From an uncultured Anaerolineaceae bacterium (GTDB lineage: Bacteria; Chloroflexota; Anaerolineae; Anaerolineales; Villigracilaceae), in contig CAZGFR010000004.1 in NCBI GenBank assembly GCA_964524485.1, forward strand, positions 3,036-67,035: DNA of 64,000 nucleotides, written 5' to 3'. The notes under the pieces are model-generated. The model was not told the DNA's origin and did not search any database. It worked only from the letters and a program-made list of their open reading frames with translations. The translations under genes were made by a program, and so were the position numbers. Below are positions 1-64,000 of the stretch, piece after piece (position 1 is the stretch's first letter; every line of letters starts with the position of its first letter).

Positions 1-946
1 CGCCGAGCAGGTCAACGGCTGTCGCGCGGATCAGGTCCGCGGCGCTGGCGTGGTTAACGAGCGGCGGGCATCCGAAGACGAACTTCAACAGGTAGTCGCC
101 GCCCAGGGCGCGGGTCAGCTCGAAGGCGCGGCGCATCTCCGCTTCGATCTTCAGGCGCGAGGCCTCGCTCGTGAAGCGCAGCGTGCCGCTCAACTCCACC
201 TTCTCAGGAATGACGTTTTCGGTGAACCCGCCGTGGATCTGCCCGATGCTGACCACGGCTGGGTCGAACGGATCGATGCGGCGCGAGACCACGCCGTTTA
301 GCCCGACGATGACTTGACTCAGCAGGAAGAACGGGTCGACCGTTTCGTCGGGATAAGCGCCATGCCCGCCGACCCCGAAGAGGGTCCCGTACCAGGTGGT
401 GACTCCGCCGCCCGCCACGCCCGCGTTGATGCCGATCTGCCCGACGGGCGTGTGCGGGTCCACGTGCTGCGCGATGACCAGGTCCACGCCTTCGAGCGCT
501 CCATCCTGCACCATGCGCGGCGCACCGCTGATGCCTTCCTCATCCTCGGTCTCCTCCGACGGCTGAAACAGGAATCGCACGCGGCCAGGGAATTTTTCCT
601 TTGCAAGCAGCGCCGCTGCGCCCAACGCCATGCTGGTGTGGGAATCGTGGCCGCAGGCGTGCATCACGCCTGAGTTCTGCGAGGCATATTCACGGTCCTG
701 TGATTCCAGAATGGGCAGCGCATCCATATCCGCGCGGATGGCGATGGTACGGCCGTTCCCGTCGCCGATGTCAGCGACTACGCCCGTGCGTCCCACCCCG
801 CGGCGGACTCGGTAGCCGAGCTTCTCCAACTCCTGCGCCACGATCTCAGCCGTGCGCGTTACGTGAAAGCCCAACTCGGGGTGCATGTGAAAGTCACGCC
901 GCCAGTGGACGAGGTCTTCGAAAAGGGCATGAGCGGGTTTGAGCAT
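1..946 (-). CDS. M20-family amidohydrolase (N-acyl-L-amino acid amidohydrolase / hippurate hydrolase-like); C-terminus runs off the window edge
   Basis: Not in the ORF track because no stop lies in the window. My reverse translation from ATG (946-944) reads MLKPAHALFEDLVHWRRDFHMHPELGFHVTRTAEIVAQELEKLGYRV..IAIRADMDALPI..GVMHACGHDSHTSMALGAA..RFLFQPSEE. These are the metal-ligand motifs of the M20D family. Confidence 0.8.
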   Translation of the reverse strand, partial: MLKPAHALFEDLVHWRRDFHMHPELGFHVTRTAEIVAQELEKLGYRVRRGVGRTGVVADIGDGNGRTIAIRADMDALPILESQDREYASQNSGVMHACGHDSHTSMALGAAALLAKEKFPGRVRFLFQPSEETEDEEGISGAPRMVQDGALEGVDLVIAQHVDPHTPVGQIGINAGVAGGGVTTWYGTLFGVGGHGAYPDETVDPFFLLSQVIVGLNGVVSRRIDPFDPAVVSIGQIHGGFTENVIPEKVELSGTLRFTSEASRLKIEAEMRRAFELTRALGGDYLLKFVFGCPPLVNHASAADLIRATAVDLLG

Positions 947-951
947 GTCCA

Positions 952-2217
952 TCACCTGCGAATCGTCGCTTCTCGTTCAGGCCCGACGCCGATCCACTTG
1001 ACGGGTACGCCCGTCGCGGATTCGATCATCTGCACGTAGTCGCGCGCGCGCTGGGGCAGGTTCTCGAAGGAGCGCGCTGCGCGGATGTCTTCGTTCCAGC
1101 CTTTGACCGTTTGATATTGCAGGTCGACCTTGTCCAGGCTGTAGGCATCTAATTCGGCATAGCTGACGGGTTGACCGTTCAGCTTATAGCCCGTGCAGAC
1201 CTGAATCTCTTCGAGCCCGCTCAGCACGTCGAGCTTGGTCAGGCACAGTTCGGTGATGCCGCTCAGGGCCACGGCCGTCTTGACGATCTCCAGGTCCAGC
1301 CAGCCGACGCGGCGCGTGCGGCCTGTCGTGGCGGCGGTTTCGCCGAATTTCTGGTAGACCTGTGAGGCTGTGTCGTGGATCTCCGTCGGCAGCGGGCCGC
1401 CGCCCACGCGCGTGGTGTAGGCCTTGGTCACGCCGACGACGCGGGTGAGATAACGCGGCGGGATGCCGAGTCCAGCCGAGGCGGCGGAGGGGATGGTGGT
1501 CGAGGCGGTGACGAAGGGGTAGGTGCCCCAGTCGGTGTCGAGGAAGGTGCCCATCGCCTGTTCGAGCAGGAAGTGCTTGTCCGCTTTGAGGCCGTCCTGT
1601 ACCAGCGGGAAGAGTTCGCGCAGATAGGGTTTCATGCGTGCATAGTAACCGCGATACGCAGCGCGGACCTCGTCAAAGCTGAGCGCTTCACCGCCGAGCG
1701 CGATGATAATCTTGTTCTTCAATTCGAGTTGCACCTTGAGGCGCGATTCGAACATGTCGCTGGCAAAGTCCGTCCAGCGGATGCCGTTGTAGCTGACCTT
1801 GTCTGCAAAGACGGGGCCGATCCCGCGGCGTGTGGTGCCCGTTGCGCCCGCGCCTTTGGCCTCTTCGTACAGTCCATCCAGAATTTTGTGATACGGCATG
1901 ATCAGGTGTGAACGCGGCGAGACCCAGAAACGGCCATCCAGGCCGACGCCCGCCTGGTTGAGCGACTCGATCTCGTCGAGCAGCACTGCGGGATCGATGA
2001 CCACGCCGCCGCCGATCAGGCCTGTTGTCTTCTGTGCGAAGATGCCCGAGGGCACGAGGTGGATTTTGAACGTGCCGAACTCGTTGATGACCGTGTGGCC
2101 TGCGTTGTTCCCGCCATTGAAGCGCGCCACGTAGTCGGCGCTCTCGGCCAGAAAATCGACGACCTTGCCTTTGCCTTCGTCTCCCCATTGCGAACCGATC
2201 ACTGCGGTAACAGACAT
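952..2217 (-). CDS. purA: Adenylosuccinate synthetase
   Basis: From internal ATG 2217 the protein reads MSVTAVIGSQWGDEGKGKVVDFLAE..FNGGNNAGHTV (P-loop GDEGKGK and GHTV). An AGGAG SD lies 5 nt upstream of 2217. The 21-codon extension to 2280 in the ORF track is unsupported. Confidence 0.95.
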   Translation of the reverse strand: MSVTAVIGSQWGDEGKGKVVDFLAESADYVARFNGGNNAGHTVINEFGTFKIHLVPSGIFAQKTTGLIGGGVVIDPAVLLDEIESLNQAGVGLDGRFWVSPRSHLIMPYHKILDGLYEEAKGAGATGTTRRGIGPVFADKVSYNGIRWTDFASDMFESRLKVQLELKNKIIIALGGEALSFDEVRAAYRGYYARMKPYLRELFPLVQDGLKADKHFLLEQAMGTFLDTDWGTYPFVTASTTIPSAASAGLGIPPRYLTRVVGVTKAYTTRVGGGPLPTEIHDTASQVYQKFGETAATTGRTRRVGWLDLEIVKTAVALSGITELCLTKLDVLSGLEEIQVCTGYKLNGQPVSYAELDAYSLDKVDLQYQTVKGWNEDIRAARSFENLPQRARDYVQMIESATGVPVKWIGVGPEREATIRR

Positions 2218-2263
2218 TGTTTCTCCTGATTTTGCCCTGCGCGGAGTCGAAGGGCGGTGAATG

Positions 2264-2293
2264 ATGAAAAGTCTAGTCAACCCGCATTATAAT
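2264..2293 (+). promoter_or_regulatory. Candidate sigma70 promoter for guaB (ATGAAA -18- TATAAT)
   Basis: A perfect TATAAT lies at 2288-2293, 31 nt upstream of the guaB ATG. The -35 element is weak (ATGAAA, 2264-2269). Confidence 0.35.
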
Positions 2294-2323
2294 TCGGGCG
2301 TTTGATTCCATGAGGAGAGAGCC

Positions 2324-3763
2324 ATGAAAATCCTGCCTGATACCGCCTTGACGTATGACGACGTACTGCTCGTGCCGCAATATTCGGAAGCCGATTCGCG
2401 GCGTATCTTATCGACCCGTACGCAGTTGACCAAAAAGATCACCCTGCAAATCCCCATCGTCTCTGCCAACATGGACGTGGTGACTGAGAGCGAGATGGCC
2501 ATCACCATGGCTCGCGAGGGCGGCATCGGCATCATCCATCGCTTCCTGTCCATCGACGAGCAGGCGCGCCAGATCCAGCGGGTGAAGAAGGCCGAGTCCT
2601 TCATCGTGGACGACCCGATCACCATGCCCGAGACCAGTACCGTGGGCGAGGTGCAGCGCGTGGTGCAGGAGACCGGCTCGGGTGGAATCCTGATCCTGAA
2701 CGCGCGGAAGCAGTTGGTTGGCATTGTTACCACGCGAGACCTGCTCTTCGAAGACGACGCCGCCAAACCCGTCACCGCCATCATGCAGCGCAAGGTCATC
2801 ACTGCGCCGCGCGATACAACCTTGAAGCAGGCTGAGGGATTACTGCACGATCACCGCATCGAGAAATTGCCGCTGGTGGACGAGGGCGGTCAGGTCACGG
2901 GGCTGGTCACCTTGAAGGACATCATGAAGATCACGCAGTTTCCCAAGGCCACCAAGGACTCGCGCGGACGGCTGGCCGTCGGCGCGGCGGTGGGGGTGCG
3001 TGAAAAGGAGATGCGCCGCGTGGAAGCCATGCTCGAAGCGGGCGCGGACTGCATCGTGGTTGACATCGCCCACGGCGACTCACATCTGGAGATCGAGATG
3101 ATCAAACGCATCCGCCGCGCCTTCCCCGAGGCGCAGATCATCGGCGGGAACGTCGCCACGGCGGACGGGACCAGGCGCCTGATCGACGCGGGGGCGGACG
3201 CCGTCAAGGTGGGCGTGGGACCTGGCTCGATCTGCATCACGCGCATCGTGGCGGGATCAGGCATCCCGCAGTTGACAGCGGTCATCGCATGCGTGGAGGC
3301 AGCCCGCCCGTACGGGATTCCCATCATTGCGGACGGCGGCATCCGTCAGCCGGGTGACCTGGCCAAGGCCATGGCGGCAGGCGCGTCCACAGCCATGATC
3401 GGCAGCCTCTTGGCGGGCACCGACGAAAGCCCGGGCTTGATCCTGACCCGCCGCGGACATCGCTATAAAGCCTCGCGCGGCATGGCTTCGCGCGGCGCCG
3501 CCATCGACCGCAACCACCGCGAAGGCAGCGACCTGACGCAGGAGGAGATCGAAGAGTACGTGGCCGAGGGCGTCGAAGCGGCCGTGCCGTATCGCGGCAA
3601 GGCGCGTGAGGTGCTGACCCAGTTGGTCGGCGGACTGCAATCGGGCATGAGCTATAGCGGCGCGTCCACGCTGGAGGAGTTCACGCAGAAGGCCATCTTC
3701 GTGCGCATGACCGGCGCGGGCCTGCGCGAGTCGGGTCCGCATGACGTGGAGTTGTTGACATAA
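2324..3763 (+). CDS. guaB: Inosine-5'-monophosphate dehydrogenase with CBS pair
   Basis: The protein reads [42 protein letters not shown]. It has the catalytic loop [20 protein letters not shown] and the [11 protein letters not shown] motif. A GAGGAG SD lies upstream. Confidence 0.95.
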
Positions 3764-3775
3764 GTTCGCCATGTC

Positions 3776-3802
3776 ATTGCGAGGGCGTTAGCCCGAAGCA
3801 AT
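3776..3802 (+). other. Intergenic stem-loop (attgc-ga-gggc-gtta-gccc-gaa-gcaat)
   Basis: Read directly: outer stem attgc/gcaat, inner stem gggc/gccc, loop gtta. It sits 13 nt after the guaB stop and upstream of the real terminator. Confidence 0.4.
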
Positions 3803-3825
3803 CTCAAGGTGACAGGAAAATAAAA

Positions 3826-3855
3826 CTGGCCTGGATGATCTCCAGGCCAGTTTTT
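3826..3855. terminator. Bidirectional rho-independent terminator between convergent guaB and the plsC-like gene
   Basis: The stem is 10 bp (ctggcctgga, 3826-3835 / tccaggccag, 3841-3850) with loop tgatc. A T-run (3851-3855) follows and an A-run (aaaa) precedes it. Confidence 0.65.
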
Positions 3856-3898
3856 ATGTACCGCAAAGCACGCTAAGGCCGCGAAGATTCTTTATGAC

Positions 3899-3929
3899 CC
3901 TTTGTGTTCTTTGTGCCCTTTGTGGTTAA
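3899..3929 (-). repeat. 31-nt intergenic repeat with 9-nt periodicity, copy 1 (reverse complement ttaaccacaaagggcacaaagaacacaaagg)
   Basis: It matches 58968-58998 at 29 of 31 positions in inverted orientation. It is built of three cacRaagg-type 9-mers. Confidence 0.6.
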
Positions 3930-3932
3930 TGG

Positions 3933-4610
3933 CTAATTGCCAGTCGCGTGCTGCGCCAGCAACTCCTTCAAGCGCGGATGTCCCGCGTACACGCCGTGAT
4001 ACTTCTCGGGGATGAGCGCCGCGATGCGACACATGATCTCATCGGTGTAGCCCTTGAGGGCCGCGTCGCGATCCTTGCGCGGAAGTTCGGGCAGCGTGAA
4101 GGCGGGTCCCGCCTTCACGACGATGTGCGAGCGCTTCAATCGCTTGAGGTTCGACAGGATGACCTTGTCCTCGGTGCCCGCCAGCCCGACCGGCACGATG
4201 GGACGGTTCAGCTTGGACGCCAGGTAACTGACCCCGGGCCTGCCTTCGATCATCGAGCCGACTCGCGAACGCGTCCCTTCGGGCGCGATGACCAGGATGT
4301 TGCCCGCCTCCATCAGGCCGATGATTTTTCGCATGGCCTTCAGGTCGGGCTCGAAGCGGTTGATGAAGATCAGGTTGAAGTACTTCGCCAGGAAGCGGAA
4401 CAGCCAGATCTTCTCCCACTTTTCGGCCACGGGGATGAACACATCCCAGCGGTCGATGGCCAGGTACAGCATGGCCGAGTCGAGGATGCCGAGATGGTTG
4501 GTGGCGATGACGTACGCCCCCGTGGCGGGCAGGTTCTCGTAGCCCGAGATGTCCACGCGGGCAATGAGACGGACGACAGAGCGGATGATCCAACGCAGAA
4601 AAGTTCGCAT
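3933..4610 (-). CDS. 1-acyl-sn-glycerol-3-phosphate acyltransferase family (PlsC-like)
   Basis: It has the HxxxxD acyltransferase motif (ATNHLGILDS) and the APEGTRS motif, with an N-terminal TM segment. The start is taken at internal ATG 4610 (MRTFLRWIIRS). Confidence 0.8.
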   Translation of the reverse strand: MRTFLRWIIRSVVRLIARVDISGYENLPATGAYVIATNHLGILDSAMLYLAIDRWDVFIPVAEKWEKIWLFRFLAKYFNLIFINRFEPDLKAMRKIIGLMEAGNILVIAPEGTRSRVGSMIEGRPGVSYLASKLNRPIVPVGLAGTEDKVILSNLKRLKRSHIVVKAGPAFTLPELPRKDRDAALKGYTDEIMCRIAALIPEKYHGVYAGHPRLKELLAQHATGN

Positions 4611-4657
4611 GGGCCCAATCGTAAATCGTCCCTTGCAAATCGTCAACCGAAATACTC

Positions 4658-4687
4658 TTGCCTTTGCCTTGCGAAGCACGATATAAT
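4658..4687 (+). promoter_or_regulatory. Candidate sigma70 promoter for the ferredoxin gene (TTGCCT -18- TATAAT)
   Basis: TTGCCT lies at 4658-4663 and TATAAT at 4682-4687. An AAGGAGG SD follows at 4712-4718 and the ATG is at 4726. Confidence 0.5.
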
Positions 4688-4725
4688 GCCTTCATCTCGC
4701 TTTCCAATTCCCAAGGAGGTTCCGC

Positions 4726-5139
4726 ATGACCCACATCATTACCAGTTTGTGCGTTCGTGATCGCGGCTGCATCGAAGTCTGTCCGGTGGAGTGCATCATC
4801 CCTGGCCAGCCCGTGGCTGAATGGCCGTGGATGTACATCGACCCCGACACCTGCATCGACTGCGGCGCCTGCGTGCCCGAGTGCCCGTATGCCGCCATCT
4901 TCCCCGAAGACGAGGTCCCCTCGGCCTACACCGCCAAGGGCGGCGAATTCATCAGCAAGATCGGCCTCACAGGCCACTACGAAGGCACCAATCACCACGG
5001 CAAGCAGGTGGTGCTCGAGACCACCCAGCAGCTCGCCGCCGGCGAGGTCGTGGACCTGACCCTCGACATCAAGCCCAACTACGAGTTCTTCAAGAGCGGC
5101 CCGGGCTACGGCGCCAAGGACCAGGACACGGGTTCCTGA
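4726..5139 (+). CDS. 7Fe-type (3Fe-4S + 4Fe-4S) ferredoxin with ~75-aa C-terminal extension
   Basis: The Cys pattern SLCVRDRGCIEVCPVECI...DPDTCIDCGACVPECPYAAIF resembles FdxA-type ferredoxins. A strong SD is present. Confidence 0.85.
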   Translation: MTHIITSLCVRDRGCIEVCPVECIIPGQPVAEWPWMYIDPDTCIDCGACVPECPYAAIFPEDEVPSAYTAKGGEFISKIGLTGHYEGTNHHGKQVVLETTQQLAAGEVVDLTLDIKPNYEFFKSGPGYGAKDQDTGS

Positions 5140-5156
5140 TCGGTTCAGTACTTAAA

Positions 5157-5183
5157 GGCCAGGCGATTGCCTGGCCTTTTTTT
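5157..5183 (+). terminator. Rho-independent terminator after the ferredoxin gene
   Basis: Stem ggccaggc (5157-5164) / gcctggcc (5169-5176), loop gatt, then T7 (5177-5183). Confidence 0.7.
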
Positions 5184-5235
5184 GTCGGATTGTGCGAAAA
5201 TGATGGGGAAGATTCCACGCCAAAGGAGTTGACCG

Positions 5236-5949
5236 ATGTCCCGCCCTCGCTTGATCCAATTTGCCCTGGCCTTTTTGCTTTTGATCACCGCCTGCAACCT
5301 GCCGACGGCTGCCGCGCCCACCCTGCTTCCGACCCAGGCGGCGACAGCACTCCCCGTCAGCCCGACCGCCCCCAGCCTGCCGACTCCGCTCCCGCCGACC
5401 GAGAGTCTGCCTCCCGCCCCGACCCCCAGCCTGGCCCCGTCCTGGACGGCCACCCTGCCGCCCACGGCCGCGCCCGTCACCGTCAGCGCCACGGGCAACC
5501 TCAACGTCCGCCGCGGACCTGGGGTGGGTTACAACCCTGTCGGCGGCCTGCTCAAAGGCGAGACGGCCACCGCCACCGCCCGCGATGCCAACGGCGAATG
5601 GCTCTATATCAGCCTGGCCTCGTCCAAGCCGGGCTGGGTCTCGATCCTCACCAAGTTTTCCACCGTCAGCGGTGACGTGCAATCCCTGCCCGTGATGAAC
5701 GTGGACCCGCCCAAGCCCGCCTACTTCCGCAACTGCACCTTCCACCCCATGCTGGTCAAGCCCGCGGGGATCACCGTCCCGCCGCAGAACGAGTCGCCGC
5801 AAAACAAGGTCCAATTCAACCCGGGCGATTACGAGGTCAAGGACACCAGCGTGGCGGGCGAGCCGACCGTCATGGAGGCCACCCTGTTCGAAGGCCAGAC
5901 CATCGACATCCGCACCGACGGCATCCCCAATACGTACTCGTGCCCATAG
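5236..5949 (+). CDS. Secreted lipoprotein with bacterial SH3 domain
   Basis: A signal peptide with lipobox (LLLITAC) is followed by a Pro/Thr/Ala linker. An SH3b-like segment follows (ATGNLNVRRGPGVGYNPVGGLLKGETATATARDANGEWLYISL). Confidence 0.6.
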   Translation: MSRPRLIQFALAFLLLITACNLPTAAAPTLLPTQAATALPVSPTAPSLPTPLPPTESLPPAPTPSLAPSWTATLPPTAAPVTVSATGNLNVRRGPGVGYNPVGGLLKGETATATARDANGEWLYISLASSKPGWVSILTKFSTVSGDVQSLPVMNVDPPKPAYFRNCTFHPMLVKPAGITVPPQNESPQNKVQFNPGDYEVKDTSVAGEPTVMEATLFEGQTIDIRTDGIPNTYSCP

Positions 5950-5972
5950 CCTTGTAAGCAGGCAACAAAAAA

Positions 5973-5997
5973 ACGGACGGCGATTGCCGTCCGTTTT
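5973..5997. terminator. Bidirectional terminator between the SH3 lipoprotein gene and the convergent SEDS-PBP gene
   Basis: Stem acggacggc (5973-5981) / gccgtccgt (5986-5994), loop gatt. It is flanked by an A7 run upstream and ttt downstream. Confidence 0.6.
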
Positions 5998-6009
5998 GCT
6001 TAGGTATCG

Positions 6010-8421
6010 CTACGGCGTCATGGCCGCATTGAGCAATTCCCGTCCCACCAGGCGCGCCAACGCGGGATCATCCTCCTCCAGCGCGATGACCACCGCCAGC
6101 GGCGTGCCCTGCCAGTTGGGCTGGGTCCCGCCGAGATACCAGGTGATGGTCACATCCTCCTGCCGCGCCTGCCCGACGAATTCCCAAAAGGCATCGCCCT
6201 GCACGAGGAAGGCTTCCGCCGCCTGGTCCGCCGCCGAAGCGGGGATGGCGGTAACGGGCTCGCTCATGGGCGGGAGGATCACCCAGCCCTGCTGGGGCGT
6301 GTCCACGGCCAGGGCGATGCGCGGGGCGGGCCGCGTGCCGTGGTTCGACAGGGCCGAGGCTGCGATGGCCATCTGCAACGGGCTGACGCGCAGCGGGCTG
6401 GTCCCGTTTTGGGGCGAGGCGACCGCCACTGCCAGGCGGATCTGCGGCGTGGAGAAGAAACCCAGCCCCTTGAACAACGCCGACGATTGCTCCGCGCTGG
6501 GCTGCTTCAGCGTGGACAGGAAGGGCGTCCCCGCCGTCCCCAGCGGATAAGTTCCCTGCGCCGCGCGGTTGACCAGCGGCGCGCCCTCATCCTTGAGCAG
6601 GTCGCCGCCTTCGGCCTCGATCAGGTTCGGGTCAAAGGTGGGATGTGAGGCCATCACCAGGATCTCGCCGCTTTGCGCATTCATCAACACCGCCGCGCCG
6701 CGATGCTCCCCGAGCGACTGGTCCGCTGTGCGCTGCAAGCGCATCTCCAGGCTCAGGCGCACGTCCAGCCCGGGCGGGGGCATGCCGTACAGCAATTGGT
6801 CCCACCAGACCAGGCTGGTGGGGTTGCCTTGCAGGCCGCGCAGATAATCGTCGAGGCTGGCTTCGAGGCCGGCCTGGCCGAAGGTGGGTTGCGTGTATCC
6901 AATCACGGGGCCGAGGTCGGGGTACAGGTATTGGCGGACGTACGAGCCGCTTTCCCCGGTGGTGATGTTGAGCGGTTCGTCGCGGCGGTCGATCAGGTCG
7001 CCGCGCGGCACGTAGCGGTCGGCAATGGCGCGGCGCGGATTGTCGGTGCGGGTCAGCAGGTCGGGACTGCGCACCACGGCCCACCAGGCGGCCGCCAACG
7101 CGGCAGCCAGCAGTCCCAGGCTGAGCAGGCTCGCCAGGAGCGTGTAGGGCCGCGCAGAGGGCAGGGGAGCGGGTTCGCGCTCGGGGTGCGCGCCGATGCG
7201 CAGGAGGAACAGCAATGCGAGGAAGGAGGTCAGCAGCGACGAGCCGCCGTACGAGACGAAGGGCAACGTCACGCCCGTCAGCGGCAGGAGCCGCAGGTTG
7301 CCGCCGATGATGAGCAGGCTCTGGATGCCGAGGTAGGCGGTCAGCCCCGCCGCCAGGAAACGGCGGAAGCGGTCGGAGGCGCGCAGGGAGGCGGTCATGC
7401 CGCGGGCCAGGATCAGACCAAGGAGGCCGAGCAGGCCCAGGGTCCCGACCAGACCTGTTTCTTCGCCGATGGCCGCAAAGATGAAGTCCGAGATGGCCAC
7501 GGGGACCAGGCCCGGGCTTCCCAGCCCCGGTCCGCGGCCGAGAGTCCCGCCATTGGCCACCGCCAGCAGGGATTGGATGATCTGGTAGGAACGTCCGCTG
7601 GGGTCGGCCCACGGGTCGAGCCAGGCGTTCACGCGCACTTGCACGATGGGGATGAAGAAATAGCCGACCAGCCCCGCCAGCGCCAGGCCGAGCGTGGTGG
7701 CAAGCAGCACGCGGCGATGGTCGGTGGCGAGGAAGAGGATGACGGTGTAAAGCAGGATAAAGATGGAGGCCGTGCCCAGGTCGCGTTGAACGAGCAGGAT
7801 GAGCAGCGACAAGCCTGTGACGAACAGGGTGGGCAGGATCAGCGGAAAGGCGCTCAGGCGGACGGGTGTGCGGTCGGCGAGGTAGGCGGCCAGGTAGATG
7901 ATGAGCAGCAACTTGAGTGGTTCGGATGGTTGCAGGTAGATGCCGCAGCATCCCAGCCACAAGCGCGGACCTGCGCCGCCCGGGTTGGTGCCGAAGATCA
8001 GGGTCAGGGCGGTCAGCAGCAGCCCGCCGCTGAGAAGGACATACTTGTAACGTCGCAGGAATTGCAGGTCTTGGGGCAGACGCAGGCCGAGCAGGAACAC
8101 CACCACGCTGAGCGCCAGCCAGATCAATTGGCGCAGGCCGAAGCCCGAGTCCAGCCGCCAGATGGTGAGCATGCCCCAGCCGCTCAGGAGCAGGGCGGCG
8201 GGCAGCAGGTAGGGATCGCGGTCGGGCAGGGCGCGGCGGGTGACGGTGTCTGCCGCGATGGCCAGGGCGGCCCAGGCCGCGAATCCCAGCCAGTGCGACC
8301 AGCGCAGGTCCGTGGCAAAGGTATGCTCGCGCACCGCGGGTGAGAGCGTGAGGATGACCGAGTACAGAAAAAGGAAAACCGCCGCCCAGCGGAGCAGACG
8401 GTTTTGGAGAACGTCAGGCAT
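6010..8421 (-). CDS. Fusion protein: SEDS (FtsW/RodA-type) peptidoglycan glycosyltransferase + C-terminal PBP transpeptidase-like domain with degenerate catalytic motifs
   Basis: The N-terminal ~410 aa carry SEDS motifs (QPSEPLKL, RDLGTAS, SDFIFAAIGEETG, LPLTGVTLPFVSYGGSS). The C-terminal ~335 aa align to class B PBPs (RGDLIDRRDEPL, GAAVLMNAQSGEILVMASHPTFDPN, SPLQMAIAASALSNHG). I cannot find SxxK, SxN or KTG. The start is taken at ATG 8421 (MPDVLQNRLL). Confidence 0.85.
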   Translation of the reverse strand: MPDVLQNRLLRWAAVFLFLYSVILTLSPAVREHTFATDLRWSHWLGFAAWAALAIAADTVTRRALPDRDPYLLPAALLLSGWGMLTIWRLDSGFGLRQLIWLALSVVVFLLGLRLPQDLQFLRRYKYVLLSGGLLLTALTLIFGTNPGGAGPRLWLGCCGIYLQPSEPLKLLLIIYLAAYLADRTPVRLSAFPLILPTLFVTGLSLLILLVQRDLGTASIFILLYTVILFLATDHRRVLLATTLGLALAGLVGYFFIPIVQVRVNAWLDPWADPSGRSYQIIQSLLAVANGGTLGRGPGLGSPGLVPVAISDFIFAAIGEETGLVGTLGLLGLLGLILARGMTASLRASDRFRRFLAAGLTAYLGIQSLLIIGGNLRLLPLTGVTLPFVSYGGSSLLTSFLALLFLLRIGAHPEREPAPLPSARPYTLLASLLSLGLLAAALAAAWWAVVRSPDLLTRTDNPRRAIADRYVPRGDLIDRRDEPLNITTGESGSYVRQYLYPDLGPVIGYTQPTFGQAGLEASLDDYLRGLQGNPTSLVWWDQLLYGMPPPGLDVRLSLEMRLQRTADQSLGEHRGAAVLMNAQSGEILVMASHPTFDPNLIEAEGGDLLKDEGAPLVNRAAQGTYPLGTAGTPFLSTLKQPSAEQSSALFKGLGFFSTPQIRLAVAVASPQNGTSPLRVSPLQMAIAASALSNHGTRPAPRIALAVDTPQQGWVILPPMSEPVTAIPASAADQAAEAFLVQGDAFWEFVGQARQEDVTITWYLGGTQPNWQGTPLAVVIALEEDDPALARLVGRELLNAAMTP

Positions 8422-8426
8422 GGAGG

Positions 8427-9293
8427 TTACTTGAGGTATTTTCCAACCAGCAAATCCAGTTTTTGCCGCGTGGCGGGCGGGATGCGGTCGGGGCGGGTGA
8501 TGAGCGCGTCGGCCAGGGCGTGCTGGCAGGCGCAATCCCGTTCGGGGGTGAAGTCACGCGCCAGCAGGTGGATGGCCTCCTGCGCGATCTCGGTGTTCTT
8601 GTTGAGGGTCTGGATGACCATCTCCACCGTGACGGGCGCGGCGCTGACGTGCCACACGTCGTAGTCGGTGATGTGGGCCATCACGGCGTAGCACATCTCG
8701 GCCTCGCGCGCCAGAAAGGCCTCGGGTGAGGTGGTCATGCCGATTAGCGACATGCCCCACGAGCGGTAGGTGGTGGATTCGGCCTTGGTCGAGAAGCGTG
8801 GCCCCTCGATGGTGATGAAGGTCCCGCCGCGATGAATGGTCGCGCCCGCCTCGCGGGTGACCGACTCGAGTTGGTCGGAGAGTTCCTTGCAGAATGGATC
8901 GGCGATGCTGACATGCGCCACAAGTCCCTCGCCGAAGAAGGTCCGCTCGCGGCCTTTGGTGTTGTCGAAGATCTGGTCGGGGATGACGATGTGCCCGGGC
9001 GCGTAATCGTCGCGCAGGGAGCCGCAGGCGCTCACGCTGATGACCTGTTTCGCGCCGAGCGACTTGAGCGCGTGGATGTTGGCTCGGTAGTTGACCTCGC
9101 TGGGCGTGATGTGGTGCCCCAGCCCGTGACGGGCCAGGAAGGCCACCCGCTGCCCCTCGAGCGTGCCCACCACGATGGGCGCACTCGGTTTCCCGAAGGG
9201 CGTATCGAGATCGTACTCTTTTGTGTCTTTCAGGCCGCTCATGCTATACAAGCCCGAGCCGCCAATCACAGCGAACGAAACAGTTTCAGTCAT
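8427..9293 (-). CDS. mtnP: S-methyl-5'-thioadenosine phosphorylase
   Basis: The protein reads VSFAVIGGSGLY..FGKPS..GTLEGQRVAFLARHGLGHHITPSEVNYRANIHALKSLG, which is typical of MTAP. ATG 9293 overlaps the upstream stop (GATGACTGA). The ORF-track start at 9305 is a TTG. Confidence 0.9.
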   Translation of the reverse strand: MTETVSFAVIGGSGLYSMSGLKDTKEYDLDTPFGKPSAPIVVGTLEGQRVAFLARHGLGHHITPSEVNYRANIHALKSLGAKQVISVSACGSLRDDYAPGHIVIPDQIFDNTKGRERTFFGEGLVAHVSIADPFCKELSDQLESVTREAGATIHRGGTFITIEGPRFSTKAESTTYRSWGMSLIGMTTSPEAFLAREAEMCYAVMAHITDYDVWHVSAAPVTVEMVIQTLNKNTEIAQEAIHLLARDFTPERDCACQHALADALITRPDRIPPATRQKLDLLVGKYLK

Positions 9294-9759
9294 CTTTGCT
9301 CCCAAGTCGCAGGGTGGGTGAGACCAACGCTTCAGCCGCCAGGTTGACCAGCAGGCTGGCCTCCCCGATGCTCACCTCGTCGCCCGAGGTCAGTACGGTG
9401 GGCTGGGTGAGCATTTCCTGGTTGAGGCGGGTGCCGTTGGTCGAGCCGAGGTCCTCGACCCACCACTGTCCGTGATGATAGGAAAAGCGCGCGTGGCGCG
9501 CGGAGACGGTCTCTTCGAAGATGGGGATGTCGCAGACGGGATCGCGCCCGAGCGTGATCTCGGGCTGGATGAAATGCTTCACGGCGATGGTCTCTCCCCC
9601 CGCGCGGACCGTCAGGCTGATTCCCGCCGCCCGGCGGTTGACCAGTCCCATGGCCTCGCGGCGCACGTCCCGCCAGAAGGCGAACAAGGCCCAGGCCAGG
9701 AAACCGTACAGGGCCAGGGCCAGCAGAAGGCGCAGGGCCAGGACGATGGGGCCGCTCAT
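9286..9759 (-). CDS. Membrane-anchored FHA-domain protein (FhaB/FipA-like)
   Basis: It has an N-terminal TM segment and a C-terminal FHA domain (ITLGRDPVCDIPIFEETVSARHARFSYHHGQWWVEDLGSTNGTRLN). Its start forms an ATGA overlap with the upstream gene. Confidence 0.8.
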   Translation of the reverse strand: MSGPIVLALRLLLALALYGFLAWALFAFWRDVRREAMGLVNRRAAGISLTVRAGGETIAVKHFIQPEITLGRDPVCDIPIFEETVSARHARFSYHHGQWWVEDLGSTNGTRLNQEMLTQPTVLTSGDEVSIGEASLLVNLAAEALVSPTLRLGSKDD

Positions 9760-10580
9760 TTCGGTTTGGTGAATTTGGCGGTGGAACGGTCTTTGAGGAT
9801 CGCCGTCGGGCGGTCCGAGGCGGCAGGGTTGAGCGGGGCGGTATCCACCAGGTCAGGGCGCTGGGGCGGGTTGTCCTGCCCGAAGATGAGCGCCACCCCC
9901 GCCAGCGAGATGACATCGCCCGGGTACAACACCGACTGGCTGGTGCGCTGTCCGTTGACGAAGGTGCCGCCCGTCGAGTTCAGGTCGAACAACACGAAGC
10001 GCCCGTTGATGGCCCGCAATTGAGCATGGTTGCGCGAAATGCGTGGGTCATCGATGACCAACTGGTTGTCCATGCGGCGGCCGATGTTGACAACGCTGGC
10101 CGTCAGCGGATAGACCTTGACGCCCTCGATGATCAGGAAGGCGTTTTCGGGAATATGGTCTGCCTCCTTCGGCGCCTGGGGAGTCTCGTTGGGCATGCCT
10201 TTTGTCTCAGCCATAGGTTCCACACGATGAGAGGCCAGCACACTGGCGTCGTTCTGGGGATGGGATGCGTCGGTCGAAATGGTGATCGCAGGCGGCGAGG
10301 CAAATTGCAAGCCCGCCTCCTGTCCCGCCGACTTGAGAGCCTCGATCAGGGTTTCCAGCAGGTGTGGGTCCTGCCAGCGGGTCGCATCCTCAGGGTTCAC
10401 GATGATGGTGTACACGTTCGGCGCCAGGTCCCCGCCGTCCGTCTGTTGCACAAGGTTGCCCTGCATCGCGGCAGCCAGTTTCTGAGATACGCGGGATTCC
10501 ACGCTCTGGCCCGGCAGGACGCTCATCAACCGCACCTCGATCAGATTTTGCAGGCGGGCTTCCAGGTCGTTGAGATTCAT
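9756..10580 (-). CDS. FhaA-like protein (DUF3662-type N-domain + C-terminal FHA domain)
   Basis: The N-terminus reads MNLNDLEARLQNLIE..PNVYTIIVNPEDATRW. The C-terminal FHA domain reads VVNIGRRMDNQLVIDDPRISRNHAQLRAINGRFVLFDLNSTGGTFVNGQR. The start is taken at ATG 10580. Confidence 0.8.
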   Translation of the reverse strand: MNLNDLEARLQNLIEVRLMSVLPGQSVESRVSQKLAAAMQGNLVQQTDGGDLAPNVYTIIVNPEDATRWQDPHLLETLIEALKSAGQEAGLQFASPPAITISTDASHPQNDASVLASHRVEPMAETKGMPNETPQAPKEADHIPENAFLIIEGVKVYPLTASVVNIGRRMDNQLVIDDPRISRNHAQLRAINGRFVLFDLNSTGGTFVNGQRTSQSVLYPGDVISLAGVALIFGQDNPPQRPDLVDTAPLNPAASDRPTAILKDRSTAKFTKPK

Positions 10581-10590
10581 AGGTAAAAGC

Positions 10591-10619
10591 ATTATAGAAG
10601 GTCAAAGGGGATTCCGCAA
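10591..10619 (-). promoter_or_regulatory. Candidate sigma70 promoter (TTGCGG -17- TATAAT) only 10 nt upstream of the fhaA-like ATG
   Basis: The minus strand reads ggcTTGCGGaatcccctttgaccttcTATAATgcttttacctATG. There is no SD in the 10-nt gap. Confidence 0.45.
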
Positions 10620-10657
10620 GCCTTGTCCCTGGCCCACTGCTCCTACTCAAACGGATG

Positions 10658-10684
10658 AAAAAAACTCCCCCGCGCGGGGGGAGT
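10658..10684 (-). terminator. Rho-independent terminator of the zinc-ribbon gene
   Basis: The minus strand reads actcccccc-gcgc-gggggagt followed by T7. On the plus strand this is an A7 run at 10658-10664 followed by the stem-loop at 10664-10684. Confidence 0.75.
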
Positions 10685-10689
10685 GGAAT

Positions 10690-11274
10690 TTACAGGCGGT
10701 TTCCGCAGTTCGGGCATTGTTTCTCGCCCGCCTTGACCACGAAGCCGCAGTTGGGGCAGGTCCCCGGTTGGACCTTACCTAGCGGCGCGCCGCACGCGAC
10801 GCACGACGGCTCGCCGACCGGGTTGGCCGTGCCGCAGTATTCGCATTCCATGCGGCGCAGGCGCTCGGAGAGCCTTTTTGAAGCGCCGCGGGCCTGGGCG
10901 CTGGAGGCGATCACCTGCCAGACGCGGTCGCTGAGGGTCAGGTTTTCGATGTCCTGGGCCAGGTCGTCTAGGCGGCCGAGCAGGGCGAAGGGGTTTCGCA
11001 GGGCGGAGAGGGCGGTGGTCCCCAGGCTGGCGGCCACGCCGAACCAGGCCTGTTGGCCGATCTCGGCCATGACTCCATCCTCGAACTTCTGGATCGAGAC
11101 CGTCATGGCGGTGTCGCCGCCCGAAGCCGCCCCGGGGCGGGTGCTGATCTGCACGATCATCTTGTCGCCGTTGCCGAGGGTCTGGGCGCGCAGGTTGCCG
11201 CGGTTGAACTCCGCCAGAAGAGCCTGCGCCACTTCTGCTGGGGTGATATCGCCGTGAAAAACTTTTCGGTCCAT
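10690..11274 (-). CDS. Double zinc-ribbon protein with ~130-aa N-terminal domain of unknown function
   Basis: From ATG 11274 the protein reads MDRKVFHGDITPAEVAQALLAEF. Its C-terminus carries CEYCGTANPVGEPSCVACGAPL and CPNCGFVVKAGEKQCPNCG. The 99-codon extension in the ORF track overlaps the divergent gene and is rejected. Confidence 0.6.
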   Translation of the reverse strand: MDRKVFHGDITPAEVAQALLAEFNRGNLRAQTLGNGDKMIVQISTRPGAASGGDTAMTVSIQKFEDGVMAEIGQQAWFGVAASLGTTALSALRNPFALLGRLDDLAQDIENLTLSDRVWQVIASSAQARGASKRLSERLRRMECEYCGTANPVGEPSCVACGAPLGKVQPGTCPNCGFVVKAGEKQCPNCGNRL

Positions 11275-11281
11275 GTTTTCG

Positions 11282-11289
11282 ATTATAAT
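11282..11289. promoter_or_regulatory. Palindromic ATTATAAT box giving a TATAAT -10 hexamer on both strands of a 51-nt divergent intergenic region
   Basis: gattataatc (11281-11290) is its own reverse complement. On the minus strand TATAAT ends 7 nt before ATG 11274. On the plus strand it lies 36 nt before ATG 11326. Confidence 0.35.
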
Positions 11290-11325
11290 CGCCTTTGCGA
11301 TTCTCCTTAATCCATACCTACGAAT

Positions 11326-11949
11326 ATGAAGAGAAACTGGTTTCAACCCCTGCTTGGGCTGCTTATTTTTGTTGCCGTTTTCGGGCTGATGCTGGCCGCC
11401 CCCGGTCAGATCATTGCGCGCGCCCAGCAGCCGACAGGCTCCGTCCCCACGGTGACCGGCACGCCGGTGGCGGCCTACATTATCGTCAACTCCGACCAGG
11501 AGCAGATCAACGTGCGTGGCGGCCCGTCCACCTACCTGTACCCGCCCATTGGCGTGCTCCTCGCGGGGCAACAGGTCCCGGCCGTGGGACGTTCGCCCGG
11601 CGGCGACTGGATCCAGATCGTCTACCCGGGCGTGCCCGGCTCGGTGGGATGGGTCTATGCCCCGCTGGTGAAGATCTCGCCCGGCGCGAACCTGCCCATC
11701 GTCGAGCCGCCGCCTACGCCCACCCCGGTCTCGACCCCGACCATTGACCCCACGCTGCAGGCCGCTTTCATCACCCCCGAGGCTGCCACCCGCATGCCCA
11801 CCTATACGCCGCCCGCGCCGTTGGCCATCCCCACCTTCACGGACGCCAGCTCCGCACCCAGCGGAATCCCGATGGGCCTGCTGATCTTCGGCCTCGGCTT
11901 CATCGGCGCCCTGGGACTGGTCATCTCCTTCGTCCGCGGCGGACGCTAA
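11326..11949 (+). CDS. Exported SH3b-domain protein with C-terminal membrane anchor
   Basis: A signal peptide is followed by an SH3b-like segment (INVRGGPSTYLYPPIGVLLAGQQVPAVGRSPGGDWIQIVYPG). A Pro/Thr-rich linker and a C-terminal TM segment (GLLIFGLGFIGALGLVISFV) follow. Confidence 0.6.
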   Translation: MKRNWFQPLLGLLIFVAVFGLMLAAPGQIIARAQQPTGSVPTVTGTPVAAYIIVNSDQEQINVRGGPSTYLYPPIGVLLAGQQVPAVGRSPGGDWIQIVYPGVPGSVGWVYAPLVKISPGANLPIVEPPPTPTPVSTPTIDPTLQAAFITPEAATRMPTYTPPAPLAIPTFTDASSAPSGIPMGLLIFGLGFIGALGLVISFVRGGR

Positions 11950-11967
11950 TCACGCAGGAATCAAAAA

Positions 11968-11991
11968 GACCGACGTGCGTCGGTCTTTTTT
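11968..11991. terminator. Bidirectional rho-independent terminator between convergent genes
   Basis: Stem gaccgac (11968-11974) / gtcggtc (11979-11985), loop gtgc, then T6. An A5 run lies upstream. Confidence 0.7.
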
Positions 11992-12006
11992 GTTGTCAAG
12001 ATTTCG

Positions 12007-12384
12007 CTAGTTCTGGCAGGAGCAGGAACCGCCGCAGCCACAGCCTTCTTCGCCGTGGTCGTGACCCTTCTTGGCAGACGGGCTGTCCACGAGGAAGCCC
12101 GCGCCGTGGGTCGGGTCATTGACGAAGTCCACGGTGGCGCCGCGCAGGTAGTCGATAGAAACGTTGTCCACGACCACTTTGATGCCGTTGCTGTCGAAGG
12201 TGGTGTCCACGTCGCGGAAGTTGTTGTCGAGCGCCATGCCGAAGTTCACACTGCAGCATCCGCCGCCCGCCACGTACACACGCAGGGCGTAGCCTTCGAG
12301 CTTGCGCTCGTCCATGATATTTTTGACAGCCTGGGCGGCTGAGGTGGTGATGGTCAGGGTCTGGGTTTCGATTTCCTGTAACAT
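12007..12384 (-). CDS. HesB/IscA-family iron-sulfur cluster insertion protein with Cys/Gly-rich tail
   Basis: The protein reads ITTSAAQAVKNIM..GYALRVYVAGGGCCSVNFGMAL..IDYLRGATVDFVND and ends in the tail GCGCGGSCSCQN. ATG 12384 has an AGGAGA SD. The consensus promoter lies inside the ORF-track extension. Confidence 0.85.
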   Translation of the reverse strand: MLQEIETQTLTITTSAAQAVKNIMDERKLEGYALRVYVAGGGCCSVNFGMALDNNFRDVDTTFDSNGIKVVVDNVSIDYLRGATVDFVNDPTHGAGFLVDSPSAKKGHDHGEEGCGCGGSCSCQN

Positions 12385-12418
12385 GTTCGTCTCCTGTGAT
12401 TCAGGGGTAAGTGGATGG

Positions 12419-12447
12419 ATATTATCAGAATTTAGCAGGGCTGTCAA
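12419..12447 (-). promoter_or_regulatory. Near-consensus sigma70 promoter for the HesB/IscA gene (TTGACA -17- TAATAT)
   Basis: The minus strand reads gcgTTGACAgccctgctaaattctgaTAATATcc. On the plus strand these are tgtcaa at 12442-12447 and atatta at 12419-12424. Confidence 0.6.
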
Positions 12448-12457
12448 CGCAAAAATA

Positions 12458-12660
12458 TCAGAGCGCCCAGGCCAGCATCAGGCCGAAGAGGGCGACCACC
12501 AATCCGATGTGCAGGAACAGGTTGGAGGTCAGCAGGATGTTGCCTGCGGGCAGCAGGAATTGCAGGAGCAGATTCAGCAGGATGAGCCCGATGCCGAGCA
12601 GCGGCAGGAGTCCCTTGCGGTGGGCCAGGTATTCGGACAGAACATCAAGCAGTTTTGACA

Positions 12661-12661
<1 letters not shown>
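12458..12661 (-). CDS. Small (67 aa) two-TM membrane protein, translationally coupled to hflX
   Basis: The sequence is hydrophobic (LLPLLGIGLILLNLLLQFLL..LFLHIGLVVALFGLMLAWAL). Its ATG overlaps the hflX TGA (TGATG at 12659-12663). Confidence 0.45.
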
Positions 12662-14059
<1,398 letters not shown>

Positions 14060-14079
<20 letters not shown>

Positions 14080-15316
14080 CAGGTTGTATACGGCTCGAGT
14101 CTAAACTGTCGAATAATTTGGTCAGGCGCGGATCGATGGCGTCGGAGCGCGCGGGGATCAGGACATGGAATGTGGAACCAGGCATTTTCTTTTCATCGTG
14201 ACCTTCCGATTCGACCCAGATGGTACCGCCATGTGCTTCCACGATACCGCGCGCGATGGCCAGTCCCAGGCCTGGCCCGCCGCCTTTGAACTTGGTCTTG
14301 CCGCTGGAGTGCAGGTCCACGCGGCCCAACTGGCCGAACTTCTCGAAGATCAAGGCCTGGTTCTCGGGCGAGATGCCGATGCCTGTATCTGCGATGGTGA
14401 CCTCGATGAAGCCTGGCAGGGTGCGGCCGTTGATGAAGATGGAGCCCTTGTCGGGTGTGAACTTGATGGCGTTGCTCAGGATATTGCGCAGGGCCTGGTA
14501 CAGGCGTTCGGGGTCGGCAAAGATCCAGGTGTCGCTGCCGCTGAACTTCCTCAGGTCCAGGTTTTGCTGGCGTTCGAGGATGGTGGGCATCAACTCATTG
14601 CGGAGCAGGTCCAGCAGTTGGCCGATCTGGACGGGCTGCAAATTCAGCGAGAGCAGGTGGTTGTCGATCAACGAGACGTCGATCATGTCGTCCACGATCT
14701 GGCGCAGGCGGTTGATGCCGCCGTTCATGCCTTCCAGCAGGTTGTCGATGGTCTTTTGCTGGAGCGACGCCGCCAGGTCGCGGATCATCGAGGCGTAGCC
14801 CTCGATCAGGGTCAGCGGGGTCTTCAACTCGTGGGCCGCCACCGCGATGAAGCCCGACTTGCTGCGGTCGAGCTGTTCCATCTTCTTTTGCACGTCCGAC
14901 ATCTCGGTGGAGATGTGGGTCAGGCGGGTCTCCATCTCGTACCGCGAGACGACCTCCAGGCCGTAGCTGAAGACGGGAATGACCGTGGCGATATAGTCGA
15001 GCGCATCCTGCTCGCTCAGGGTCTCGCGGGCCACTTCGATGGTGAGGCTCAGGATGCGGTTCATCACGAAGGCCACGTGATACTGGCCCTGGTCGAGGTC
15101 GGTCTCGGTGGGGGAGCGCGCCCAGTCATACAGGATCGGCTCCAGCCAGGCCGAGTCGCCTGTGATGACCGCCTGCACCATCAGATCGTAGAAACGTCCG
15201 AGTTCGGCGACAAAGCTTTCGCGCACCCCTGTCCCGCGGGCAAGGGTTTGAGAGACGCGCTGAATCCAGGGTTCACGGACCTGGGTGAGAAGTTCGGGAA
15301 CGATCATTTCTCCCAA
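14060..15316 (-). CDS. Cytoplasmic sensor histidine kinase
   Basis: It has a HisKA H-box (FIAVAAHELKTPLT), an N box (LRNILSNAIKFT) and G boxes (DTGIGI, GGPGLGLAI). No TM segments are visible. The start is uncertain: 15316 is a TTG and an ATG lies at 15307. Its 3' end overlaps hflX by 20 nt. Confidence 0.85.
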
Positions 15317-15349
15317 GTGTACGCCGACTTTGTCAGTTTGAACATGATA

Positions 15350-16255
15350 CTAACGTTGACGATTTTGTTGGGCAATCCATTCCAGCAGGGTCGCGCCGAC
15401 CGCCTGCAGGCTGGCCGCCGACACCTTGTCGGGCGTGTCTTCGAGGGTGTGCCAGTAGGGGTAGTCGAAGTCGATGATGTCCACGGCGGGCAGGCCTGCT
15501 TCGAGGAAGGGCGTGTGGTCGTCCTCCATGCTGTATTTTTCCTGATCGATGAAAACGTCTCCGTAGCCGAGCTTGGCGGCCACGGCCCAGATCTCATCGC
15601 GGATGGCGGGCGTGGAATTACGCTCCTTGTACAGGTTCAGGTCCGCATCGCCGACCATATCCACGATGACCACGGCGCGCGGCGTGAGGGCCGGGTTCTG
15701 TTGGACGAAGGCGCGCGAGCCAAGGATCCAGTCCCAGCCATCGATGCGGCCATTATCCTCGGCGTCGAAGAACACCAGCCAGGTGGGGACGCTTTCCTTG
15801 GGCAGGGCGCGCGCCATCTCGAGCAGCACGGCTACACCCGAGGCGCCGTCATTCGCGCCTGGAACGGGCTGATCGTGATTCTTCGGCGCGGGGTCGTTGT
15901 CGGCGAAGAAGCGGGTGTCGTAGTGAGCGCCGAGGAGGATTTGTGGTGCTTCGTCATTGCGGCGGGCGACGATGTTCTCGACGGGGTGTCCCATCCTCTC
16001 GCTGGATTGGATCTCGACGATCCAGCCCGCCGCCTCCAGCTCGGACATGATCCATGTCTGGACTTGGGCATGGCCCTCGGACCCAGGCGTGCGCGGCCCG
16101 AAAGCGACCTGCGTCTGCACGTCGGCCAGGGCGCGCTCGCCGCTGAACGGGTCGGGGGTCACGGAGTCCAGCCAGAAGGAATAGCCATACCAGCCGATGA
16201 CGACGACCAGCAGGGCGGCGATGACGAAGATATAGATTTGGCTGCGTTTATTCAT
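15350..16255 (-). CDS. M28-family metallopeptidase / glutaminyl-cyclase-like protein, membrane anchored
   Basis: It carries the motifs [33 protein letters not shown] and DDHTPF, plus an N-terminal TM segment. The start is taken at ATG 16255 ([10 protein letters not shown]). Confidence 0.75.
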
Positions 16256-17588
16256 GTTGAGAAAGATAAGTCTCCAGGTCGCGCAGGGCGCGCTCGGCAT
16301 GCGCCGCTCCGCGTTCGCGCTTGCCGTGCTTGCCCGTCAGGACCAGCGGCGGCAGGATTCCGAAATTCGCCTTCATCGGCTGGAAGTCCTTCAAGTCCGC
16401 GTGGGTGACGTAGTGACACAGCGCGCCCAGCATGGTGGTCTCGGGCAAGGTCAGCGGAACCTGTCCCTTCAACAGCCGCGCGGCGTTGATGCCCGCCAGC
16501 GCGCCCGTGGCGATGTTGCCCATGTAACCTTCCACGCCCGTGATCTGGCCCGCGAAGAACAGGTCCTCGCGCTGGATATGCTGCAAGGTGGGACGCAGCA
16601 GTTTGGGTGAAGCGATGAAGGTGTTGCGGTGCATCTGCCCATAGCGGACGAATTCCGCGTTCTCCAGACCAGGGATCATGCGCAGCACACGGCGCTGTTC
16701 GGGGAATTTCAAGTTGGTCTGGAAGCCGACCATGTTGTACAGGCTGCCTGCCAGGTTGTCCTGCCGCAGCTGGACCACGGCCCACGGGCGGTGTCCCGTA
16801 CGCGGATCGGTCAGGCCCACGGGGCGCATCGGGCCAAAGGCCAGCGAGTCGCGTCCGCGCGCAGCGATGATCTCCACAGGCAGACAGCCCTCGAAGAAAT
16901 GTCCCGCCTTCACGCCCTCGCGGATGGCTTCCTCGAAGGAGCGCAACTCGATACGCTCAGCGGTTTGCAACGCTTCGACAAAGGCCAGATATTCTTCCTT
17001 GTTGAACGGACAGTTGATGTAATCGCCCTCGTCTTGCTCGCCTGCGCCGTAGCGCGAGGCGCGGAAGGCGATGTCCATGTTGATCGAGTCGGCGGCAATG
17101 ACGGGCGCAATGGCATCGAAGAAGAACAGATGCTCCTCGCCGCTCAACGCCGCGATCGACCTGGATAGACTGTCCGAGGTGAGCGGCCCGCTGGCTACGA
17201 TGACAGGTGTGGAGGGAATCTCCTTCACCTCCTCGCGCACCAGCTCGATATTGGGATGCGCCTCGATGCGTGCGGTGACCAGGCGCGCAAAGCCCTCACG
17301 GTCCACGGCCAGCGCGCCGCCTGCGGGCAGCGCGGCTTCTTCCGCGCAATCGAGCAGCAGGGAGCCGAGACGGCGCAACTCGTTCTTCAGTACACCCGAG
17401 GCGCGGTCGGCTAAATTCGAGCCGAGCGAGTTCGAGCAGACCAGCTCCGCCAGGTCGCCTGTTTGATGTGCGCCTGTGGGCGAGGCGGGACGCATTTCGT
17501 AGAGTCGGACGTTCAGTCCGCGTTGGGCGGCTTGATAGGCGGCTTCGCTGCCTGCCAATCCGCCGCCGATAACGATGAGATCAACCAT
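16248..17588 (-). CDS. trmFO: Folate-dependent tRNA (uracil54-C5)-methyltransferase
   Basis: [34 protein letters not shown] is an FAD-binding GxGxxG. The Gid/TrmFO-type length and motifs hold throughout. Confidence 0.9.
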
Positions 17589-17595
17589 GAAATGT

Positions 17596-17604
17596 ATTGT
17601 ACCA
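17596..17604 (-). promoter_or_regulatory. Extended -10 element (TGgTACAAT) 7 nt upstream of the trmFO ATG
   Basis: The minus strand reads ccccgaTGGTACAATacatttcATG. The 7-nt gap contains no SD. Confidence 0.45.
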
Positions 17605-17617
17605 TCGGGGTCTGCTG

Positions 17618-17623
17618 TATAAT
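17618..17623 (+). promoter_or_regulatory. TATAAT -10 hexamer 9 nt upstream of the first ATG of the GAF kinase gene
   Basis: The sequence reads ctgctgTATAATttataccgtATG. The -35 is weak (TTGTAC, 15-nt spacer). Confidence 0.35.
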
Positions 17624-17632
17624 TTATACCGT

Positions 17633-20230
17633 ATGCCCACCTCCTCGAACCTCAATTCCCACCTCAAAGAAGCCCTCGGCCTGACCTCTGCCCATTGGGT
17701 GGCCCTGGCGGACTGCGAGGGCGGGAAATGGACTCTGCTGGCTTCCCAGCGGCTGACCCGTTCCATGCAGGGGCAGTTGCTGCGCCTGCTTGAGGATCCC
17801 GCCATGAACGCCTGGCTGGACGGCATGTTGAGTGGCGGGAGCGGGCGTCCGTCCCAGGCCCTGCCTGCGGGGTTGGGCGCGGCGCGGGTGTTTGCCTTCC
17901 CTGTGGCCAATTCCACGCGCGTCCTGCTGGCTGCTGCCGATGGACAGAATCACGCGGACGGACGCCTGTGGCGTTTGTTGGCGTCCCTGCTGCCCGAACA
18001 CACGCCCGCCTATCTCGACCAGCCGACCCTGCACGAGGAGGTGCTGGCCAGCCTGCCCTATGACCTCTCGGGCTCCCTGGAGCGCATCCTCAAGGCCTTC
18101 ACGCAGGCGGTGCCCTGTCAGAGTGCGACGCTGGCCATTCGTCGCGGAGACACGCTCGAGGTCCTGGCCGCCTGGAACGAACCCAAATCGGGCGGCGAGT
18201 CCTTCCAGATCGAGTCGAACGAACTCCTGCGCCGCGTCGTCCGCACGCGCACGGAGGCGGCCGTCCTGCAGGGCCAGCCCGAATGGGACTCGATCCCTCA
18301 CGTCACCCGAAAACGCGGCGCGCGTGCATGGATCTGCCTGCCGCTGGTGATCGGTCAACGCCTGATCGGGGTGGTGACCATGTGGCGGACCCTCGCGCCG
18401 ACCCCGTCCGAGTGGCAGACCCTGCGCGAGCTGGCGGCCTACCTGGCCTCTTCCGTGGATGTGGCGGCCACCTTTGCCGAGATGAGCGCCCACCTGCGCC
18501 GCCTCGGCATGTTGAACGATTTTGCGCTGACCATCTCCTCGGCCCAGAACCTGGACCAGATCGCCCGCCGTGTGTTCGACCTGCTGGCGCGCACCTTTGG
18601 AACCGAGATGGTCACGCTCTTCCTGCTCTCCCTCGACGGGCGCATGGTGCGCGAGTTTCGCAGCCGCGAGCGCAGGTTGGCAGCGCGGATGAAGTCGTTA
18701 ACCAACCATCCCATTGCGCCATTCCTGAAGAAAGCCCGCCTTGTGCGTGCGGACACGTCTGCCAGCGGACTGCCCGTCCTGCACGAAAGCGCGCGCTCGG
18801 TCATGGCCGTGCCGCTCCGATACCGCGGACAGGTGATTGGCTCGATCCACATCGAGAGCCCGCGCCCCGAGGCCTTCAGCCAGTACGACGAGAATTTCAT
18901 GGTGGTGGTCGCCAGTCACCTGGCGGGCCTGGCCGAGTACGGACGCCTGCGCGAGGAGGCCGAGGGCCGCGCCCGCAGCCTGGGCCTGATCCACGAGATG
19001 GTCCAGCAGGTGATCGGCTTGCACGACCTGCAGGAGATGGCGCAGATTACCGCCGACCTGTTGGCGCAATACTTCGGCTACGAACTGGCCGCCGTGGTCT
19101 TCGAGGACCGCGAGCAGAACGAACTCATCCGCGGCTTCGGCGGCAAACATGGCGACACCATCCGCGAGATCGTGGGCGAGCGCGACCTGGCCATCTTCTC
19201 GGGCATCACGGGACACGTCTTCACCACAGGAGAAAGCACGCTGGTCAATGACACCCGCCAGGACCCGCACTACCAGGCCCTGCCAGGCTGGAGCGCCGCC
19301 TCTGAGATCTGTGTGCCCCTGCGTGATCTGGAGCGCGTCTTCGGGATTATCGACATCGAAAGTTCCCAGCCCAACGCCTTCACCACCAACGACCTGCTGG
19401 CCATCGAATCGCTGGCGGGCATCCTTTCGGCGGTCATCTCCAATTCGGATCAATACCGCCGCCTGCAATCCACCGTCCGCCAGTTGCGGCAGACGCAGGT
19501 GGAGTTGAAAGCCCGCATGGATGCACAACGCGCAGCCGAGAACCGCCTCATCCAGGCTGCCAAACTGGCCGCCGTGGGCGAGATGTCCGCGGGCATCGCG
19601 CACGAGTTGAACAATCCGCTTACCACGGTGACGGGTTTCACTGAGTTGATCCTCGAGGACCTGCCGCCCGAGGCCCAATACCGCACCGAACTGGAGATGG
19701 TCCAGCGCGAGGCCAAGCGCGCCACCGACGTGGTCCGCCGCCTGTTGGACTTCTCGCGCCAGGGCGAGCGCACTCGCACCCGCGCAGACCTGAATGAGAT
19801 CGTCGAAGACGTGGTGGCTCTTACACATCACCTAATTCACACCAGTGGCGTGCAATTGATCCTCGATCTGGCAGGCGACCTGCCCTGGGCCTCGATCGAC
19901 CGAAACCAGATGAAACAGGTCCTGCTCAACCTGATCCACAATGCCCTGCAGGCCATGCCCAACGGCGGCACCCTGCAGATCGCCACCACCACATCCAGCC
20001 GCGAAGCGCGCTCCTGGGTGACGCTCTCGGTACAGGACACGGGGGTGGGCATCCCGCCCCAGGATCTTGAGCGCGTCTTCGAGCCATTCTTCACCACCAA
20101 AGGGGAGCGCGGTGGCACAGGCCTGGGCCTGTCCGTCACCTATGGCATCGTCACCGACCACGGCGGCCTGATCGATGTGGCCAGCACGCCCGACGTCGGA
20201 TCCATCTTCACGGTTTGGCTGCCGCTCTAA
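17633..20230 (+). CDS. Cytoplasmic multi-GAF sensor histidine kinase
   Basis: Several GAF-like segments are followed by HisKA ([16 protein letters not shown]) and HATPase ([25 protein letters not shown]). The ORF track starts at TTG 17597 and the first ATG is at 17633. Confidence 0.85.
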
Positions 20231-21807
20231 TGGACGCGATTTCCGTTCTGGTCATCGACGACGAACCAGGCATTGCCATGTTGTGCAAGCGCCTGCTCAC
20301 GCGCGCGGGTTTCCACGTCTCCACGCTGACCGACTCGCGCCTGGCCGTGGACTTCATGCTCAACAACACGGTCGACCTGCTGCTGGTCGACATCCGCATG
20401 CCCGATGTGGATGGCTTCGAGGTCGTCGCTCACGCCCAGCGCATCCAACCCGATATTGCGGTGCTGGTGATGACGGGCTACGGCACGGTCGAGACCGCCA
20501 TCCGCGCCCTGCGCCAGGGCGTAGATGGTCTTCTGCTCAAGCCCTTTGACCACGGCGACGAACTCATCAAGTCTGTGCAGCAGGCTCTGGCCGACAACCA
20601 GCAAAAACGCGACGCTTCGCGCACCCGCGCCCTGCGTCCGCTCTTCTCCGTCACCGAGTCCCTGCTTTCCGAAACCCAGCCCGACCGCCTGCTCGATCTC
20701 ATCTCCAGCGCCATCTGCGGCTACCTGCGTTGTCCGCATGCGGGCTACTACCTGGCCGCGGGGAACGAGTCGTTACAGTTGTTGGAGGAACGTGGCCACG
20801 CCTTCGAGGGAAAACTGGACTCGGTCGCCGCACAGGTGGATGAAGCCAACGCCCCCAGCCTGATCCTGTCCAAAGGGCCGCGCGCCGCCAAATTCAAACG
20901 CCAATTGCTGGACCTCGGGCTGGGCTCCGCCATGTTGATTCCCGTCCAGCGCCCCAGCTTCCGCAGCGTGCTGTACGCCGCGCGTGACCCGCTGGAGCCG
21001 CCCTTCCAGGAATCTGATTTCGAGATGTTCCAGATCCTGGCGCGGCAGGCCGCCGCCGCGCTGGAAAATGCCCGCCTGTATGCCGCCCAATTGGAATACG
21101 TCCGCAAGGTGGAGGAATCCCAGAAGGCCCTGCTCCAGGTGGAGAAGATGGCCACGGCGGGACGCTTGAGCGCGTCCATCGCGCACGAGGTCAACAATCC
21201 GCTGCAGGCCGTGCAGAACTGCCTGCACCTCGCCGCCCGCGAAGACCTGCCGCCCGAGAAGCGCCAGGAATATTTCGACCTCGCCCGCACCGAACTCGAC
21301 CGCCTCACTGTCACCGTAAGGCGCATGCTGGACTTTTACCGTCCAGGCCCCGCTTCCAGCGCGAAACTTAACCTGTCCGAGATCTTCGATCACGTCCTGC
21401 ACCTGATGGCCAAGCAGTTATCCGAGCGCAATGTGATCGTGGATTTTGAGATTCCCGACTCCCTTCCGCCCATCCAGGCGGTCGGCGGTCAAATTCAGCA
21501 GGTCTTCATCAACCTGATCCTCAATGCCGCCGATGCGCTGCCCGAGGGCGGCCACCTTTGGATCTCTGCGCGGGCTGTGCGCGGCGGGGCCGAAATCCTC
21601 TTTCAAGATAGCGGCCCGGGCGTTCCGCCCGAAAAACAGGCCAACATCTTCGAGCCGTTCTTCAGCACCAAGGACGGTGGCACGGGTCTGGGCCTGACCG
21701 TGAGTTACAATATCATCACAGCGCATGGAGGCACCCTGGAACTGCTCCCCGACCGTGGTCCAGGCGCCTGCTTCCGAGTCTTTCTGCCCACTGGAGGTAA
21801 GCGATGA
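20230..21807 (+). CDS. Response-regulator receiver fused to GAF-like segment and histidine kinase core
   Basis: The REC domain reads ISVLVIDDEPG..LLLVDIRMPDVDG..VLVMTGY. HisKA (SASIAHEVNNPLQAV) and HATPase (GTGLGLTVSY) follow. The ATG at 20230 overlaps the upstream TAA (TAATG). Confidence 0.85.
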   Translation: MDAISVLVIDDEPGIAMLCKRLLTRAGFHVSTLTDSRLAVDFMLNNTVDLLLVDIRMPDVDGFEVVAHAQRIQPDIAVLVMTGYGTVETAIRALRQGVDGLLLKPFDHGDELIKSVQQALADNQQKRDASRTRALRPLFSVTESLLSETQPDRLLDLISSAICGYLRCPHAGYYLAAGNESLQLLEERGHAFEGKLDSVAAQVDEANAPSLILSKGPRAAKFKRQLLDLGLGSAMLIPVQRPSFRSVLYAARDPLEPPFQESDFEMFQILARQAAAALENARLYAAQLEYVRKVEESQKALLQVEKMATAGRLSASIAHEVNNPLQAVQNCLHLAAREDLPPEKRQEYFDLARTELDRLTVTVRRMLDFYRPGPASSAKLNLSEIFDHVLHLMAKQLSERNVIVDFEIPDSLPPIQAVGGQIQQVFINLILNAADALPEGGHLWISARAVRGGAEILFQDSGPGVPPEKQANIFEPFFSTKDGGTGLGLTVSYNIITAHGGTLELLPDRGPGACFRVFLPTGGKR

Positions 21808-22541
21808 AGTCAAACATCCTGGTTGTGGACGACGAACCCGTCGCCCGCCAATCCCTGACGGACATCCTCAAACTCGAGGGCTACAGCGTGGCCTCGGCTC
21901 CCAACGGTCATGCGGCCGTGGAACACGTCCGCACCCACCCCGTGGATCTGATGATTGTGGACCTGCGCATGCCAGGCATGGATGGCTTGGAAGTGGTACA
22001 GGTGGTCAACCAGATCTCCCCCGAGACCGAGGTCATCCTGCTTACGGCGTTCGGCTCTACCGAGACGGCTATTCAAGCCCTGCGGTTACGCATCCACGAT
22101 TACCTGCTCAAGCCCGCCTCGCCCTCCCAGGTGATGGCCAGCGTCAAGAAGGGACTGGCCCGCCGCTCCTCGCGGCTGCGCGTGCGCAGCGGGGCAGGGG
22201 GCGAGGTGGACGTGGAAGAACCCTCTGCACAGTTCAGCCTCAAGGACGGTACGGTGGTGGACCTCTCCCGCCGTCAGATCCGCATGAAGGACAAACTCGA
22301 ACACCTCACGCCTGCCGAGGGACGCCTGCTGCGTATCTTGATGGAGAACCCGGGCAAGGTCTTTTCTCACCGTGAGTTGGTCCTGTTGGTGCAGGGATAC
22401 GATGCCTCCCAGCGCGAAGCGCCCGAGATCCTGCGACCGCTGGTCAGTCGCCTGCGGCATAAATTGGAGATCTTCCCGATGTTGAACAACCGCGTGGTCA
22501 GCGTGCGCGGAACAGGCTACGTGTACGAGAACGAGGAATAA
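21804..22541 (+). CDS. OmpR-family DNA-binding response regulator
   Basis: The REC domain reads ILVVDDEP..LMIVDLRMPGMDG. The winged-helix C-terminus reads LTPAEGRLLRILMENPGKVFSHRELV..VSVRGTGYVY. Its start forms an ATGA overlap with the upstream gene. Confidence 0.9.
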   Translation: MKSNILVVDDEPVARQSLTDILKLEGYSVASAPNGHAAVEHVRTHPVDLMIVDLRMPGMDGLEVVQVVNQISPETEVILLTAFGSTETAIQALRLRIHDYLLKPASPSQVMASVKKGLARRSSRLRVRSGAGGEVDVEEPSAQFSLKDGTVVDLSRRQIRMKDKLEHLTPAEGRLLRILMENPGKVFSHRELVLLVQGYDASQREAPEILRPLVSRLRHKLEIFPMLNNRVVSVRGTGYVYENEE

Positions 22542-22549
22542 AACCAAAA

Positions 22550-22579
22550 CTGCCAGCTCACACGAGTTGGCAGTTTTTT
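22550..22579. terminator. Bidirectional rho-independent terminator (response regulator gene / convergent EamA gene)
   Basis: A 10-bp stem ctgccagctc / gagttggcag (one G-U pair) with loop acac is followed by T6. An A-rich run lies upstream. Confidence 0.65.
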
Positions 22580-22589
22580 GTTTGTGGAA

Positions 22590-23531
22590 TTACTGATAAG
22601 GCGGCCAGATTTCCTTGGGCGGGTCGGGCGGACGGATCCACGAGAGCCAGCCCTCGGCGTGCTTTTCGGGGGAGGTCTTCTCGAATCGGACCAGGAGCAG
22701 GCTGAGGCCAAGTCCCACGGCACCCAGCCATTGAAGTGGAGACAGGTTTTCGTGTAGCCAGTAGTAACTAAACAGGAGGGTCACCAGCAATTCTCCCAAC
22801 CCCAGCAGCGCGGTCTGCATCCCGCCGATCCGTTTGACGCCCAGGAACAACGCCAGGCGGGAAAGGAAGGTTGCCAGGGTCAACCCGAGCACGGGCTCCC
22901 AAGGGACATTTTGAGCAGGCCAGGTGCGGTCGAAGAGGAAATAGGCGGGTACGACCACTGCGCTCATCGAAAGCAAGGTATAGAGTGTGACGGTTTGTGC
23001 GGGTACTTCGTATAGCACGCGCTGGTTGATGGGCAGGTGCAGGGCGTAGAGCATGGCCGCGCCGATCATCATCAGCACGCCGGCCAGGTTGGTGGAACTG
23101 GCGGAGAGGTCGGTGAGCAGGATGACCGCCACCGAGGCCAGCCCGATGCGGATCAGCGTCAGACGGCTGAGGGTTTGTCGGTCGAGGATCATCCAGACGG
23201 CGAGGAACAGCGGGTAGAGCGAATAGAGCATCTGCCCGAGGCTGGCAGGCAGGCGGTTGAGCGCCATGTAATAGAGCAGGGAGCCAAGGCCGTTGATGAC
23301 ACCCGCCAGCATGCAACCGACCAGACCGACAGGGAAAATGTAGAGATATCGGCGGCCGAACAGGGCGACGATCAGGAAGAGCAGGGCGGCGGCCAGGCTG
23401 GTGCGCAAAGCTACCACCGCCAGGGGACTCAGCCCTTGGGTGATGGCCAGCTTGCCAAAGACCGGCGAGACCCCCAGGAACAGGGCCGATCCCAGCGCAG
23501 CGATGACTCCTGCCGTCTTTTTATTGATCAA
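22590..23531 (-). CDS. EamA/DMT-superfamily transporter
   Basis: It has ten predicted TM segments in two EamA-like halves. The start is a TTG with a GGGAGA SD 5 nt upstream. Confidence 0.8.
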   Translation of the reverse strand: MINKKTAGVIAALGSALFLGVSPVFGKLAITQGLSPLAVVALRTSLAAALLFLIVALFGRRYLYIFPVGLVGCMLAGVINGLGSLLYYMALNRLPASLGQMLYSLYPLFLAVWMILDRQTLSRLTLIRIGLASVAVILLTDLSASSTNLAGVLMMIGAAMLYALHLPINQRVLYEVPAQTVTLYTLLSMSAVVVPAYFLFDRTWPAQNVPWEPVLGLTLATFLSRLALFLGVKRIGGMQTALLGLGELLVTLLFSYYWLHENLSPLQWLGAVGLGLSLLLVRFEKTSPEKHAEGWLSWIRPPDPPKEIWPPYQ

Positions 23532-23694
23532 ACCGATCTCCCAGGTAGAAAAGACATTAGCTCACGAAGGGAATGCCATGATGCCAGAATCGCCCCGCTG
23601 TCGTTTGAAGCCTTCGTGTCTGTTCGGCAAAGGGGAACGAGAGAGCGAGAGGTCATCCCGCTCTTCTCGTTTGCTCCGCCCTCAAAGCGATGGA

Positions 23695-25365
23695 CTATTT
23701 GATCAACGAACGCACCTCTTCGAGGAATTCGTCGTTGAGGAAATCGCCCTTTTGCATCAACGCCTGGATCCGCCCGCTGAGCAGGTTCTTCTCCTGCGGG
23801 GTCAGTTCCTTGGCGGTGGACACGATCACAGGGATGTTGGCGGTCTCGGGGCGGGCGCGCAGGGCGTCCATCACGGCGAAGCCGTCCATTTCGGGCATCA
23901 TCAGGTCGAGGATGACCAGGTCGGGCAACTCACGCTGGATCAACTCCAGACCCTCCTTGCCGTTGGTGGCCTCGCTGATGGTGTAATTGCCCTGCGATTG
24001 CAGGATGCGGCGGATGAGGCGGCGGGCCTCGGCGGTGTCGTCCACGATGGCCACGCGCGGGAAGCGGTCGGGGGCCACGTTGTTGAGCGCGGCCAGCAGG
24101 CCGTCCTCGGGAGTCTCCTCCTTGGGCGGCAGGACGATGTTGCGCGACCAGTTCTCGCCCAGCACGAACTGCTCGGCGGGCATGGTGTGTCCTGTGGCAT
24201 TGACCACTACCACGTCGGTCGGCTTGATGATGCCCGCGCGGATGAGTTTGAACAGACCCGCGAATGCCACAGCGGCGGCGGGTTCAGCGGAGATGCCTTC
24301 CATCTTGGCCAGCACGTGCATGGCGCGGTAGGCTTCCTCGTCTGTGACGCTCTCGAAAGCGCCCTGGGTGGCGTTGACGTATTTGCTCAGGATGTTATAT
24401 GCGCGGCCCGGGTCGCCCGTGGCCAGGGTCTCGATGTGGGTGCGGGGTGAGGTGACAGGCTCGGCGTTTTCCAGCCCGCGCTTCCAGCTGCTGACCATCG
24501 GCGCGCAGCCGTCCGCCTGGATGGGGGCCATGGCGGGCATGCGGTCGGTCAGGCCCATCTCGTTCAGTTCACGAAATCCCTTGTAGACGCCGATGGGCCC
24601 CATCCCGCCGCTGATGGCCTGGATGTACCAATCGGGCGTGCGCCACACGGGGGGCTGGTTCCCGTTGACAGACGCGGGCGGACCCAGCAGGGCGGTCAGC
24701 TGTTCGGCAATCTCAAAGGCGATGGTCTTCATCGCTTCGATGGAGGTGATGGTGCGCGCACCCATGTCGAGGTACAGGTTGCGCTGACGGGCGAACTCAG
24801 CCGCCATCTGCTTGACCTGGTCGTAGGACCCCGTCACCTTGATGACCTGGCTTCCATATAGCGCGATCTCCCGCATTTTGACGGCAGGCACCAGACTGGT
24901 GACGAATGCCCACAACTTGATGCTCGCGCGCGAGGCATAGGCCGAATAGGCGATGGCCACGTTGCCCGTGGATGCTGCCACCATTTCGGTGATGCCCGCT
25001 TCCTTGAGCGCTGCGATCGTGACCGCCGCCTGGCGGTCCTTGAAGGAGCCCGTTGGACCCTGGCGCTCGTCCTTGATGTACAGGTTGGGGCAGCCCAGCA
25101 TCATGCCCAGGTTGACGGCCTGGATGAGCGGCGTGCCGCCTTCACCTAATCGCAGGCTGGGGATGGGGTTGCGGATGGGAAGCAGCTCACGGTAGCGCCA
25201 CAGGTCGAAGGGGCGGTTCGCGATCAGGTGAGTGAAGTTTTCAGCGATGTTCTTGTAATCGTAATCCGCTTCGCGCCACTGGCTGTTACAACGCGGGCAG
25301 TGGAAGGAACTGGGATGGTATTCTGCGACATAGCCGCAGTCCATGCACTTGATGGTGAAGGTCAC
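23695..25365 (-). CDS. Threonine-synthase-like PLP enzyme (N-terminal Zn ribbon) fused to a C-terminal response-regulator receiver domain
   Basis: The Zn ribbon reads CMDCGY..CPRC. The PLP-lysine motif is GPTGSFKDRQAAV, with ASTGN and a GGMGP glycine loop. The REC domain spans aa ~437-556 (VAIVDDTAEARR..LVILDLMMPEMDG..IPVIVSTAKE..MQKGDF). The GTG start has a GGAGAA SD 9 nt upstream, and the first ribbon Cys lies upstream of the first ATG. Confidence 0.85.
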   Translation of the reverse strand: MTFTIKCMDCGYVAEYHPSSFHCPRCNSQWREADYDYKNIAENFTHLIANRPFDLWRYRELLPIRNPIPSLRLGEGGTPLIQAVNLGMMLGCPNLYIKDERQGPTGSFKDRQAAVTIAALKEAGITEMVAASTGNVAIAYSAYASRASIKLWAFVTSLVPAVKMREIALYGSQVIKVTGSYDQVKQMAAEFARQRNLYLDMGARTITSIEAMKTIAFEIAEQLTALLGPPASVNGNQPPVWRTPDWYIQAISGGMGPIGVYKGFRELNEMGLTDRMPAMAPIQADGCAPMVSSWKRGLENAEPVTSPRTHIETLATGDPGRAYNILSKYVNATQGAFESVTDEEAYRAMHVLAKMEGISAEPAAAVAFAGLFKLIRAGIIKPTDVVVVNATGHTMPAEQFVLGENWSRNIVLPPKEETPEDGLLAALNNVAPDRFPRVAIVDDTAEARRLIRRILQSQGNYTISEATNGKEGLELIQRELPDLVILDLMMPEMDGFAVMDALRARPETANIPVIVSTAKELTPQEKNLLSGRIQALMQKGDFLNDEFLEEVRSLIK

Positions 25366-25379
25366 AGAGTGTGTTTCTC

Positions 25380-28300
25380 CTAAGCCGGGCCTGGTTTAAC
25401 ACGCTGGAGGGCGTGTTCGAGACTGGTGATAAGTTCCTTCTCGCTCAATCCGCTCTTGTGGACGAATTGCTGTCCGTAGTCTTCGAGCTGCTTGCGTTGT
25501 TCGGGCGTCAGGTCACCGCTGCTGACGATGATGATGGGGATCTCGCTCAAGCCCTTGTTGGTGCGCATTTTTTCGAGGATCTTGAAGCCGTCCATGTCGG
25601 GCATGAACAGGTCGATGATCACAGCCTGGGGGGCCTGGTTGAGGATCATCTCCCAGCCCTTGGCCCCGCCCTGGGCCAGCAGCGGTTTGTAGTTGCCGTT
25701 GTCGGTGAGCATCTTGCCCATCAGGCTCAGGTCGTTGGGATTGTCGTCGATGACCAGCACTTCGCGGATGGACCCGTCGGGGTTGATGCGGTTGAGGGCC
25801 TGGACCAGGTCCTCTTCCAGGATGGGCTTGACGAGGTAGTCGGAAGCGCCCAGGCTGAATCCGCGCTCCTGTTCTTCGATGATCGAGCAGATCATCACGG
25901 GGATGTCGCGCGTTTCGGGGTTCGATTTTAACTCAGTCAACACCTGCCAGCCGTCGATGCCAGGCATCATGATGTCGAGCGTAACTGCGAAGGGCTTGAG
26001 CTCGGCCACGCGTTTGACCGCCTGCGACGGGTCGCTGAGCGGGATGACCTGGTAGCCCGAGGATTGCAGATAGCGTTCGTACAGGCTGATGACCTGCGGG
26101 TCATCGTCGATGGCCAGGACCAGCTTGCCGCCATAATCGGCAGCCTTGGGTTCGCGATAGACGGGCAGCGTGAAGAAGAAGGTGCTGCCTTTTCCGACTT
26201 CGCTCCTGAGGCCGATCTCGCCGCCGTGCATGCGGATCAGGCGCTGGCTGATGGAGAGGCCCAGGCCCGAGCCGCCCGTCTTGCGGGTGGGGGCATCGTC
26301 CACCTGGGAGAAGGGCTGGAAGAGTTTGACCTGGTCCTTTTCGGCGATGCCTGGACCCGTGTCGGTCACGCCCACGTAGATCTCGGGCTGGCCCGAGGAA
26401 TTGTTCTGGATATAGGCGTCGACCGTAATGGAGCCCTCGTCGGTGAACTTGGCTGCATTGGAGAACAGGTTGATCAGCACCTGGCGGACGCGGATCGGGT
26501 CGGCGTGTGCGTGCGGCAGGTCGGCGGGGATGTTCTTGAGCAGGCGGATCTGCTTGTCCTTGACCAGGCCCGTCGCCGTGGACATGACGCTGGCGATGAT
26601 GTCGTTCATGTTGACTTCCTCGAAGGCCAGTTCCATCTTGCCTGCTTCGATCTTGGAAAGGTCGAGGATGTCGTTGATCAGGCCGAGCAGATGCTGGCCC
26701 GAGTTATAGATGGCGGTCAGGTCGCTTTGCTGCAACTCGGTGATGGGGCCGTCGATGCCCTTGAGGATCACGCGCGAGAAACCGATGATCGAGTTGAGCG
26801 GCGTGCGCAGTTCGTGGCTCATGTTCGCCAGGAAGGTGGTCTTCAGGCGGTCGATCTCGCGCATTTCCTTCACGGCTTCCATCGAAAGTTCGTAGGAGCG
26901 CGCGTTGTCGATGGCGATGGCCACCTGGTCTGCCAGGGTTTGCAGCACGGCCACGTCGTCCTCGGTGAAGGCGTCCGTTTGCGTGGACTGGATGTCCAGC
27001 GCGCCGATGACGCGGTTCCCCACCCGCAGCGGGATGGCCGCCTCGGCGCGGGTGCCTGGCAGCAGCGGATTGGGCTTGTGCAGCGTGCTGGATTCGGTGT
27101 CGTTGACGATGAGGGGCGCACCCGACTGGGTCACCTGGCCCACGATGGACTGCGACCCGACCTGCAGGCTGTGCCGCTGAATCTTCATGGCCGCGCCCGC
27201 TTCGCCAGTGGCTTCCTGTAAATGCGCCGTGAAGCCCGTCTCTTCGACGATGAAGATCGAGGCATGATAGAAGCCGAAGCGTTCACGCACCAGGTTGACC
27301 GTGCGGTTGAACAGGGTGTTCAGGTCGAGGGTGGAGGTCACCAGGCGGGCGATGTCGGACGAGGCTGCCAGATAGGTGTTGCGACGTTTCAGGCTTTCCT
27401 CGGCCAGTTTGCGTTCGGTGATGTTGCGGGCCACCCAGAAGACTTCGTCCTCGTTCAACTTCGAGAGGGTCGCCAGGAACCAGTAGACCGTGGTCCCGAC
27501 GGGCAGGTCGTACTCGAACTGGATCTTTTCGCCCGTTTCCAGGGTCTGACGGATGAGCGCCACGAAGCGGTCGGCCGCCTCGCTGGGCAGCACCTCGTGC
27601 ATGCGTTTACCGAGCAATTCGGCGGGCGGGCGGACGAGCAGGCCAGGGTTGGTCGGCGCGATGCGGATGTAGCGCGCGTCCCCATCCACCACCAACACCA
27701 CGTCTTCCATCGAGGAGAACAGGGTGCGCAGGTCTGCTTCGGATTTGGCCAGCGCATCGCGGGCTTCGAAGCGCTCGATGGCGGCTGTCACCTGGGCGGC
27801 CAGCGGAACAAGCGCCTGGATGTGACCCTCGTTCAAACGGATCTTCGGGTCGTAGGTCTGGATGGTCATCACGCCGCGCACACCCCTTGCCGAGCGCAGG
27901 GGGATACCCAGCCAGTCCTCACCGGGCGCGCCGTCGGGGGTGACCCGTCCCTGTTGTTGGAGCTCTTCATACATCTCAGGCGTCACCAGCAGCGGGGCAG
28001 CTGTGTTGATGATGTAACTGGTCAGGCCCAGCCCGTACTTCATCGGCGGCGGAGGCGGATCTTTTTCATCCACGAAATACGGGAAGTTGATCATTCCCTC
28101 GGAAGGATCGTACAGGGCGATATAGAAATTGTCGGCGGGGGCCAGCCGTCGGGCCGCGTCATGGACGGCGCGCAACAGGTCCGTCAGGCTGGCGGCATTC
28201 AGCGCAGCTTCCGTGATTTGGGCCGTGGCGGTCTGCACCAACTGGCCGATCTTGCTCTCGGTGATGTCCTGGTTCGCGCCGAACGAGCGGACCGTGCGTC

Positions 28301-29060
28301 CCTGCGCATCCTTTTGTATGCGGAAGCGCATGGCCACGTATCCCAGCGTCCCATCGCCGAATGTGACGCGGTGTTCGAGGCCAGTGCTAAAGTTCGGGTC
28401 ACTGGTCTCGACCGACTTCTGGATCTCCATGCCCACCAGAGGGGCATCCTCGGGGTGAACGAAGCGCTCTACATAGCGCGCGGCGTTCATGGTGTAACCG
28501 CCCTCGCGTTCGGCGCTGGTGCGCATCACGTTGTAGAACTGGTCGTTGAACGTGAAGGTGTCGGTCAGGAAATCATATTCCCAGTTGGCCAGGCGCGCAA
28601 TGCGCAAAGCCTCGCTCAATTGGGCTTCGCTGGCGCTCACCTTCTGGAACAGGCGCGCGTTCTCGAGAGCCAGTGAAAGCTGGTCGGTCACCTGCTTGAC
28701 GAGCAACTGATCGTCGGAACTCCAGGTGCGGGTGCGCTCCTCGTCCACCACGTGCATGGTGGCCCAGTTGGTCTGGTCCATCTGGAAGCCGATGGAGATG
28801 CTGGGCGGTACACCCATCTCGTTGCCGTTGTCCACGACGATGGAGTCGACCTGCTGCGTGAGCATGCCCGTGGCCGCCAGGCGCGGACGCGGCGCGGGAC
28901 GGGCCGATGCGACCGCCTTCGGGTCGACGACCTGCCTGCCGCCAGCCTCACGCGGACCCTTGGACTGGCCCCGTTTTGGCTTCGATGGGGCCTCTTCGGG
29001 CTGGATCCCGTCAAAGAGCGTATCAATACGCTTGTCGATTTTCTGTTTCTTCTTTGGCAT
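25380..29060 (-). CDS. Cytoplasmic hybrid sensor histidine kinase: basic N-tail, headless GAF-like module, PAS, GAF, PAS, GAF, HisKA, HATPase, two receiver domains
   Basis: HisKA reads FLANMSHELRTPLNSIIG. HATPase reads NLFSNAAKFT, DTGPGI, GGSGLGLSI. The two REC domains read LVLAIDDDP..VTLDIMMPGIDG and VLVIDDNP..VIIDLFMPDMDG. The kinase-proximal GAF (RFGFYHASIFIVEE..LADQVAIAIDNAR) belongs to the same family as the receptor GAFs. No TM segments are visible. The start is taken at ATG 29060; the ORF-track start at 29204 is a TTG. Confidence 0.85.
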   Translation of the reverse strand: MPKKKQKIDKRIDTLFDGIQPEEAPSKPKRGQSKGPREAGGRQVVDPKAVASARPAPRPRLAATGMLTQQVDSIVVDNGNEMGVPPSISIGFQMDQTNWATMHVVDEERTRTWSSDDQLLVKQVTDQLSLALENARLFQKVSASEAQLSEALRIARLANWEYDFLTDTFTFNDQFYNVMRTSAEREGGYTMNAARYVERFVHPEDAPLVGMEIQKSVETSDPNFSTGLEHRVTFGDGTLGYVAMRFRIQKDAQGRTVRSFGANQDITESKIGQLVQTATAQITEAALNAASLTDLLRAVHDAARRLAPADNFYIALYDPSEGMINFPYFVDEKDPPPPPMKYGLGLTSYIINTAAPLLVTPEMYEELQQQGRVTPDGAPGEDWLGIPLRSARGVRGVMTIQTYDPKIRLNEGHIQALVPLAAQVTAAIERFEARDALAKSEADLRTLFSSMEDVVLVVDGDARYIRIAPTNPGLLVRPPAELLGKRMHEVLPSEAADRFVALIRQTLETGEKIQFEYDLPVGTTVYWFLATLSKLNEDEVFWVARNITERKLAEESLKRRNTYLAASSDIARLVTSTLDLNTLFNRTVNLVRERFGFYHASIFIVEETGFTAHLQEATGEAGAAMKIQRHSLQVGSQSIVGQVTQSGAPLIVNDTESSTLHKPNPLLPGTRAEAAIPLRVGNRVIGALDIQSTQTDAFTEDDVAVLQTLADQVAIAIDNARSYELSMEAVKEMREIDRLKTTFLANMSHELRTPLNSIIGFSRVILKGIDGPITELQQSDLTAIYNSGQHLLGLINDILDLSKIEAGKMELAFEEVNMNDIIASVMSTATGLVKDKQIRLLKNIPADLPHAHADPIRVRQVLINLFSNAAKFTDEGSITVDAYIQNNSSGQPEIYVGVTDTGPGIAEKDQVKLFQPFSQVDDAPTRKTGGSGLGLSISQRLIRMHGGEIGLRSEVGKGSTFFFTLPVYREPKAADYGGKLVLAIDDDPQVISLYERYLQSSGYQVIPLSDPSQAVKRVAELKPFAVTLDIMMPGIDGWQVLTELKSNPETRDIPVMICSIIEEQERGFSLGASDYLVKPILEEDLVQALNRINPDGSIREVLVIDDNPNDLSLMGKMLTDNGNYKPLLAQGGAKGWEMILNQAPQAVIIDLFMPDMDGFKILEKMRTNKGLSEIPIIIVSSGDLTPEQRKQLEDYGQQFVHKSGLSEKELITSLEHALQRVKPGPA

Positions 29061-29820
29061 ATTCCACCAGTTCCTGGGCCAGGTCACGGTATTGGACGGA
29101 GCCGCGGGTGTTGGGTCGGTATTGGGTAATGGGCAGTCCTGCGATGGGGCTTTCGCGCAGTTTGGTATCCACTTCGATGACAGTCTTGAACACGCCCTCG
29201 CCAAAGGTGCTGCGCAACTGCTCGTTGATGTTGCGATGCGTGCGGTTGCGGCGGTCGAACATCGTCACCAGGATGCGATAGGCCAGGTCGGCGTTGCTTT
29301 CCATGCGGATGCGGCGGATGAGGTTCATCATGTTACGCAGGGCGTAAGCCGAGAAATACTCCGCCTGGGTGGGGATCACCAGCAGGTTGGCCGCGCTGAG
29401 CGCGTTCATGGTGATGGCGCCCAAAGCGGGCGGGCAGTCCATCAGGATGTACTCGTATTTCATGTTGCCCGCGCTCTGGATGGAACGGCGCAGGGTGGAG
29501 ATGTACCCCGTCCGCACGGGCAGGAAGTGTTCGGCGCTTTCGATGCGCGAGTTGCACGGCACCAGGTCGAGGTTGGCGATCTCCGTCGTGCGCACGGCCG
29601 TCATCAGCGGTGTGGCTTCGATCAGCACATTGCTCGACGTGTATTCACTCTCGCCGATCTCGATGCCCAGCGCCAGCGACAGGTTGGCCTGCGGGTCGAG
29701 GTCGATCAACAGCACCTTGTGTCCCAGTTCCGCCAGGGCGGCCCCGAGCGAGAGGGTGGTGGTGGTTTTGGCCACTCCACCTTTTTCGTTTGAAATGGCG
29801 ATTGTTTTGGTCATGGTCAT
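29023..29820 (-). CDS. Orphan ParA/MinD-family (Soj-like) P-loop ATPase
   Basis: It has the deviant Walker A (ISNEKGGVAKTTTT), then LLIDLDPQANLS and a Walker B region (ILMDCPPAL). No parB or parS-like partner is seen nearby. Confidence 0.9.
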   Translation of the reverse strand: MTMTKTIAISNEKGGVAKTTTTLSLGAALAELGHKVLLIDLDPQANLSLALGIEIGESEYTSSNVLIEATPLMTAVRTTEIANLDLVPCNSRIESAEHFLPVRTGYISTLRRSIQSAGNMKYEYILMDCPPALGAITMNALSAANLLVIPTQAEYFSAYALRNMMNLIRRIRMESNADLAYRILVTMFDRRNRTHRNINEQLRSTFGEGVFKTVIEVDTKLRESPIAGLPITQYRPNTRGSVQYRDLAQELVEYAKEETENRQAY

Positions 29821-29826
29821 CTCTCA

Positions 29827-32667
29827 CTAGGATTCGGGCCGCTCCGAAACGGATTGCGGCAGGACTTCGATGCGGTTGACGCCCAGGGCGTTCTTCAACT
29901 CCTGCATCGCCAGACGGATCATTTCGTTCGGGTCATTGGTCGAGCGGATGGTCGAGGTAATCTCAGATACCTTGCGTTCACGTTCGGCGCGTCGCAGGGA
30001 GTCCTGAAGCAGGCGGGCATTTTCGAGCGCCAGCGCCAGGCGGTCGGACGCGGTCTGCACCAGCGCCACCTCCTCCTTGGCCCACTGACGGTCCTTCTGC
30101 AGCGACATCACGTTCAGCACGCCGAGCAGTTCGCCGCGCAATTTAACGGGCATGACGATGGTCGGCTGGTGCGCGTCCCCGCCGTCCGTCACAACCACTT
30201 CGCCGCGTTCCAGCGCCTGCTGCATGCTCTCGCTTTGGACGGGCTTGTTGAGCAGCCTGCCGCCGCTGATCGACTGATAATAGCCGACGCTGGCGCTCTG
30301 CTGGGCGAAGCCCTTCCACTCCTGCCGCAGATACTGGCTGTACATGCTCTGCACTTCTTCGAGGGCCTGCTGGGTGCGTTCGAACAGGCGCGCGTTCTCG
30401 ATGGCGATGGCCACCTGGTCGGCCAGGGTGCTCAACACGTTGGCGTCGTTGTCGGTGAACGCCCCGTGCTTTTCGCTTTGCACGTCCAGCACGCCGATCA
30501 CGTCGCCGCGCACAATCAGCGGCAGGGCCATTTCGGAGTGGGTGTTAGGCAGGTCTGGGTTGTTGAAGAAAGCCGAGTCCGCGCCCACGTCGAGGGCGAT
30601 GCGCGGCTTGCCCGTGTTGGCCACATACCCCACGATGCCCGTCTGGCCCACCTGCAAGCGGTGACCGCGCGCCAGCATGCGCTGTCCGCCTTCGCTGTTG
30701 GCGGCCTGCAGCACGGCATAGGTGCGGGTCGGGTCGAGCAGGAAGATGCCTGTGTGATAGAAGCCGAATTTCTCGCTCACGGTACGGGCGATGAGCGGGA
30801 GCAGCACGTCGATACGCTGTTCAGCGGAGATGGCGCGTGAGACTTCGCTGATGGTCTCCAGGTTCCTGGCGCGCTCTTCACTTTGCAGGCGCGCGATCTC
30901 CAGGTCGTAGGTTCGCTCGGCCACGCTCCGTTCCAGTCCTCTCAGCGTATCGGAAAGCTGGCTCACGGTTTGATCCATCACACTGGCAAGCGTGCCGAGC
31001 TCGTCGGAGCGCTGGATGGCGTTCCGCACCGTGAGGTCGCCTGCCTGGATGCGCTCAGCGGTTGCCGTCAGGGACTGGACCGGGGCGACCAGCATCCTTG
31101 CGGATAGATTGGCCAGAAAACCTGCGCCAACGAAAAGGATCACAAGCAACGCCGCGCCCGCGCCCAATTGGCCGAACAAAGGCTGGAGGAAAGTCTCGCC
31201 GGGTTCCACGGCAATCGCCGTCCACGGTTTGAGCTGCGTGCGCGTCAGGCTGGCCTGGTCGTCACCGGGGGAGGTGTCGTTCGTTTCGAGTTCCACAGAG
31301 AAGAAATTCGAATCAGGATTTGCCAGGCCCGCTTCCATGTCGGGCAGGTTCAGCAGGAAATTCTCCTGTGGGCCAGGCGGGAGCCTCTGGGCATCCTGGA
31401 GGTCGGCGATCTGTGTCGCGCTGAACGGGGTGGATGTCTTGTAAAGCTTGTTCTCGTTCTTCTCGTCTGCGAGGATGGTGTGGTTTTCGTCCATCAGGAG
31501 AATGTAGGCGGTGGTATCGGCCGTATTGCCCTTCACAATTAGATTCTGCAGGACGGCCGCATCATATTCGACCACCAGCACCCCCAGCAGGGTGCCGTCC
31601 TCGTCCGAGATGGGGGCGCTGAAATACAGTTCCGCCGCACCCGTCTGCGGGTCGAACAGCACGTCCGAGGCGTAGGCCTGTCGATTCGAGATGACGGACC
31701 GATAGAAGGGGGCATTCGACTCATCGGTGGAGACGTGCGCCTGTTCCTCACTGCTGTCGAAGAGACTCTTGCCCTGGGCGTCGAGGACCAGATAGGTCTT
31801 GATCTCCCTTTGTGTCGAGCCCAGCGCCAGCAGCGTCCCCTGGAGTTCTTCGGCGGTTTCCTCTCCCTTGAGGAAGCCGATCACGCTGGGCAGGGTGGCA
31901 TTGGCCTGGATGGTGTTTAGATTATCCTGGAGGAAGGTGTCTATCTGGTGGGATGCCTGTTGCGCCTTATCCTGCAAACTCTGTCTGGATTTCTGGGTAA
32001 GGATATCCTGCGTGCTCAATAAAGCGGGGACGCCGATCATCAACACGGGCACGATCAACGTGATGAGGTAGGTTGTGTTGAGCTGGGTGCGCAACGACTT
32101 GAACTCGATCTGGGTGGTCAGGTGGATGCCGAAGAACAGCACCACCGCGCCGATGACGATGATGACACCCTGTTGGATCAAAGAGGCGATCGGAAGCCGC
32201 TCGGTGAGCTGCAGTCCATATTCGAAGATGAGGGTGGCGACGCTGAACATCCCGCCGATCACCAGGGCGAGTTGCACGCCGCGCGGCGGCAGCGCCTGCA
32301 GGGCAAAGATGGCCGTGAAGACTATCGCACCCAGAGCGAAAGTGATGCCCATCCCTGAAACGAAGAGCGTAGCAACGGTAAAGGTTAAGTTGACGATGCC
32401 GATGAATATCCAGGCCGTCAGGGAGGTATTCTTCGTCCGCCAGAGCAGGATCGTGCCTATCAGGATGGCCAGGCCCAGGATGGCATTGTCGATGAACAAC
32501 CCGTAATGCTGCCAGGCGCCGCCGCTCTGCCGTAACAGGCTGAGGTAGAACAGCTCGACCAGGATCACGGCGATCACGCCCGCCACACCGAAAGTCAGCA
32601 GGGTGCGATATTGGACGATTTGCTTGCTGGCTTGTCGTCGTTCTTGAGTGGGTTCAGAAGGTTGCAT
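29827..32667 (-). CDS. Receptor paralog R8: ~7 TM + dCache-like extracytoplasmic domain + TM + HAMP + GAF + GAF-like + C-terminal GAF-head stub; no output domain
   Basis: HAMP reads AERIQAGDLTVRNAIQRSDELGTLASVM. The signalling helix reads LERSVAERTYDLE. The GAF core reads KFGFYHTGIFLLD..GHRLQVGQTGIVGYVA..PDLPNTHSEMALPL..LADQVAIAIENARLF. A second module ends in RLALALENARLL. The terminal stub reads ERERKVSEITSTIRSTNDPNEMIRLAMQELKNALGVNRIEVL. Confidence 0.8.
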   Translation of the reverse strand: MQPSEPTQERRQASKQIVQYRTLLTFGVAGVIAVILVELFYLSLLRQSGGAWQHYGLFIDNAILGLAILIGTILLWRTKNTSLTAWIFIGIVNLTFTVATLFVSGMGITFALGAIVFTAIFALQALPPRGVQLALVIGGMFSVATLIFEYGLQLTERLPIASLIQQGVIIVIGAVVLFFGIHLTTQIEFKSLRTQLNTTYLITLIVPVLMIGVPALLSTQDILTQKSRQSLQDKAQQASHQIDTFLQDNLNTIQANATLPSVIGFLKGEETAEELQGTLLALGSTQREIKTYLVLDAQGKSLFDSSEEQAHVSTDESNAPFYRSVISNRQAYASDVLFDPQTGAAELYFSAPISDEDGTLLGVLVVEYDAAVLQNLIVKGNTADTTAYILLMDENHTILADEKNENKLYKTSTPFSATQIADLQDAQRLPPGPQENFLLNLPDMEAGLANPDSNFFSVELETNDTSPGDDQASLTRTQLKPWTAIAVEPGETFLQPLFGQLGAGAALLVILFVGAGFLANLSARMLVAPVQSLTATAERIQAGDLTVRNAIQRSDELGTLASVMDQTVSQLSDTLRGLERSVAERTYDLEIARLQSEERARNLETISEVSRAISAEQRIDVLLPLIARTVSEKFGFYHTGIFLLDPTRTYAVLQAANSEGGQRMLARGHRLQVGQTGIVGYVANTGKPRIALDVGADSAFFNNPDLPNTHSEMALPLIVRGDVIGVLDVQSEKHGAFTDNDANVLSTLADQVAIAIENARLFERTQQALEEVQSMYSQYLRQEWKGFAQQSASVGYYQSISGGRLLNKPVQSESMQQALERGEVVVTDGGDAHQPTIVMPVKLRGELLGVLNVMSLQKDRQWAKEEVALVQTASDRLALALENARLLQDSLRRAERERKVSEITSTIRSTNDPNEMIRLAMQELKNALGVNRIEVLPQSVSERPES

Positions 32668-32690
32668 AGATTTCTCTCACACTAAAGGCA

Positions 32691-35564
32691 TCACTTGCGG
32701 ACAGGTTGAGGCTTGACACCGTCGACCGTCGCCGACGGGGAAGGCTGTACCTGGACCAACACTTCGGTGTCGCCGCCCAGCGCCTGGCTCAACTCCTGCG
32801 CGGTGATCTGCAGGATCGACTCGAGGCGGATCGAAGAACCGATCTTGCCCGAAAGGTCGGCCGAGAGGCGTTCCAGTTCGGCGCGGCGGGTCGACTCTTC
32901 GAACAGGCGGGCGTTCTCCAGCGCGAGCGCCATTCGGTCGCTGACGGCCTGCACCAGGCTGATCTCGTCCACATTCCATTCGTGACCTTGTTGGCTCGGC
33001 TGGACGTTGATGACACCGATCACCTGGCCGCGGAGTTTGACCGGCATGGACAGGGACGCGGTCTGGCCGTCGTGCGCGGGGTTGAGGACCACCTCACCCC
33101 GTTCCAACGCGGCTCTCGCCTCGGCTGAATATTCCTCGGACTTCAGCCTGGCCCCGCCGCTCAGGGTTTGCTGGTATCCCAGGCCCTGGCTGCGGCGGGC
33201 AAAGCCCGTCCACTCCTGGCTGATGTACTGACGGTACACCGACTGCACCTCGGCCAGGGCGGCTTCCGTCTGGCTGAACAGGCGGGCGTTGTCGATGGCG
33301 ATGGCCACCTGGTCTGCCAGCACGGTGAGGGTGCTCAGGTTTTCGACCGTGAACACGCCGGAGTCGGTGCTTTGCATATCCAGCACGCCGATGGTCTGTC
33401 CGCGTGCGTTGAGGGGCAGCGCAATCTCGGAACGGGTATTGGGCAGATCGGGATTGTTGAAGAAAACGGCGTCAGCACCCACGTCGAGGGCGATGCGCGG
33501 TTGACCCGTCTGGGCCACGTAGCCCACGATGCCGGTCTGTCCCACTGCCAGGCTGTGACCGTGCGCCAGCATCCGCTTACCGCCTTCACTGCTGGCTGCC
33601 TGGAGGATGGCGAACTGTCGGTTGGAGTCGAGCAGGAAGATGCCCGTGTGATAGTAGCCGAATTTTTCGGTGATGAGGTTCGTGATGAGCGGCAGCAGCG
33701 ATTCGAGCCGCTGCTCGCCCGAGATGATGCGCGCCACGTCGCTAATGACCTCGAGGTCATGCGCGCGCGCCTCGCTTTGACGGCGGGCCACATCGAGGTC
33801 GTTAGTGCGTTCGGCCACGCGGGTTTCGAGGCTTTGCAGGGTCAGTTTCACCTGGTCGGACATGCGGTTGAACGTGGCTGCCAGTTCGCCGATCTCATCG
33901 TCCGCGCTGACGACAGCTTGGGCGGTCAGGTCGCCGGCGGCAAGTTTTTCAGCGGTGCTCTTCAAGGACAGCACCGGCTGCGAAATGATCCGCGCTGCAT
34001 ACAGGGACGAGAGTACGGCCAGCAGGATCAGCGCGATCGAGCCGAGCACGATGGCGCGGTTCTGGATGCGGACCGGGGCGTATAGCACGGATTCAGGCTG
34101 GCTGGCGATGGCCACCCACTTGACCGATTTCATCCGCGCGCCGGTCGTCAGAGCGCTGACCCCGGGCTTGGGCAGGTCGGCAGTGAAGTAGGGCGTTTGT
34201 TCGAGAGTCTGGATGCCCGCTACGACCGCGTCCGAACTGGCGATGGTTTCGTCGGCGGGACCGGGCGGAAGCAGTCCCTGCAATTGCAGGTTGGCCATGT
34301 CGATCGGCCCGTAGTTGCTGAAGGATTTGTACAACTCGTTGCGCGGACCGGTATAGGCCACGCGCACATAGGTACGGGCGTCCACCAGGGCCACGAGTTG
34401 TTGCTGTTCCTCATGGCCCGCCAACAGGGAGCGCATCATGTTCTGGAAGACGGCTGCGTTATATTCCGCGCGCAGGATGCCGATCACATCGCCGGAGAGG
34501 TTGCGGACCGGCGTGCTGAAATGGATATTGGCCTTGTTGCCGCTCTCGAAGACCAGGGTGGAGACGTACGGCAGGCCTGAGTTGAAGGGGACCTTGAAAT
34601 AGTCGAACCCGCTCTCGTCACGGCCGATCTGGTTCTCTGCCGTATCGAGGATATCCCGTCCGCTGACGTCGAGCAGGGCATACGAGTAGATGAACAGCAG
34701 GTCCTTGCGGACGAAGGTGTTCAGCGTGCGCAGGGCGTTGGCCTCCTCCGGGCTGCCCGCGCGCTGGAAGGTGGGCAGGGTCATGTACGCGATGATGGTG
34801 GGCTGTTGGGCTTCCGTGCGCAGGCTGTCCAATTGGGCGATGATGTACGCATCGGCCTTGTCGGCGGCGTTGGCGGCCAGGTCCGAGAGGTTCAACTTGG
34901 CCTGTGACTCCTGGGCCTGACGGCCCGCCAGGCTGCCAGCCGTGCCGAAGAGGAGCAGCGGGACCAGCGCTACGAGGGTGAAGGCGATCAGGATCTTTGC
35001 CTGCAGATTGAAGGAACTGAAATTCCTGAGGAGGAGGACGGTGAACACGATGGCCAGGACCGCTGAGATCGGGGTGCTGATCGTCGTGTTGGTTTGGATG
35101 CCAAACCCGACCGGCAGGAACAGGTCCGCGAGGATGGCCAGGGTGCCCAGGACGGCGGAGAAGGCAGCCGCCCGGACCACGTAGTTGGTCGGAAGCGTGG
35201 CGGTCGCGATGGTGGTCGTCATGACGATAAGCGCCAGGACCGGCGCAACCACCTGCCCGGGCAGCAGGTAGGGCATGAGCAGAATGGACATCACCAACAC
35301 AGTGATTAGGATGCCCATGCCGCCGCCCACCTGCCCGCGGTAGCTCAGGAGCAGGCTGACCAGGCCTGTCAGTGCCAGGAAACCGGCCAGGAAGACGCCG
35401 GCATAGATATCGCTCCCCAGGGTCTGCACGTTGAGCAAGAGGACTGCCGTGACGACGGTCAGGATCGCTGCTGTCAGACCGCTGATCCAGAGCGCGTTTC
35501 GGCGCCGCCTGTCTGTGAGGGCGTCGGAAGTGGGGGAGGGTGGTTGCGTTCGAGCGGGCATCAT
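32691..35564 (-). CDS. Receptor paralog R7: ~8 TM + dCache-like domain + TM + HAMP + GAF + GAF-like + GAF-head stub; no output domain
   Basis: It has the same architecture as R8. HAMP reads AEKLAAGDLTAQAVVSADDEIGELAATF, followed by LETRVAERTNDLD. The GAF core reads KFGYYHTGIFLLD..LADQVAIAIDNARLF. The stub reads RAELERLSADLSGKIGSSIRLESILQITAQELSQALGGDTEVLVQV. Confidence 0.8.
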   Translation of the reverse strand: MMPARTQPPSPTSDALTDRRRRNALWISGLTAAILTVVTAVLLLNVQTLGSDIYAGVFLAGFLALTGLVSLLLSYRGQVGGGMGILITVLVMSILLMPYLLPGQVVAPVLALIVMTTTIATATLPTNYVVRAAAFSAVLGTLAILADLFLPVGFGIQTNTTISTPISAVLAIVFTVLLLRNFSSFNLQAKILIAFTLVALVPLLLFGTAGSLAGRQAQESQAKLNLSDLAANAADKADAYIIAQLDSLRTEAQQPTIIAYMTLPTFQRAGSPEEANALRTLNTFVRKDLLFIYSYALLDVSGRDILDTAENQIGRDESGFDYFKVPFNSGLPYVSTLVFESGNKANIHFSTPVRNLSGDVIGILRAEYNAAVFQNMMRSLLAGHEEQQQLVALVDARTYVRVAYTGPRNELYKSFSNYGPIDMANLQLQGLLPPGPADETIASSDAVVAGIQTLEQTPYFTADLPKPGVSALTTGARMKSVKWVAIASQPESVLYAPVRIQNRAIVLGSIALILLAVLSSLYAARIISQPVLSLKSTAEKLAAGDLTAQAVVSADDEIGELAATFNRMSDQVKLTLQSLETRVAERTNDLDVARRQSEARAHDLEVISDVARIISGEQRLESLLPLITNLITEKFGYYHTGIFLLDSNRQFAILQAASSEGGKRMLAHGHSLAVGQTGIVGYVAQTGQPRIALDVGADAVFFNNPDLPNTRSEIALPLNARGQTIGVLDMQSTDSGVFTVENLSTLTVLADQVAIAIDNARLFSQTEAALAEVQSVYRQYISQEWTGFARRSQGLGYQQTLSGGARLKSEEYSAEARAALERGEVVLNPAHDGQTASLSMPVKLRGQVIGVINVQPSQQGHEWNVDEISLVQAVSDRMALALENARLFEESTRRAELERLSADLSGKIGSSIRLESILQITAQELSQALGGDTEVLVQVQPSPSATVDGVKPQPVRK

Positions 35565-35587
35565 GGTAGTTGTCTCATTTCGCGGCC

Positions 35588-36562
35588 CTATCTCAGGTAG
35601 GACTCGTCGAGCATGGCGTTGAAGTCGGGATTTGAGGTCAGGGTTCCAACCCGCACAAGGAAGTCAGTGTTGGTGGAGGCGATTTGCTGAATGGGGGAGG
35701 CGCCTCCGTCTGCACCGACCCGGTACAGGTCGAGATTGTTTTCGCGGTTGAACAGGGTGACGGGCGAGTTGAATTCGATGGTGCCCTGTGGAACCTTCAA
35801 GTATTCGGCGATGATCTGGCGGGCCGCCTGGGGATTCTGGCGGCGGAATTCCACGGCTTCGAACCAGGCGCGCAGGAAGGCGCGGATCTGGTCGGGCTGC
35901 GATTCAACCACCTCGCGGCGGAATACGATCACATCCGGGAAGAGCATCGAGGTCTCATTGGACTTGAACAGGATGCGGTTCCCTTTGGACAGGGCCTCAC
36001 CGGTGTAGGGTTCCCACGAAAAGCCTGCGTCGATGTCGACGCCCAACGCGGCGGGAACCTCGGCCGGGTCGTAATCGAACAGGGAGACGTCCGACAGTTT
36101 CAGACCGCCTGTTTCGAGCATCTGGACGACGAACAGTTCGTACGTCGAACCGATCGGCACGCCGATGCGCTTTCCTTTCAAATCCGGGACGCGCGTGATA
36201 TCGGGGCTGGCAATGACGGTGTTGGGACCGCCGTCGTCATAGACGGCTGGGATGACGATATCCGCGTGGTGGGAGGCGTTCAGCGCGTCGCCGATGTTCA
36301 TCAGCGCCCCGTCGAGCTGTCCGGCAGACAGGTCTGCCAGGCTTTTGTAATACACATCGTAATAGACGGGTTCCACGTCCACGCCGTACTTTTCGAACAG
36401 GCCGCGTTCCTTGGCGATGATCAGGGTGTAGTCACCCCACCAGGAAGTGAACTCGACCCGCAGGGGGGCGCGGGTGGCGGGCGCAGGTTCAAACGCGCCG
36501 CATGAGGTCAGCAGGCTGAGCACCACGGCGATTTGCAGGAATTTCCACAAGCGCGGGAACAT
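35588..36562 (-). CDS. Orphan lipoprotein substrate-binding protein, NMT1/THI5 (SsuA/TauA/NrtA-like) family
   Basis: It has a lipobox (LSLLTSCGA) and SBP-type sequence (LRVEFTSWWGDYTLIIAKERGLFEKYGVDVE..LKGKRIGVPIGSTYELF). No permease or ATPase genes are adjacent. Its ATG overlaps the R6 stop by 1 nt. Confidence 0.75.
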   Translation of the reverse strand: MFPRLWKFLQIAVVLSLLTSCGAFEPAPATRAPLRVEFTSWWGDYTLIIAKERGLFEKYGVDVEPVYYDVYYKSLADLSAGQLDGALMNIGDALNASHHADIVIPAVYDDGGPNTVIASPDITRVPDLKGKRIGVPIGSTYELFVVQMLETGGLKLSDVSLFDYDPAEVPAALGVDIDAGFSWEPYTGEALSKGNRILFKSNETSMLFPDVIVFRREVVESQPDQIRAFLRAWFEAVEFRRQNPQAARQIIAEYLKVPQGTIEFNSPVTLFNRENNLDLYRVGADGGASPIQQIASTNTDFLVRVGTLTSNPDFNAMLDESYLR

Positions 36563-38307
36563 TACTCGCCTCCTTGTGCGCCGGGCATCTCGGCCGCCTC
36601 GAGTTCAGCGGGTTGGATCTGCACCGTGACGTCCGAGCCGCCCAGGGCGCGGCTCAACTCTTCGGCCGCTGTCTGGATGATGGCCTCTATGCGGATGGTG
36701 GAACTGAGTTTGCCGGTGATCTCGGCGGTTACGCGCTCGACGTCCGCGCGGTGTTGGGCGGCGCGCAGCAGGGTGGAGGTCTCGAGCGCCAGCGAAAGGC
36801 GGTCGGCCACCGCCTCGGCGATATCGACATCGTCGGGATTCAAGGGTTTGTCCTGGGGGACGCGCAGGTTGATAATGCCGATGACCTGTTCGCGCAGGCG
36901 GATGGGCACAGCCAACGTGTTGGCCTGCTGGACGGTCTGATTGTTGCGCAGGGCTTGTTGGATGGGTTCGCCTTCGAGCGGCTTCTCCAGCGGGCGGACA
37001 CCCGCTGCCGAGGTTCGGTATCCCATGGCGGCGGCAGCCGGACGCAGGATTCTCCACGCCTGGGTGATATACCCGCTGGTGGCGCGCTGGGCCTCATTGA
37101 GCAGAGCGCGCGCCTCTACGAAGGAGTTGGCGTTCTGGATGGCGATGGCCACCTGGTCGGCCAACGTGGTGAGCGCCTCCACATCTTCCTGCTTGAAGGC
37201 GTTCGGCTCGGTGCTTTGCACGTCCAGTACGCCGATCAGTTCGCGGCCCACCCTCAGCGGCAGGGCCAACTCGGAGCGAGTGTTGGGCAGGTCGGGATTA
37301 TTGAAGAAGACCACGTCTTCGCCCGCGTTCATGGCGATGCGCGGATTGCCCGAACCCGCCACGTACCCCACGATGCCCACCTGCCCGACCTTGAGCCTGT
37401 GTCCGCGCGCGAGCATTTTCTGCCCGCCCTCGGTGTTGGCGGCTTTCAGGACGGCATACTCATGGGCATCATCCAACAGAAAAATGCCTGTGTGATAAAA
37501 GCCAAAATGCTGGCTGATGACATGCGTGATGCGCGGCAGGAGCGCGTCCAATTCCTGGACGGATGCGATGACCCGCGCCACCTGGGTGATGGCTTCGAAT
37601 TGGACGGCGCGTCGCTCGCTGTTGAGGCGGGCGGACTCCAGGTCGGCGGTGCGTTCCTGGATGCGCTCCTCCAGGTGCAGGCGGTTCTGCTCCAGTTCCC
37701 GCAGGGCCAGACGGGTCTGGCGGGCCTCCTGGGTGATCTCGCTTTCCAGGCGCTGCAGGCCGAGCACGATGACTCCGCTGAAAACCAGGAACATGCCCGC
37801 GGTACTGAGCCAGTTCAACACGTTCAGGTTGCCCGCCACGGCCACTGCCACGGGGGCGTAACCGTTCAGGTACACGATTCCCCCGAAGAGCATGGCCGAC
37901 AGGGAGAGGGCGGTGGCGGTCCAGCCCGCGCGGGACGAGAGCATCAGGGTGGCGATCACAACCGTGGCATAAAAGAACAGGGTCGCATCGCTGAGGATAC
38001 CGAAATAGGTTAATTCATTGATGGCCACGCCGAACACGGCCACCAACAGCACCAGTACGCGTCCCGTGTAGGGGAACGGCAGGATGGTGATGACCAGCGC
38101 CAGCAGGTAGCCCACGGCGAATACGATGGTGGTGACGGGATTTTGCGCGGCAAGGATGCCCGCGACCAGCGCAAAGAAACCGAACACCAGCCCGACTCCC
38201 AACATGGGGCGGATAAAACCCGCACGCCAGTTTCGCACTGCCGATTCGGCTCCGTGCTGGATTGGACGCAGCAGGCTGGTCAGGGTAGGATCGTTGTACT
38301 TGTTCAT
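36562..38307 (-). CDS. Receptor paralog R6: multi-TM (no large loop) + coiled coil + GAF + GAF-like + GAF-head stub; no HAMP, no output domain
   Basis: About 6 TM segments are followed by LEERIQERTADLE. The GAF core reads HFGFYHTGIFLLD..LADQVAIAIQNANSF. The stub reads RADVERVTAEITGKLSSTIRIEAIIQTAAEELSRALGGSDVTVQI. Confidence 0.8.
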   Translation of the reverse strand: MNKYNDPTLTSLLRPIQHGAESAVRNWRAGFIRPMLGVGLVFGFFALVAGILAAQNPVTTIVFAVGYLLALVITILPFPYTGRVLVLLVAVFGVAINELTYFGILSDATLFFYATVVIATLMLSSRAGWTATALSLSAMLFGGIVYLNGYAPVAVAVAGNLNVLNWLSTAGMFLVFSGVIVLGLQRLESEITQEARQTRLALRELEQNRLHLEERIQERTADLESARLNSERRAVQFEAITQVARVIASVQELDALLPRITHVISQHFGFYHTGIFLLDDAHEYAVLKAANTEGGQKMLARGHRLKVGQVGIVGYVAGSGNPRIAMNAGEDVVFFNNPDLPNTRSELALPLRVGRELIGVLDVQSTEPNAFKQEDVEALTTLADQVAIAIQNANSFVEARALLNEAQRATSGYITQAWRILRPAAAAMGYRTSAAGVRPLEKPLEGEPIQQALRNNQTVQQANTLAVPIRLREQVIGIINLRVPQDKPLNPDDVDIAEAVADRLSLALETSTLLRAAQHRADVERVTAEITGKLSSTIRIEAIIQTAAEELSRALGGSDVTVQIQPAELEAAEMPGAQGGE

Positions 38308-40493
38308 TCCTGGTCCTTGCCTTGGAACTGGATCGCGACCTCTGCGTCGGGCAGGGTCTGGCTGAGTTCCTGGACAGTGGTCTGGAGGATCTTCTCGATG
38401 TCCACCAGGCCGCCGATGCGCGCCGAGATCTCACCGATGGTGCGCTCTTTGGCGGCCAGCCTCTGGGTCTCTTCCAGCAGGCGGGCGTTCTCCAGCGCCA
38501 GACTCGCCTGGGTGGCGGCGTTCTCTGCGATGGACAGTTCGTTCCTGGTCCACTCGTAGGCGGGATCATCCTTCTCGATACCCAGCGTGCCGATCAACTG
38601 CCCCTGCAGCGCCAGCGGGACGAGCAGGGTGCTGCCCTTCTCTCCGCGCAGGATGACGGTCCGACCCTCGACCAACTGGGACAGTTGCTCTTTGGGCAGG
38701 TCCTGCTTGACGGGGGCCACGTTCAGGCCGTCGTACTCGAACTCGGATGACTTTTCCTGCGAAACCTGCTTCCATGCGTTGCGGACCTGAGCCTGATACA
38801 GCATCCCCAGATCGCGCAGGTTCTCGCGCGTGCGCTCCGCCAGGCGGGCGTTGTTGATGGCGATGGCCAACTGGTCGGCCACGGTCTGCATGATCTTGAC
38901 ATAATCGTCGTCGAAGGCCGCTTCCTGCTTGGACTGGACGTCGAGGGCGCCGATGATCTCGCCGCCATAAATGAGAGGCAGCGCCATCTCGGAGCGGGTC
39001 TCGGGCAGCAGCGGATTGCGGAAGTGGGTCACATCGGTGCCTACGTTGAGCGCCACGCGCGGACGTCCCGTCTGGGTGACGAAGCCCACGATGCCCACCT
39101 CGCCGATCTTGAGGCGGTGGTTCAGCGCCAGCAGTTGACGGCCCGCGTCGCCCGTGGCAGCGCGCAGAACAGCATACTCCTTGCGGTCGTCCACGAGGAA
39201 GATGCCTGCGTGATAAAAGCCGAATTCGTCGCGGATCAGGTTGGCGGCGCTGTTCAGGAGTGGATCCATTTGCTGCTCGGACGTGATCTCGCGCGCAATG
39301 CGCGAGGCGGTCTCAAGTTCACGGCGGCGGCGGTCCAGATCCTGGGTGCGTTCCCTGACGCTCTGTTCCAGGTTCCCGATCATGCTGCGCAATTGGAGGG
39401 TCATCTGGTTGAAGGCCGTGCCGAGTTGCCCGATCTCGTCATCTTCGTTCACAATCGAGATGTCCTGGCCCAAGTCGCCGTTTGCGATCGACAGGGCTGA
39501 ACGGGTCAAGTCGCCGAGCGGACTCAGGACGCGGCGGGTGGTGAAGAACAACACCAGGGCGCCGATGGCCATGGCGATGACCACCACGATCAACCCGAAG
39601 AGGATGCGCGAAAATTGCTGGGAAAGGGCGGGTCTCAGGTCCGTGAAGACCTCCACCGTGCCGATGGTCTGCCCCGAGTAATCCACAAGAGGGAAGCCAT
39701 AGATGCGGTAATTGGTATTGTCGCCAGCCTGAACGGGGACGCTGGTCTTTGCGCCCTGGACCAGACCTTCGTAGTAACTGGATCCCGCATAGGGCAGGGA
39801 GGGTTTGGTCGTGGCGAGCACGAACAGGTCAAGGGTGGGGCCAGGCTCGAAAGTGGTGAAATCCTGCAAGGTGGCAAGTTCGAGCGACTGACGCGTGAGC
39901 AGGATGCGCCACTCGTGCCCGTACTGAGCCTTGAGGTCATTCAGGAAGGTGTCGTCCACGTTCGAGCCGAACTCGACGGAACCGATGAACTGATTCTGGT
40001 AGAAGATGGGGGCCACGCCGCGCAGGCCCAAGCCGCCGCGTCCCACTTCCAACCCCACCACCGGCAGTTTGGTCTGGTTGACCTGTACCACTGTGCGGCG
40101 GAAAGTGGAAAGGTCATCGCCGAAATTCTCAAGGTCGTGCAGGCGCAGAAAGGAAATGGCGGGCGGGATGTGATACTGGTATTGCGGCAGGTCGAAACGC
40201 TGGTTGAGGGTCTGGTAGTTCTTGAGGGTCAACTGGGTCAGGGCCTGTCGGTCGCGGCGAGCGAAGGCATCCTGGATGCTCGGGTCGTTTGCAGCCTCGA
40301 GCGCCAGCCCCAGGGCCAGGGTGCCCTGGCTTTCCACCTTGGCGTTGAAAGCCGTCTCGAGTTGCTGATCGTCGGCGCGCTCGCGCTCGCGATTGGCCGC
40401 CTGGTTGGTCAGGTAACTGTAGACGAACAAGCCTGCAATGGCCACGATGAAGGCGGCCAGAGTGGGGATGAGGATTCTTTGGGAGAGTCTCAT
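38304..40493 (-). CDS. Receptor paralog R5: TM + Cache-like periplasmic domain + TM + HAMP + GAF + GAF-like + GAF-head stub; no output domain
   Basis: The Cache-like segment reads PPAISFLRLHDLENFGDDLSTFRRTVV..GLRGVAPIFYQNQFIGSVEFG. HAMP reads ANGDLGQDISIVNEDDEIGQLGTAFNQM. The GAF core reads EFGFYHAGIFLVD..VADQLAIAINNARL. The stub reads AAKERTIGEISARIGGLVDIEKILQTTVQELSQTLPDAEVAIQF. Confidence 0.8.
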   Translation of the reverse strand: MRLSQRILIPTLAAFIVAIAGLFVYSYLTNQAANRERERADDQQLETAFNAKVESQGTLALGLALEAANDPSIQDAFARRDRQALTQLTLKNYQTLNQRFDLPQYQYHIPPAISFLRLHDLENFGDDLSTFRRTVVQVNQTKLPVVGLEVGRGGLGLRGVAPIFYQNQFIGSVEFGSNVDDTFLNDLKAQYGHEWRILLTRQSLELATLQDFTTFEPGPTLDLFVLATTKPSLPYAGSSYYEGLVQGAKTSVPVQAGDNTNYRIYGFPLVDYSGQTIGTVEVFTDLRPALSQQFSRILFGLIVVVIAMAIGALVLFFTTRRVLSPLGDLTRSALSIANGDLGQDISIVNEDDEIGQLGTAFNQMTLQLRSMIGNLEQSVRERTQDLDRRRRELETASRIAREITSEQQMDPLLNSAANLIRDEFGFYHAGIFLVDDRKEYAVLRAATGDAGRQLLALNHRLKIGEVGIVGFVTQTGRPRVALNVGTDVTHFRNPLLPETRSEMALPLIYGGEIIGALDVQSKQEAAFDDDYVKIMQTVADQLAIAINNARLAERTRENLRDLGMLYQAQVRNAWKQVSQEKSSEFEYDGLNVAPVKQDLPKEQLSQLVEGRTVILRGEKGSTLLVPLALQGQLIGTLGIEKDDPAYEWTRNELSIAENAATQASLALENARLLEETQRLAAKERTIGEISARIGGLVDIEKILQTTVQELSQTLPDAEVAIQFQGKDQE

Positions 40494-42514
40494 GGCTGGC
40501 CCTCGCCTGTTTCCTCAACGCCGCTCTCGGGCAGGTTGATAGTGATGAAGGTGCGGCTGGCGTTGAAGGCCTTGCCGAGTTCGCGGATGGTGTTTTGCAG
40601 GATGCCGTCCATGGCTGTGGAACTGCGAATCTGGTTGACGATGTTGGCTGTCTGGCGTTCGGTGGCGGCGCGGAGTTGGGCTTCCTGGTACAGGCGGGCG
40701 CTTTCGAGCGTGCCGCTCACCTGGTCGGCCAGGGTGCCCACCACGTTGATCTCTTCCGTCGACCAGGGTGGGGAATTTCTGGGCTTGCTCAGACGCACCG
40801 AGCCGATGTTCTGTCCGCGCACCTTCAACGGGACCAGGAGCGTCAACCCGTTATCGGTGGTGACAGGCTGCTCGATCACGGACTGGTTTTTGACGTTGCC
40901 GCGTGTGATGCGGACGAAGTTGCCCTGCGAGGTGCTCATGAAGCCGAGCGTGTCGGTCAACTTCTGCATCTGCTGCCAGGCGGTCTGACTGACGTCGCCG
41001 TAGGCGCGGCGGACGGTCTCGAGCGCGTTTTGGTTTTCCTCGAACAGGCGGGCGTTCTCGATGGCTACAGCCACCTGGTCGGCCAGCACTTGCAGCACGT
41101 TGATGTCGTCCTGCGAGAAGGCGTTCGACTCCGTGCTTTGCACGTCCAGCGCGCCCAGGATCTCTCCACCCGCCACCAGCGGCAGGGCCATCTCGGAGCG
41201 GGTGTTGGGCAGGTCGGGGTTGTCGAAGAAGGTGGCGTCCGTGCCCACGTCCAGCGCAATGCGCGGATTGCCCGTCCCTGTGACGTAGCCCACGATGCCC
41301 ACCTCACCAACCTTCAGGCGGTGACCGCGGGTGAGCATGCGCTGTCCGCCCGTGCTGTTGGCGGCGCGCAGGACGGCAAACTCCTTGCGGTCGTCGAGAA
41401 GGAAGATGCCTGTGTGGTAGAAGCCGAAGCGTTCGCTGATCAACTGGGTCACCTGCGCAAGCAGGGGATTCAGGTCGCGCAGTTTGGCGGCCACGCTGCC
41501 GATCTCGGCGGCGGTCTGGATCTGCACGGCGCGTCGTTCCAGGTCGCGGGTACGGTCGGCCACACGGCTTTCCAATTGGCCCACCATGCCGCTTAGTTCG
41601 TTCGCCATACTGTTGAAGGCCTGTCCCAGTTTGCCGATCTCGTCGTCACGTTCGAGGGTCACGCGCGCCGACAGGTTGCCGCGGCTGATCTCGGTGGCAG
41701 TCTCGGCCACCTGGGTCAATGGTCTGGCCAGCGCGCGGGCGATCACCACGCCCAGGATGCTTCCGAAGACCGTGACCGCTGCGCCCAGGACGATGGTGGC
41801 CAGCCGCATGCTCTCGATCAACTCGTAGAGGGCGAAGGGCGCCGTCGAGAGGATGCCCTCATCGGTCAGTGTATTGCGGATGATGGTGATGCTCATCGCG
41901 CCGAGCAGCAGCGCCACGATCAGGGTGATGGTGGCGATGGCGTTGGCGATCTTCGGTCCGAGGCCGATACTGCGCGCCTGGAAGATGAGCAGCAGGATCT
42001 GGAAGAAGAACGCGAACGCCGCGAGGAATCCAGCGGCGCGGATGATGTCGGTGGGGGTGGCCAGCCGCGTGTAGAAATTGCCCGCGAACGCGTCGAAGAC
42101 CACAATCAGGCTGCCTGAGATATATCCGAAGAGCAGGGCCAGGTCTGCCCGGTTGAGCGGCAGGGTCAGCGTGCTGATGATCGAGACCAGGATGGCCGCC
42201 AGGATGCCGAACGGCAGGCCGAGGTCTTGCCGCAACGCCGCGCGGAGTGCGGCAGTGGCAATGATCCCGATCAGCAGCATCCAGACCGACTGTTCCACCT
42301 GTCCGCGCAGCGCGCGGAGCAGGCCGAGGATGGAGGCGACCATCACGCCCAGGATGCCCGCTATTTCCAACGCCATCGTCAGGTTGAAAGCCTTGAGGTT
42401 CGAGATGAGCGGGGAGAGATTGAGGAACGTGATGGCCAGGATCGCAATGGCGGAAAAGACCGCATTGCGTTGTTCGCGGCTCATGGCGGGAAAGGAGATT
42501 TCAGAAGTGCTCAT
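40490..42514 (-). CDS. Receptor paralog R4: multi-TM + HAMP + GAF + GAF-like + GAF-head stub; no output domain
   Basis: About 7 TM segments are followed by HAMP (SRGNLSARVTLERDDEIGKLGQAFNSM). The GAF core reads RFGFYHTGIFLLD..LADQVAVAIENARLF. The stub reads AATERQTANIVNQIRSSTAMDGILQNTIRELGKAFNASRTFITI. Confidence 0.8.
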   Translation of the reverse strand: MSTSEISFPAMSREQRNAVFSAIAILAITFLNLSPLISNLKAFNLTMALEIAGILGVMVASILGLLRALRGQVEQSVWMLLIGIIATAALRAALRQDLGLPFGILAAILVSIISTLTLPLNRADLALLFGYISGSLIVVFDAFAGNFYTRLATPTDIIRAAGFLAAFAFFFQILLLIFQARSIGLGPKIANAIATITLIVALLLGAMSITIIRNTLTDEGILSTAPFALYELIESMRLATIVLGAAVTVFGSILGVVIARALARPLTQVAETATEISRGNLSARVTLERDDEIGKLGQAFNSMANELSGMVGQLESRVADRTRDLERRAVQIQTAAEIGSVAAKLRDLNPLLAQVTQLISERFGFYHTGIFLLDDRKEFAVLRAANSTGGQRMLTRGHRLKVGEVGIVGYVTGTGNPRIALDVGTDATFFDNPDLPNTRSEMALPLVAGGEILGALDVQSTESNAFSQDDINVLQVLADQVAVAIENARLFEENQNALETVRRAYGDVSQTAWQQMQKLTDTLGFMSTSQGNFVRITRGNVKNQSVIEQPVTTDNGLTLLVPLKVRGQNIGSVRLSKPRNSPPWSTEEINVVGTLADQVSGTLESARLYQEAQLRAATERQTANIVNQIRSSTAMDGILQNTIRELGKAFNASRTFITINLPESGVEETGEGQP

Positions 42515-42515
42515 G

Positions 42516-44204
42516 TCAGTTCTGGCCCTTTAGCGCGCCGGGATGTTTCCCGTTCGGGTTCTCGTTCACCTCAGGTGCGGGTGGCGTGTTGAATCGCACT
42601 TCGGCCTCCGTCAGCCCGAAGGCATTGCGGAGTTCGTCGGCAGCGGTCTGGAGCACGGTCTCCATGTCCAGGGTTTGGCGGATGCGGTTGGACACGTTGG
42701 CGATCATTTGGTCGCGGGCGGCGTTCTTTTGGGTCTCCTCCAGCAGGCGGGAGGTGTCGAGCGCAAGCGCCACCTGGGCGGCGATCTCTGCCGCCAGTTC
42801 CTGCTCTCGTTTGTTCCAGGGAGGTGAGGTCTGTTTGCGGCGCAGGTTGATCACGCCGATTGCCTGTCCGCGCAGCTCGATGGGCACGCGCAGGGTCCAG
42901 CCGCTATCGTCGGGCAGGGACTCGCTGGCGCGTACATCGGTCAGCGGGCGGACGCCCAGGTGAGTGTACTGATATGCGGGGGCGCGGCGCTTGAGGTAGG
43001 TCACCCAGGCGTCGCGGGTCTGCAGGGCGGTGAGGGCCTGGAACTGGCCAATGATGGCCTCGCTCTCGGTGAACAGGCGGGTGTTCTCGATGGCGATGGC
43101 CAGTTGGTCGGCCACGGTACGCATGATCTCCACATCGTCTTCGCTGAAGGCGTTGACCTTTTCGGACTGGATGTCGAGCGCGCCGATCACATGTCCGCGT
43201 ACGATCAGGGGCAGGGCCATCTCGGAGTGGGTCAGCGGCAGGTGCGGATTGTCGAAGAAGACGGCGTCCGCGCCTGTGTCGAGGGCCACGCGCGGACGGG
43301 CGCGCGCGGTGACATAGCCGACGATGCCCGTCTGCCCGACGGTCAGGCGGTGGCCGAGGCTCAGCATCTGCCTGCCGCCTTCGGAAGAGGCGGCCTGGAG
43401 CACGGCAAATTGTTCCCTGTCGTCCAGCAGGAAGATACCGACGTGGTAGAAGCCGAACTGTTCGGCAATGTTGGATACCACGCCGTTCAACAGGGCTTGC
43501 AGGTCACGGACTTCGGCGATCCTGCGGGCCACCGACGAGGCGGCTTCGAGCTGGGTGGTCTTTTCGGCGATCTCGGTGGTGCGTTCTTCCACGCGCTTTT
43601 CGAGCAGGGAGCGTTCCTTCTCGAGCGCGTTCAGCGAGGAGCGGGCGTCGGCTTGGGCGTTCTCGAACTCGCGCTGGAGCAGAGCCAGGCCGATGATGGC
43701 GATGGCGTCCAGCATTAGCAAGGCCACAGCGCTGGTGAGCCAGATCTCCCAGGAGCCGATGATCAATTCCTTGTTGATGGGTTCGATCTGCCCGACGATC
43801 AGCATCCAGCCTGCCGCGGCAGTCGCTCCCAGTGAGATGATCGTGGCGACCACCGCCGCGCGGGTCGAGAGCAGCATGGCGGTGAACACGACCGTGGCGA
43901 ACAGGAACAGGCGTGAATCGCCCCAAATGCCCGTGTCGATCAACCCGACCGCACCCAGGGCGAAGGGAAGCAGGATGAAGATGCCCGCCCGCAGCACATA
44001 CGGAATGGGTGCAAACGTGATGACGATCAGCAGAGCGTAGGCCGCAAGGTTCACCAGCGGCGTGAAGGGATCGTTCCACGAACTGAGGGAGGGGATCAAT
44101 GCAAGGAAGGCAAAGACCAACGCGACGCGCAGGATGATGCGCAGGAAGTTCTCGCGCCAGGCCTGCAGGGTGTGGGAGGTATCTCGAATGGCATTCGTGG
44201 TCAT
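42516..44204 (-). CDS. Receptor paralog R3: multi-TM + coiled coil + GAF + GAF-like + GAF-head stub; no HAMP, no output domain
   Basis: About 6 TM segments are followed by LEKRVEERTTEIAE. The GAF core reads QFGFYHVGIFLLD..VADQLAIAIENTRLF. The stub reads AARDQMIANVSNRIRQTLDMETVLQTAADELRNAFGLTEAEVRF. Confidence 0.8.
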   Translation of the reverse strand: MTTNAIRDTSHTLQAWRENFLRIILRVALVFAFLALIPSLSSWNDPFTPLVNLAAYALLIVITFAPIPYVLRAGIFILLPFALGAVGLIDTGIWGDSRLFLFATVVFTAMLLSTRAAVVATIISLGATAAAGWMLIVGQIEPINKELIIGSWEIWLTSAVALLMLDAIAIIGLALLQREFENAQADARSSLNALEKERSLLEKRVEERTTEIAEKTTQLEAASSVARRIAEVRDLQALLNGVVSNIAEQFGFYHVGIFLLDDREQFAVLQAASSEGGRQMLSLGHRLTVGQTGIVGYVTARARPRVALDTGADAVFFDNPHLPLTHSEMALPLIVRGHVIGALDIQSEKVNAFSEDDVEIMRTVADQLAIAIENTRLFTESEAIIGQFQALTALQTRDAWVTYLKRRAPAYQYTHLGVRPLTDVRASESLPDDSGWTLRVPIELRGQAIGVINLRRKQTSPPWNKREQELAAEIAAQVALALDTSRLLEETQKNAARDQMIANVSNRIRQTLDMETVLQTAADELRNAFGLTEAEVRFNTPPAPEVNENPNGKHPGALKGQN

Positions 44205-44207
44205 GGG

Positions 44208-46124
44208 TTAGTCTGCCTTCAACTCGATGGTGACTTCGTCGGTGTCCAAGGCGCGGCCCATTTCCCTGGCGGCGGTCTGCATGATGCCGTCGATGGTGCT
44301 GGAGGACCAGATCTTGCCGGTGATCTCCGCCACCATGCGCTCGCGGCGGGCGGTGGACTGGCTGTCTTCCACCAGGCGTGCATTTTCTAACGCGAGCGCG
44401 GCTTGCGAAGCAATGGCTTCGATCATGCTTCTTTCTTCGGGAGTCCAGTCGTTGTCGCCCGTCAGGTTGATCTGACCGATGATCTGGTCACGCAACGACA
44501 ACGGGATATCGATCTGGCGCACTGTCTCGTGCGGCTCCACCTCGCCGTTTTCAAAGGAGAGGTTTGGTCGTTCGTCGGTGACGCGCTTCCAGGTATCAAG
44601 CAGGTACTGTTGCTGGATGGCGTGCATATCCTGCAGGTTCTGTCGAGCCTCCTGGAACAGGCGCGCGTTCTCGAGCGCGATGGCGATCTGGTTGGCCATG
44701 GTCTGAAGGGTCTCGATGTCCTCCGGGTCGAAGGCGCTATCCTTCGTCGATTGGGCGTCCAGCGCCCCGAGGACGCGGTCGCCCACGATAAGCGGGAGCG
44801 CGATCTCGGAGCGGGTGTACGGGAGCAGCGGATTGTCGAAGCGGACGTGGTTCCCGACGGTGTCCATCACCACCTGTGGCTGGCGCTCGCGGATGGCGGT
44901 CCCCACCATGTTCTTGCCATCCACTTCCAGGCGGTGCTTGTTCTCGCGCAACACGCGGCCTGCATCGCCGGTGGCGTTGCGGAGTTCGGCCCAGCGCTCG
45001 GAGGGGTCCAGCAGGAAGAGGGCCACGTAGTAGTAACCGAATTCCTCGGCGATCAAGTTCACGAGGCGTTCAGTCAGTTCGTTTGCGTCGAGGATGGCGC
45101 TGATGACGCGGCTGACCTGCACCGTGGCGCGCAATTGGGCGGTGCGTTCCTTGACCTGCGACTCGAGCGTTTCCTGAAGGGTGTTCAGACGCCCGGCCAT
45201 GTGGTTGAAGTAAATGGAGACTTCGCCGATTTCATCGGAGGCGATCACGTCCACGCGTTTGGTCAGGTCGCCTTGTTCCAATGCCTGCATGGCCTGGATC
45301 AGGTTGCGCATCGGGGTCAACAGGGTGCGCAGGATCAGGGCTGAGAGGGTCAATCCCAACACAAGGTTGATGGCGCTCGCCACGATTGACTGGACCTGGA
45401 AACTTCTCACCAAGTCTGCGCCGCCTGCTCCGCCGCTGGTTGCCAGGAGGACGTGATGATATCCGATCGGGCCCATCACCAGGATGCCGATGGCGATCAG
45501 CGTCAGCGCCGAACCGATGATCTTGTTTGTGAGACCGAACCCAACCACGTCCTTCAACTGGGCTTCGATGGTCTTGGGGATCAATACCACGCGGACCGGG
45601 CGCAGGAAATAATCGAGGATGTGTGAGGCGAGCGAAGCCCCGCCAAAGGAGGCCACCAGCCCGCCCATGATCCCGTACTGGAACTGCTCGGGCGTGACAC
45701 CGTGGTAGAAGTACAGGAACCCCAACAGCGGGATGGTCTCCCCGATCAACGCGACCAGGAAGGTGGTCAGGATGAAGCGCAGGGGCAGCGAGTTAACCTC
45801 CCGCCAGGCGGCGCTTTCGGTCTTGTCTCCGCTCGAAAGGGGTTTTCCCTGGCTCCACTGGGTCAATCGCAGGAAGGCGTTCTGGCTGGAGTAATACGTC
45901 CAGGCTGCCATGACGACATTTCCAATGGGGACCAGCACCCAGGTGATGCGGAACACCATCGAGATCTGGTCGGCGGTGAATTGGGCGTTGTTTTGCACGA
46001 AGTAGGTGGCCACAGCCGTGCTGACAAAGGCTATAAGCTGAACCACGAGCACCGTGACCGGCAGGTACCAGCCGCCCAGCCGCTTCAAAGCGTTTTGCAG
46101 GAAGGGTGCAAGGTCGAACTTCAT
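44208..46124 (-). CDS. Receptor paralog R2: ~6 TM + HAMP + GAF + GAF-like + GAF-head stub; no output domain
   Basis: HAMP reads LEQGDLTKRVDVIASDEIGEVSIYFNHM. The GAF core reads EFGYYYVALFLLD..MANQIAIALENARLF. The stub reads ARRERMVAEITGKIWSSSTIDGIMQTAAREMGRALDTDEVTIEL. Its start forms an ATGA overlap with R1. Confidence 0.8.
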   Translation of the reverse strand: MKFDLAPFLQNALKRLGGWYLPVTVLVVQLIAFVSTAVATYFVQNNAQFTADQISMVFRITWVLVPIGNVVMAAWTYYSSQNAFLRLTQWSQGKPLSSGDKTESAAWREVNSLPLRFILTTFLVALIGETIPLLGFLYFYHGVTPEQFQYGIMGGLVASFGGASLASHILDYFLRPVRVVLIPKTIEAQLKDVVGFGLTNKIIGSALTLIAIGILVMGPIGYHHVLLATSGGAGGADLVRSFQVQSIVASAINLVLGLTLSALILRTLLTPMRNLIQAMQALEQGDLTKRVDVIASDEIGEVSIYFNHMAGRLNTLQETLESQVKERTAQLRATVQVSRVISAILDANELTERLVNLIAEEFGYYYVALFLLDPSERWAELRNATGDAGRVLRENKHRLEVDGKNMVGTAIRERQPQVVMDTVGNHVRFDNPLLPYTRSEIALPLIVGDRVLGALDAQSTKDSAFDPEDIETLQTMANQIAIALENARLFQEARQNLQDMHAIQQQYLLDTWKRVTDERPNLSFENGEVEPHETVRQIDIPLSLRDQIIGQINLTGDNDWTPEERSMIEAIASQAALALENARLVEDSQSTARRERMVAEITGKIWSSSTIDGIMQTAAREMGRALDTDEVTIELKAD

Positions 46125-49100
46125 TTCGATCCCTCCCCATTGCCGTTGTGTGGGATGGCGGGGTTGATGGTGATGCGCGCATGCCGCGCTCCCACAACCT
46201 TCATCAGTTCGTTGCCCGTGGTCTCCAGGATGGTCTGGATGTCGGTGGAGCGGCGGATCTTGCTGGTCACCTCGAAGAGTTGGCGCTCGCGTTCGGCCTG
46301 GGTGCGGATCTGCTCCAGCAGGCGGGCGTTCGCGATGACGGCCGCCAGGCTGCCGCCCAGCGTGCCGAGCATTTCCTCGTCACCTTCGCTGTATGCGGCC
46401 TGCTGTTCGCTTTCCACGTTCAGCACGCCCAGCATTTCATTGCGGTAAATCAGAGGAACGGCCAGTTCGGAGCGCGTGTTGGAACTGACCTGGATGTAGC
46501 GCGGCTCGTCGGCGATGTCGTCGATGCGCAGGGGACGGCGGTGCGCCGCCACCCAGCCTGTCACACCGCTGCCCACCGGGATCCGAATCTGGGCTACTTC
46601 TTCCGAGTAGCCGACCGAGGCCTTGACCTGCAATTCCTTGCGGTCGCGGTCGAGCAGGAGGATCATCACACGGTCGCCGCCGAGCGTCACCTGGAGTCCG
46701 TTCACCGCGCTGGTAAGGGCTTCTTCCAGGGTGGTCCCGGAGGCCGCCGTGGTGGTGATGTGATGCAGCAGGCGGTGCTGGGAGAGGTGTTCCTGCGTTT
46801 CGGAGAACAGCTCGCTGTTTGCCACCGCCACCGCCATCTGGTCGGCGAGGATTTGCAGGGTGCGCAGGTTGTCGTCGTTGAAGGCGAAGATCTGCGTGCT
46901 TTGCACGTCCAGCACGCCCAGGATGCGGTCACTGACCTTGAGCGGGATGGCAGCCTCGCTCCTCGTCTCGGGCAGGAGCGGATTGGCATAATAAGTAGGA
47001 TCCTTGGCGGCGTCGTTGATGACCAGCATCTCGCCGCGCCCGGAGACGTATCCCACGATGGATTTGGAGCCGACGCCGAGTTTGTGCCCGGCGCGTTTGA
47101 GTTGCTGCCCTGCCTCACCGGTCGCCTCGCGGATGACGGCGAATTCCCCGGGCAGGTCGAGCAGGAACACGGACGCGTGATAGAAGTTGAAGCGTTCGCG
47201 GATCAGGTTGACGGCCTTGGCCAGCAGTTCGTCCACATTGAAGGAGCGGCTGACCTCGCGGGCGATTTCCGCCGCGGTCTCGAGCTGCACAGCGCGCTCG
47301 CGGCTGTCATCCAGCAGGCGCACGTTATAGATCACGCCCGCCACCTGCGACGAGAGGGCCGAGATGAATCTCAGGTTATTCTCGGTGAAAGCGCCTTCGT
47401 TCTCGGTGTCCTGCACGATCAAGGCGCCGATGGCCTCCCCGTTGAGGATCATGGGTGCGCCCATCCACGATCTGGGTGGACGGCCGATGATCTTGGCGCC
47501 CATGGCCGCCGCGCGTTTCTCGGTGTTTTCCACCAGCAGGAGTGGCTTCTTGGAGTGGATCAGAATCGAGGTCAGGCCCTCGCCCAGGGGGAACGGGTCG
47601 ATCTGGGTGATGCGTCCCTCGTCGTAGGCATACGGGATGCGGATCGTGTTGGACTTCGAGTCGTACAGCGCCACGATGAAACTGTGGTCGCCGATGATGT
47701 TCTGGACCTGTTTATGCAGGGTGGTGAACAGATCGCTGGCGTCGGTCGCCGTGGACACGATCTGGCCGATGGAGGTCAGCGCATTCAATTCGCGCATGCG
47801 CTCGTCGGTGGTGTCGGCGGCCTGGATCTTTTCAAGTGTGATCGAGGTCAGGTCGGCCAGGCTGATGTAGGGCTGCAAGGCCGAGCGGTTCAACTTGACG
47901 GCACGCGAACCGATCATCAGCAGGGCGTCCAGACTTTCACCGCGCATGATCGGCAGGTAGGCCACGGATTGGAAGCCCAGCGCGGTCGGAATGGCGGTCA
48001 GCGCGTTGGTGGTGGGGCTGGCCGTCAGGTCGTAGATGGATTCACCTGCCAGTTGGCGGACGGTCTCTGCGGGAGTCAATTTGATGTCGCGCGGCAGGGT
48101 GTTGACGGAGGGATTGCGCGTGTCGTTGATGAAATCCAGTTCGAGCTGATTGTTGCGCGGACGGAAGATACCCGTTGCGTAGGGTGCATCCCTGAGCGCC
48201 GCGCTGACGATGCTCAACGCCTCTGTCTCGCTCTGCGCCTGGGCGATCTGGCGGCTGGAGCGGTACAGGCGCTCGAGTTCCTGGAAGTTGATCTGCGTCG
48301 ATTCGACCAGGCTGGCGTTCTGGATGGCGGCCGCGATCTGGTTGGCCAGGGTTTGCAGCACCACGATGGCTTCCGAGTCGAAGGCGTTCGGCTCGGTGCT
48401 TTGTACGTCGAGCACACCGTAGACCAGGTCGCCCGAGGAGATCGGGACAGCGGCTTCGGCGCGCGTGTTGACCAGCAGGGTGTTCTTGAAGTGGAGCGGA
48501 TCCTCGACCGTGTCGGATGCGACGCGCGGCTGGTTATTGGCCGACACCCAGCCGACCAGGGAGGTCGAACCGACTTCGAGGCTGTGTCCACGCTCGAGCA
48601 GTTCGCGCGCCACCGGGCTGTAGGCCGCGCGGATGACCGCGTATTTGCCTGCGCGATCGAGCATGAATATGGACGAGTGATAATACCCGAAGCGTTCGAC
48701 GATTAGGCGGGTGGTGGTGTTCATCAATTCGGGCAGGTCAGTGGCGGCGGTGATGCCCTTGGCTACTTCGCCCGCCGTGCGGATCTGGCGTGTGCGCTCC
48801 GCGACCTTTTGTTCAAGGGAACGCGTCAGGCTGCTCAACTCGTCGGCCATCTGGTTGAACGAGTGGGCCAGCTGGCCGATCTCGTCCTGCCGTTTGACCT
48901 CGGCCCGCTGGTCGAGGTCACCTTCGGCGAAGCGGCGCGTGACCCCCGTCAGTAAAATGATGGGATTGATCATGCGGTTGATGCCGCCGCTGATGGCGAT
49001 GGCCGCCAGGATCATTGCGCCCAGGAAGATGCCGATGGTGAACGGCGCCAGGCTGTTGACCCGGTCAAGGACCACATCTCTCTGAATTTCAAGCACAACC

Positions 49101-50014
49101 CCGGCATTCATGCCGGGCAGCCATTTTGCCTGTGCAATGACGGTGTGACCGTCATTGGTTTCGAGCGTGAGCGAGGCGGGCGGCGGGGATTCCTCGGTCT
49201 GGCCCATCATCCCCGCGAAGGCCGTACCGAGCGAGGCTTTTTGTTCCTGGGATGGTTCGATACGCAGCAAGTCGCCCGTATACGGGTCGGCTCCGATCAG
49301 TACTCCGTCTGTGGTGACGAAATACGCCGAAGCCGAAGGGCTGAGTCGTACCAACGGGTCGAGGATGCGTGACAGGCTTTGCGGCTCGGTCACGCCCACC
49401 AGGGCTCCGAGTACCGAACCTGACTCGGTGCGGTAGGGCTGGATGGTGAGCGCCACCAACTGATTCGGATAGTATGGACGGAAATCGTAGACCGTGATCG
49501 TGATGGGCTTCCCCGCGCGAAGGCTGCCATACGCTGCGGTCTCTGCAATGGAAGTGGTCTCCCATTCCGGGCGGGTGGCCATCTGGATCGTGCCGTTCGG
49601 GCGCACCAGGAAGACCTGGTCGAAGGTGGGGTTGGCTTGATCTGCGTTCATTACGCGGATCTGATCCAGCACCTGCCTGCGCAGCGAGTTGAAGGTGGTG
49701 CTCTTGCGGTTGGAATGCAGCGCCTGCTGGAGCAGAGAGGCCAGGTCTTCGCGGTTGGTCAGCCGTTCCAGGCGGATGTTCTTGGTCTTGAGCAACAGGA
49801 CGACGTCGTCCGTCTGCCCGTTCAGCAGGGTCTGCATCTGTGTCACAGCCTGCTGTTGCAGCAAATCCCTGGAACGCAAATAAGCGCTGCCAGCCATGAT
49901 GATCAGCGGGATCAACGTCAAGCCAACCAGCGCCTGGATCAGCGTGCGTCTCAGACTGCCTGTAAATTCACCTGTGTTCATGTTCTGCGCGGAGCGACCG
50001 TCGAAGGATGTCAT
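46121..50014 (-). CDS. Receptor paralog R1 (1297 aa): TM + dCache-like domain + TM + HAMP + five GAF domains + GAF-head stub; no output domain
   Basis: HAMP reads AEGDLDQRAEVKRQDEIGQLAHSFNQM. Two GAFs carry the family core (RFGYYHSSIFMLD.., RFNFYHASVFLLD..LADQMAVAVANSELF), and three more divergent GAFs are present. The stub reads AERERQLFEVTSKIRRSTDIQTILETTGNELMKVVGARHARITI. Confidence 0.8.
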   Translation of the reverse strand: MTSFDGRSAQNMNTGEFTGSLRRTLIQALVGLTLIPLIIMAGSAYLRSRDLLQQQAVTQMQTLLNGQTDDVVLLLKTKNIRLERLTNREDLASLLQQALHSNRKSTTFNSLRRQVLDQIRVMNADQANPTFDQVFLVRPNGTIQMATRPEWETTSIAETAAYGSLRAGKPITITVYDFRPYYPNQLVALTIQPYRTESGSVLGALVGVTEPQSLSRILDPLVRLSPSASAYFVTTDGVLIGADPYTGDLLRIEPSQEQKASLGTAFAGMMGQTEESPPPASLTLETNDGHTVIAQAKWLPGMNAGVVLEIQRDVVLDRVNSLAPFTIGIFLGAMILAAIAISGGINRMINPIILLTGVTRRFAEGDLDQRAEVKRQDEIGQLAHSFNQMADELSSLTRSLEQKVAERTRQIRTAGEVAKGITAATDLPELMNTTTRLIVERFGYYHSSIFMLDRAGKYAVIRAAYSPVARELLERGHSLEVGSTSLVGWVSANNQPRVASDTVEDPLHFKNTLLVNTRAEAAVPISSGDLVYGVLDVQSTEPNAFDSEAIVVLQTLANQIAAAIQNASLVESTQINFQELERLYRSSRQIAQAQSETEALSIVSAALRDAPYATGIFRPRNNQLELDFINDTRNPSVNTLPRDIKLTPAETVRQLAGESIYDLTASPTTNALTAIPTALGFQSVAYLPIMRGESLDALLMIGSRAVKLNRSALQPYISLADLTSITLEKIQAADTTDERMRELNALTSIGQIVSTATDASDLFTTLHKQVQNIIGDHSFIVALYDSKSNTIRIPYAYDEGRITQIDPFPLGEGLTSILIHSKKPLLLVENTEKRAAAMGAKIIGRPPRSWMGAPMILNGEAIGALIVQDTENEGAFTENNLRFISALSSQVAGVIYNVRLLDDSRERAVQLETAAEIAREVSRSFNVDELLAKAVNLIRERFNFYHASVFLLDLPGEFAVIREATGEAGQQLKRAGHKLGVGSKSIVGYVSGRGEMLVINDAAKDPTYYANPLLPETRSEAAIPLKVSDRILGVLDVQSTQIFAFNDDNLRTLQILADQMAVAVANSELFSETQEHLSQHRLLHHITTTAASGTTLEEALTSAVNGLQVTLGGDRVMILLLDRDRKELQVKASVGYSEEVAQIRIPVGSGVTGWVAAHRRPLRIDDIADEPRYIQVSSNTRSELAVPLIYRNEMLGVLNVESEQQAAYSEGDEEMLGTLGGSLAAVIANARLLEQIRTQAERERQLFEVTSKIRRSTDIQTILETTGNELMKVVGARHARITINPAIPHNGNGEGSK

Positions 50015-50017
50015 GGT

Positions 50018-50464
50018 CTATGTGAATTCCCAAACTTGTTCCCCACTCAGGATGCGGCGGATCTGGTCAGGAAAACGGTCGGGGTCGAGCGGTTTGCCCA
50101 GAAAGCCATCGAAGCCCGAAGCGCGGGCTTTGTTCATCTGCTCCTGACTGGCTTCGGCCGTCACGGCAATGATTGGGATGGTCTTCAGCCGCTCGGAGGC
50201 GCGGATCTTCTTCAACGCCCCGTAGCCGTCCTCGTAGGGCAGGCGGATGTCCATCAGGATCAGGTCCAGGCGCGGCAGGGTGTCGGCATATTCCACCACC
50301 TCGTACCCCGAGGTCTTCCACTCGCAGTGGATGCCAAGGTAACCCAACATGCGGGCGATCAGCACGAAGTTGGACACGTTGTCCTCTACCACCAGCACGG
50401 TCGTATCTTTGGGGATGCCTGGTTTGCGGGCGGGTTGAACTTCCATCGAGGTGGGGTTAACCAT
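50018..50464 (-). CDS. Stand-alone CheY-like receiver protein (with ~20-aa N-terminal extension)
   Basis: The protein reads VLVVEDNVSN..LILMDIRLPYEDG..IPIIAVTAEA..GFLGKP. No output domain is present. Confidence 0.85.
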   Translation of the reverse strand: MVNPTSMEVQPARKPGIPKDTTVLVVEDNVSNFVLIARMLGYLGIHCEWKTSGYEVVEYADTLPRLDLILMDIRLPYEDGYGALKKIRASERLKTIPIIAVTAEASQEQMNKARASGFDGFLGKPLDPDRFPDQIRRILSGEQVWEFT

Positions 50465-50840
50465 TGGTGTTCCTCATAAAACGTTCGATCTGATGGGGCA
50501 GGTTGTCGATGTCGATCGGTTTCTGGATGTAGCCGTCGCAACCTGCTTCGAGGGATTTCTCGCGGTCACCGCGCATGACGTTGGCCGTCACCGCCACGAT
50601 GGGCACACGCGTGTGGGCGGGCATCGCGCGGATTTTGGCGGTCAGGGTGTAACCGTCCATGTCGGGCATGTTGATGTCCATCAGGATCAGGTCGGGGTTG
50701 CCTTTATCGAGCAGGCTCAAGGCTGCCTCGGCGTTGGGTGCTTCCATCAACTGGTACCCCTCCGCCTCCAGTACACGGCGGACCAGGCTGCGGTTATCAG
50801 AGTTATCTTCGACGTAGAGAATGGTCTTCTTATCGGACAT
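50457..50840 (-). CDS. Stand-alone CheY-like receiver protein; first gene of the 27-kb block
   Basis: The protein reads ILYVEDNSDNR..LILMDINMPDMDG..VPIVAVTANV..GYIQKP. A GGAG SD lies upstream. Its 3' end overlaps the next gene by 8 nt. Confidence 0.85.
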   Translation of the reverse strand: MSDKKTILYVEDNSDNRSLVRRVLEAEGYQLMEAPNAEAALSLLDKGNPDLILMDINMPDMDGYTLTAKIRAMPAHTRVPIVAVTANVMRGDREKSLEAGCDGYIQKPIDIDNLPHQIERFMRNTNG

Positions 50841-50914
50841 TTTGGGTCTCCGTATTCGATTCTACATGCGCGCAAAAAACCACTACATAACAGCAACCTT
50901 ACAAATCAATTAAC

Positions 50915-50942
50915 AAAAAAGTCGAGGACAACTGTCCTCGAC
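50915..50942 (-). terminator. Rho-independent terminator of tRNA-Gly
   Basis: The minus strand reads gtcgaggac-agtt-gtcctcgac followed by T6. On the plus strand this is an A6 run at 50915-50920 followed by the stem-loop at 50921-50942. It begins 4 nt after the tRNA 3' end. Confidence 0.75.
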
Positions 50943-50946
50943 TGAG

Positions 50947-51018
50947 AGCGGGTGAAGGGATTCGAACCCTCGATATCTTGCTTGGGAAGCAAGCGTTCTA
51001 CCACTGAACTACACCCGC
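50947..51018 (-). tRNA. tRNA-Gly (anticodon CCC), no encoded CCA
   Basis: The reverse complement reads GCGGGTGTAGTTCAGTGGTAGAACGCTTGCTTCCCAAGCAAGATATCGAGGGTTCGAATCCCTTCACCCGCT. It has a 7-bp acceptor stem, an anticodon stem CTTGC/GCAAG with loop TTCCCAA, and a T-arm GGTTCGAATCC. Confidence 0.9.
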
Positions 51019-51032
51019 AAGTGCGAACGGGG

Positions 51033-51061
51033 ATTATAGCCAGCCGCTGGGGCGGTGTCAA
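51033..51061 (-). promoter_or_regulatory. Perfect-consensus sigma70 promoter of tRNA-Gly (TTGACA -17- TATAAT)
   Basis: The minus strand reads cacTTGACAccgccccagcggctggcTATAATccccgttcgcactt followed by GCGGGTG. The -10 element ends 14 nt before the mature 5' end. Confidence 0.7.
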
Positions 51062-51094
51062 GTGACGGCGCATCCAGCCTTTTCCTGGACCCGC

Positions 51095-52099
51095 TCACTG
51101 TTCCCGTTTCAGCAGCTTGTGGGCCAGCCCGATCAGGGTCTCGCCTGCCTGCCCCTGGGGTGCGGCGGATTCCAGGCTTTGCAGGGCCTTGTCGGTCCAC
51201 TGTTTGGCCTGGGACTGGGCGTACTCGTACCCACCCGCATCCACCAGCCATTGGGCCACCTGCGCCACTTCCTCAGGCTGGATCGGTCCCTGTTTCCAGC
51301 GCTCGGCGAATTGTCCGCCACGGCTGAGGCCGTACAGCACGGGCAGGGAATTCTTGCCCTCCACCAGGTCGCTGGCCGCGGATTTGCCCGTCACGGCTTC
51401 GTCGCCCCAGATGCCGAGGATATCGTCCTGCACCTGGAAGGCTAGCCCGAGGTCAAAGCCGAAGGCGCGGTAGGCCTCCTGCCGCGGTTCGTCTGCGCCG
51501 CCCAGCAGCGCGCCGATGTGACAGCAGGCCGCCAGCAGGGCGGCCGTCTTGCCGCCGACCATCGGCCAATAATCGTCCACGCTCAGGTCGTGGCGCTCTT
51601 CATAAGACATGTCGAGGAACTGGCCGCGGGTCAGGTCGAGGCAGGTGTCGTGCAGGATGGAGGAGGCGCGCACCACGCGGTCGGCAGGATGAGATTCGAG
51701 CAGGTCGATCAGGGCCTGGTTCGAGATGACGAAGAGCGCGTCGCCCACGTTGATGGCCATCGGCGCACCCCAGCGCACCCATGCGGTGGGACGTCCGCGC
51801 CGCTTGGGGGAGTTGTCCTGGATGTCGTCGTGGACCAGGCTGAAGTTGTGGACCAACTCCACGGCGGCGGCGGCGGGCAGGGCGGTCTTCCAATCTGCGC
51901 CGCAGGCAGCGGCGGAGAGCAGCACCATCAGCGGACGGATGCGTTTGCCCGTGGCTTCGGGACCCGCGCCTTCGCCCGTCCAGCCCATGTGATAGGTGAG
52001 CATCTCGTGGAAGGCGCGGGTGCGCGGCTGGTCGAGGCGCGCCACTTGTCGCTGGAGTTCGCTTTCGATGGAGGGGAGCAGGTCAGAGATCATGGACAC
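51095..52099 (-). CDS. Polyprenyl diphosphate synthase (trans-IPPS, GGPP/FPP synthase-like)
   Basis: The first Asp-rich motif reads LVHDDIQDNSPKRRGRPT. The second region reads FQVQDDILGIWGDEAVTGKS. Confidence 0.85.
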   Translation of the reverse strand: MSMISDLLPSIESELQRQVARLDQPRTRAFHEMLTYHMGWTGEGAGPEATGKRIRPLMVLLSAAACGADWKTALPAAAAVELVHNFSLVHDDIQDNSPKRRGRPTAWVRWGAPMAINVGDALFVISNQALIDLLESHPADRVVRASSILHDTCLDLTRGQFLDMSYEERHDLSVDDYWPMVGGKTAALLAACCHIGALLGGADEPRQEAYRAFGFDLGLAFQVQDDILGIWGDEAVTGKSAASDLVEGKNSLPVLYGLSRGGQFAERWKQGPIQPEEVAQVAQWLVDAGGYEYAQSQAKQWTDKALQSLESAAPQGQAGETLIGLAHKLLKREQ

Positions 52100-52168
52100 C
52101 TTTTGACAATGGGCGCTTCGACTGCGGGTCTCGATACGCTCGCATCTCGACCCTCGGCTCAGCGCGAA

Positions 52169-52774
52169 TTAAAGAATTCCCAACTGCTGGAGTTCGCGCT
52201 CCAGTTGTTCGGGAGATTGATACTGGATGGTGACGATGTTCAACGCGCGCGCGGCGACGACGTTGGCGGGGTTGTCGTCGATGAAGACGCATTCCTCGGG
52301 CTTGCGGCCGATCTTCTCCAACATGCGCTGGAAGATGGCGGGGTCGGGCTTGACCAGCTTGACCTCGCCCGAGAGCAGATAACCATCCAGTAAATTGAAG
52401 AAGGTATGTTGTTTGCGGATGATGGGAAAGGTCTCCATTGACCAGTTGCTCAGGCCATAGACGGGCCAGCCCGCCGCTTTGACGCGCTTCAGGATCTCGA
52501 TGACGGGCGTGATCGGCTCGCCGATGGACTCTTCCCAGTGCTCGTGGTAGGCGCGGATCAGGTCCGCGTGTTGCGGGAATTGGGCCGTCAGGTCGGCCAC
52601 GCCCTCGGCGAACGGTCGGCCCTTGTCTTGCAGGGCGTTCCACTCCATGAAGTCGATCTCTTCGAGGAAGTGCTCCATGCTCTCGGCGTCGTCGAAGTAG
52701 CGGCGATACAGGTTGCGCGGGTCCCACTCGATCAGGACCCCGCCAAAGTCAAAGATGACAGCAGTGATGTTCAT
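52169..52774 (-). CDS. HAD-superfamily hydrolase (subfamily IA-like phosphatase)
   Basis: Motif I reads VIFDFGGVL. LSNWS and FIDDNPANV mark the later motifs. Confidence 0.75.
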   Translation of the reverse strand: MNITAVIFDFGGVLIEWDPRNLYRRYFDDAESMEHFLEEIDFMEWNALQDKGRPFAEGVADLTAQFPQHADLIRAYHEHWEESIGEPITPVIEILKRVKAAGWPVYGLSNWSMETFPIIRKQHTFFNLLDGYLLSGEVKLVKPDPAIFQRMLEKIGRKPEECVFIDDNPANVVAARALNIVTIQYQSPEQLERELQQLGIL

Positions 52775-52801
52775 GGCCTTTCCAGAATGGATGCGAGGAT
52801 G

Positions 52802-53686
52802 TCAGGCTGGCTCGAGGGTGAAGACCGTGATCTCGGGCCTGCAATTGAAGCGCGCGTTGACGGTGGTCACGCCGACGCCGCGGTTCGTATAGAGCAGCAT
52901 ATCCCCGATATTATACAGGCCGCTCGGGTATTTTTGTCCCAGTTCGGGCAGGATGGGCGGACCGATCAACGGGAGGTTGATCTGACCGCCGTGGGTGTGA
53001 CCCGAGATCTGCAGGTCGAAGCGCCCCGCCGCCGCGCTGGTATCCGCGAAATCGGGTTCGTGGGCGAGCAGGACCGCGGCGCCGTCCGCTGGCAGGGACG
53101 CGAGCACCTGGTCGAGACGGTTCATCTTGTAGAGGATGTCGTCCACGGCGGCGATGTGAAATTTGGCATCGCCCCGTGTGAAGGTCTGGACCGAATTGCG
53201 CATGACCGTGACCCCTGCCTCGGTCAGCGCCTGCTCGACCCACCCCGCGTTGACGCGGTGATCGTGATTGCCGAGGATGGCCAGGGTGGGACAATACGCG
53301 GCCAGCGTGGGGAAAGAGCGGCGGACAATGTCGAGGCTGTCTGCGTAGGTGGTCCACTCGTTCGGCCTGCCGTAGGGACGGTATTCGACGTAGTCACCCG
53401 TGAGGGCGATGAAATCGGGCTTCTGCTCCAGGGTCAATTGGATGATGTGGTCCAGCCGCTCACGGTCGATCCATTGCCCCAAATGGAAGTCGCTGACCTG
53501 GACCAGCCTGACGCCGCGAAAGGCGGGGTCGAGACGAGGCAGTTTCAGGGTGAGGTTCTTGATCTCGATCCAGTTCATCTCCACCTCGGTGCTGTAGCCA
53601 TACCCAAAAATCCCGAGCAGGACGGTCGGGATGGAAATGGATTTGATCAATTGGAAGAAGTCTCTGCGGGAAAGTTTTTTATTCAT
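52802..53686 (-). CDS. Calcineurin-like metallophosphoesterase, probably exported
   Basis: It carries VQVSDFHLG, LTGDYV, GNHD and GHTHGGQ. The N-terminus MNKKLSRRDFFQLIK looks Tat-like. The start is taken at ATG 53686; the ORF-track start is a TTG at 53704. Confidence 0.8.
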   Translation of the reverse strand: MNKKLSRRDFFQLIKSISIPTVLLGIFGYGYSTEVEMNWIEIKNLTLKLPRLDPAFRGVRLVQVSDFHLGQWIDRERLDHIIQLTLEQKPDFIALTGDYVEYRPYGRPNEWTTYADSLDIVRRSFPTLAAYCPTLAILGNHDHRVNAGWVEQALTEAGVTVMRNSVQTFTRGDAKFHIAAVDDILYKMNRLDQVLASLPADGAAVLLAHEPDFADTSAAAGRFDLQISGHTHGGQINLPLIGPPILPELGQKYPSGLYNIGDMLLYTNRGVGVTTVNARFNCRPEITVFTLEPA

Positions 53687-53789
53687 GCGATAAAGAGAGG
53701 GCAACTCGATATTTCTTGGACAACTCGATCCACGATTTGATTACCTGCCTAATGAAGTTGAAAGAGCGTATGAGTTTGTTGATGGTTTT

Positions 53790-54242
53790 TTATAACTCTG
53801 ATGTATCTGAAATGTACCCCAGGATCGCTATTTGCTTGAAGAACTCTTTGAGATCATCTTCCTGGCATTCATTTTGAAACCCTAATTTTCTGTGGTCATT
53901 TTCAAGTTCGATGCTTAAGTAATAGCCATACTTCAAGGCGCTTCGTATCATCCAAATTCCCAATGGGATAAGGCCCAGGAGCATAAATTCCATTGCGTAC
54001 ATTCTTAGGTATCCCATCCACGCGCTGTAAAGCCTCAAGATGGGATAGGCTGCGATAAGGAACAAAACAATCCCAAATACAACTTGCACCACAGGACGTT
54101 CTGCCTGATACCCAAACCCGAGCGAGACCTTCTTGATATCCGCCTTGCGGACTGTAATGACCTCGGTCCTGCCCTCAACCATGGAGATTTTATCGGGTGT
54201 AACAAGGATGCCATTGAAAAAGACAAACGAGGGTTCCATCAT
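53790..54242 (-). CDS. Hypothetical membrane protein (low-GC islet)
   Basis: It has three hydrophobic segments and no recognisable motif. A GGTGAGG SD lies ~9 nt before ATG 54242. It sits in AT-rich sequence. Confidence 0.45.
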   Translation of the reverse strand: MMEPSFVFFNGILVTPDKISMVEGRTEVITVRKADIKKVSLGFGYQAERPVVQVVFGIVLFLIAAYPILRLYSAWMGYLRMYAMEFMLLGLIPLGIWMIRSALKYGYYLSIELENDHRKLGFQNECQEDDLKEFFKQIAILGYISDTSEL

Positions 54243-54275
54243 GGCCAAAGCCTCACCTTTTATTTTTTTCCGTCC

Positions 54276-54788
54276 CTAGCGAAGACGATTTTCCAGTTCT
54301 TTCAGGTGTTCCAGTATTTCGGGATGAAAATCGAACTGATGGGCGTATGATAAAGCGTCTCTTACCATGCTTTCGAACTCGTCAAAGTTTACGTGTTTTG
54401 CCTGGATGAGGAAAACGATGTCGTCAAGGTCAGTGTCCAATCCACGATCCAGTTTGCTTAGCGCAATGCTATATGGGTCGGCAATAAAGATGTTCAGGTT
54501 TCCAAACCGACCGATGGGGATGGCGCGTTCCGCACTGCCCTTTGGCAAGGGGATGAAGCGGTCAAGAGGAACAGGCTCGGCGCTGATCTTCAACTCTTTT
54601 GCCGCTTGCAATATCATCTTATGAAGTTCGCTGGGATGAATGTCGTCTCCGACAAAATCGATATCAATAGTCAAGCGAGGGTTTCCGAGCAGGGCCAAAG
54701 CACTCCCGCCCACCAAGATTAAATCAGAATTGGGCGGTACGCGTTCTCCTAGATTTCGCAAAACAGCTTGAATTTCCGCGTTATCCAT
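54276..54788 (-). CDS. Small nucleotidyltransferase-fold protein, AbiEii/DUF6036-like (low-GC islet)
   Basis: LILVGGSALALLGNPRLTIDIDF resembles the GG[ST]AL...R.T.DIDF signature of AbiEii-type NTases. It lies 4 nt downstream of its partner gene. Confidence 0.5.
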   Translation of the reverse strand: MDNAEIQAVLRNLGERVPPNSDLILVGGSALALLGNPRLTIDIDFVGDDIHPSELHKMILQAAKELKISAEPVPLDRFIPLPKGSAERAIPIGRFGNLNIFIADPYSIALSKLDRGLDTDLDDIVFLIQAKHVNFDEFESMVRDALSYAHQFDFHPEILEHLKELENRLR

Positions 54789-54792
54789 ACAG

Positions 54793-55284
54793 TCAGCCCT
54801 TCTTTAACTCCAAGCCCTTGCGCCAAATTTGCGCAGCGTGTTGATAGGTGCCAAGCCAGTCGGCGTACGAGCCACTTAACTCCTTATGCCGCTTCGCCAA
54901 CGCTTGCAAGTTTTCGTCGGGACGATCGCTGGGAGTTAAATTCAATTCTTTGGAAAAAAGATCGGGGAGATCTTCGGTTGGCAGATATTTTTTTGCCAAC
55001 CAGACTGCCGCGCTGTAATAACATTGGAGGGTAAGTCGCGCGGACGGGGCAAGGCCTTTGGCCACTTTTCGAACCTGCGACGCAAATTCGGGGTGCTCCA
55101 GGAATAGGGGAATTAATGAAAGCCGCAGACGGGCTTCGTTGCTTTGAGCAAGCGCTGCGATCAGGCGGGCAGGGTCTGTGTACAGGGACTCGTCCGAACT
55201 TTTCCCCACCATGACAAAGTTCACGCCCAGCACGTGCAAAGCCTGTGCAAGTTGGTCACCCGTGCTTGCGGAGGTGTGTTTCAT
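54793..55284 (-). CDS. Hypothetical protein, putative partner of the NTase (low-GC islet)
   Basis: From ATG 55284 the protein reads MKHTSASTGDQLAQALHVLG. I found no recognisable motif. The ORF-track extension overlaps fni and is rejected. Confidence 0.45.
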   Translation of the reverse strand: MKHTSASTGDQLAQALHVLGVNFVMVGKSSDESLYTDPARLIAALAQSNEARLRLSLIPLFLEHPEFASQVRKVAKGLAPSARLTLQCYYSAAVWLAKKYLPTEDLPDLFSKELNLTPSDRPDENLQALAKRHKELSGSYADWLGTYQHAAQIWRKGLELKKG

Positions 55285-55312
55285 GATTAAATTATATCGC
55301 ACCTGGCACACA

Positions 55313-56341
55313 TTATTCCGCGACCAACTTTCCATCCTTAAGCCCATCCAACTTCCCCGCCCCACACGCAAACATTGTGACCTCGATCTGGCGTTTGGTC
55401 AGGTTCATCATCTCGACCACGTTCCCGGTGGAGACGGCGGCAGCTTTGAGGAACGGTCCCGCCATGCCGCCCAGGGTGGCGCCGAGGGCGACGCACTTGG
55501 CGATGTCGAGGCCGTCCTTGAGTCCGCCCGAGGCGAAGATGGGCATGTCGGGCGTAGCGCGGCGGACGTTGAGAATCGACTCGGCGGTGGGAATGCCCCA
55601 GCCAACGAATGTGGCCGCCAGTTGACGGGTGAACTCGTCGGGCGCGCGGTGCATCTCGACCTGCGACCAACTCGTGCCGCCCGCGCCCGCCACATCGATG
55701 GCAGAGACGCCGCACTCGGCCAGCAGTTTCGCCGTCCGCTCGGAGATGCCCCAGCCGACCTCCTTGGCAATGACGGGGATGGGCAGCTTGGCGCAGACCT
55801 CTTCGATCTTTTTGGCAATGCCCGCCCAGTTGGTGTCGCCCGCATCCTGCACGGCCTCTTGCAGCGGGTTGAGGTGCAGATAGAGCGCGTCGGCCTGGAT
55901 CATGTCCACGGCGCGGCGGCATTCGTCCACGCCGTAGCCGTAGTTGAATTGGACCGCGCCGAGGTTGGCGAAGAGCAGGATGTCAGGCGCGACTTTCCGC
56001 ACCTGGAAGGTGGCGGCCTGTTCGGGATGTTCCAATGCGGCGCGCTGCGACCCGACCCCCATTGCCACGCGGACCTCCTGGGCGGCTTCCGCCAGCCGCA
56101 GGTTGATCGTGCCCGCATCGGACGTGCCGCCCGTCATCGAGCTGACCAGGATCGGGGCGGAGAGCCGCCGTCCAAACAGGACCAGGCTGGGGTCCACGTG
56201 GTTGAGGTCCACTTCGGGCAGGGCCTCGTGGACGAAGCGGTAGTTCTCGAGTCCCGTGGTCAGCGCGGAGCGGACATCCTGCTCGAGATTGATCTTGATG
56301 TGGTCGGCTTTCCTCTGGTCGATCGGCGCAACTTTTGACAT
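55313..56341 (-). CDS. fni: Isopentenyl-diphosphate delta-isomerase, type 2 (FMN-dependent)
   Basis: The protein reads [69 protein letters not shown]. Confidence 0.9.
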
Positions 56342-56390
56342 AAGGTAGTGTTCCTGTCTTTGAACATCCCCTAAAGGGACGAGTGCTGGC

Positions 56391-56418
56391 TTGACAGTGC
56401 AAGTGAAAAGATTACAAT
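56391..56418 (+). promoter_or_regulatory. Near-consensus sigma70 promoter for acpP (TTGACA -16- TACAAT)
   Basis: TTGACA lies at 56391-56396 and TACAAT at 56413-56418. A GGAGGA SD follows at 56448-56453 and the ATG is at 56458. Confidence 0.6.
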
Positions 56419-56457
56419 AAGCCAGCCTATCTTGTACATACCAATTTGGAGGATCAA

Positions 56458-56691
56458 ATGTCTGACACGTATGAAGAAGTCAAGAAGATCGTTGTGGATC
56501 TGCTTGGCGTGGATGAAGCCAAGGTGACGGCCGATGCCCGTTTCCGCGAGGAACTCGAAGCCGATTCGCTCGACCTGGTGGAACTCATCATGGCCTTCGA
56601 GGACAAGTTCGGCGCCGAGATCTCGGACGAGGACGCGCAGTCCATCACGACCGTCGGCGAGGCCGTCAAGTACATCGACTCGCACAAATAA
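56458..56691 (+). CDS. acpP: Acyl carrier protein
   Basis: [52 protein letters not shown] contains the DSLD phosphopantetheine-attachment site. The ORF-track start at 56446 is a TTG lying inside the SD region. Confidence 0.9.
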
Positions 56692-56707
56692 TACAGCGAT
56701 TATAACC

Positions 56708-56736
56708 GTGGAGCCGCCCGTTGAAGGCGGCTCCAC
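56708..56736 (+). terminator. Terminator hairpin after acpP
   Basis: An 11-bp stem gtggagccgcc / ggcggctccac with loop cgttgaa. The T-run is weak (gcgttt). Confidence 0.5.
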
Positions 56737-56827
56737 GCGTTTAAGAGAGGGATTTGAGAGTCATTTACCTCTTTAACTTCCCCATTTTCGATGAGCGAAA
56801 ACGCTGGAGGAGTGATGAATAATACAA

Positions 56828-56854
56828 CTCCCCAATTTCACAGAAATTGGGGAG
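56828..56854 (-). terminator. Terminator hairpin after sucD
   Basis: An 11-bp stem ctccccaattt / aaattggggag with loop cacag. A U-rich tract (ttgtattatt) follows on the minus strand. Confidence 0.5.
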
Positions 56855-56867
56855 AGTAGGGTTGGGG

Positions 56868-57728
56868 CTATTTCAACAGCGAGGGGATTTCCTCGGGGTG
56901 CTTGGCCACGCGCACGCCCGCGGACTCGAGCGCGCGGACCTTGTCGGCTGCGGTGCCAGCTCCGCCTTCGATGATGGCGCCCGCGTGTCCCATGCGTTTG
57001 CCTGGAGGAGCGGTCTGGCCCGCGATGAAGGAGACCACGGGCTTGGTCATCTTGGTGCGGATGAAGTCGGCCGCCTTTTCCTCATCGGTGCCGCCGATCT
57101 CGCCGATCATCACGACCTTCTCGGTCTTGGGATCGTGCTCGAACATATCCAGCACGTCGATGAAGTTGGTGCCGTTGACGGGGTCGCCGCCGATGCCCAC
57201 GCAAGTGGACGAGCCCATGCCGACCTGCTTGAGCGCGTACAGCACTTCGTAGGTCAGCGTGCCCGAGCGTGAGACCACGCCCACGTTGCCAGGGATGGCG
57301 ATGTTGCCAGGGATGATGCCGACCTTGGCCTCGCCAGGGGTCAGCAGGCCAGGACAGTTCGGGCCGACCAGACGGACCTTCTTTTGATCGAGGTAGTTGC
57401 GCACGCGCATCATGTCCTGCACGGCCACGCCTTCGGTGATGCAGATGACCAGCGGGATGCCCGCATCCGCCGCCTCGAACATGGCGTCGGGGGCGAAGCG
57501 CGCGGGGACGAAGATGATCGAGGCGTTGGCGCCCGTGGCTTCGACGGCCAGCTTGACCGAGTCGAACACGGGGACCTTGTCCAGCACCCATTCGCCGCCC
57601 TTGCCAGGCGTCACGCCCGCGACGACGTTGGTGCCGTAATTGACCATCTGGGTGGTGTGGAAGAGGCCTTCCGAGCCTGTGATGCCCTGCACCAGCAGGC
57701 GGGTATTCTTGTCAACTAGGATGCTCAT
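56868..57728 (-). CDS. sucD: Succinyl-CoA synthetase alpha subunit
   Basis: The protein reads [30 protein letters not shown]. It contains the phosphohistidine loop MGHAGAI. Confidence 0.95.
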
Positions 57729-57731
57729 GGA

Positions 57732-58868
57732 TTAGGCTCCCTTCGCGGCAGCGACGGCCTTCTTGGCGGCGTCGGCGAGAGTTTCAGCGGTGATCATTTT
57801 GGCGTCGGCCAGCAGCTGGCGGCCTTCTTCAGCATTGGTGCCCACCAGGCGGACAACCATCGGGACCTTGGGCTTGACCTCGGCCATGGCGGCCAGGATG
57901 CCCTTGGCCACTTCGTCACAGCGGGTGATACCGCCGAAGATGTTGAACAGCACAGCCTTGACGTTCGGGTCGGACAGGATGATGCGCATGGCCGCGGCCA
58001 CTTTTTCCGCGCCCGCGCCGCCGCCGATATCCAGGAAGTTGGCGGGCTCGCCGCCGAAGAGTTTGACGATGTCCATACTGGTCATGGCCAGGCCTGCGCC
58101 GTTGACCATGCAGCCGATATTGCCGTCCAGTTTGATGAAGGACAGTCCGTACTTGCGGGCCTCGGTCTCGGCGGGGGCTTCCTCGTCGATGTCGCGCATC
58201 TCGCTCAGGTCCGAGTGGCGGAAGAGGGCGTTGTCGTCGATCATCATCTTGCCGTCCAGGGCCACCAGACGTTTGTCCTTGGTGATGACCAGCGGATTGA
58301 TCTCGGCCAGGGTGGCGTCGGTGCTGCTGTAGGCCTTCCACAGGCCGTTGGCAATGGCGCCAAAGTCCTTCCAGTATTCGCGCGGCAGGTCCATCGAGGC
58401 GGCGATGTCGCGGGCTTGATAGTCGCGCAGGCCCAGCAGGGGATCGATGTGGACCTTGATGATCTTTTCGGGATGGGTGGCAGCCACTTCTTCGATGTCC
58501 ACGCCGCCCGCGGCGGAGGCCATGATGACGGGTTTCTTGGCGGCGCGATCGTTGGTGATGGCGAAGTAGATTTCCTGGTCGATGGCGGCGGCTTCGTCCA
58601 CCAACACCTTGCGGACGGGCAGGCCCTTGATCTCCATGCCCAGGATCTGCGTGGCGAGCTGTTCGGCTTCCTGCGGGTCCTTGGCGAGTTTCACCCCACC
58701 CGCCTTGCCGCGTCCGCCGACGAGCACCTGCGATTTAATGACAACGCGGCCACCGAGCTCTTCTGCGATCTGTCTGGCTTCGCTTGCGGTTGCCGCGACC
58801 CGTCCCTTGGGGATGGGAATTCCGAACTTTGAAAAAATTTGTTTCGATTGGTATTCGTGAAGTTTCAT
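57732..58868 (-). CDS. sucC: Succinyl-CoA synthetase beta subunit
   Basis: [22 protein letters not shown] marks an ATP-grasp N-terminus. The motifs [14 protein letters not shown] and [10 protein letters not shown] are present. Confidence 0.95.
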
Positions 58869-58912
58869 CGCATCCTCTGTGTCAGGCGTGTGCCCGGGGT
58901 ACGTACAGCGCG

Positions 58913-58921
58913 ATTATACCA
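58913..58921 (-). promoter_or_regulatory. Extended -10 promoter element (TGgTATAAT) for sucCD
   Basis: The minus strand reads cccagTGGTATAATcgcgc. It lies ~44 nt upstream of the sucC ATG, and an AGAGGA SD lies in between. Confidence 0.45.
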
Positions 58922-58967
58922 CTGGGATTTTTGCCCCCTTCCTGACCTTTTCCCGTTTTTAAAGTGC

Positions 58968-58998
58968 TTAACCACGAAGGGCACAAAGTACACAAAGG
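58968..58998 (+). repeat. 31-nt intergenic repeat with 9-nt periodicity, copy 2 (ttaaccacgaagggcacaaagtacacaaagg)
   Basis: It matches the reverse complement of 3899-3929 at 29 of 31 positions. Confidence 0.6.
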
Positions 58999-59115
58999 AA
59001 AAAGAGATGCTCACCTGCGCTGACCAAACGCACGATTTTCCAAGCAAATCGGGTGCAAGTATCGCTTTCGTGCAGCACGACACATCAAGAGTATGGTATT
59101 AACTTGGAGTACATA

Positions 59116-59148
59116 TAAAACAAAAAGGAGCAACCTGCTGGCTGCTCC
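59116..59148 (-). terminator. Rho-independent terminator of the glycosyltransferase-NHL gene
   Basis: A 9-bp stem with one mismatch (ggagcaacc, 59127-59135 / ggctgctcc, 59140-59148) has loop tgct. On the minus strand it is followed by tttttgtttt. Confidence 0.6.
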
Positions 59149-59167
59149 TTTTGCATTCGAGATGATA

Positions 59168-62100
59168 TTACGGGACGGTGAAGCGCAGGATGCGCTGGAA
59201 GGCGGAGTCGGTGACCCAGACGTGACCCTCGGGGTCCACGGCGATGCCCGAGGGCAGGCCGAAGCCTGTGGGGGTGTCGCCGTAATCGCCCCAGACCTTG
59301 AGCAGTTCGCCGTCGCTCGAGAATTCCATCACGCGGAAGCCTTCGGGGTCGGTGATGAAGACGTGACCCTGTTGGTCCACGGCGATGAAGGGCTTGTTAT
59401 CGAGCGACTGGCTGAACCAGCCGTACACATCCCATTGCTTTTCGGGATAGAAGCTCATCCCATCCTCGGAGGGCAGGAAGGTCTGCACACGCTGGTTCCA
59501 CGTATCGGAGACGTAGATGCGGTCCTGCGCATCCACGGCCACGCCGACGGGTTCATCGAACATGCCAGGCTCCAGGCCGCCCGAGCCGATCTGGGTGATG
59601 GGCGTGCCGTCCGATTCGTAGACGACGATGCGTTTGTTGCCCGTGTCCGCCACGTAGACGCGGCCCTGGCTGTCCACGGCGATGCCGCGCGGACCGTAGA
59701 GTTTGAGCAGGGTATCGCCCTGTCCGAACTCGCCCCAGGCGGTGAGCGGGATGCCCGTCGACGAGAACTTCTGGATGCGGTGATTCCACGTATCGGAGAC
59801 ATACACCGACCCGTCGGGGCCGACTGCCACGCCCCACGGTTCGCTGAACTTGCCGAGCGGCGCAGGCGGACCCTGGGATGGGTCGGGGCTTTGCTCAAAG
59901 GAACCCCACTCGTTCAGGGTGATGCCCTCCGCGTTCAGGTGCAGGATGCGGTGATTGAGCGAGTCAGCCACGTAGAAGGTGCCATCCTTGGCGAAGGCCA
60001 GGGAGCGCGGCGCGTTCAACAGGACGGGATTCGCCTGGGTGGAGTCCAGCATCAGGTCGGCGGGGAGGGTGACAACCTTCCCTTCGGTGGGATCCTGCTG
60101 AGGCTGCTGCGCCACAGGGCCGACGCCATAATTCCAGATCTGGGCGGCCACGTCCTTGCGGATGTACATGCGCATCTGGTCGGCGGGCTGCCAGGTGGAG
60201 AGGGTCAGGTCGTTGCGACCCAAGGCCTGGGCGTAGGTGGTGTAATCGCGGTCGAGCCAGATCTTGACCAGGCCCGCGCGGATCTGCGGGTCGAGCAGGG
60301 CGGAGCAGACGCGCGAGTAATCGTTTTTCGGGAACCAGCGCAGGAATCCGAGCGGACCCTTGCAGGAATAGGTGTCGTCGAACGGGATGCTGGGTTCGGG
60401 GCGCGGGTTGACCAGGCCGAAGTAATCCTGCATCGGCCACCACATGCGGATGTAGTCCACGCGATAGTAGTTGGTGCCGAGGGCGGGCTCGATCTTGTCG
60501 AAGTTCTTCTGGTCCACGATCACCACCACGGCGTCACGCAGCGAGCGAGTGGGGGCGTCGAAGGAGCGCTGATTGGTGTAATCGCGCAGATACCACACGA
60601 ACGGCCAGGAGACGCCCGTGTCGGGCGCGGAGGCGTCGTAGGCGATGGCCAGGTTGTATCCGCCCGCGGTGCGTTCGGAGATCTCCTTGGCCTGGGCCAT
60701 GACCTGCTTGATGCCCGTCGCGCCGTGAGCATAGACGAGGAACTCGGTGGCGTCATCGTAATTGATGTACGAGGCGCGGAAGGAGGCGCGCATGGTCAGC
60801 GCCGCCAGCAGCGCAAAGAAGGTCAACACGAAGACCCGCTTGACCTGGTTGGAATTCCACTTCATCAGCAGGAAGGCCGCTCCCACGCCGCTGGCCACCG
60901 CCACCAGGGCGGGCAGCAGGAAGGCGCTGGTGGCTTCGAGCTGGGCCAACTCCTTGCCCTGGAAGGGTGGATTGAGATTCCAGGACAGGACGGCGTTGAA
61001 GAAGCTGGCCACGAAGACCACCACCACGCCGAGCGAGACCCATACGCGTTTTTCGCGCAAACCCTCCCAGTCCAGGGTTTCGAAGAGATGGCCGAGCGCC
61101 CAGCCCGTGATCAGGATCATCGGCCAGGTCAGGTGGACGGTGAGCCAGGGCATGCGCTCGCCCGCGTAGGAGAAGGCTGCCACGCTGATGACGCTCCACC
61201 AGGCCAGCAGGCTGAACATGTTGGTGAAGTTGTCGGCGGGGGCGGGTTCGTCGGTTTCTTCGTCGAAACCTGCGGCGGGCACGCGGACGGTGACCCGATC
61301 GTTCTCGTCGAGCGGAGCGTCACAGGCCACGCAGGAGGAGGATTGGACGGGATTGCTGGTGCCGCAATAGCCGCAGCGCAGGAAGGTCGCTTCGGTGAGA
61401 TTCTGTTCGGTGAGGAGGACGCCTGACTCGGAAAGTTCGACTTCCTCATTCTGCCTGGCTCGTCGAATCCACAGGCGGGCGCCGAGGAAGACGGCCAGCA
61501 GCAGACCGAGGGCGGGCAGGAACTCGTACATGGGAATCTGCACAAGCAGATAGTAGTACCAGGGTTGGCTGCCGCGCTGCACTCCCTGCTGGACGATCCA
61601 GTAACCGAGCGAGCCGATCGTGCCTGTGAAGAAGCCGTCGCTGTTGGTGAAGAAGGTGGTGTACAGCACGGTGAACGGCACCCAGAAGGTGAGCGCCAGT
61701 TTCCACCACAGGCGGCGGTTCCAGATGAAGCCGATGGCGATGGAGACGCCGAAAGTGGCCAGGAGCAGGAGCGCCACTTTGACCACTGCATCGACGGTCA
61801 TCGCCTGGACCGAGGCCATGTCGGTGGGGATGGTCACGTTCATCCATTTCTTCAGGACCTCGATCAGGAAGGCCGTCAGCAGGGGCAGGACCAGGGTCCC
61901 CGAAAGGATCAGCAGGTCGAAGGAACGCTCCTTGAGGATGCGCCTCCAGCCAAATCCGCGGATGAGATAGAAGGCGGCTGCGATGAAGGCTGCAAAGGCG
62001 AACACTCCCAGGATGACGGGAATCGAAACAGGGGAGGATCCTTCCGTTGCCAGCGGGGTCGGGACCGTCTGGCCTGGCGCGGCAGGAGCGGCGGTTTCCG

Positions 62101-62857
62101 TCCCCGAGAGAGTCTCATTCTGATGGGTGTACACCTGCGCGAAGACGGTCAACCCGCCCAATACCAGTCCGATCACCAGGGCGACCACGAAGGCGCGGTA
62201 ATCGGAGGGGTTGTGAGTCCACGGGCGATGGGTGACGCGGGCGATGAAATAAATCGCCAGGTAGAGCAGGATCTGCGCCGCATAGATGTAGGAAGTCTCT
62301 TTGGAGGTAAAGTGCAGACACAGTGCGGCGGCGAAGAAGTACAGGTATTTGGGCTTGGCGGTTTCGAGATAGCGCAGGGTGGCGTACAACATCACCACGC
62401 CCGAGAAGGCCACGAAGGACTCGTTGCGGACGTAGCGCGAGTAGTACAGCATGTAAGGCGAGATGACCATCAGGAAGCCCGCGATGATCGCGCCCGCCTT
62501 GCCGAGATAATCGCGCCAGTACCAGATCATCCAGACCGTGGCGATGCCGAACAGGGCAGCAGGGATGCGGGCCGTGAAGTCGCTCACGCCGAACAGGAAG
62601 TAGGTCAGCGCGATGATGTGGAACTGGAACGGCCCGTGCATCATCGGGCTGTGCTGGTAGCCCTGTCCGCGATAAAGCAGCCAGGAGAAATAGGTATGCA
62701 GGCTTTCGTCGTGGCTCATCACGCGCGGTTCGAGCATGTAGAAGCGCGTGGCAATGGCCAGCAGGATGACCAGCCCAAACAGCAGCACCTCGTTGGTGAT
62801 GGCAGGCAGGGCGGGATGAATGGAACGTTCAAGCCAGGGACGTTTTTCGTTGGTCAT
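59168..62857 (-). CDS. Giant membrane protein: GT-C-type (GT39/ArnT/TIGR03663-like) glycosyltransferase + inserted zinc ribbon + second TM block + C-terminal six-bladed NHL beta-propeller
   Basis: The N-terminus reads RFYMLEPRVMSHDESLHTYFSWLLYRG..PMMHGPFQFH with many TM segments. An internal zinc ribbon reads CGYCGTSNPVQSSSCVACDAPL. The C-terminal repeats read YVADSLNHRILHL, YVSDTWNHRIQKF, YVADTGNKRIVVY, YVSDTWNQRVQTF, FITDPEGFRVMEF and WVTDSAFQRILRF. Confidence 0.8.
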   Translation of the reverse strand: MTNEKRPWLERSIHPALPAITNEVLLFGLVILLAIATRFYMLEPRVMSHDESLHTYFSWLLYRGQGYQHSPMMHGPFQFHIIALTYFLFGVSDFTARIPAALFGIATVWMIWYWRDYLGKAGAIIAGFLMVISPYMLYYSRYVRNESFVAFSGVVMLYATLRYLETAKPKYLYFFAAALCLHFTSKETSYIYAAQILLYLAIYFIARVTHRPWTHNPSDYRAFVVALVIGLVLGGLTVFAQVYTHQNETLSGTETAAPAAPGQTVPTPLATEGSSPVSIPVILGVFAFAAFIAAAFYLIRGFGWRRILKERSFDLLILSGTLVLPLLTAFLIEVLKKWMNVTIPTDMASVQAMTVDAVVKVALLLLATFGVSIAIGFIWNRRLWWKLALTFWVPFTVLYTTFFTNSDGFFTGTIGSLGYWIVQQGVQRGSQPWYYYLLVQIPMYEFLPALGLLLAVFLGARLWIRRARQNEEVELSESGVLLTEQNLTEATFLRCGYCGTSNPVQSSSCVACDAPLDENDRVTVRVPAAGFDEETDEPAPADNFTNMFSLLAWWSVISVAAFSYAGERMPWLTVHLTWPMILITGWALGHLFETLDWEGLREKRVWVSLGVVVVFVASFFNAVLSWNLNPPFQGKELAQLEATSAFLLPALVAVASGVGAAFLLMKWNSNQVKRVFVLTFFALLAALTMRASFRASYINYDDATEFLVYAHGATGIKQVMAQAKEISERTAGGYNLAIAYDASAPDTGVSWPFVWYLRDYTNQRSFDAPTRSLRDAVVVIVDQKNFDKIEPALGTNYYRVDYIRMWWPMQDYFGLVNPRPEPSIPFDDTYSCKGPLGFLRWFPKNDYSRVCSALLDPQIRAGLVKIWLDRDYTTYAQALGRNDLTLSTWQPADQMRMYIRKDVAAQIWNYGVGPVAQQPQQDPTEGKVVTLPADLMLDSTQANPVLLNAPRSLAFAKDGTFYVADSLNHRILHLNAEGITLNEWGSFEQSPDPSQGPPAPLGKFSEPWGVAVGPDGSVYVSDTWNHRIQKFSSTGIPLTAWGEFGQGDTLLKLYGPRGIAVDSQGRVYVADTGNKRIVVYESDGTPITQIGSGGLEPGMFDEPVGVAVDAQDRIYVSDTWNQRVQTFLPSEDGMSFYPEKQWDVYGWFSQSLDNKPFIAVDQQGHVFITDPEGFRVMEFSSDGELLKVWGDYGDTPTGFGLPSGIAVDPEGHVWVTDSAFQRILRFTVP

Positions 62858-62878
62858 AAATTCTCTTATCGAAGGATT

Positions 62879-62907
62879 GAATTGGTGACTTATACTTCAC
62901 TCTTGAG
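62879..62907 (-). promoter_or_regulatory. Candidate sigma70 promoter (TTGTCA -17- TATAAG) for the glycosyltransferase-NHL gene
   Basis: The minus strand reads aacTTGTCAgaacctcaagagtgaagTATAAGtcacc. It lies ~31 nt upstream of ATG 62857. Confidence 0.4.
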
Positions 62908-62933
62908 GTTCTGACAAGTTGCCGAATCGGCCC

Positions 62934-63602
62934 CTACGGCGTGCTCATCGTGTATTCCGCCTGGGGAGTGATCGTGACCGTGGAGGAGGGAGTCCGCGAG
63001 CCGACCAGCGGGGTGACAGAACACATCGGGATCGATAGCTCGGCTGGCAGGGACTCCGCCGTCAGGCGATTGTAGGCCATCAGGACGTCTTTGGAGATGG
63101 AGAATTGCCGCGCAATGTCGTCCAACGTATCGCCCGCCTGGACCTGGTAGCGGATCGACTTGCACTTGGGCAGGCTCAGCAGCGTGGACGTGATCGGCGC
63201 GGACGGGGTGGGCACCAGCAGGGCGGTGGCCGTCAGCGCCTGGGTGGGATGAGGCCCGCGGCCTGCCCCGCGCGGAACCCCCAATGTAAGGATGATCGCC
63301 AGCAGGACGACCAGTAGAACAGGGGCTGCGACCCATCGGTTGGCAAATGTCGTGGCTGGCTGGCTAACCTTGACCCGTTGCAAGACCTCCTCCAGCGAGA
63401 GGGGCGCATGGGACGCAGGCAAATGGGCTTGCAGGCTTTTTCGCAGAGTCCCTTCCAGGCTCGTCAGTTCGGCCTCATAACGACGGCACTCGTCGCAGCC
63501 CGCGAGATGACCCTCCAGCGCGGCACGCTGCTCGGGGGACAGGGCCAGGTCCACGGCGGAGTCCAGCCAGGCGCGGGCCTGCAAATGGCTGATGGGGTTC
63601 AT
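62934..63602 (-). CDS. Anti-sigma factor (zf-HC2) with single TM and extracytoplasmic C-terminal LysM domain
   Basis: The zf-HC2 motif reads HLAGCDECRRYEAEL. The TM segment reads WVAAPVLLVVLLAIILTLGV. The LysM domain reads YQVQAGDTLDDIARQFSISKDVLMAYNRL. The start is taken at ATG 63602; the ORF-track start is a TTG at 63620. Confidence 0.75.
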   Translation of the reverse strand: MNPISHLQARAWLDSAVDLALSPEQRAALEGHLAGCDECRRYEAELTSLEGTLRKSLQAHLPASHAPLSLEEVLQRVKVSQPATTFANRWVAAPVLLVVLLAIILTLGVPRGAGRGPHPTQALTATALLVPTPSAPITSTLLSLPKCKSIRYQVQAGDTLDDIARQFSISKDVLMAYNRLTAESLPAELSIPMCSVTPLVGSRTPSSTVTITPQAEYTMSTP

Positions 63603-63606
63603 GGGG

Positions 63607-64000
63607 TCATTCTCCAGCAAGTTTCCTCAACTCGACTCGCAATCGTTCACGGGCGGTGTGCAGACGCGAATGGATCGTGCCTTCGTTCACGCTGAGCATC
63701 TCGGCAATCTCCGCCACCGACAGGTCGTTGTAATATCGAAGGACAAGCGGGATGCGGTGCTTGTCGTCCATGGACGAGACAGCCTGCCAGATGAAGCGTT
63801 CCTTCTCATTCTGGATGACGACCTCCTCGGGCAGGGGGCGCTGCGCATCCATGCGGAGGAGGGAGGTCAGTGTCTGCTTGAGGCGGTCCAGACTCCTGTG
63901 CTTGCGCAATCGGCTGCGGCTGAGATTGAGGGCGATGGTGAACAGCCAGGCTTTGAAGGAGGTCTGATCCCGATAGGCGCGCAGGGACCTCAACGCCGCG
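63607..64000 (-). CDS. ECF-type sigma-70 family RNA polymerase sigma factor; N-terminus outside the window
   Basis: Region 2 reads FKAWLFTIALNLSRSRLRK and region 4 reads LSVAEIAEMLSVNEGTIHSRLHTARERLR. The reading frame stays open to the window edge. Confidence 0.8.
   Translation of the reverse strand, partial: AALRSLRAYRDQTSFKAWLFTIALNLSRSRLRKHRSLDRLKQTLTSLLRMDAQRPLPEEVVIQNEKERFIWQAVSSMDDKHRIPLVLRYYNDLSVAEIAEMLSVNEGTIHSRLHTARERLRVELRKLAGE

Follow-up and report, generated by a model that had tools for sequence, protein, structure and literature searches.

Partial GAF domains at the C-termini of eight clustered receptors of an Anaerolineaceae bacterium and a candidate complement in a neighbouring histidine kinase

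How could eight receptors that carry sensory domains and no enzymatic module pass their signals on? This question is raised by a 64,000-nucleotide stretch of the genome of an uncultured Anaerolineaceae bacterium (positions 3,036 to 67,035 of contig CAZGFR010000004.1), hereafter the window, where a run of receptor genes ending in the same partial domain is followed by genes for a ParA/MinD-like ATPase and a hybrid histidine kinase, designated Y (Table 1). The original prediction, made from the sequence alone, had interpreted this terminal element, or stub, as the head of a GAF domain whose remainder is missing, and had favoured a function over decay.

The receptor array and its terminal stub

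The receptors R1 to R8 share a common layout, in which a sensor (dCache, MASE11 or TM) is followed by HAMP (present in six of the eight), a GAF domain, a compact GAF and the terminal stub. Pfam detected only dCache, MASE11, HAMP and GAF in them, while HisKA, HATPase and REC, as well as the MCPsignal hairpin domain, were absent. Since the receptors have neither an enzymatic nor a DNA-binding domain, the stub is their only candidate output element.

In all eight receptors the stub has a helix-helix-strand composition of 50-60 amino acids and is followed by a short acidic tail, the chain stopping 1-54 aa past beta1 in low-complexity sequence. The C-terminal 54-75 residues are readily alignable, and an HMM of the stub (59 columns) scored 72-84 bits at each of the eight C-termini, compared with 15-21 bits at the internal GAF-GAF junctions of R1; the predicted mutual similarity of the receptor ends is thus borne out, and the coordinates proposed for the stubs were essentially reproduced.

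Table 1. Features of the receptor-kinase locus (nucleotide positions within the window; stub coordinates are counted from directly behind the ENARL helix motif through the last codon)
Feature	Position	Strand	Basis
Threonine-synthase-like PLP enzyme fused to receiver domain	23695-25365	-	Pfam, NCBIfam, synteny
Hybrid histidine kinase Y: half-GAF, PAS, GAF, PAS, GAF, HisKA, HATPase, REC, REC	25380-29060	-	Pfam
Kinase Y headless half-GAF, aa 75-148: three strands and alpha5, no preceding alpha1-alpha2-beta1	28617-28838	-	hhalign, PDB, AF2
Kinase Y low-complexity linker, aa 23-74	28839-28994	-	AF2 pLDDT 38-62
Kinase Y basic N-terminal peptide MPKKKQKIDKRIDTLFDGIQPE; true start 29060	28995-29060	-	Ortholog conservation
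ParA/MinD-like ATPase, between last receptor and kinase Y	29023-29820	-	Pfam AAA_31/CbiA, NCBIfam, conserved position
R1-R8 array, with NMT1-like binding protein gene inside	29827-50014	-	Pfam
R8 ORF	29827-32667	-
R8 stub, aa 887-946	29830-30009	-	Alignment, stub HMM, AF2, ortholog comparison
R8 stub strand RIEVLP, aa 932-937	29857-29874	-	AF2
R8 stub helix 1 (continuation of alpha5), helix 2 (aa 913-928), tail last		-	AF2
R7 ORF	32691-35564	-
R7 stub, aa 888-957	32694-32903	-	Alignment, stub HMM, ortholog comparison
NMT1-like binding protein, inside receptor array	35588-36562		Pfam
R6 ORF	36562-38307	-
R6 stub, aa 514-581	36565-36768	-	Alignment, stub HMM
R5 ORF	38304-40493	-
R5 stub, aa 673-729	38307-38477	-	Alignment, stub HMM
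R4 ORF	40490-42514	-
R4 stub, aa 609-674	40493-40690	-	Alignment, stub HMM
R3 ORF	42516-44204	-
R3 stub, aa 488-562, low-complexity tail included	42519-42743	-	Alignment, stub HMM
R2 ORF	44208-46124	-
R2 stub, aa 585-638	44211-44372	-	Alignment, stub HMM
R1 ORF	46121-50014	-
R1 stub, aa 1233-1297, directly behind full canonical GAF (Pfam 1094-1227)	46124-46318	-	Alignment, stub HMM 72.6 bits

The suggested homology with the GAF head was confirmed by profile comparisons. Against the window's own GAF domains, hhalign placed the stub profile on columns 7-53 of 182 (P=9e-5, probability 59%), and in PDB sequences the profile found residues 132-182 of 6OAP (E=6e-13), 8W26 (E=3e-12; GAF head 10-54, PHY head 198-251) and about 10 additional CBCR/phytochrome GAF heads, among them those of 6BHN (3-42), 2LB5 (10-54) and 6XHG (2-41), every match stopping at the end of beta1. 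Judged by these profiles, the stub represents alpha1-alpha2-beta1, the N-terminal third of a GAF domain of the phytochrome/CBCR class; it lacks the central strands and helices that form the ligand pocket, and alpha5 at the C-terminal end.

As to detectability, the homology is visible only by profile-profile comparison and PDB sequence search: the Pfam GAF models (PF01590, PF13185, PF13492) gave no match to the stub alone even at E≤10, and NCBIfam yielded nothing above the cut-off.

Conservation and spread of the stub

Comparison with orthologs revealed stub identities of 80-86% for R7 (omega 0.08-0.22) and 80-96% for R8 (omega 0.07-0.20). In both cases the dN/dS of the stub is the lowest or nearly the lowest within the receptor, the stub being as tightly constrained as GAF1 or more tightly, while the tail behind it evolves neutrally (omega about 1). 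Because of this low dN/dS beside a neutrally evolving tail, the stub should be regarded as functional and not as decaying, in agreement with the original prediction; the objection that it might be poorly conserved in orthologs fails. From its pattern of substitutions, then, the stub is a conserved functional element.

The element is widespread. We found 456 stub-terminated receptor ORFs in 159 genome and metagenome loci of Anaerolineales/Chloroflexota, and the stub family is also present in thousands of database clusters. None of the 456 ORFs contains a kinase or receiver domain, and nine representatives consist of sensor domains and GAFs only. The expectation that the chain terminates after the GAF head also holds beyond the window: among 301 stub matches with a downstream stop (79 genome loci), 284 are situated at most 40 residues from it, with a median of 9. 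Within one genome, paralogous stubs share only 29-37% identity. An apparent internal stub in one locus (L054) was caused by a masked N-run and is artefactual.

Among the best 150 database representatives, nearly all stub matches of at least 55 bits either sit no more than about 65 aa from the C-terminus or are internal copies with the tail half of the GAF behind them in cis, and ordinary internal GAF junctions score 10-48 bits with the stub HMM. The exception is P0155 with a match 118 aa from the end, where the ORF is probably mis-extended. Five proteins (P0061, P0081, P0059, P0306 and P0149) carry head, a loop of about 13-45 aa and tail in a single chain, and a profile combining the stub with the N-terminal half-GAF of the kinase described below covers each of them in one collinear match.

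A headless half-GAF at the N-terminus of kinase Y

The counterpart of the stub, which the original prediction had missed, is found at the N-terminus of kinase Y. Against the window's own GAFs this half aligns with columns 123-180 of 182 (hhalign, probability 95.6%, P=1.2e-8), and in the PDB it matches the GAF tails of 8W26 (144-232), 6XHG (125-178), 6BHN (117-175), 2LB5 (144-200) and 6OAP (264-310), so that stub and kinase half map to the head and the tail of the same five solved entries. Neither the receptor stub nor the kinase half includes the region of the bilin-binding pocket, with the conserved Cys in mid-domain.

The arrangement recurs in related kinases. The basic N-terminal peptide is kept as M[PS]KKKxxxKRLDxLF across orthologs, whereas the linker behind it varies in length and sequence from ortholog to ortholog. 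In 39 kinases with this peptide the first GAF-like element is the half-GAF, no head being recognized ahead of it by the stub HMM; a few kinases have a PAS domain or an extended linker between the peptide and the half-GAF. The second kinase of the window (20215-21807) contains a complete GAF and has no bearing on the present finding.

Stub-terminated receptors and half-GAF kinases co-occur strictly. The order of receptors, ParA-like gene and kinase with the half-GAF N-terminus was observed in all receptor-centred genome loci with enough flank, and all 64 of the 64 kinase-centred metagenome loci, counted only where at least 1.8 kb of upstream sequence is available, have both a ParA-like gene and a receptor ending in the stub upstream of the kinase. 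The fusion of a PLP enzyme with a receiver domain, encoded next to kinase Y, is a candidate downstream regulator. Mutual information between stub and kinase half (110 locus pairs) did not exceed that of a control region; the highest values belonged to the control, which is more variable, the stub being too invariant for such a test. A search with the head-plus-kinase-tail profile gave no receptor-kinase fusion among the best 120 matches, which comprise only receptor C-termini and the rare single-chain head-loop-tail units.

Structure models and possible coupling of the receptors to the kinase

In the AlphaFold2 (AF2) model of the R8 C-terminus alone, alpha5 of the preceding module and stub helix 1 form a single helix of 47 residues (104-150 in the model), which runs straight off the module; the second helix is folded back on it and the terminal strand is unpaired, as far as a monomer model, which cannot show dimer contacts, can tell. 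The isolated model therefore does look like the continuation of a coiled coil, an outcome that would count against the GAF-like nature of the stub; however, the second helix and the conserved strand with its alternating hydrophobic residues make it more than such an extension, and GAF-like packing appears only when the kinase N-terminus is supplied. This was seen in a chimera, an artificial single chain in which the C-terminus of R8 was joined to the N-terminus of Y via their natural tails (block alignment without pairing). In it the segment RIEVLP turned from a coil with pLDDT 79 into a strand with pLDDT 90, and the pLDDT of the stub helices rose from 76-87 to 93-94; the kinase strands and helix had pLDDT 78-91, the linker was still disordered, and a continuous helix (107-151 in the model) led from alpha5 into the stub. 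At E≤1e-3 Foldseek returned one match for R8 alone (single GAFs) and 28 for the chimera, which aligned over 320-350 columns with the tandem-GAF and GAF-PHY structures PDE2A, PDE5A, PDE6, Cph2 and 8W26, tandem-GAF structures ranking first; the two halves are thus structurally compatible, although AF2 may join any GAF head with any GAF tail.

Of the roles originally envisaged for the stub, docking or complementation is the best supported. We suppose, with a probability of about one half, that receptor head and kinase tail dock as a split GAF, a plug and socket coupling the receptors to the kinase, as the sequence comparisons and the models suggest. Stub helix 1 prolongs the final helix of the GAF before it, in the manner of the signalling wires of tandem GAFs, and the stub would in this case meet the matching C-terminal third of this GAF class (strands and alpha5) at the N-terminus of soluble kinase Y, encoded two genes downstream and holding its half-GAF on a disordered tether. 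Joined in trans, head and tail would make up a minimal GAF-like domain without the ligand-binding middle, restoring a continuous helix-GAF-helix path from receptor to kinase, and eight different sensors would feed, or compete for, one kinase. From the above we infer physical contact of stub and kinase half and transfer of the signal between them. As paralogous stubs are so divergent, one shared socket would have to tolerate variety. More tentatively, the split GAF may belong to an undescribed Anaerolineales coupling system, in which up to eight or more output-less sensors with GAF heads share a single tethered hybrid kinase with a GAF tail, the minimal GAF formed in trans transmits the signal, and the ParA-like ATPase together with the basic peptide organizes the assembly.

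A different role, which requires no second protein, would be homodimerization or capping. As receptors with HAMP and GAF domains usually form parallel dimers, the stub might plausibly also be used by a homodimer: the hairpins could form a four-helix bundle resembling a chemoreceptor tip or DHp, with the terminal strands paired and the output, if any, passing via the bundle surface. The long helix of the isolated model with the second helix folded back agrees with this. However, such a role leaves unexplained why the adjacent kinase, with its complete co-occurrence, carries precisely the matching headless tail of this GAF class and why natural single-chain proteins have a tail half directly behind internal stubs; in addition, the strand is unpaired and less confident in the isolated model, even if dimer contacts are beyond a monomer model. 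We consider it unlikely, though by no means negligible.

Docking of the stub or of the acidic tail to some other partner is improbable. The obvious candidate would be the ParA/MinD-like ATPase, clustering or positioning the receptors while the kinase half-GAF serves another purpose; its gene lies invariably between the last receptor and the kinase, and ParA-like ATPases organize chemoreceptor arrays in other bacteria. However, the ParA fold holds nothing that would complement a GAF head, the tail behind the stub is unconstrained, and, by inference from known ParA partners, the basic N-terminal peptide of the kinase is a more typical ParA-interacting element.

The original prediction had also considered a circular permutation, with the stub folding back in cis to complete a "headless" preceding module. 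In R2-R8 this module is indeed a shortened GAF with a strong Pfam match to its C-terminal part only. However, in R8 it is a complete, compact, five-stranded GAF with its own N-terminal helix (AF2, pLDDT 85), matched to GAF domains by Foldseek, and in R1 the GAF directly before the stub is canonical over its full length (Pfam positions 2-135 of 136); moreover, in the R8 model helix 1 leaves the module and the isolated stub does not pack back on it. Since the preceding module is a complete GAF, canonical in R1, the description of it as headless has to be abandoned, and completion in cis is very improbable. Finally, a functionless remnant of a lost terminal GAF, to which the incomplete fold and the silence of Pfam and NCBIfam might point, has practically no probability, such decay being ruled out by the strongest or near-strongest purifying selection in the protein beside a neutral tail and by the retention of the stub across loci and database clusters.

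Considering the split GAF against known systems, its parts resemble the head and the last strands plus alpha5 of phytochrome/CBCR GAFs (the five entries named above); here, however, the middle 60-70 residues forming the bilin/ligand pocket are missing, no chromophore-binding region is left, and the remaining parts reside on separate polypeptides. With tandem-GAF and GAF-PHY modules (PDE2A, PDE5A, PDE6, Cph2, CyaB-type) the receptors share the long alpha5-to-alpha1 helix seen in AF2 models; those modules have two complete GAFs in one chain, while here the receptor ends after beta1 and the second GAF would be a minimal one built from receptor and kinase. Chemosensory arrays (MCPs, CheA/CheW, ParC/PpfA) similarly combine many varied output-less sensors, most of them with HAMP, with one soluble kinase and a ParA-like ATPase in the cluster; in contrast to them, the present locus has no MCP signalling domain, CheA or CheW, its kinase is a HisKA-type hybrid, and the proposed coupler is a GAF fragment instead of a helical-hairpin tip binding CheW or P5. 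In DcuS-DctA, BceS-BceAB and NreA-NreB, too, sensing and kinase functions reside on separate proteins that must associate, but these employ complete domains or transmembrane contacts, and we know of no accessory-sensor/histidine-kinase complex that completes a split domain between the partners. Completion of an incomplete fold by a segment of another protein is familiar from donor-strand complementation in chaperone-usher pili, unrelated in fold and function to a split GAF; to our knowledge, fold completion in trans has no precedent in bacterial signal transduction. The literature on MASE11, on truncated, partial or split GAFs and on GAF/ParA systems of Anaerolineae yielded no description of the stub element.

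In general, genome censuses contain many sensors with input domains and no recognizable output. In the present locus the missing link may show in the sequence itself, as a conserved half-domain ends the receptors and its complement opens the neighbouring kinase. If the split GAF is real, it would represent a new wiring of many receptors to one histidine kinase and a functional analogue of the chemosensory array without any common part. It would further be a naturally occurring instance of signalling by domain complementation, would provide synthetic biology with a compact, modular connector, and would allow receptor-kinase partners to be predicted by rule in the genomes of Chloroflexota.

Receptor C-termini and their family

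The C-terminal 54-75 residues of all eight membrane receptors (R1-R8) can be aligned with each other and share the consensus RRAxRERxxxEITxKIxSSxDxxxILQTAxxELxxALGxxEVxIxx, after which a short low-complexity tail follows. An HMM of this stub (59 columns) gives 72-84 bits at every receptor C-terminus versus 15-21 bits at the internal GAF-GAF junctions of R1. A Pfam search with the stub alone returned no match; profile-profile comparison with the GAF domains of the window aligned it to columns 7-53 of 182, that is, to the alpha1-alpha2-beta1 head (P=9e-5). Far clearer matches came from PDB sequences, where its profile hits heads of phytochrome/cyanobacteriochrome (CBCR)-type GAF domains, the best being 6OAP residues 132-182 (E=6e-13), as well as 8W26 (E=3e-12, in its GAF head and again in its PHY head) and about ten more entries; all these matches end where beta1 ends. 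By these profile matches the stub is a GAF head, of another class than the receptors' own FGFYH-type GAF1. The original prediction that each receptor ends in a truncated GAF head thus holds for 8/8 receptors and extends to a large family. As a sequence feature, the stub is a new variant on the GAF theme, and literature searches found no published description of a receptor-ending GAF-head stub.

When R7 and R8 were compared with three orthologous clusters (L001, L002 and L068), stub identity was 80-96% for R8 and 80-86% for R7, with dN/dS of 0.07-0.22, while the tail after the stub was only 17-38% identical, its omega being mostly about 1 or higher (range 0.57-1.6). These values bear out the earlier preference for function over decay. 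In the same comparison, identity was 79-85% for GAF1 (omega 0.16-0.22), 37-69% for the compact-GAF core and 44-56% for the sensor region.

We found 287 stub-ending ORFs in same-strand tandem arrays at 79 genome loci, Chloroflexota throughout save a few probably mis-binned contigs. Of the 301 stub matches that have a stop codon downstream, 284 are within 40 residues of it. A few contigs with an Anaerolineales-type cluster (L076, P0282, P0270) are labelled Propionivibrio, Bacteroidota or Binatia, probably due to binning errors in the source MAGs. The stub profile search of 1.84 billion representative proteins retrieved 13,544 at E<=1e-3, of which 6,034 reach E<=1e-10. Among the best 150, matches of at least 55 bits nearly all lie about 65 residues or less from the C-terminus, or are internal with a tail half in cis, the exception being P0155, an ORF that was probably extended in error and whose match lies 118 residues short of its end; ordinary internal GAF junctions in this set reach only 10-48 bits. 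Nine representatives checked contain sensor domains (dCache, MASE11, periplasmic-binding, HAMP) and GAFs only, and none of the 456 collected stub-terminated ORFs has HisKA/HATPase or REC.

The receptor-kinase gene array

The window is GC-rich (about 62%), and the closest relatives are uncultured Anaerolineales (Chloroflexota) genomes. Its 13 tightly packed minus-strand genes at 23695-50014, with 4-nt overlaps at R1/R2, R4/R5 and R5/R6, a 1-nt overlap between R6 and the binding protein and gaps of at most 23 nt, are probably translationally coupled as a single operon of about 26 kb. According to Pfam, HAMP is present in six of the eight receptors, being absent from the MASE11 receptors R3 and R6; each receptor has one canonical GAF, R1 having four, and no output domain was found in any of the eight.

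Features of the receptor-kinase array (window positions)
Feature	Position	Strand	Remarks
R1-R8, eight membrane sensors	29827-50014	-	N-terminal parts dCache_1, dCache_3, MASE11 or multi-pass TM
NMT1/THI5-like periplasmic binding protein	35588-36562	-	within receptor array, directly upstream of R7-type dCache receptor
ParA/MinD-like ATPase	29023-29820	-	between last receptor and kinase Y
Kinase Y, soluble hybrid histidine kinase	25380-29060	-	PAS, GAF, HisKA, HATPase, two REC
Y N-terminal basic peptide	28995-29060	-	MPKKKQKIDKRIDTLF; conserved as M[PS]KKKxxxKRLDxLF in ~40 orthologs
Y low-complexity, disordered linker	28839-28994	-	50-100 residues, after basic peptide
Y half-GAF	28617-28838	-	aa 75-148
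Threonine-synthase-like PLP enzyme fused to C-terminal receiver domain	23695-25365	-	

The binding protein, which has an equivalent position in several related loci, may deliver ligand to the adjoining receptor. The PLP-receiver fusion may be a response regulator of an unusual kind, with an enzyme as its output, and its gene lies downstream of the kinase in many related loci.

Wherever the flank outreaches the array, the genes of receptor-centred loci stand in the order receptors, ParA-like gene, half-GAF-bearing kinase and, often, PLP-REC gene. Conversely, a search starting from the kinase N-terminus retrieved 80 metagenome loci, and every one of the 64 with at least 1.8 kb upstream encodes there, on the same strand, a ParA-like protein and a receptor ending in the stub. 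In most genome loci the ParA-like gene separates the last receptor from the kinase, and this conserved position suggests that the ATPase organises the receptor-kinase assembly spatially. The conserved start of Y overlaps the end of the ParA-like gene by 38 nt, and the basic N-terminal peptide of Y is like those by which proteins bind ParA-type ATPases, or else like a membrane-binding amphipathic segment.

After the linker, Y continues with (M)SLAFQxGQNNWATLQVxDExxxRxWSQDEQLLVKQVADQLSLALENARLFQE, corresponding to strands and alpha5, and no GAF head stands ahead of it. This half-GAF aligns with GAF columns 123-180 of 182 (probability 95.6%, P=1.2e-8) and, in the PDB, with the tails of 8W26 (144-232), 6XHG (125-178), 6BHN (117-175), 2LB5 (144-200) and 6OAP (264-310), the same phytochrome/CBCR-type domains whose heads are matched by the stub. 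Between them, the two segments account for a GAF except for its ligand-binding middle. A minority of orthologous kinases (L047, L048, L063, L042) have a PAS domain or a very long linker separating the half-GAF from the N-terminal peptide, so the proposed socket is not at a fixed distance from the N-terminus.

Possible partners of the stub

The module before the stub had been thought headless and, in a circularly permuted arrangement, a possible partner of the stub. In the AlphaFold2 model of the R8 C-terminal 186 residues (40-sequence alignment, pLDDT 85), an N-terminal helix is followed by five strands and one short helix, then by a single 47-residue helix combining alpha5 with stub helix 1; stub helix 2 folds back and an unpaired terminal segment ends the chain. 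Foldseek relates the core to GAF domains, among them the small C-terminal GAF of SpoVT. Since the R8 module is thus not headless, and a complete canonical GAF precedes the stub in R1 (Pfam), circular permutation is unlikely; of the mechanisms originally proposed, docking or complementation is the best supported.

The proposed partner is the headless N-terminal half-GAF of kinase Y, and we give a split-GAF connector between the two a probability of about one half. In an AlphaFold2 chimera, where the R8 C-terminal 189 residues were fused to the first 149 of Y via the natural tails (block-type unpaired alignment, 53 rows; mean pLDDT 81), the stub strand RIEVLP changed from coil (pLDDT about 79 in R8 alone) to strand (90), and the stub helices rose from 76-87 to 93-94. 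The Y part formed three strands and a long helix (78-91), the 80-residue connector remaining disordered. By Foldseek, R8 alone resembled single GAFs (one match at E<=1e-3), whereas the chimera resembled tandem-GAF and GAF-PHY structures (28 matches at E<=1e-3 over 320-350 columns, PDE2A, PDE5A, PDE6, Cph2 and 8W26 among them). Being an artificial chain with an unpaired alignment, the model shows compatibility of stub and half-GAF, not binding.

Rare proteins (e.g. P0061, P0081, P0059, P0306, P0149) carry head, loop of about 13-45 residues and tail in one chain, matched collinearly by the stub-plus-kinase-half profile across both parts, so a minimal alpha-alpha-beta-beta-beta-alpha GAF occurs naturally. 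Outside the clusters, P0061, P0067, P0071, P0081, P0083, P0119 and P0158 repeat the stub, a short loop, two strands and alpha5, and end in a further stub, so that a GAF without the ligand-binding middle exists as a single-chain tandem repeat. No receptor-kinase fusion occurred among the best 120 matches of a head-plus-kinase-tail profile search. Across 110 locus pairs, the covariation signal between the stub and the kinase half did not exceed that of a control region, the stub being nearly invariant among orthologs.

That the stub is instead a homodimeric helical cap seems to us rather improbable, and the remaining probability belongs to other partners or packing in cis. If the split-GAF connector is real, trans-assembly of stub and half-GAF would couple receptors to a kinase in a new way.
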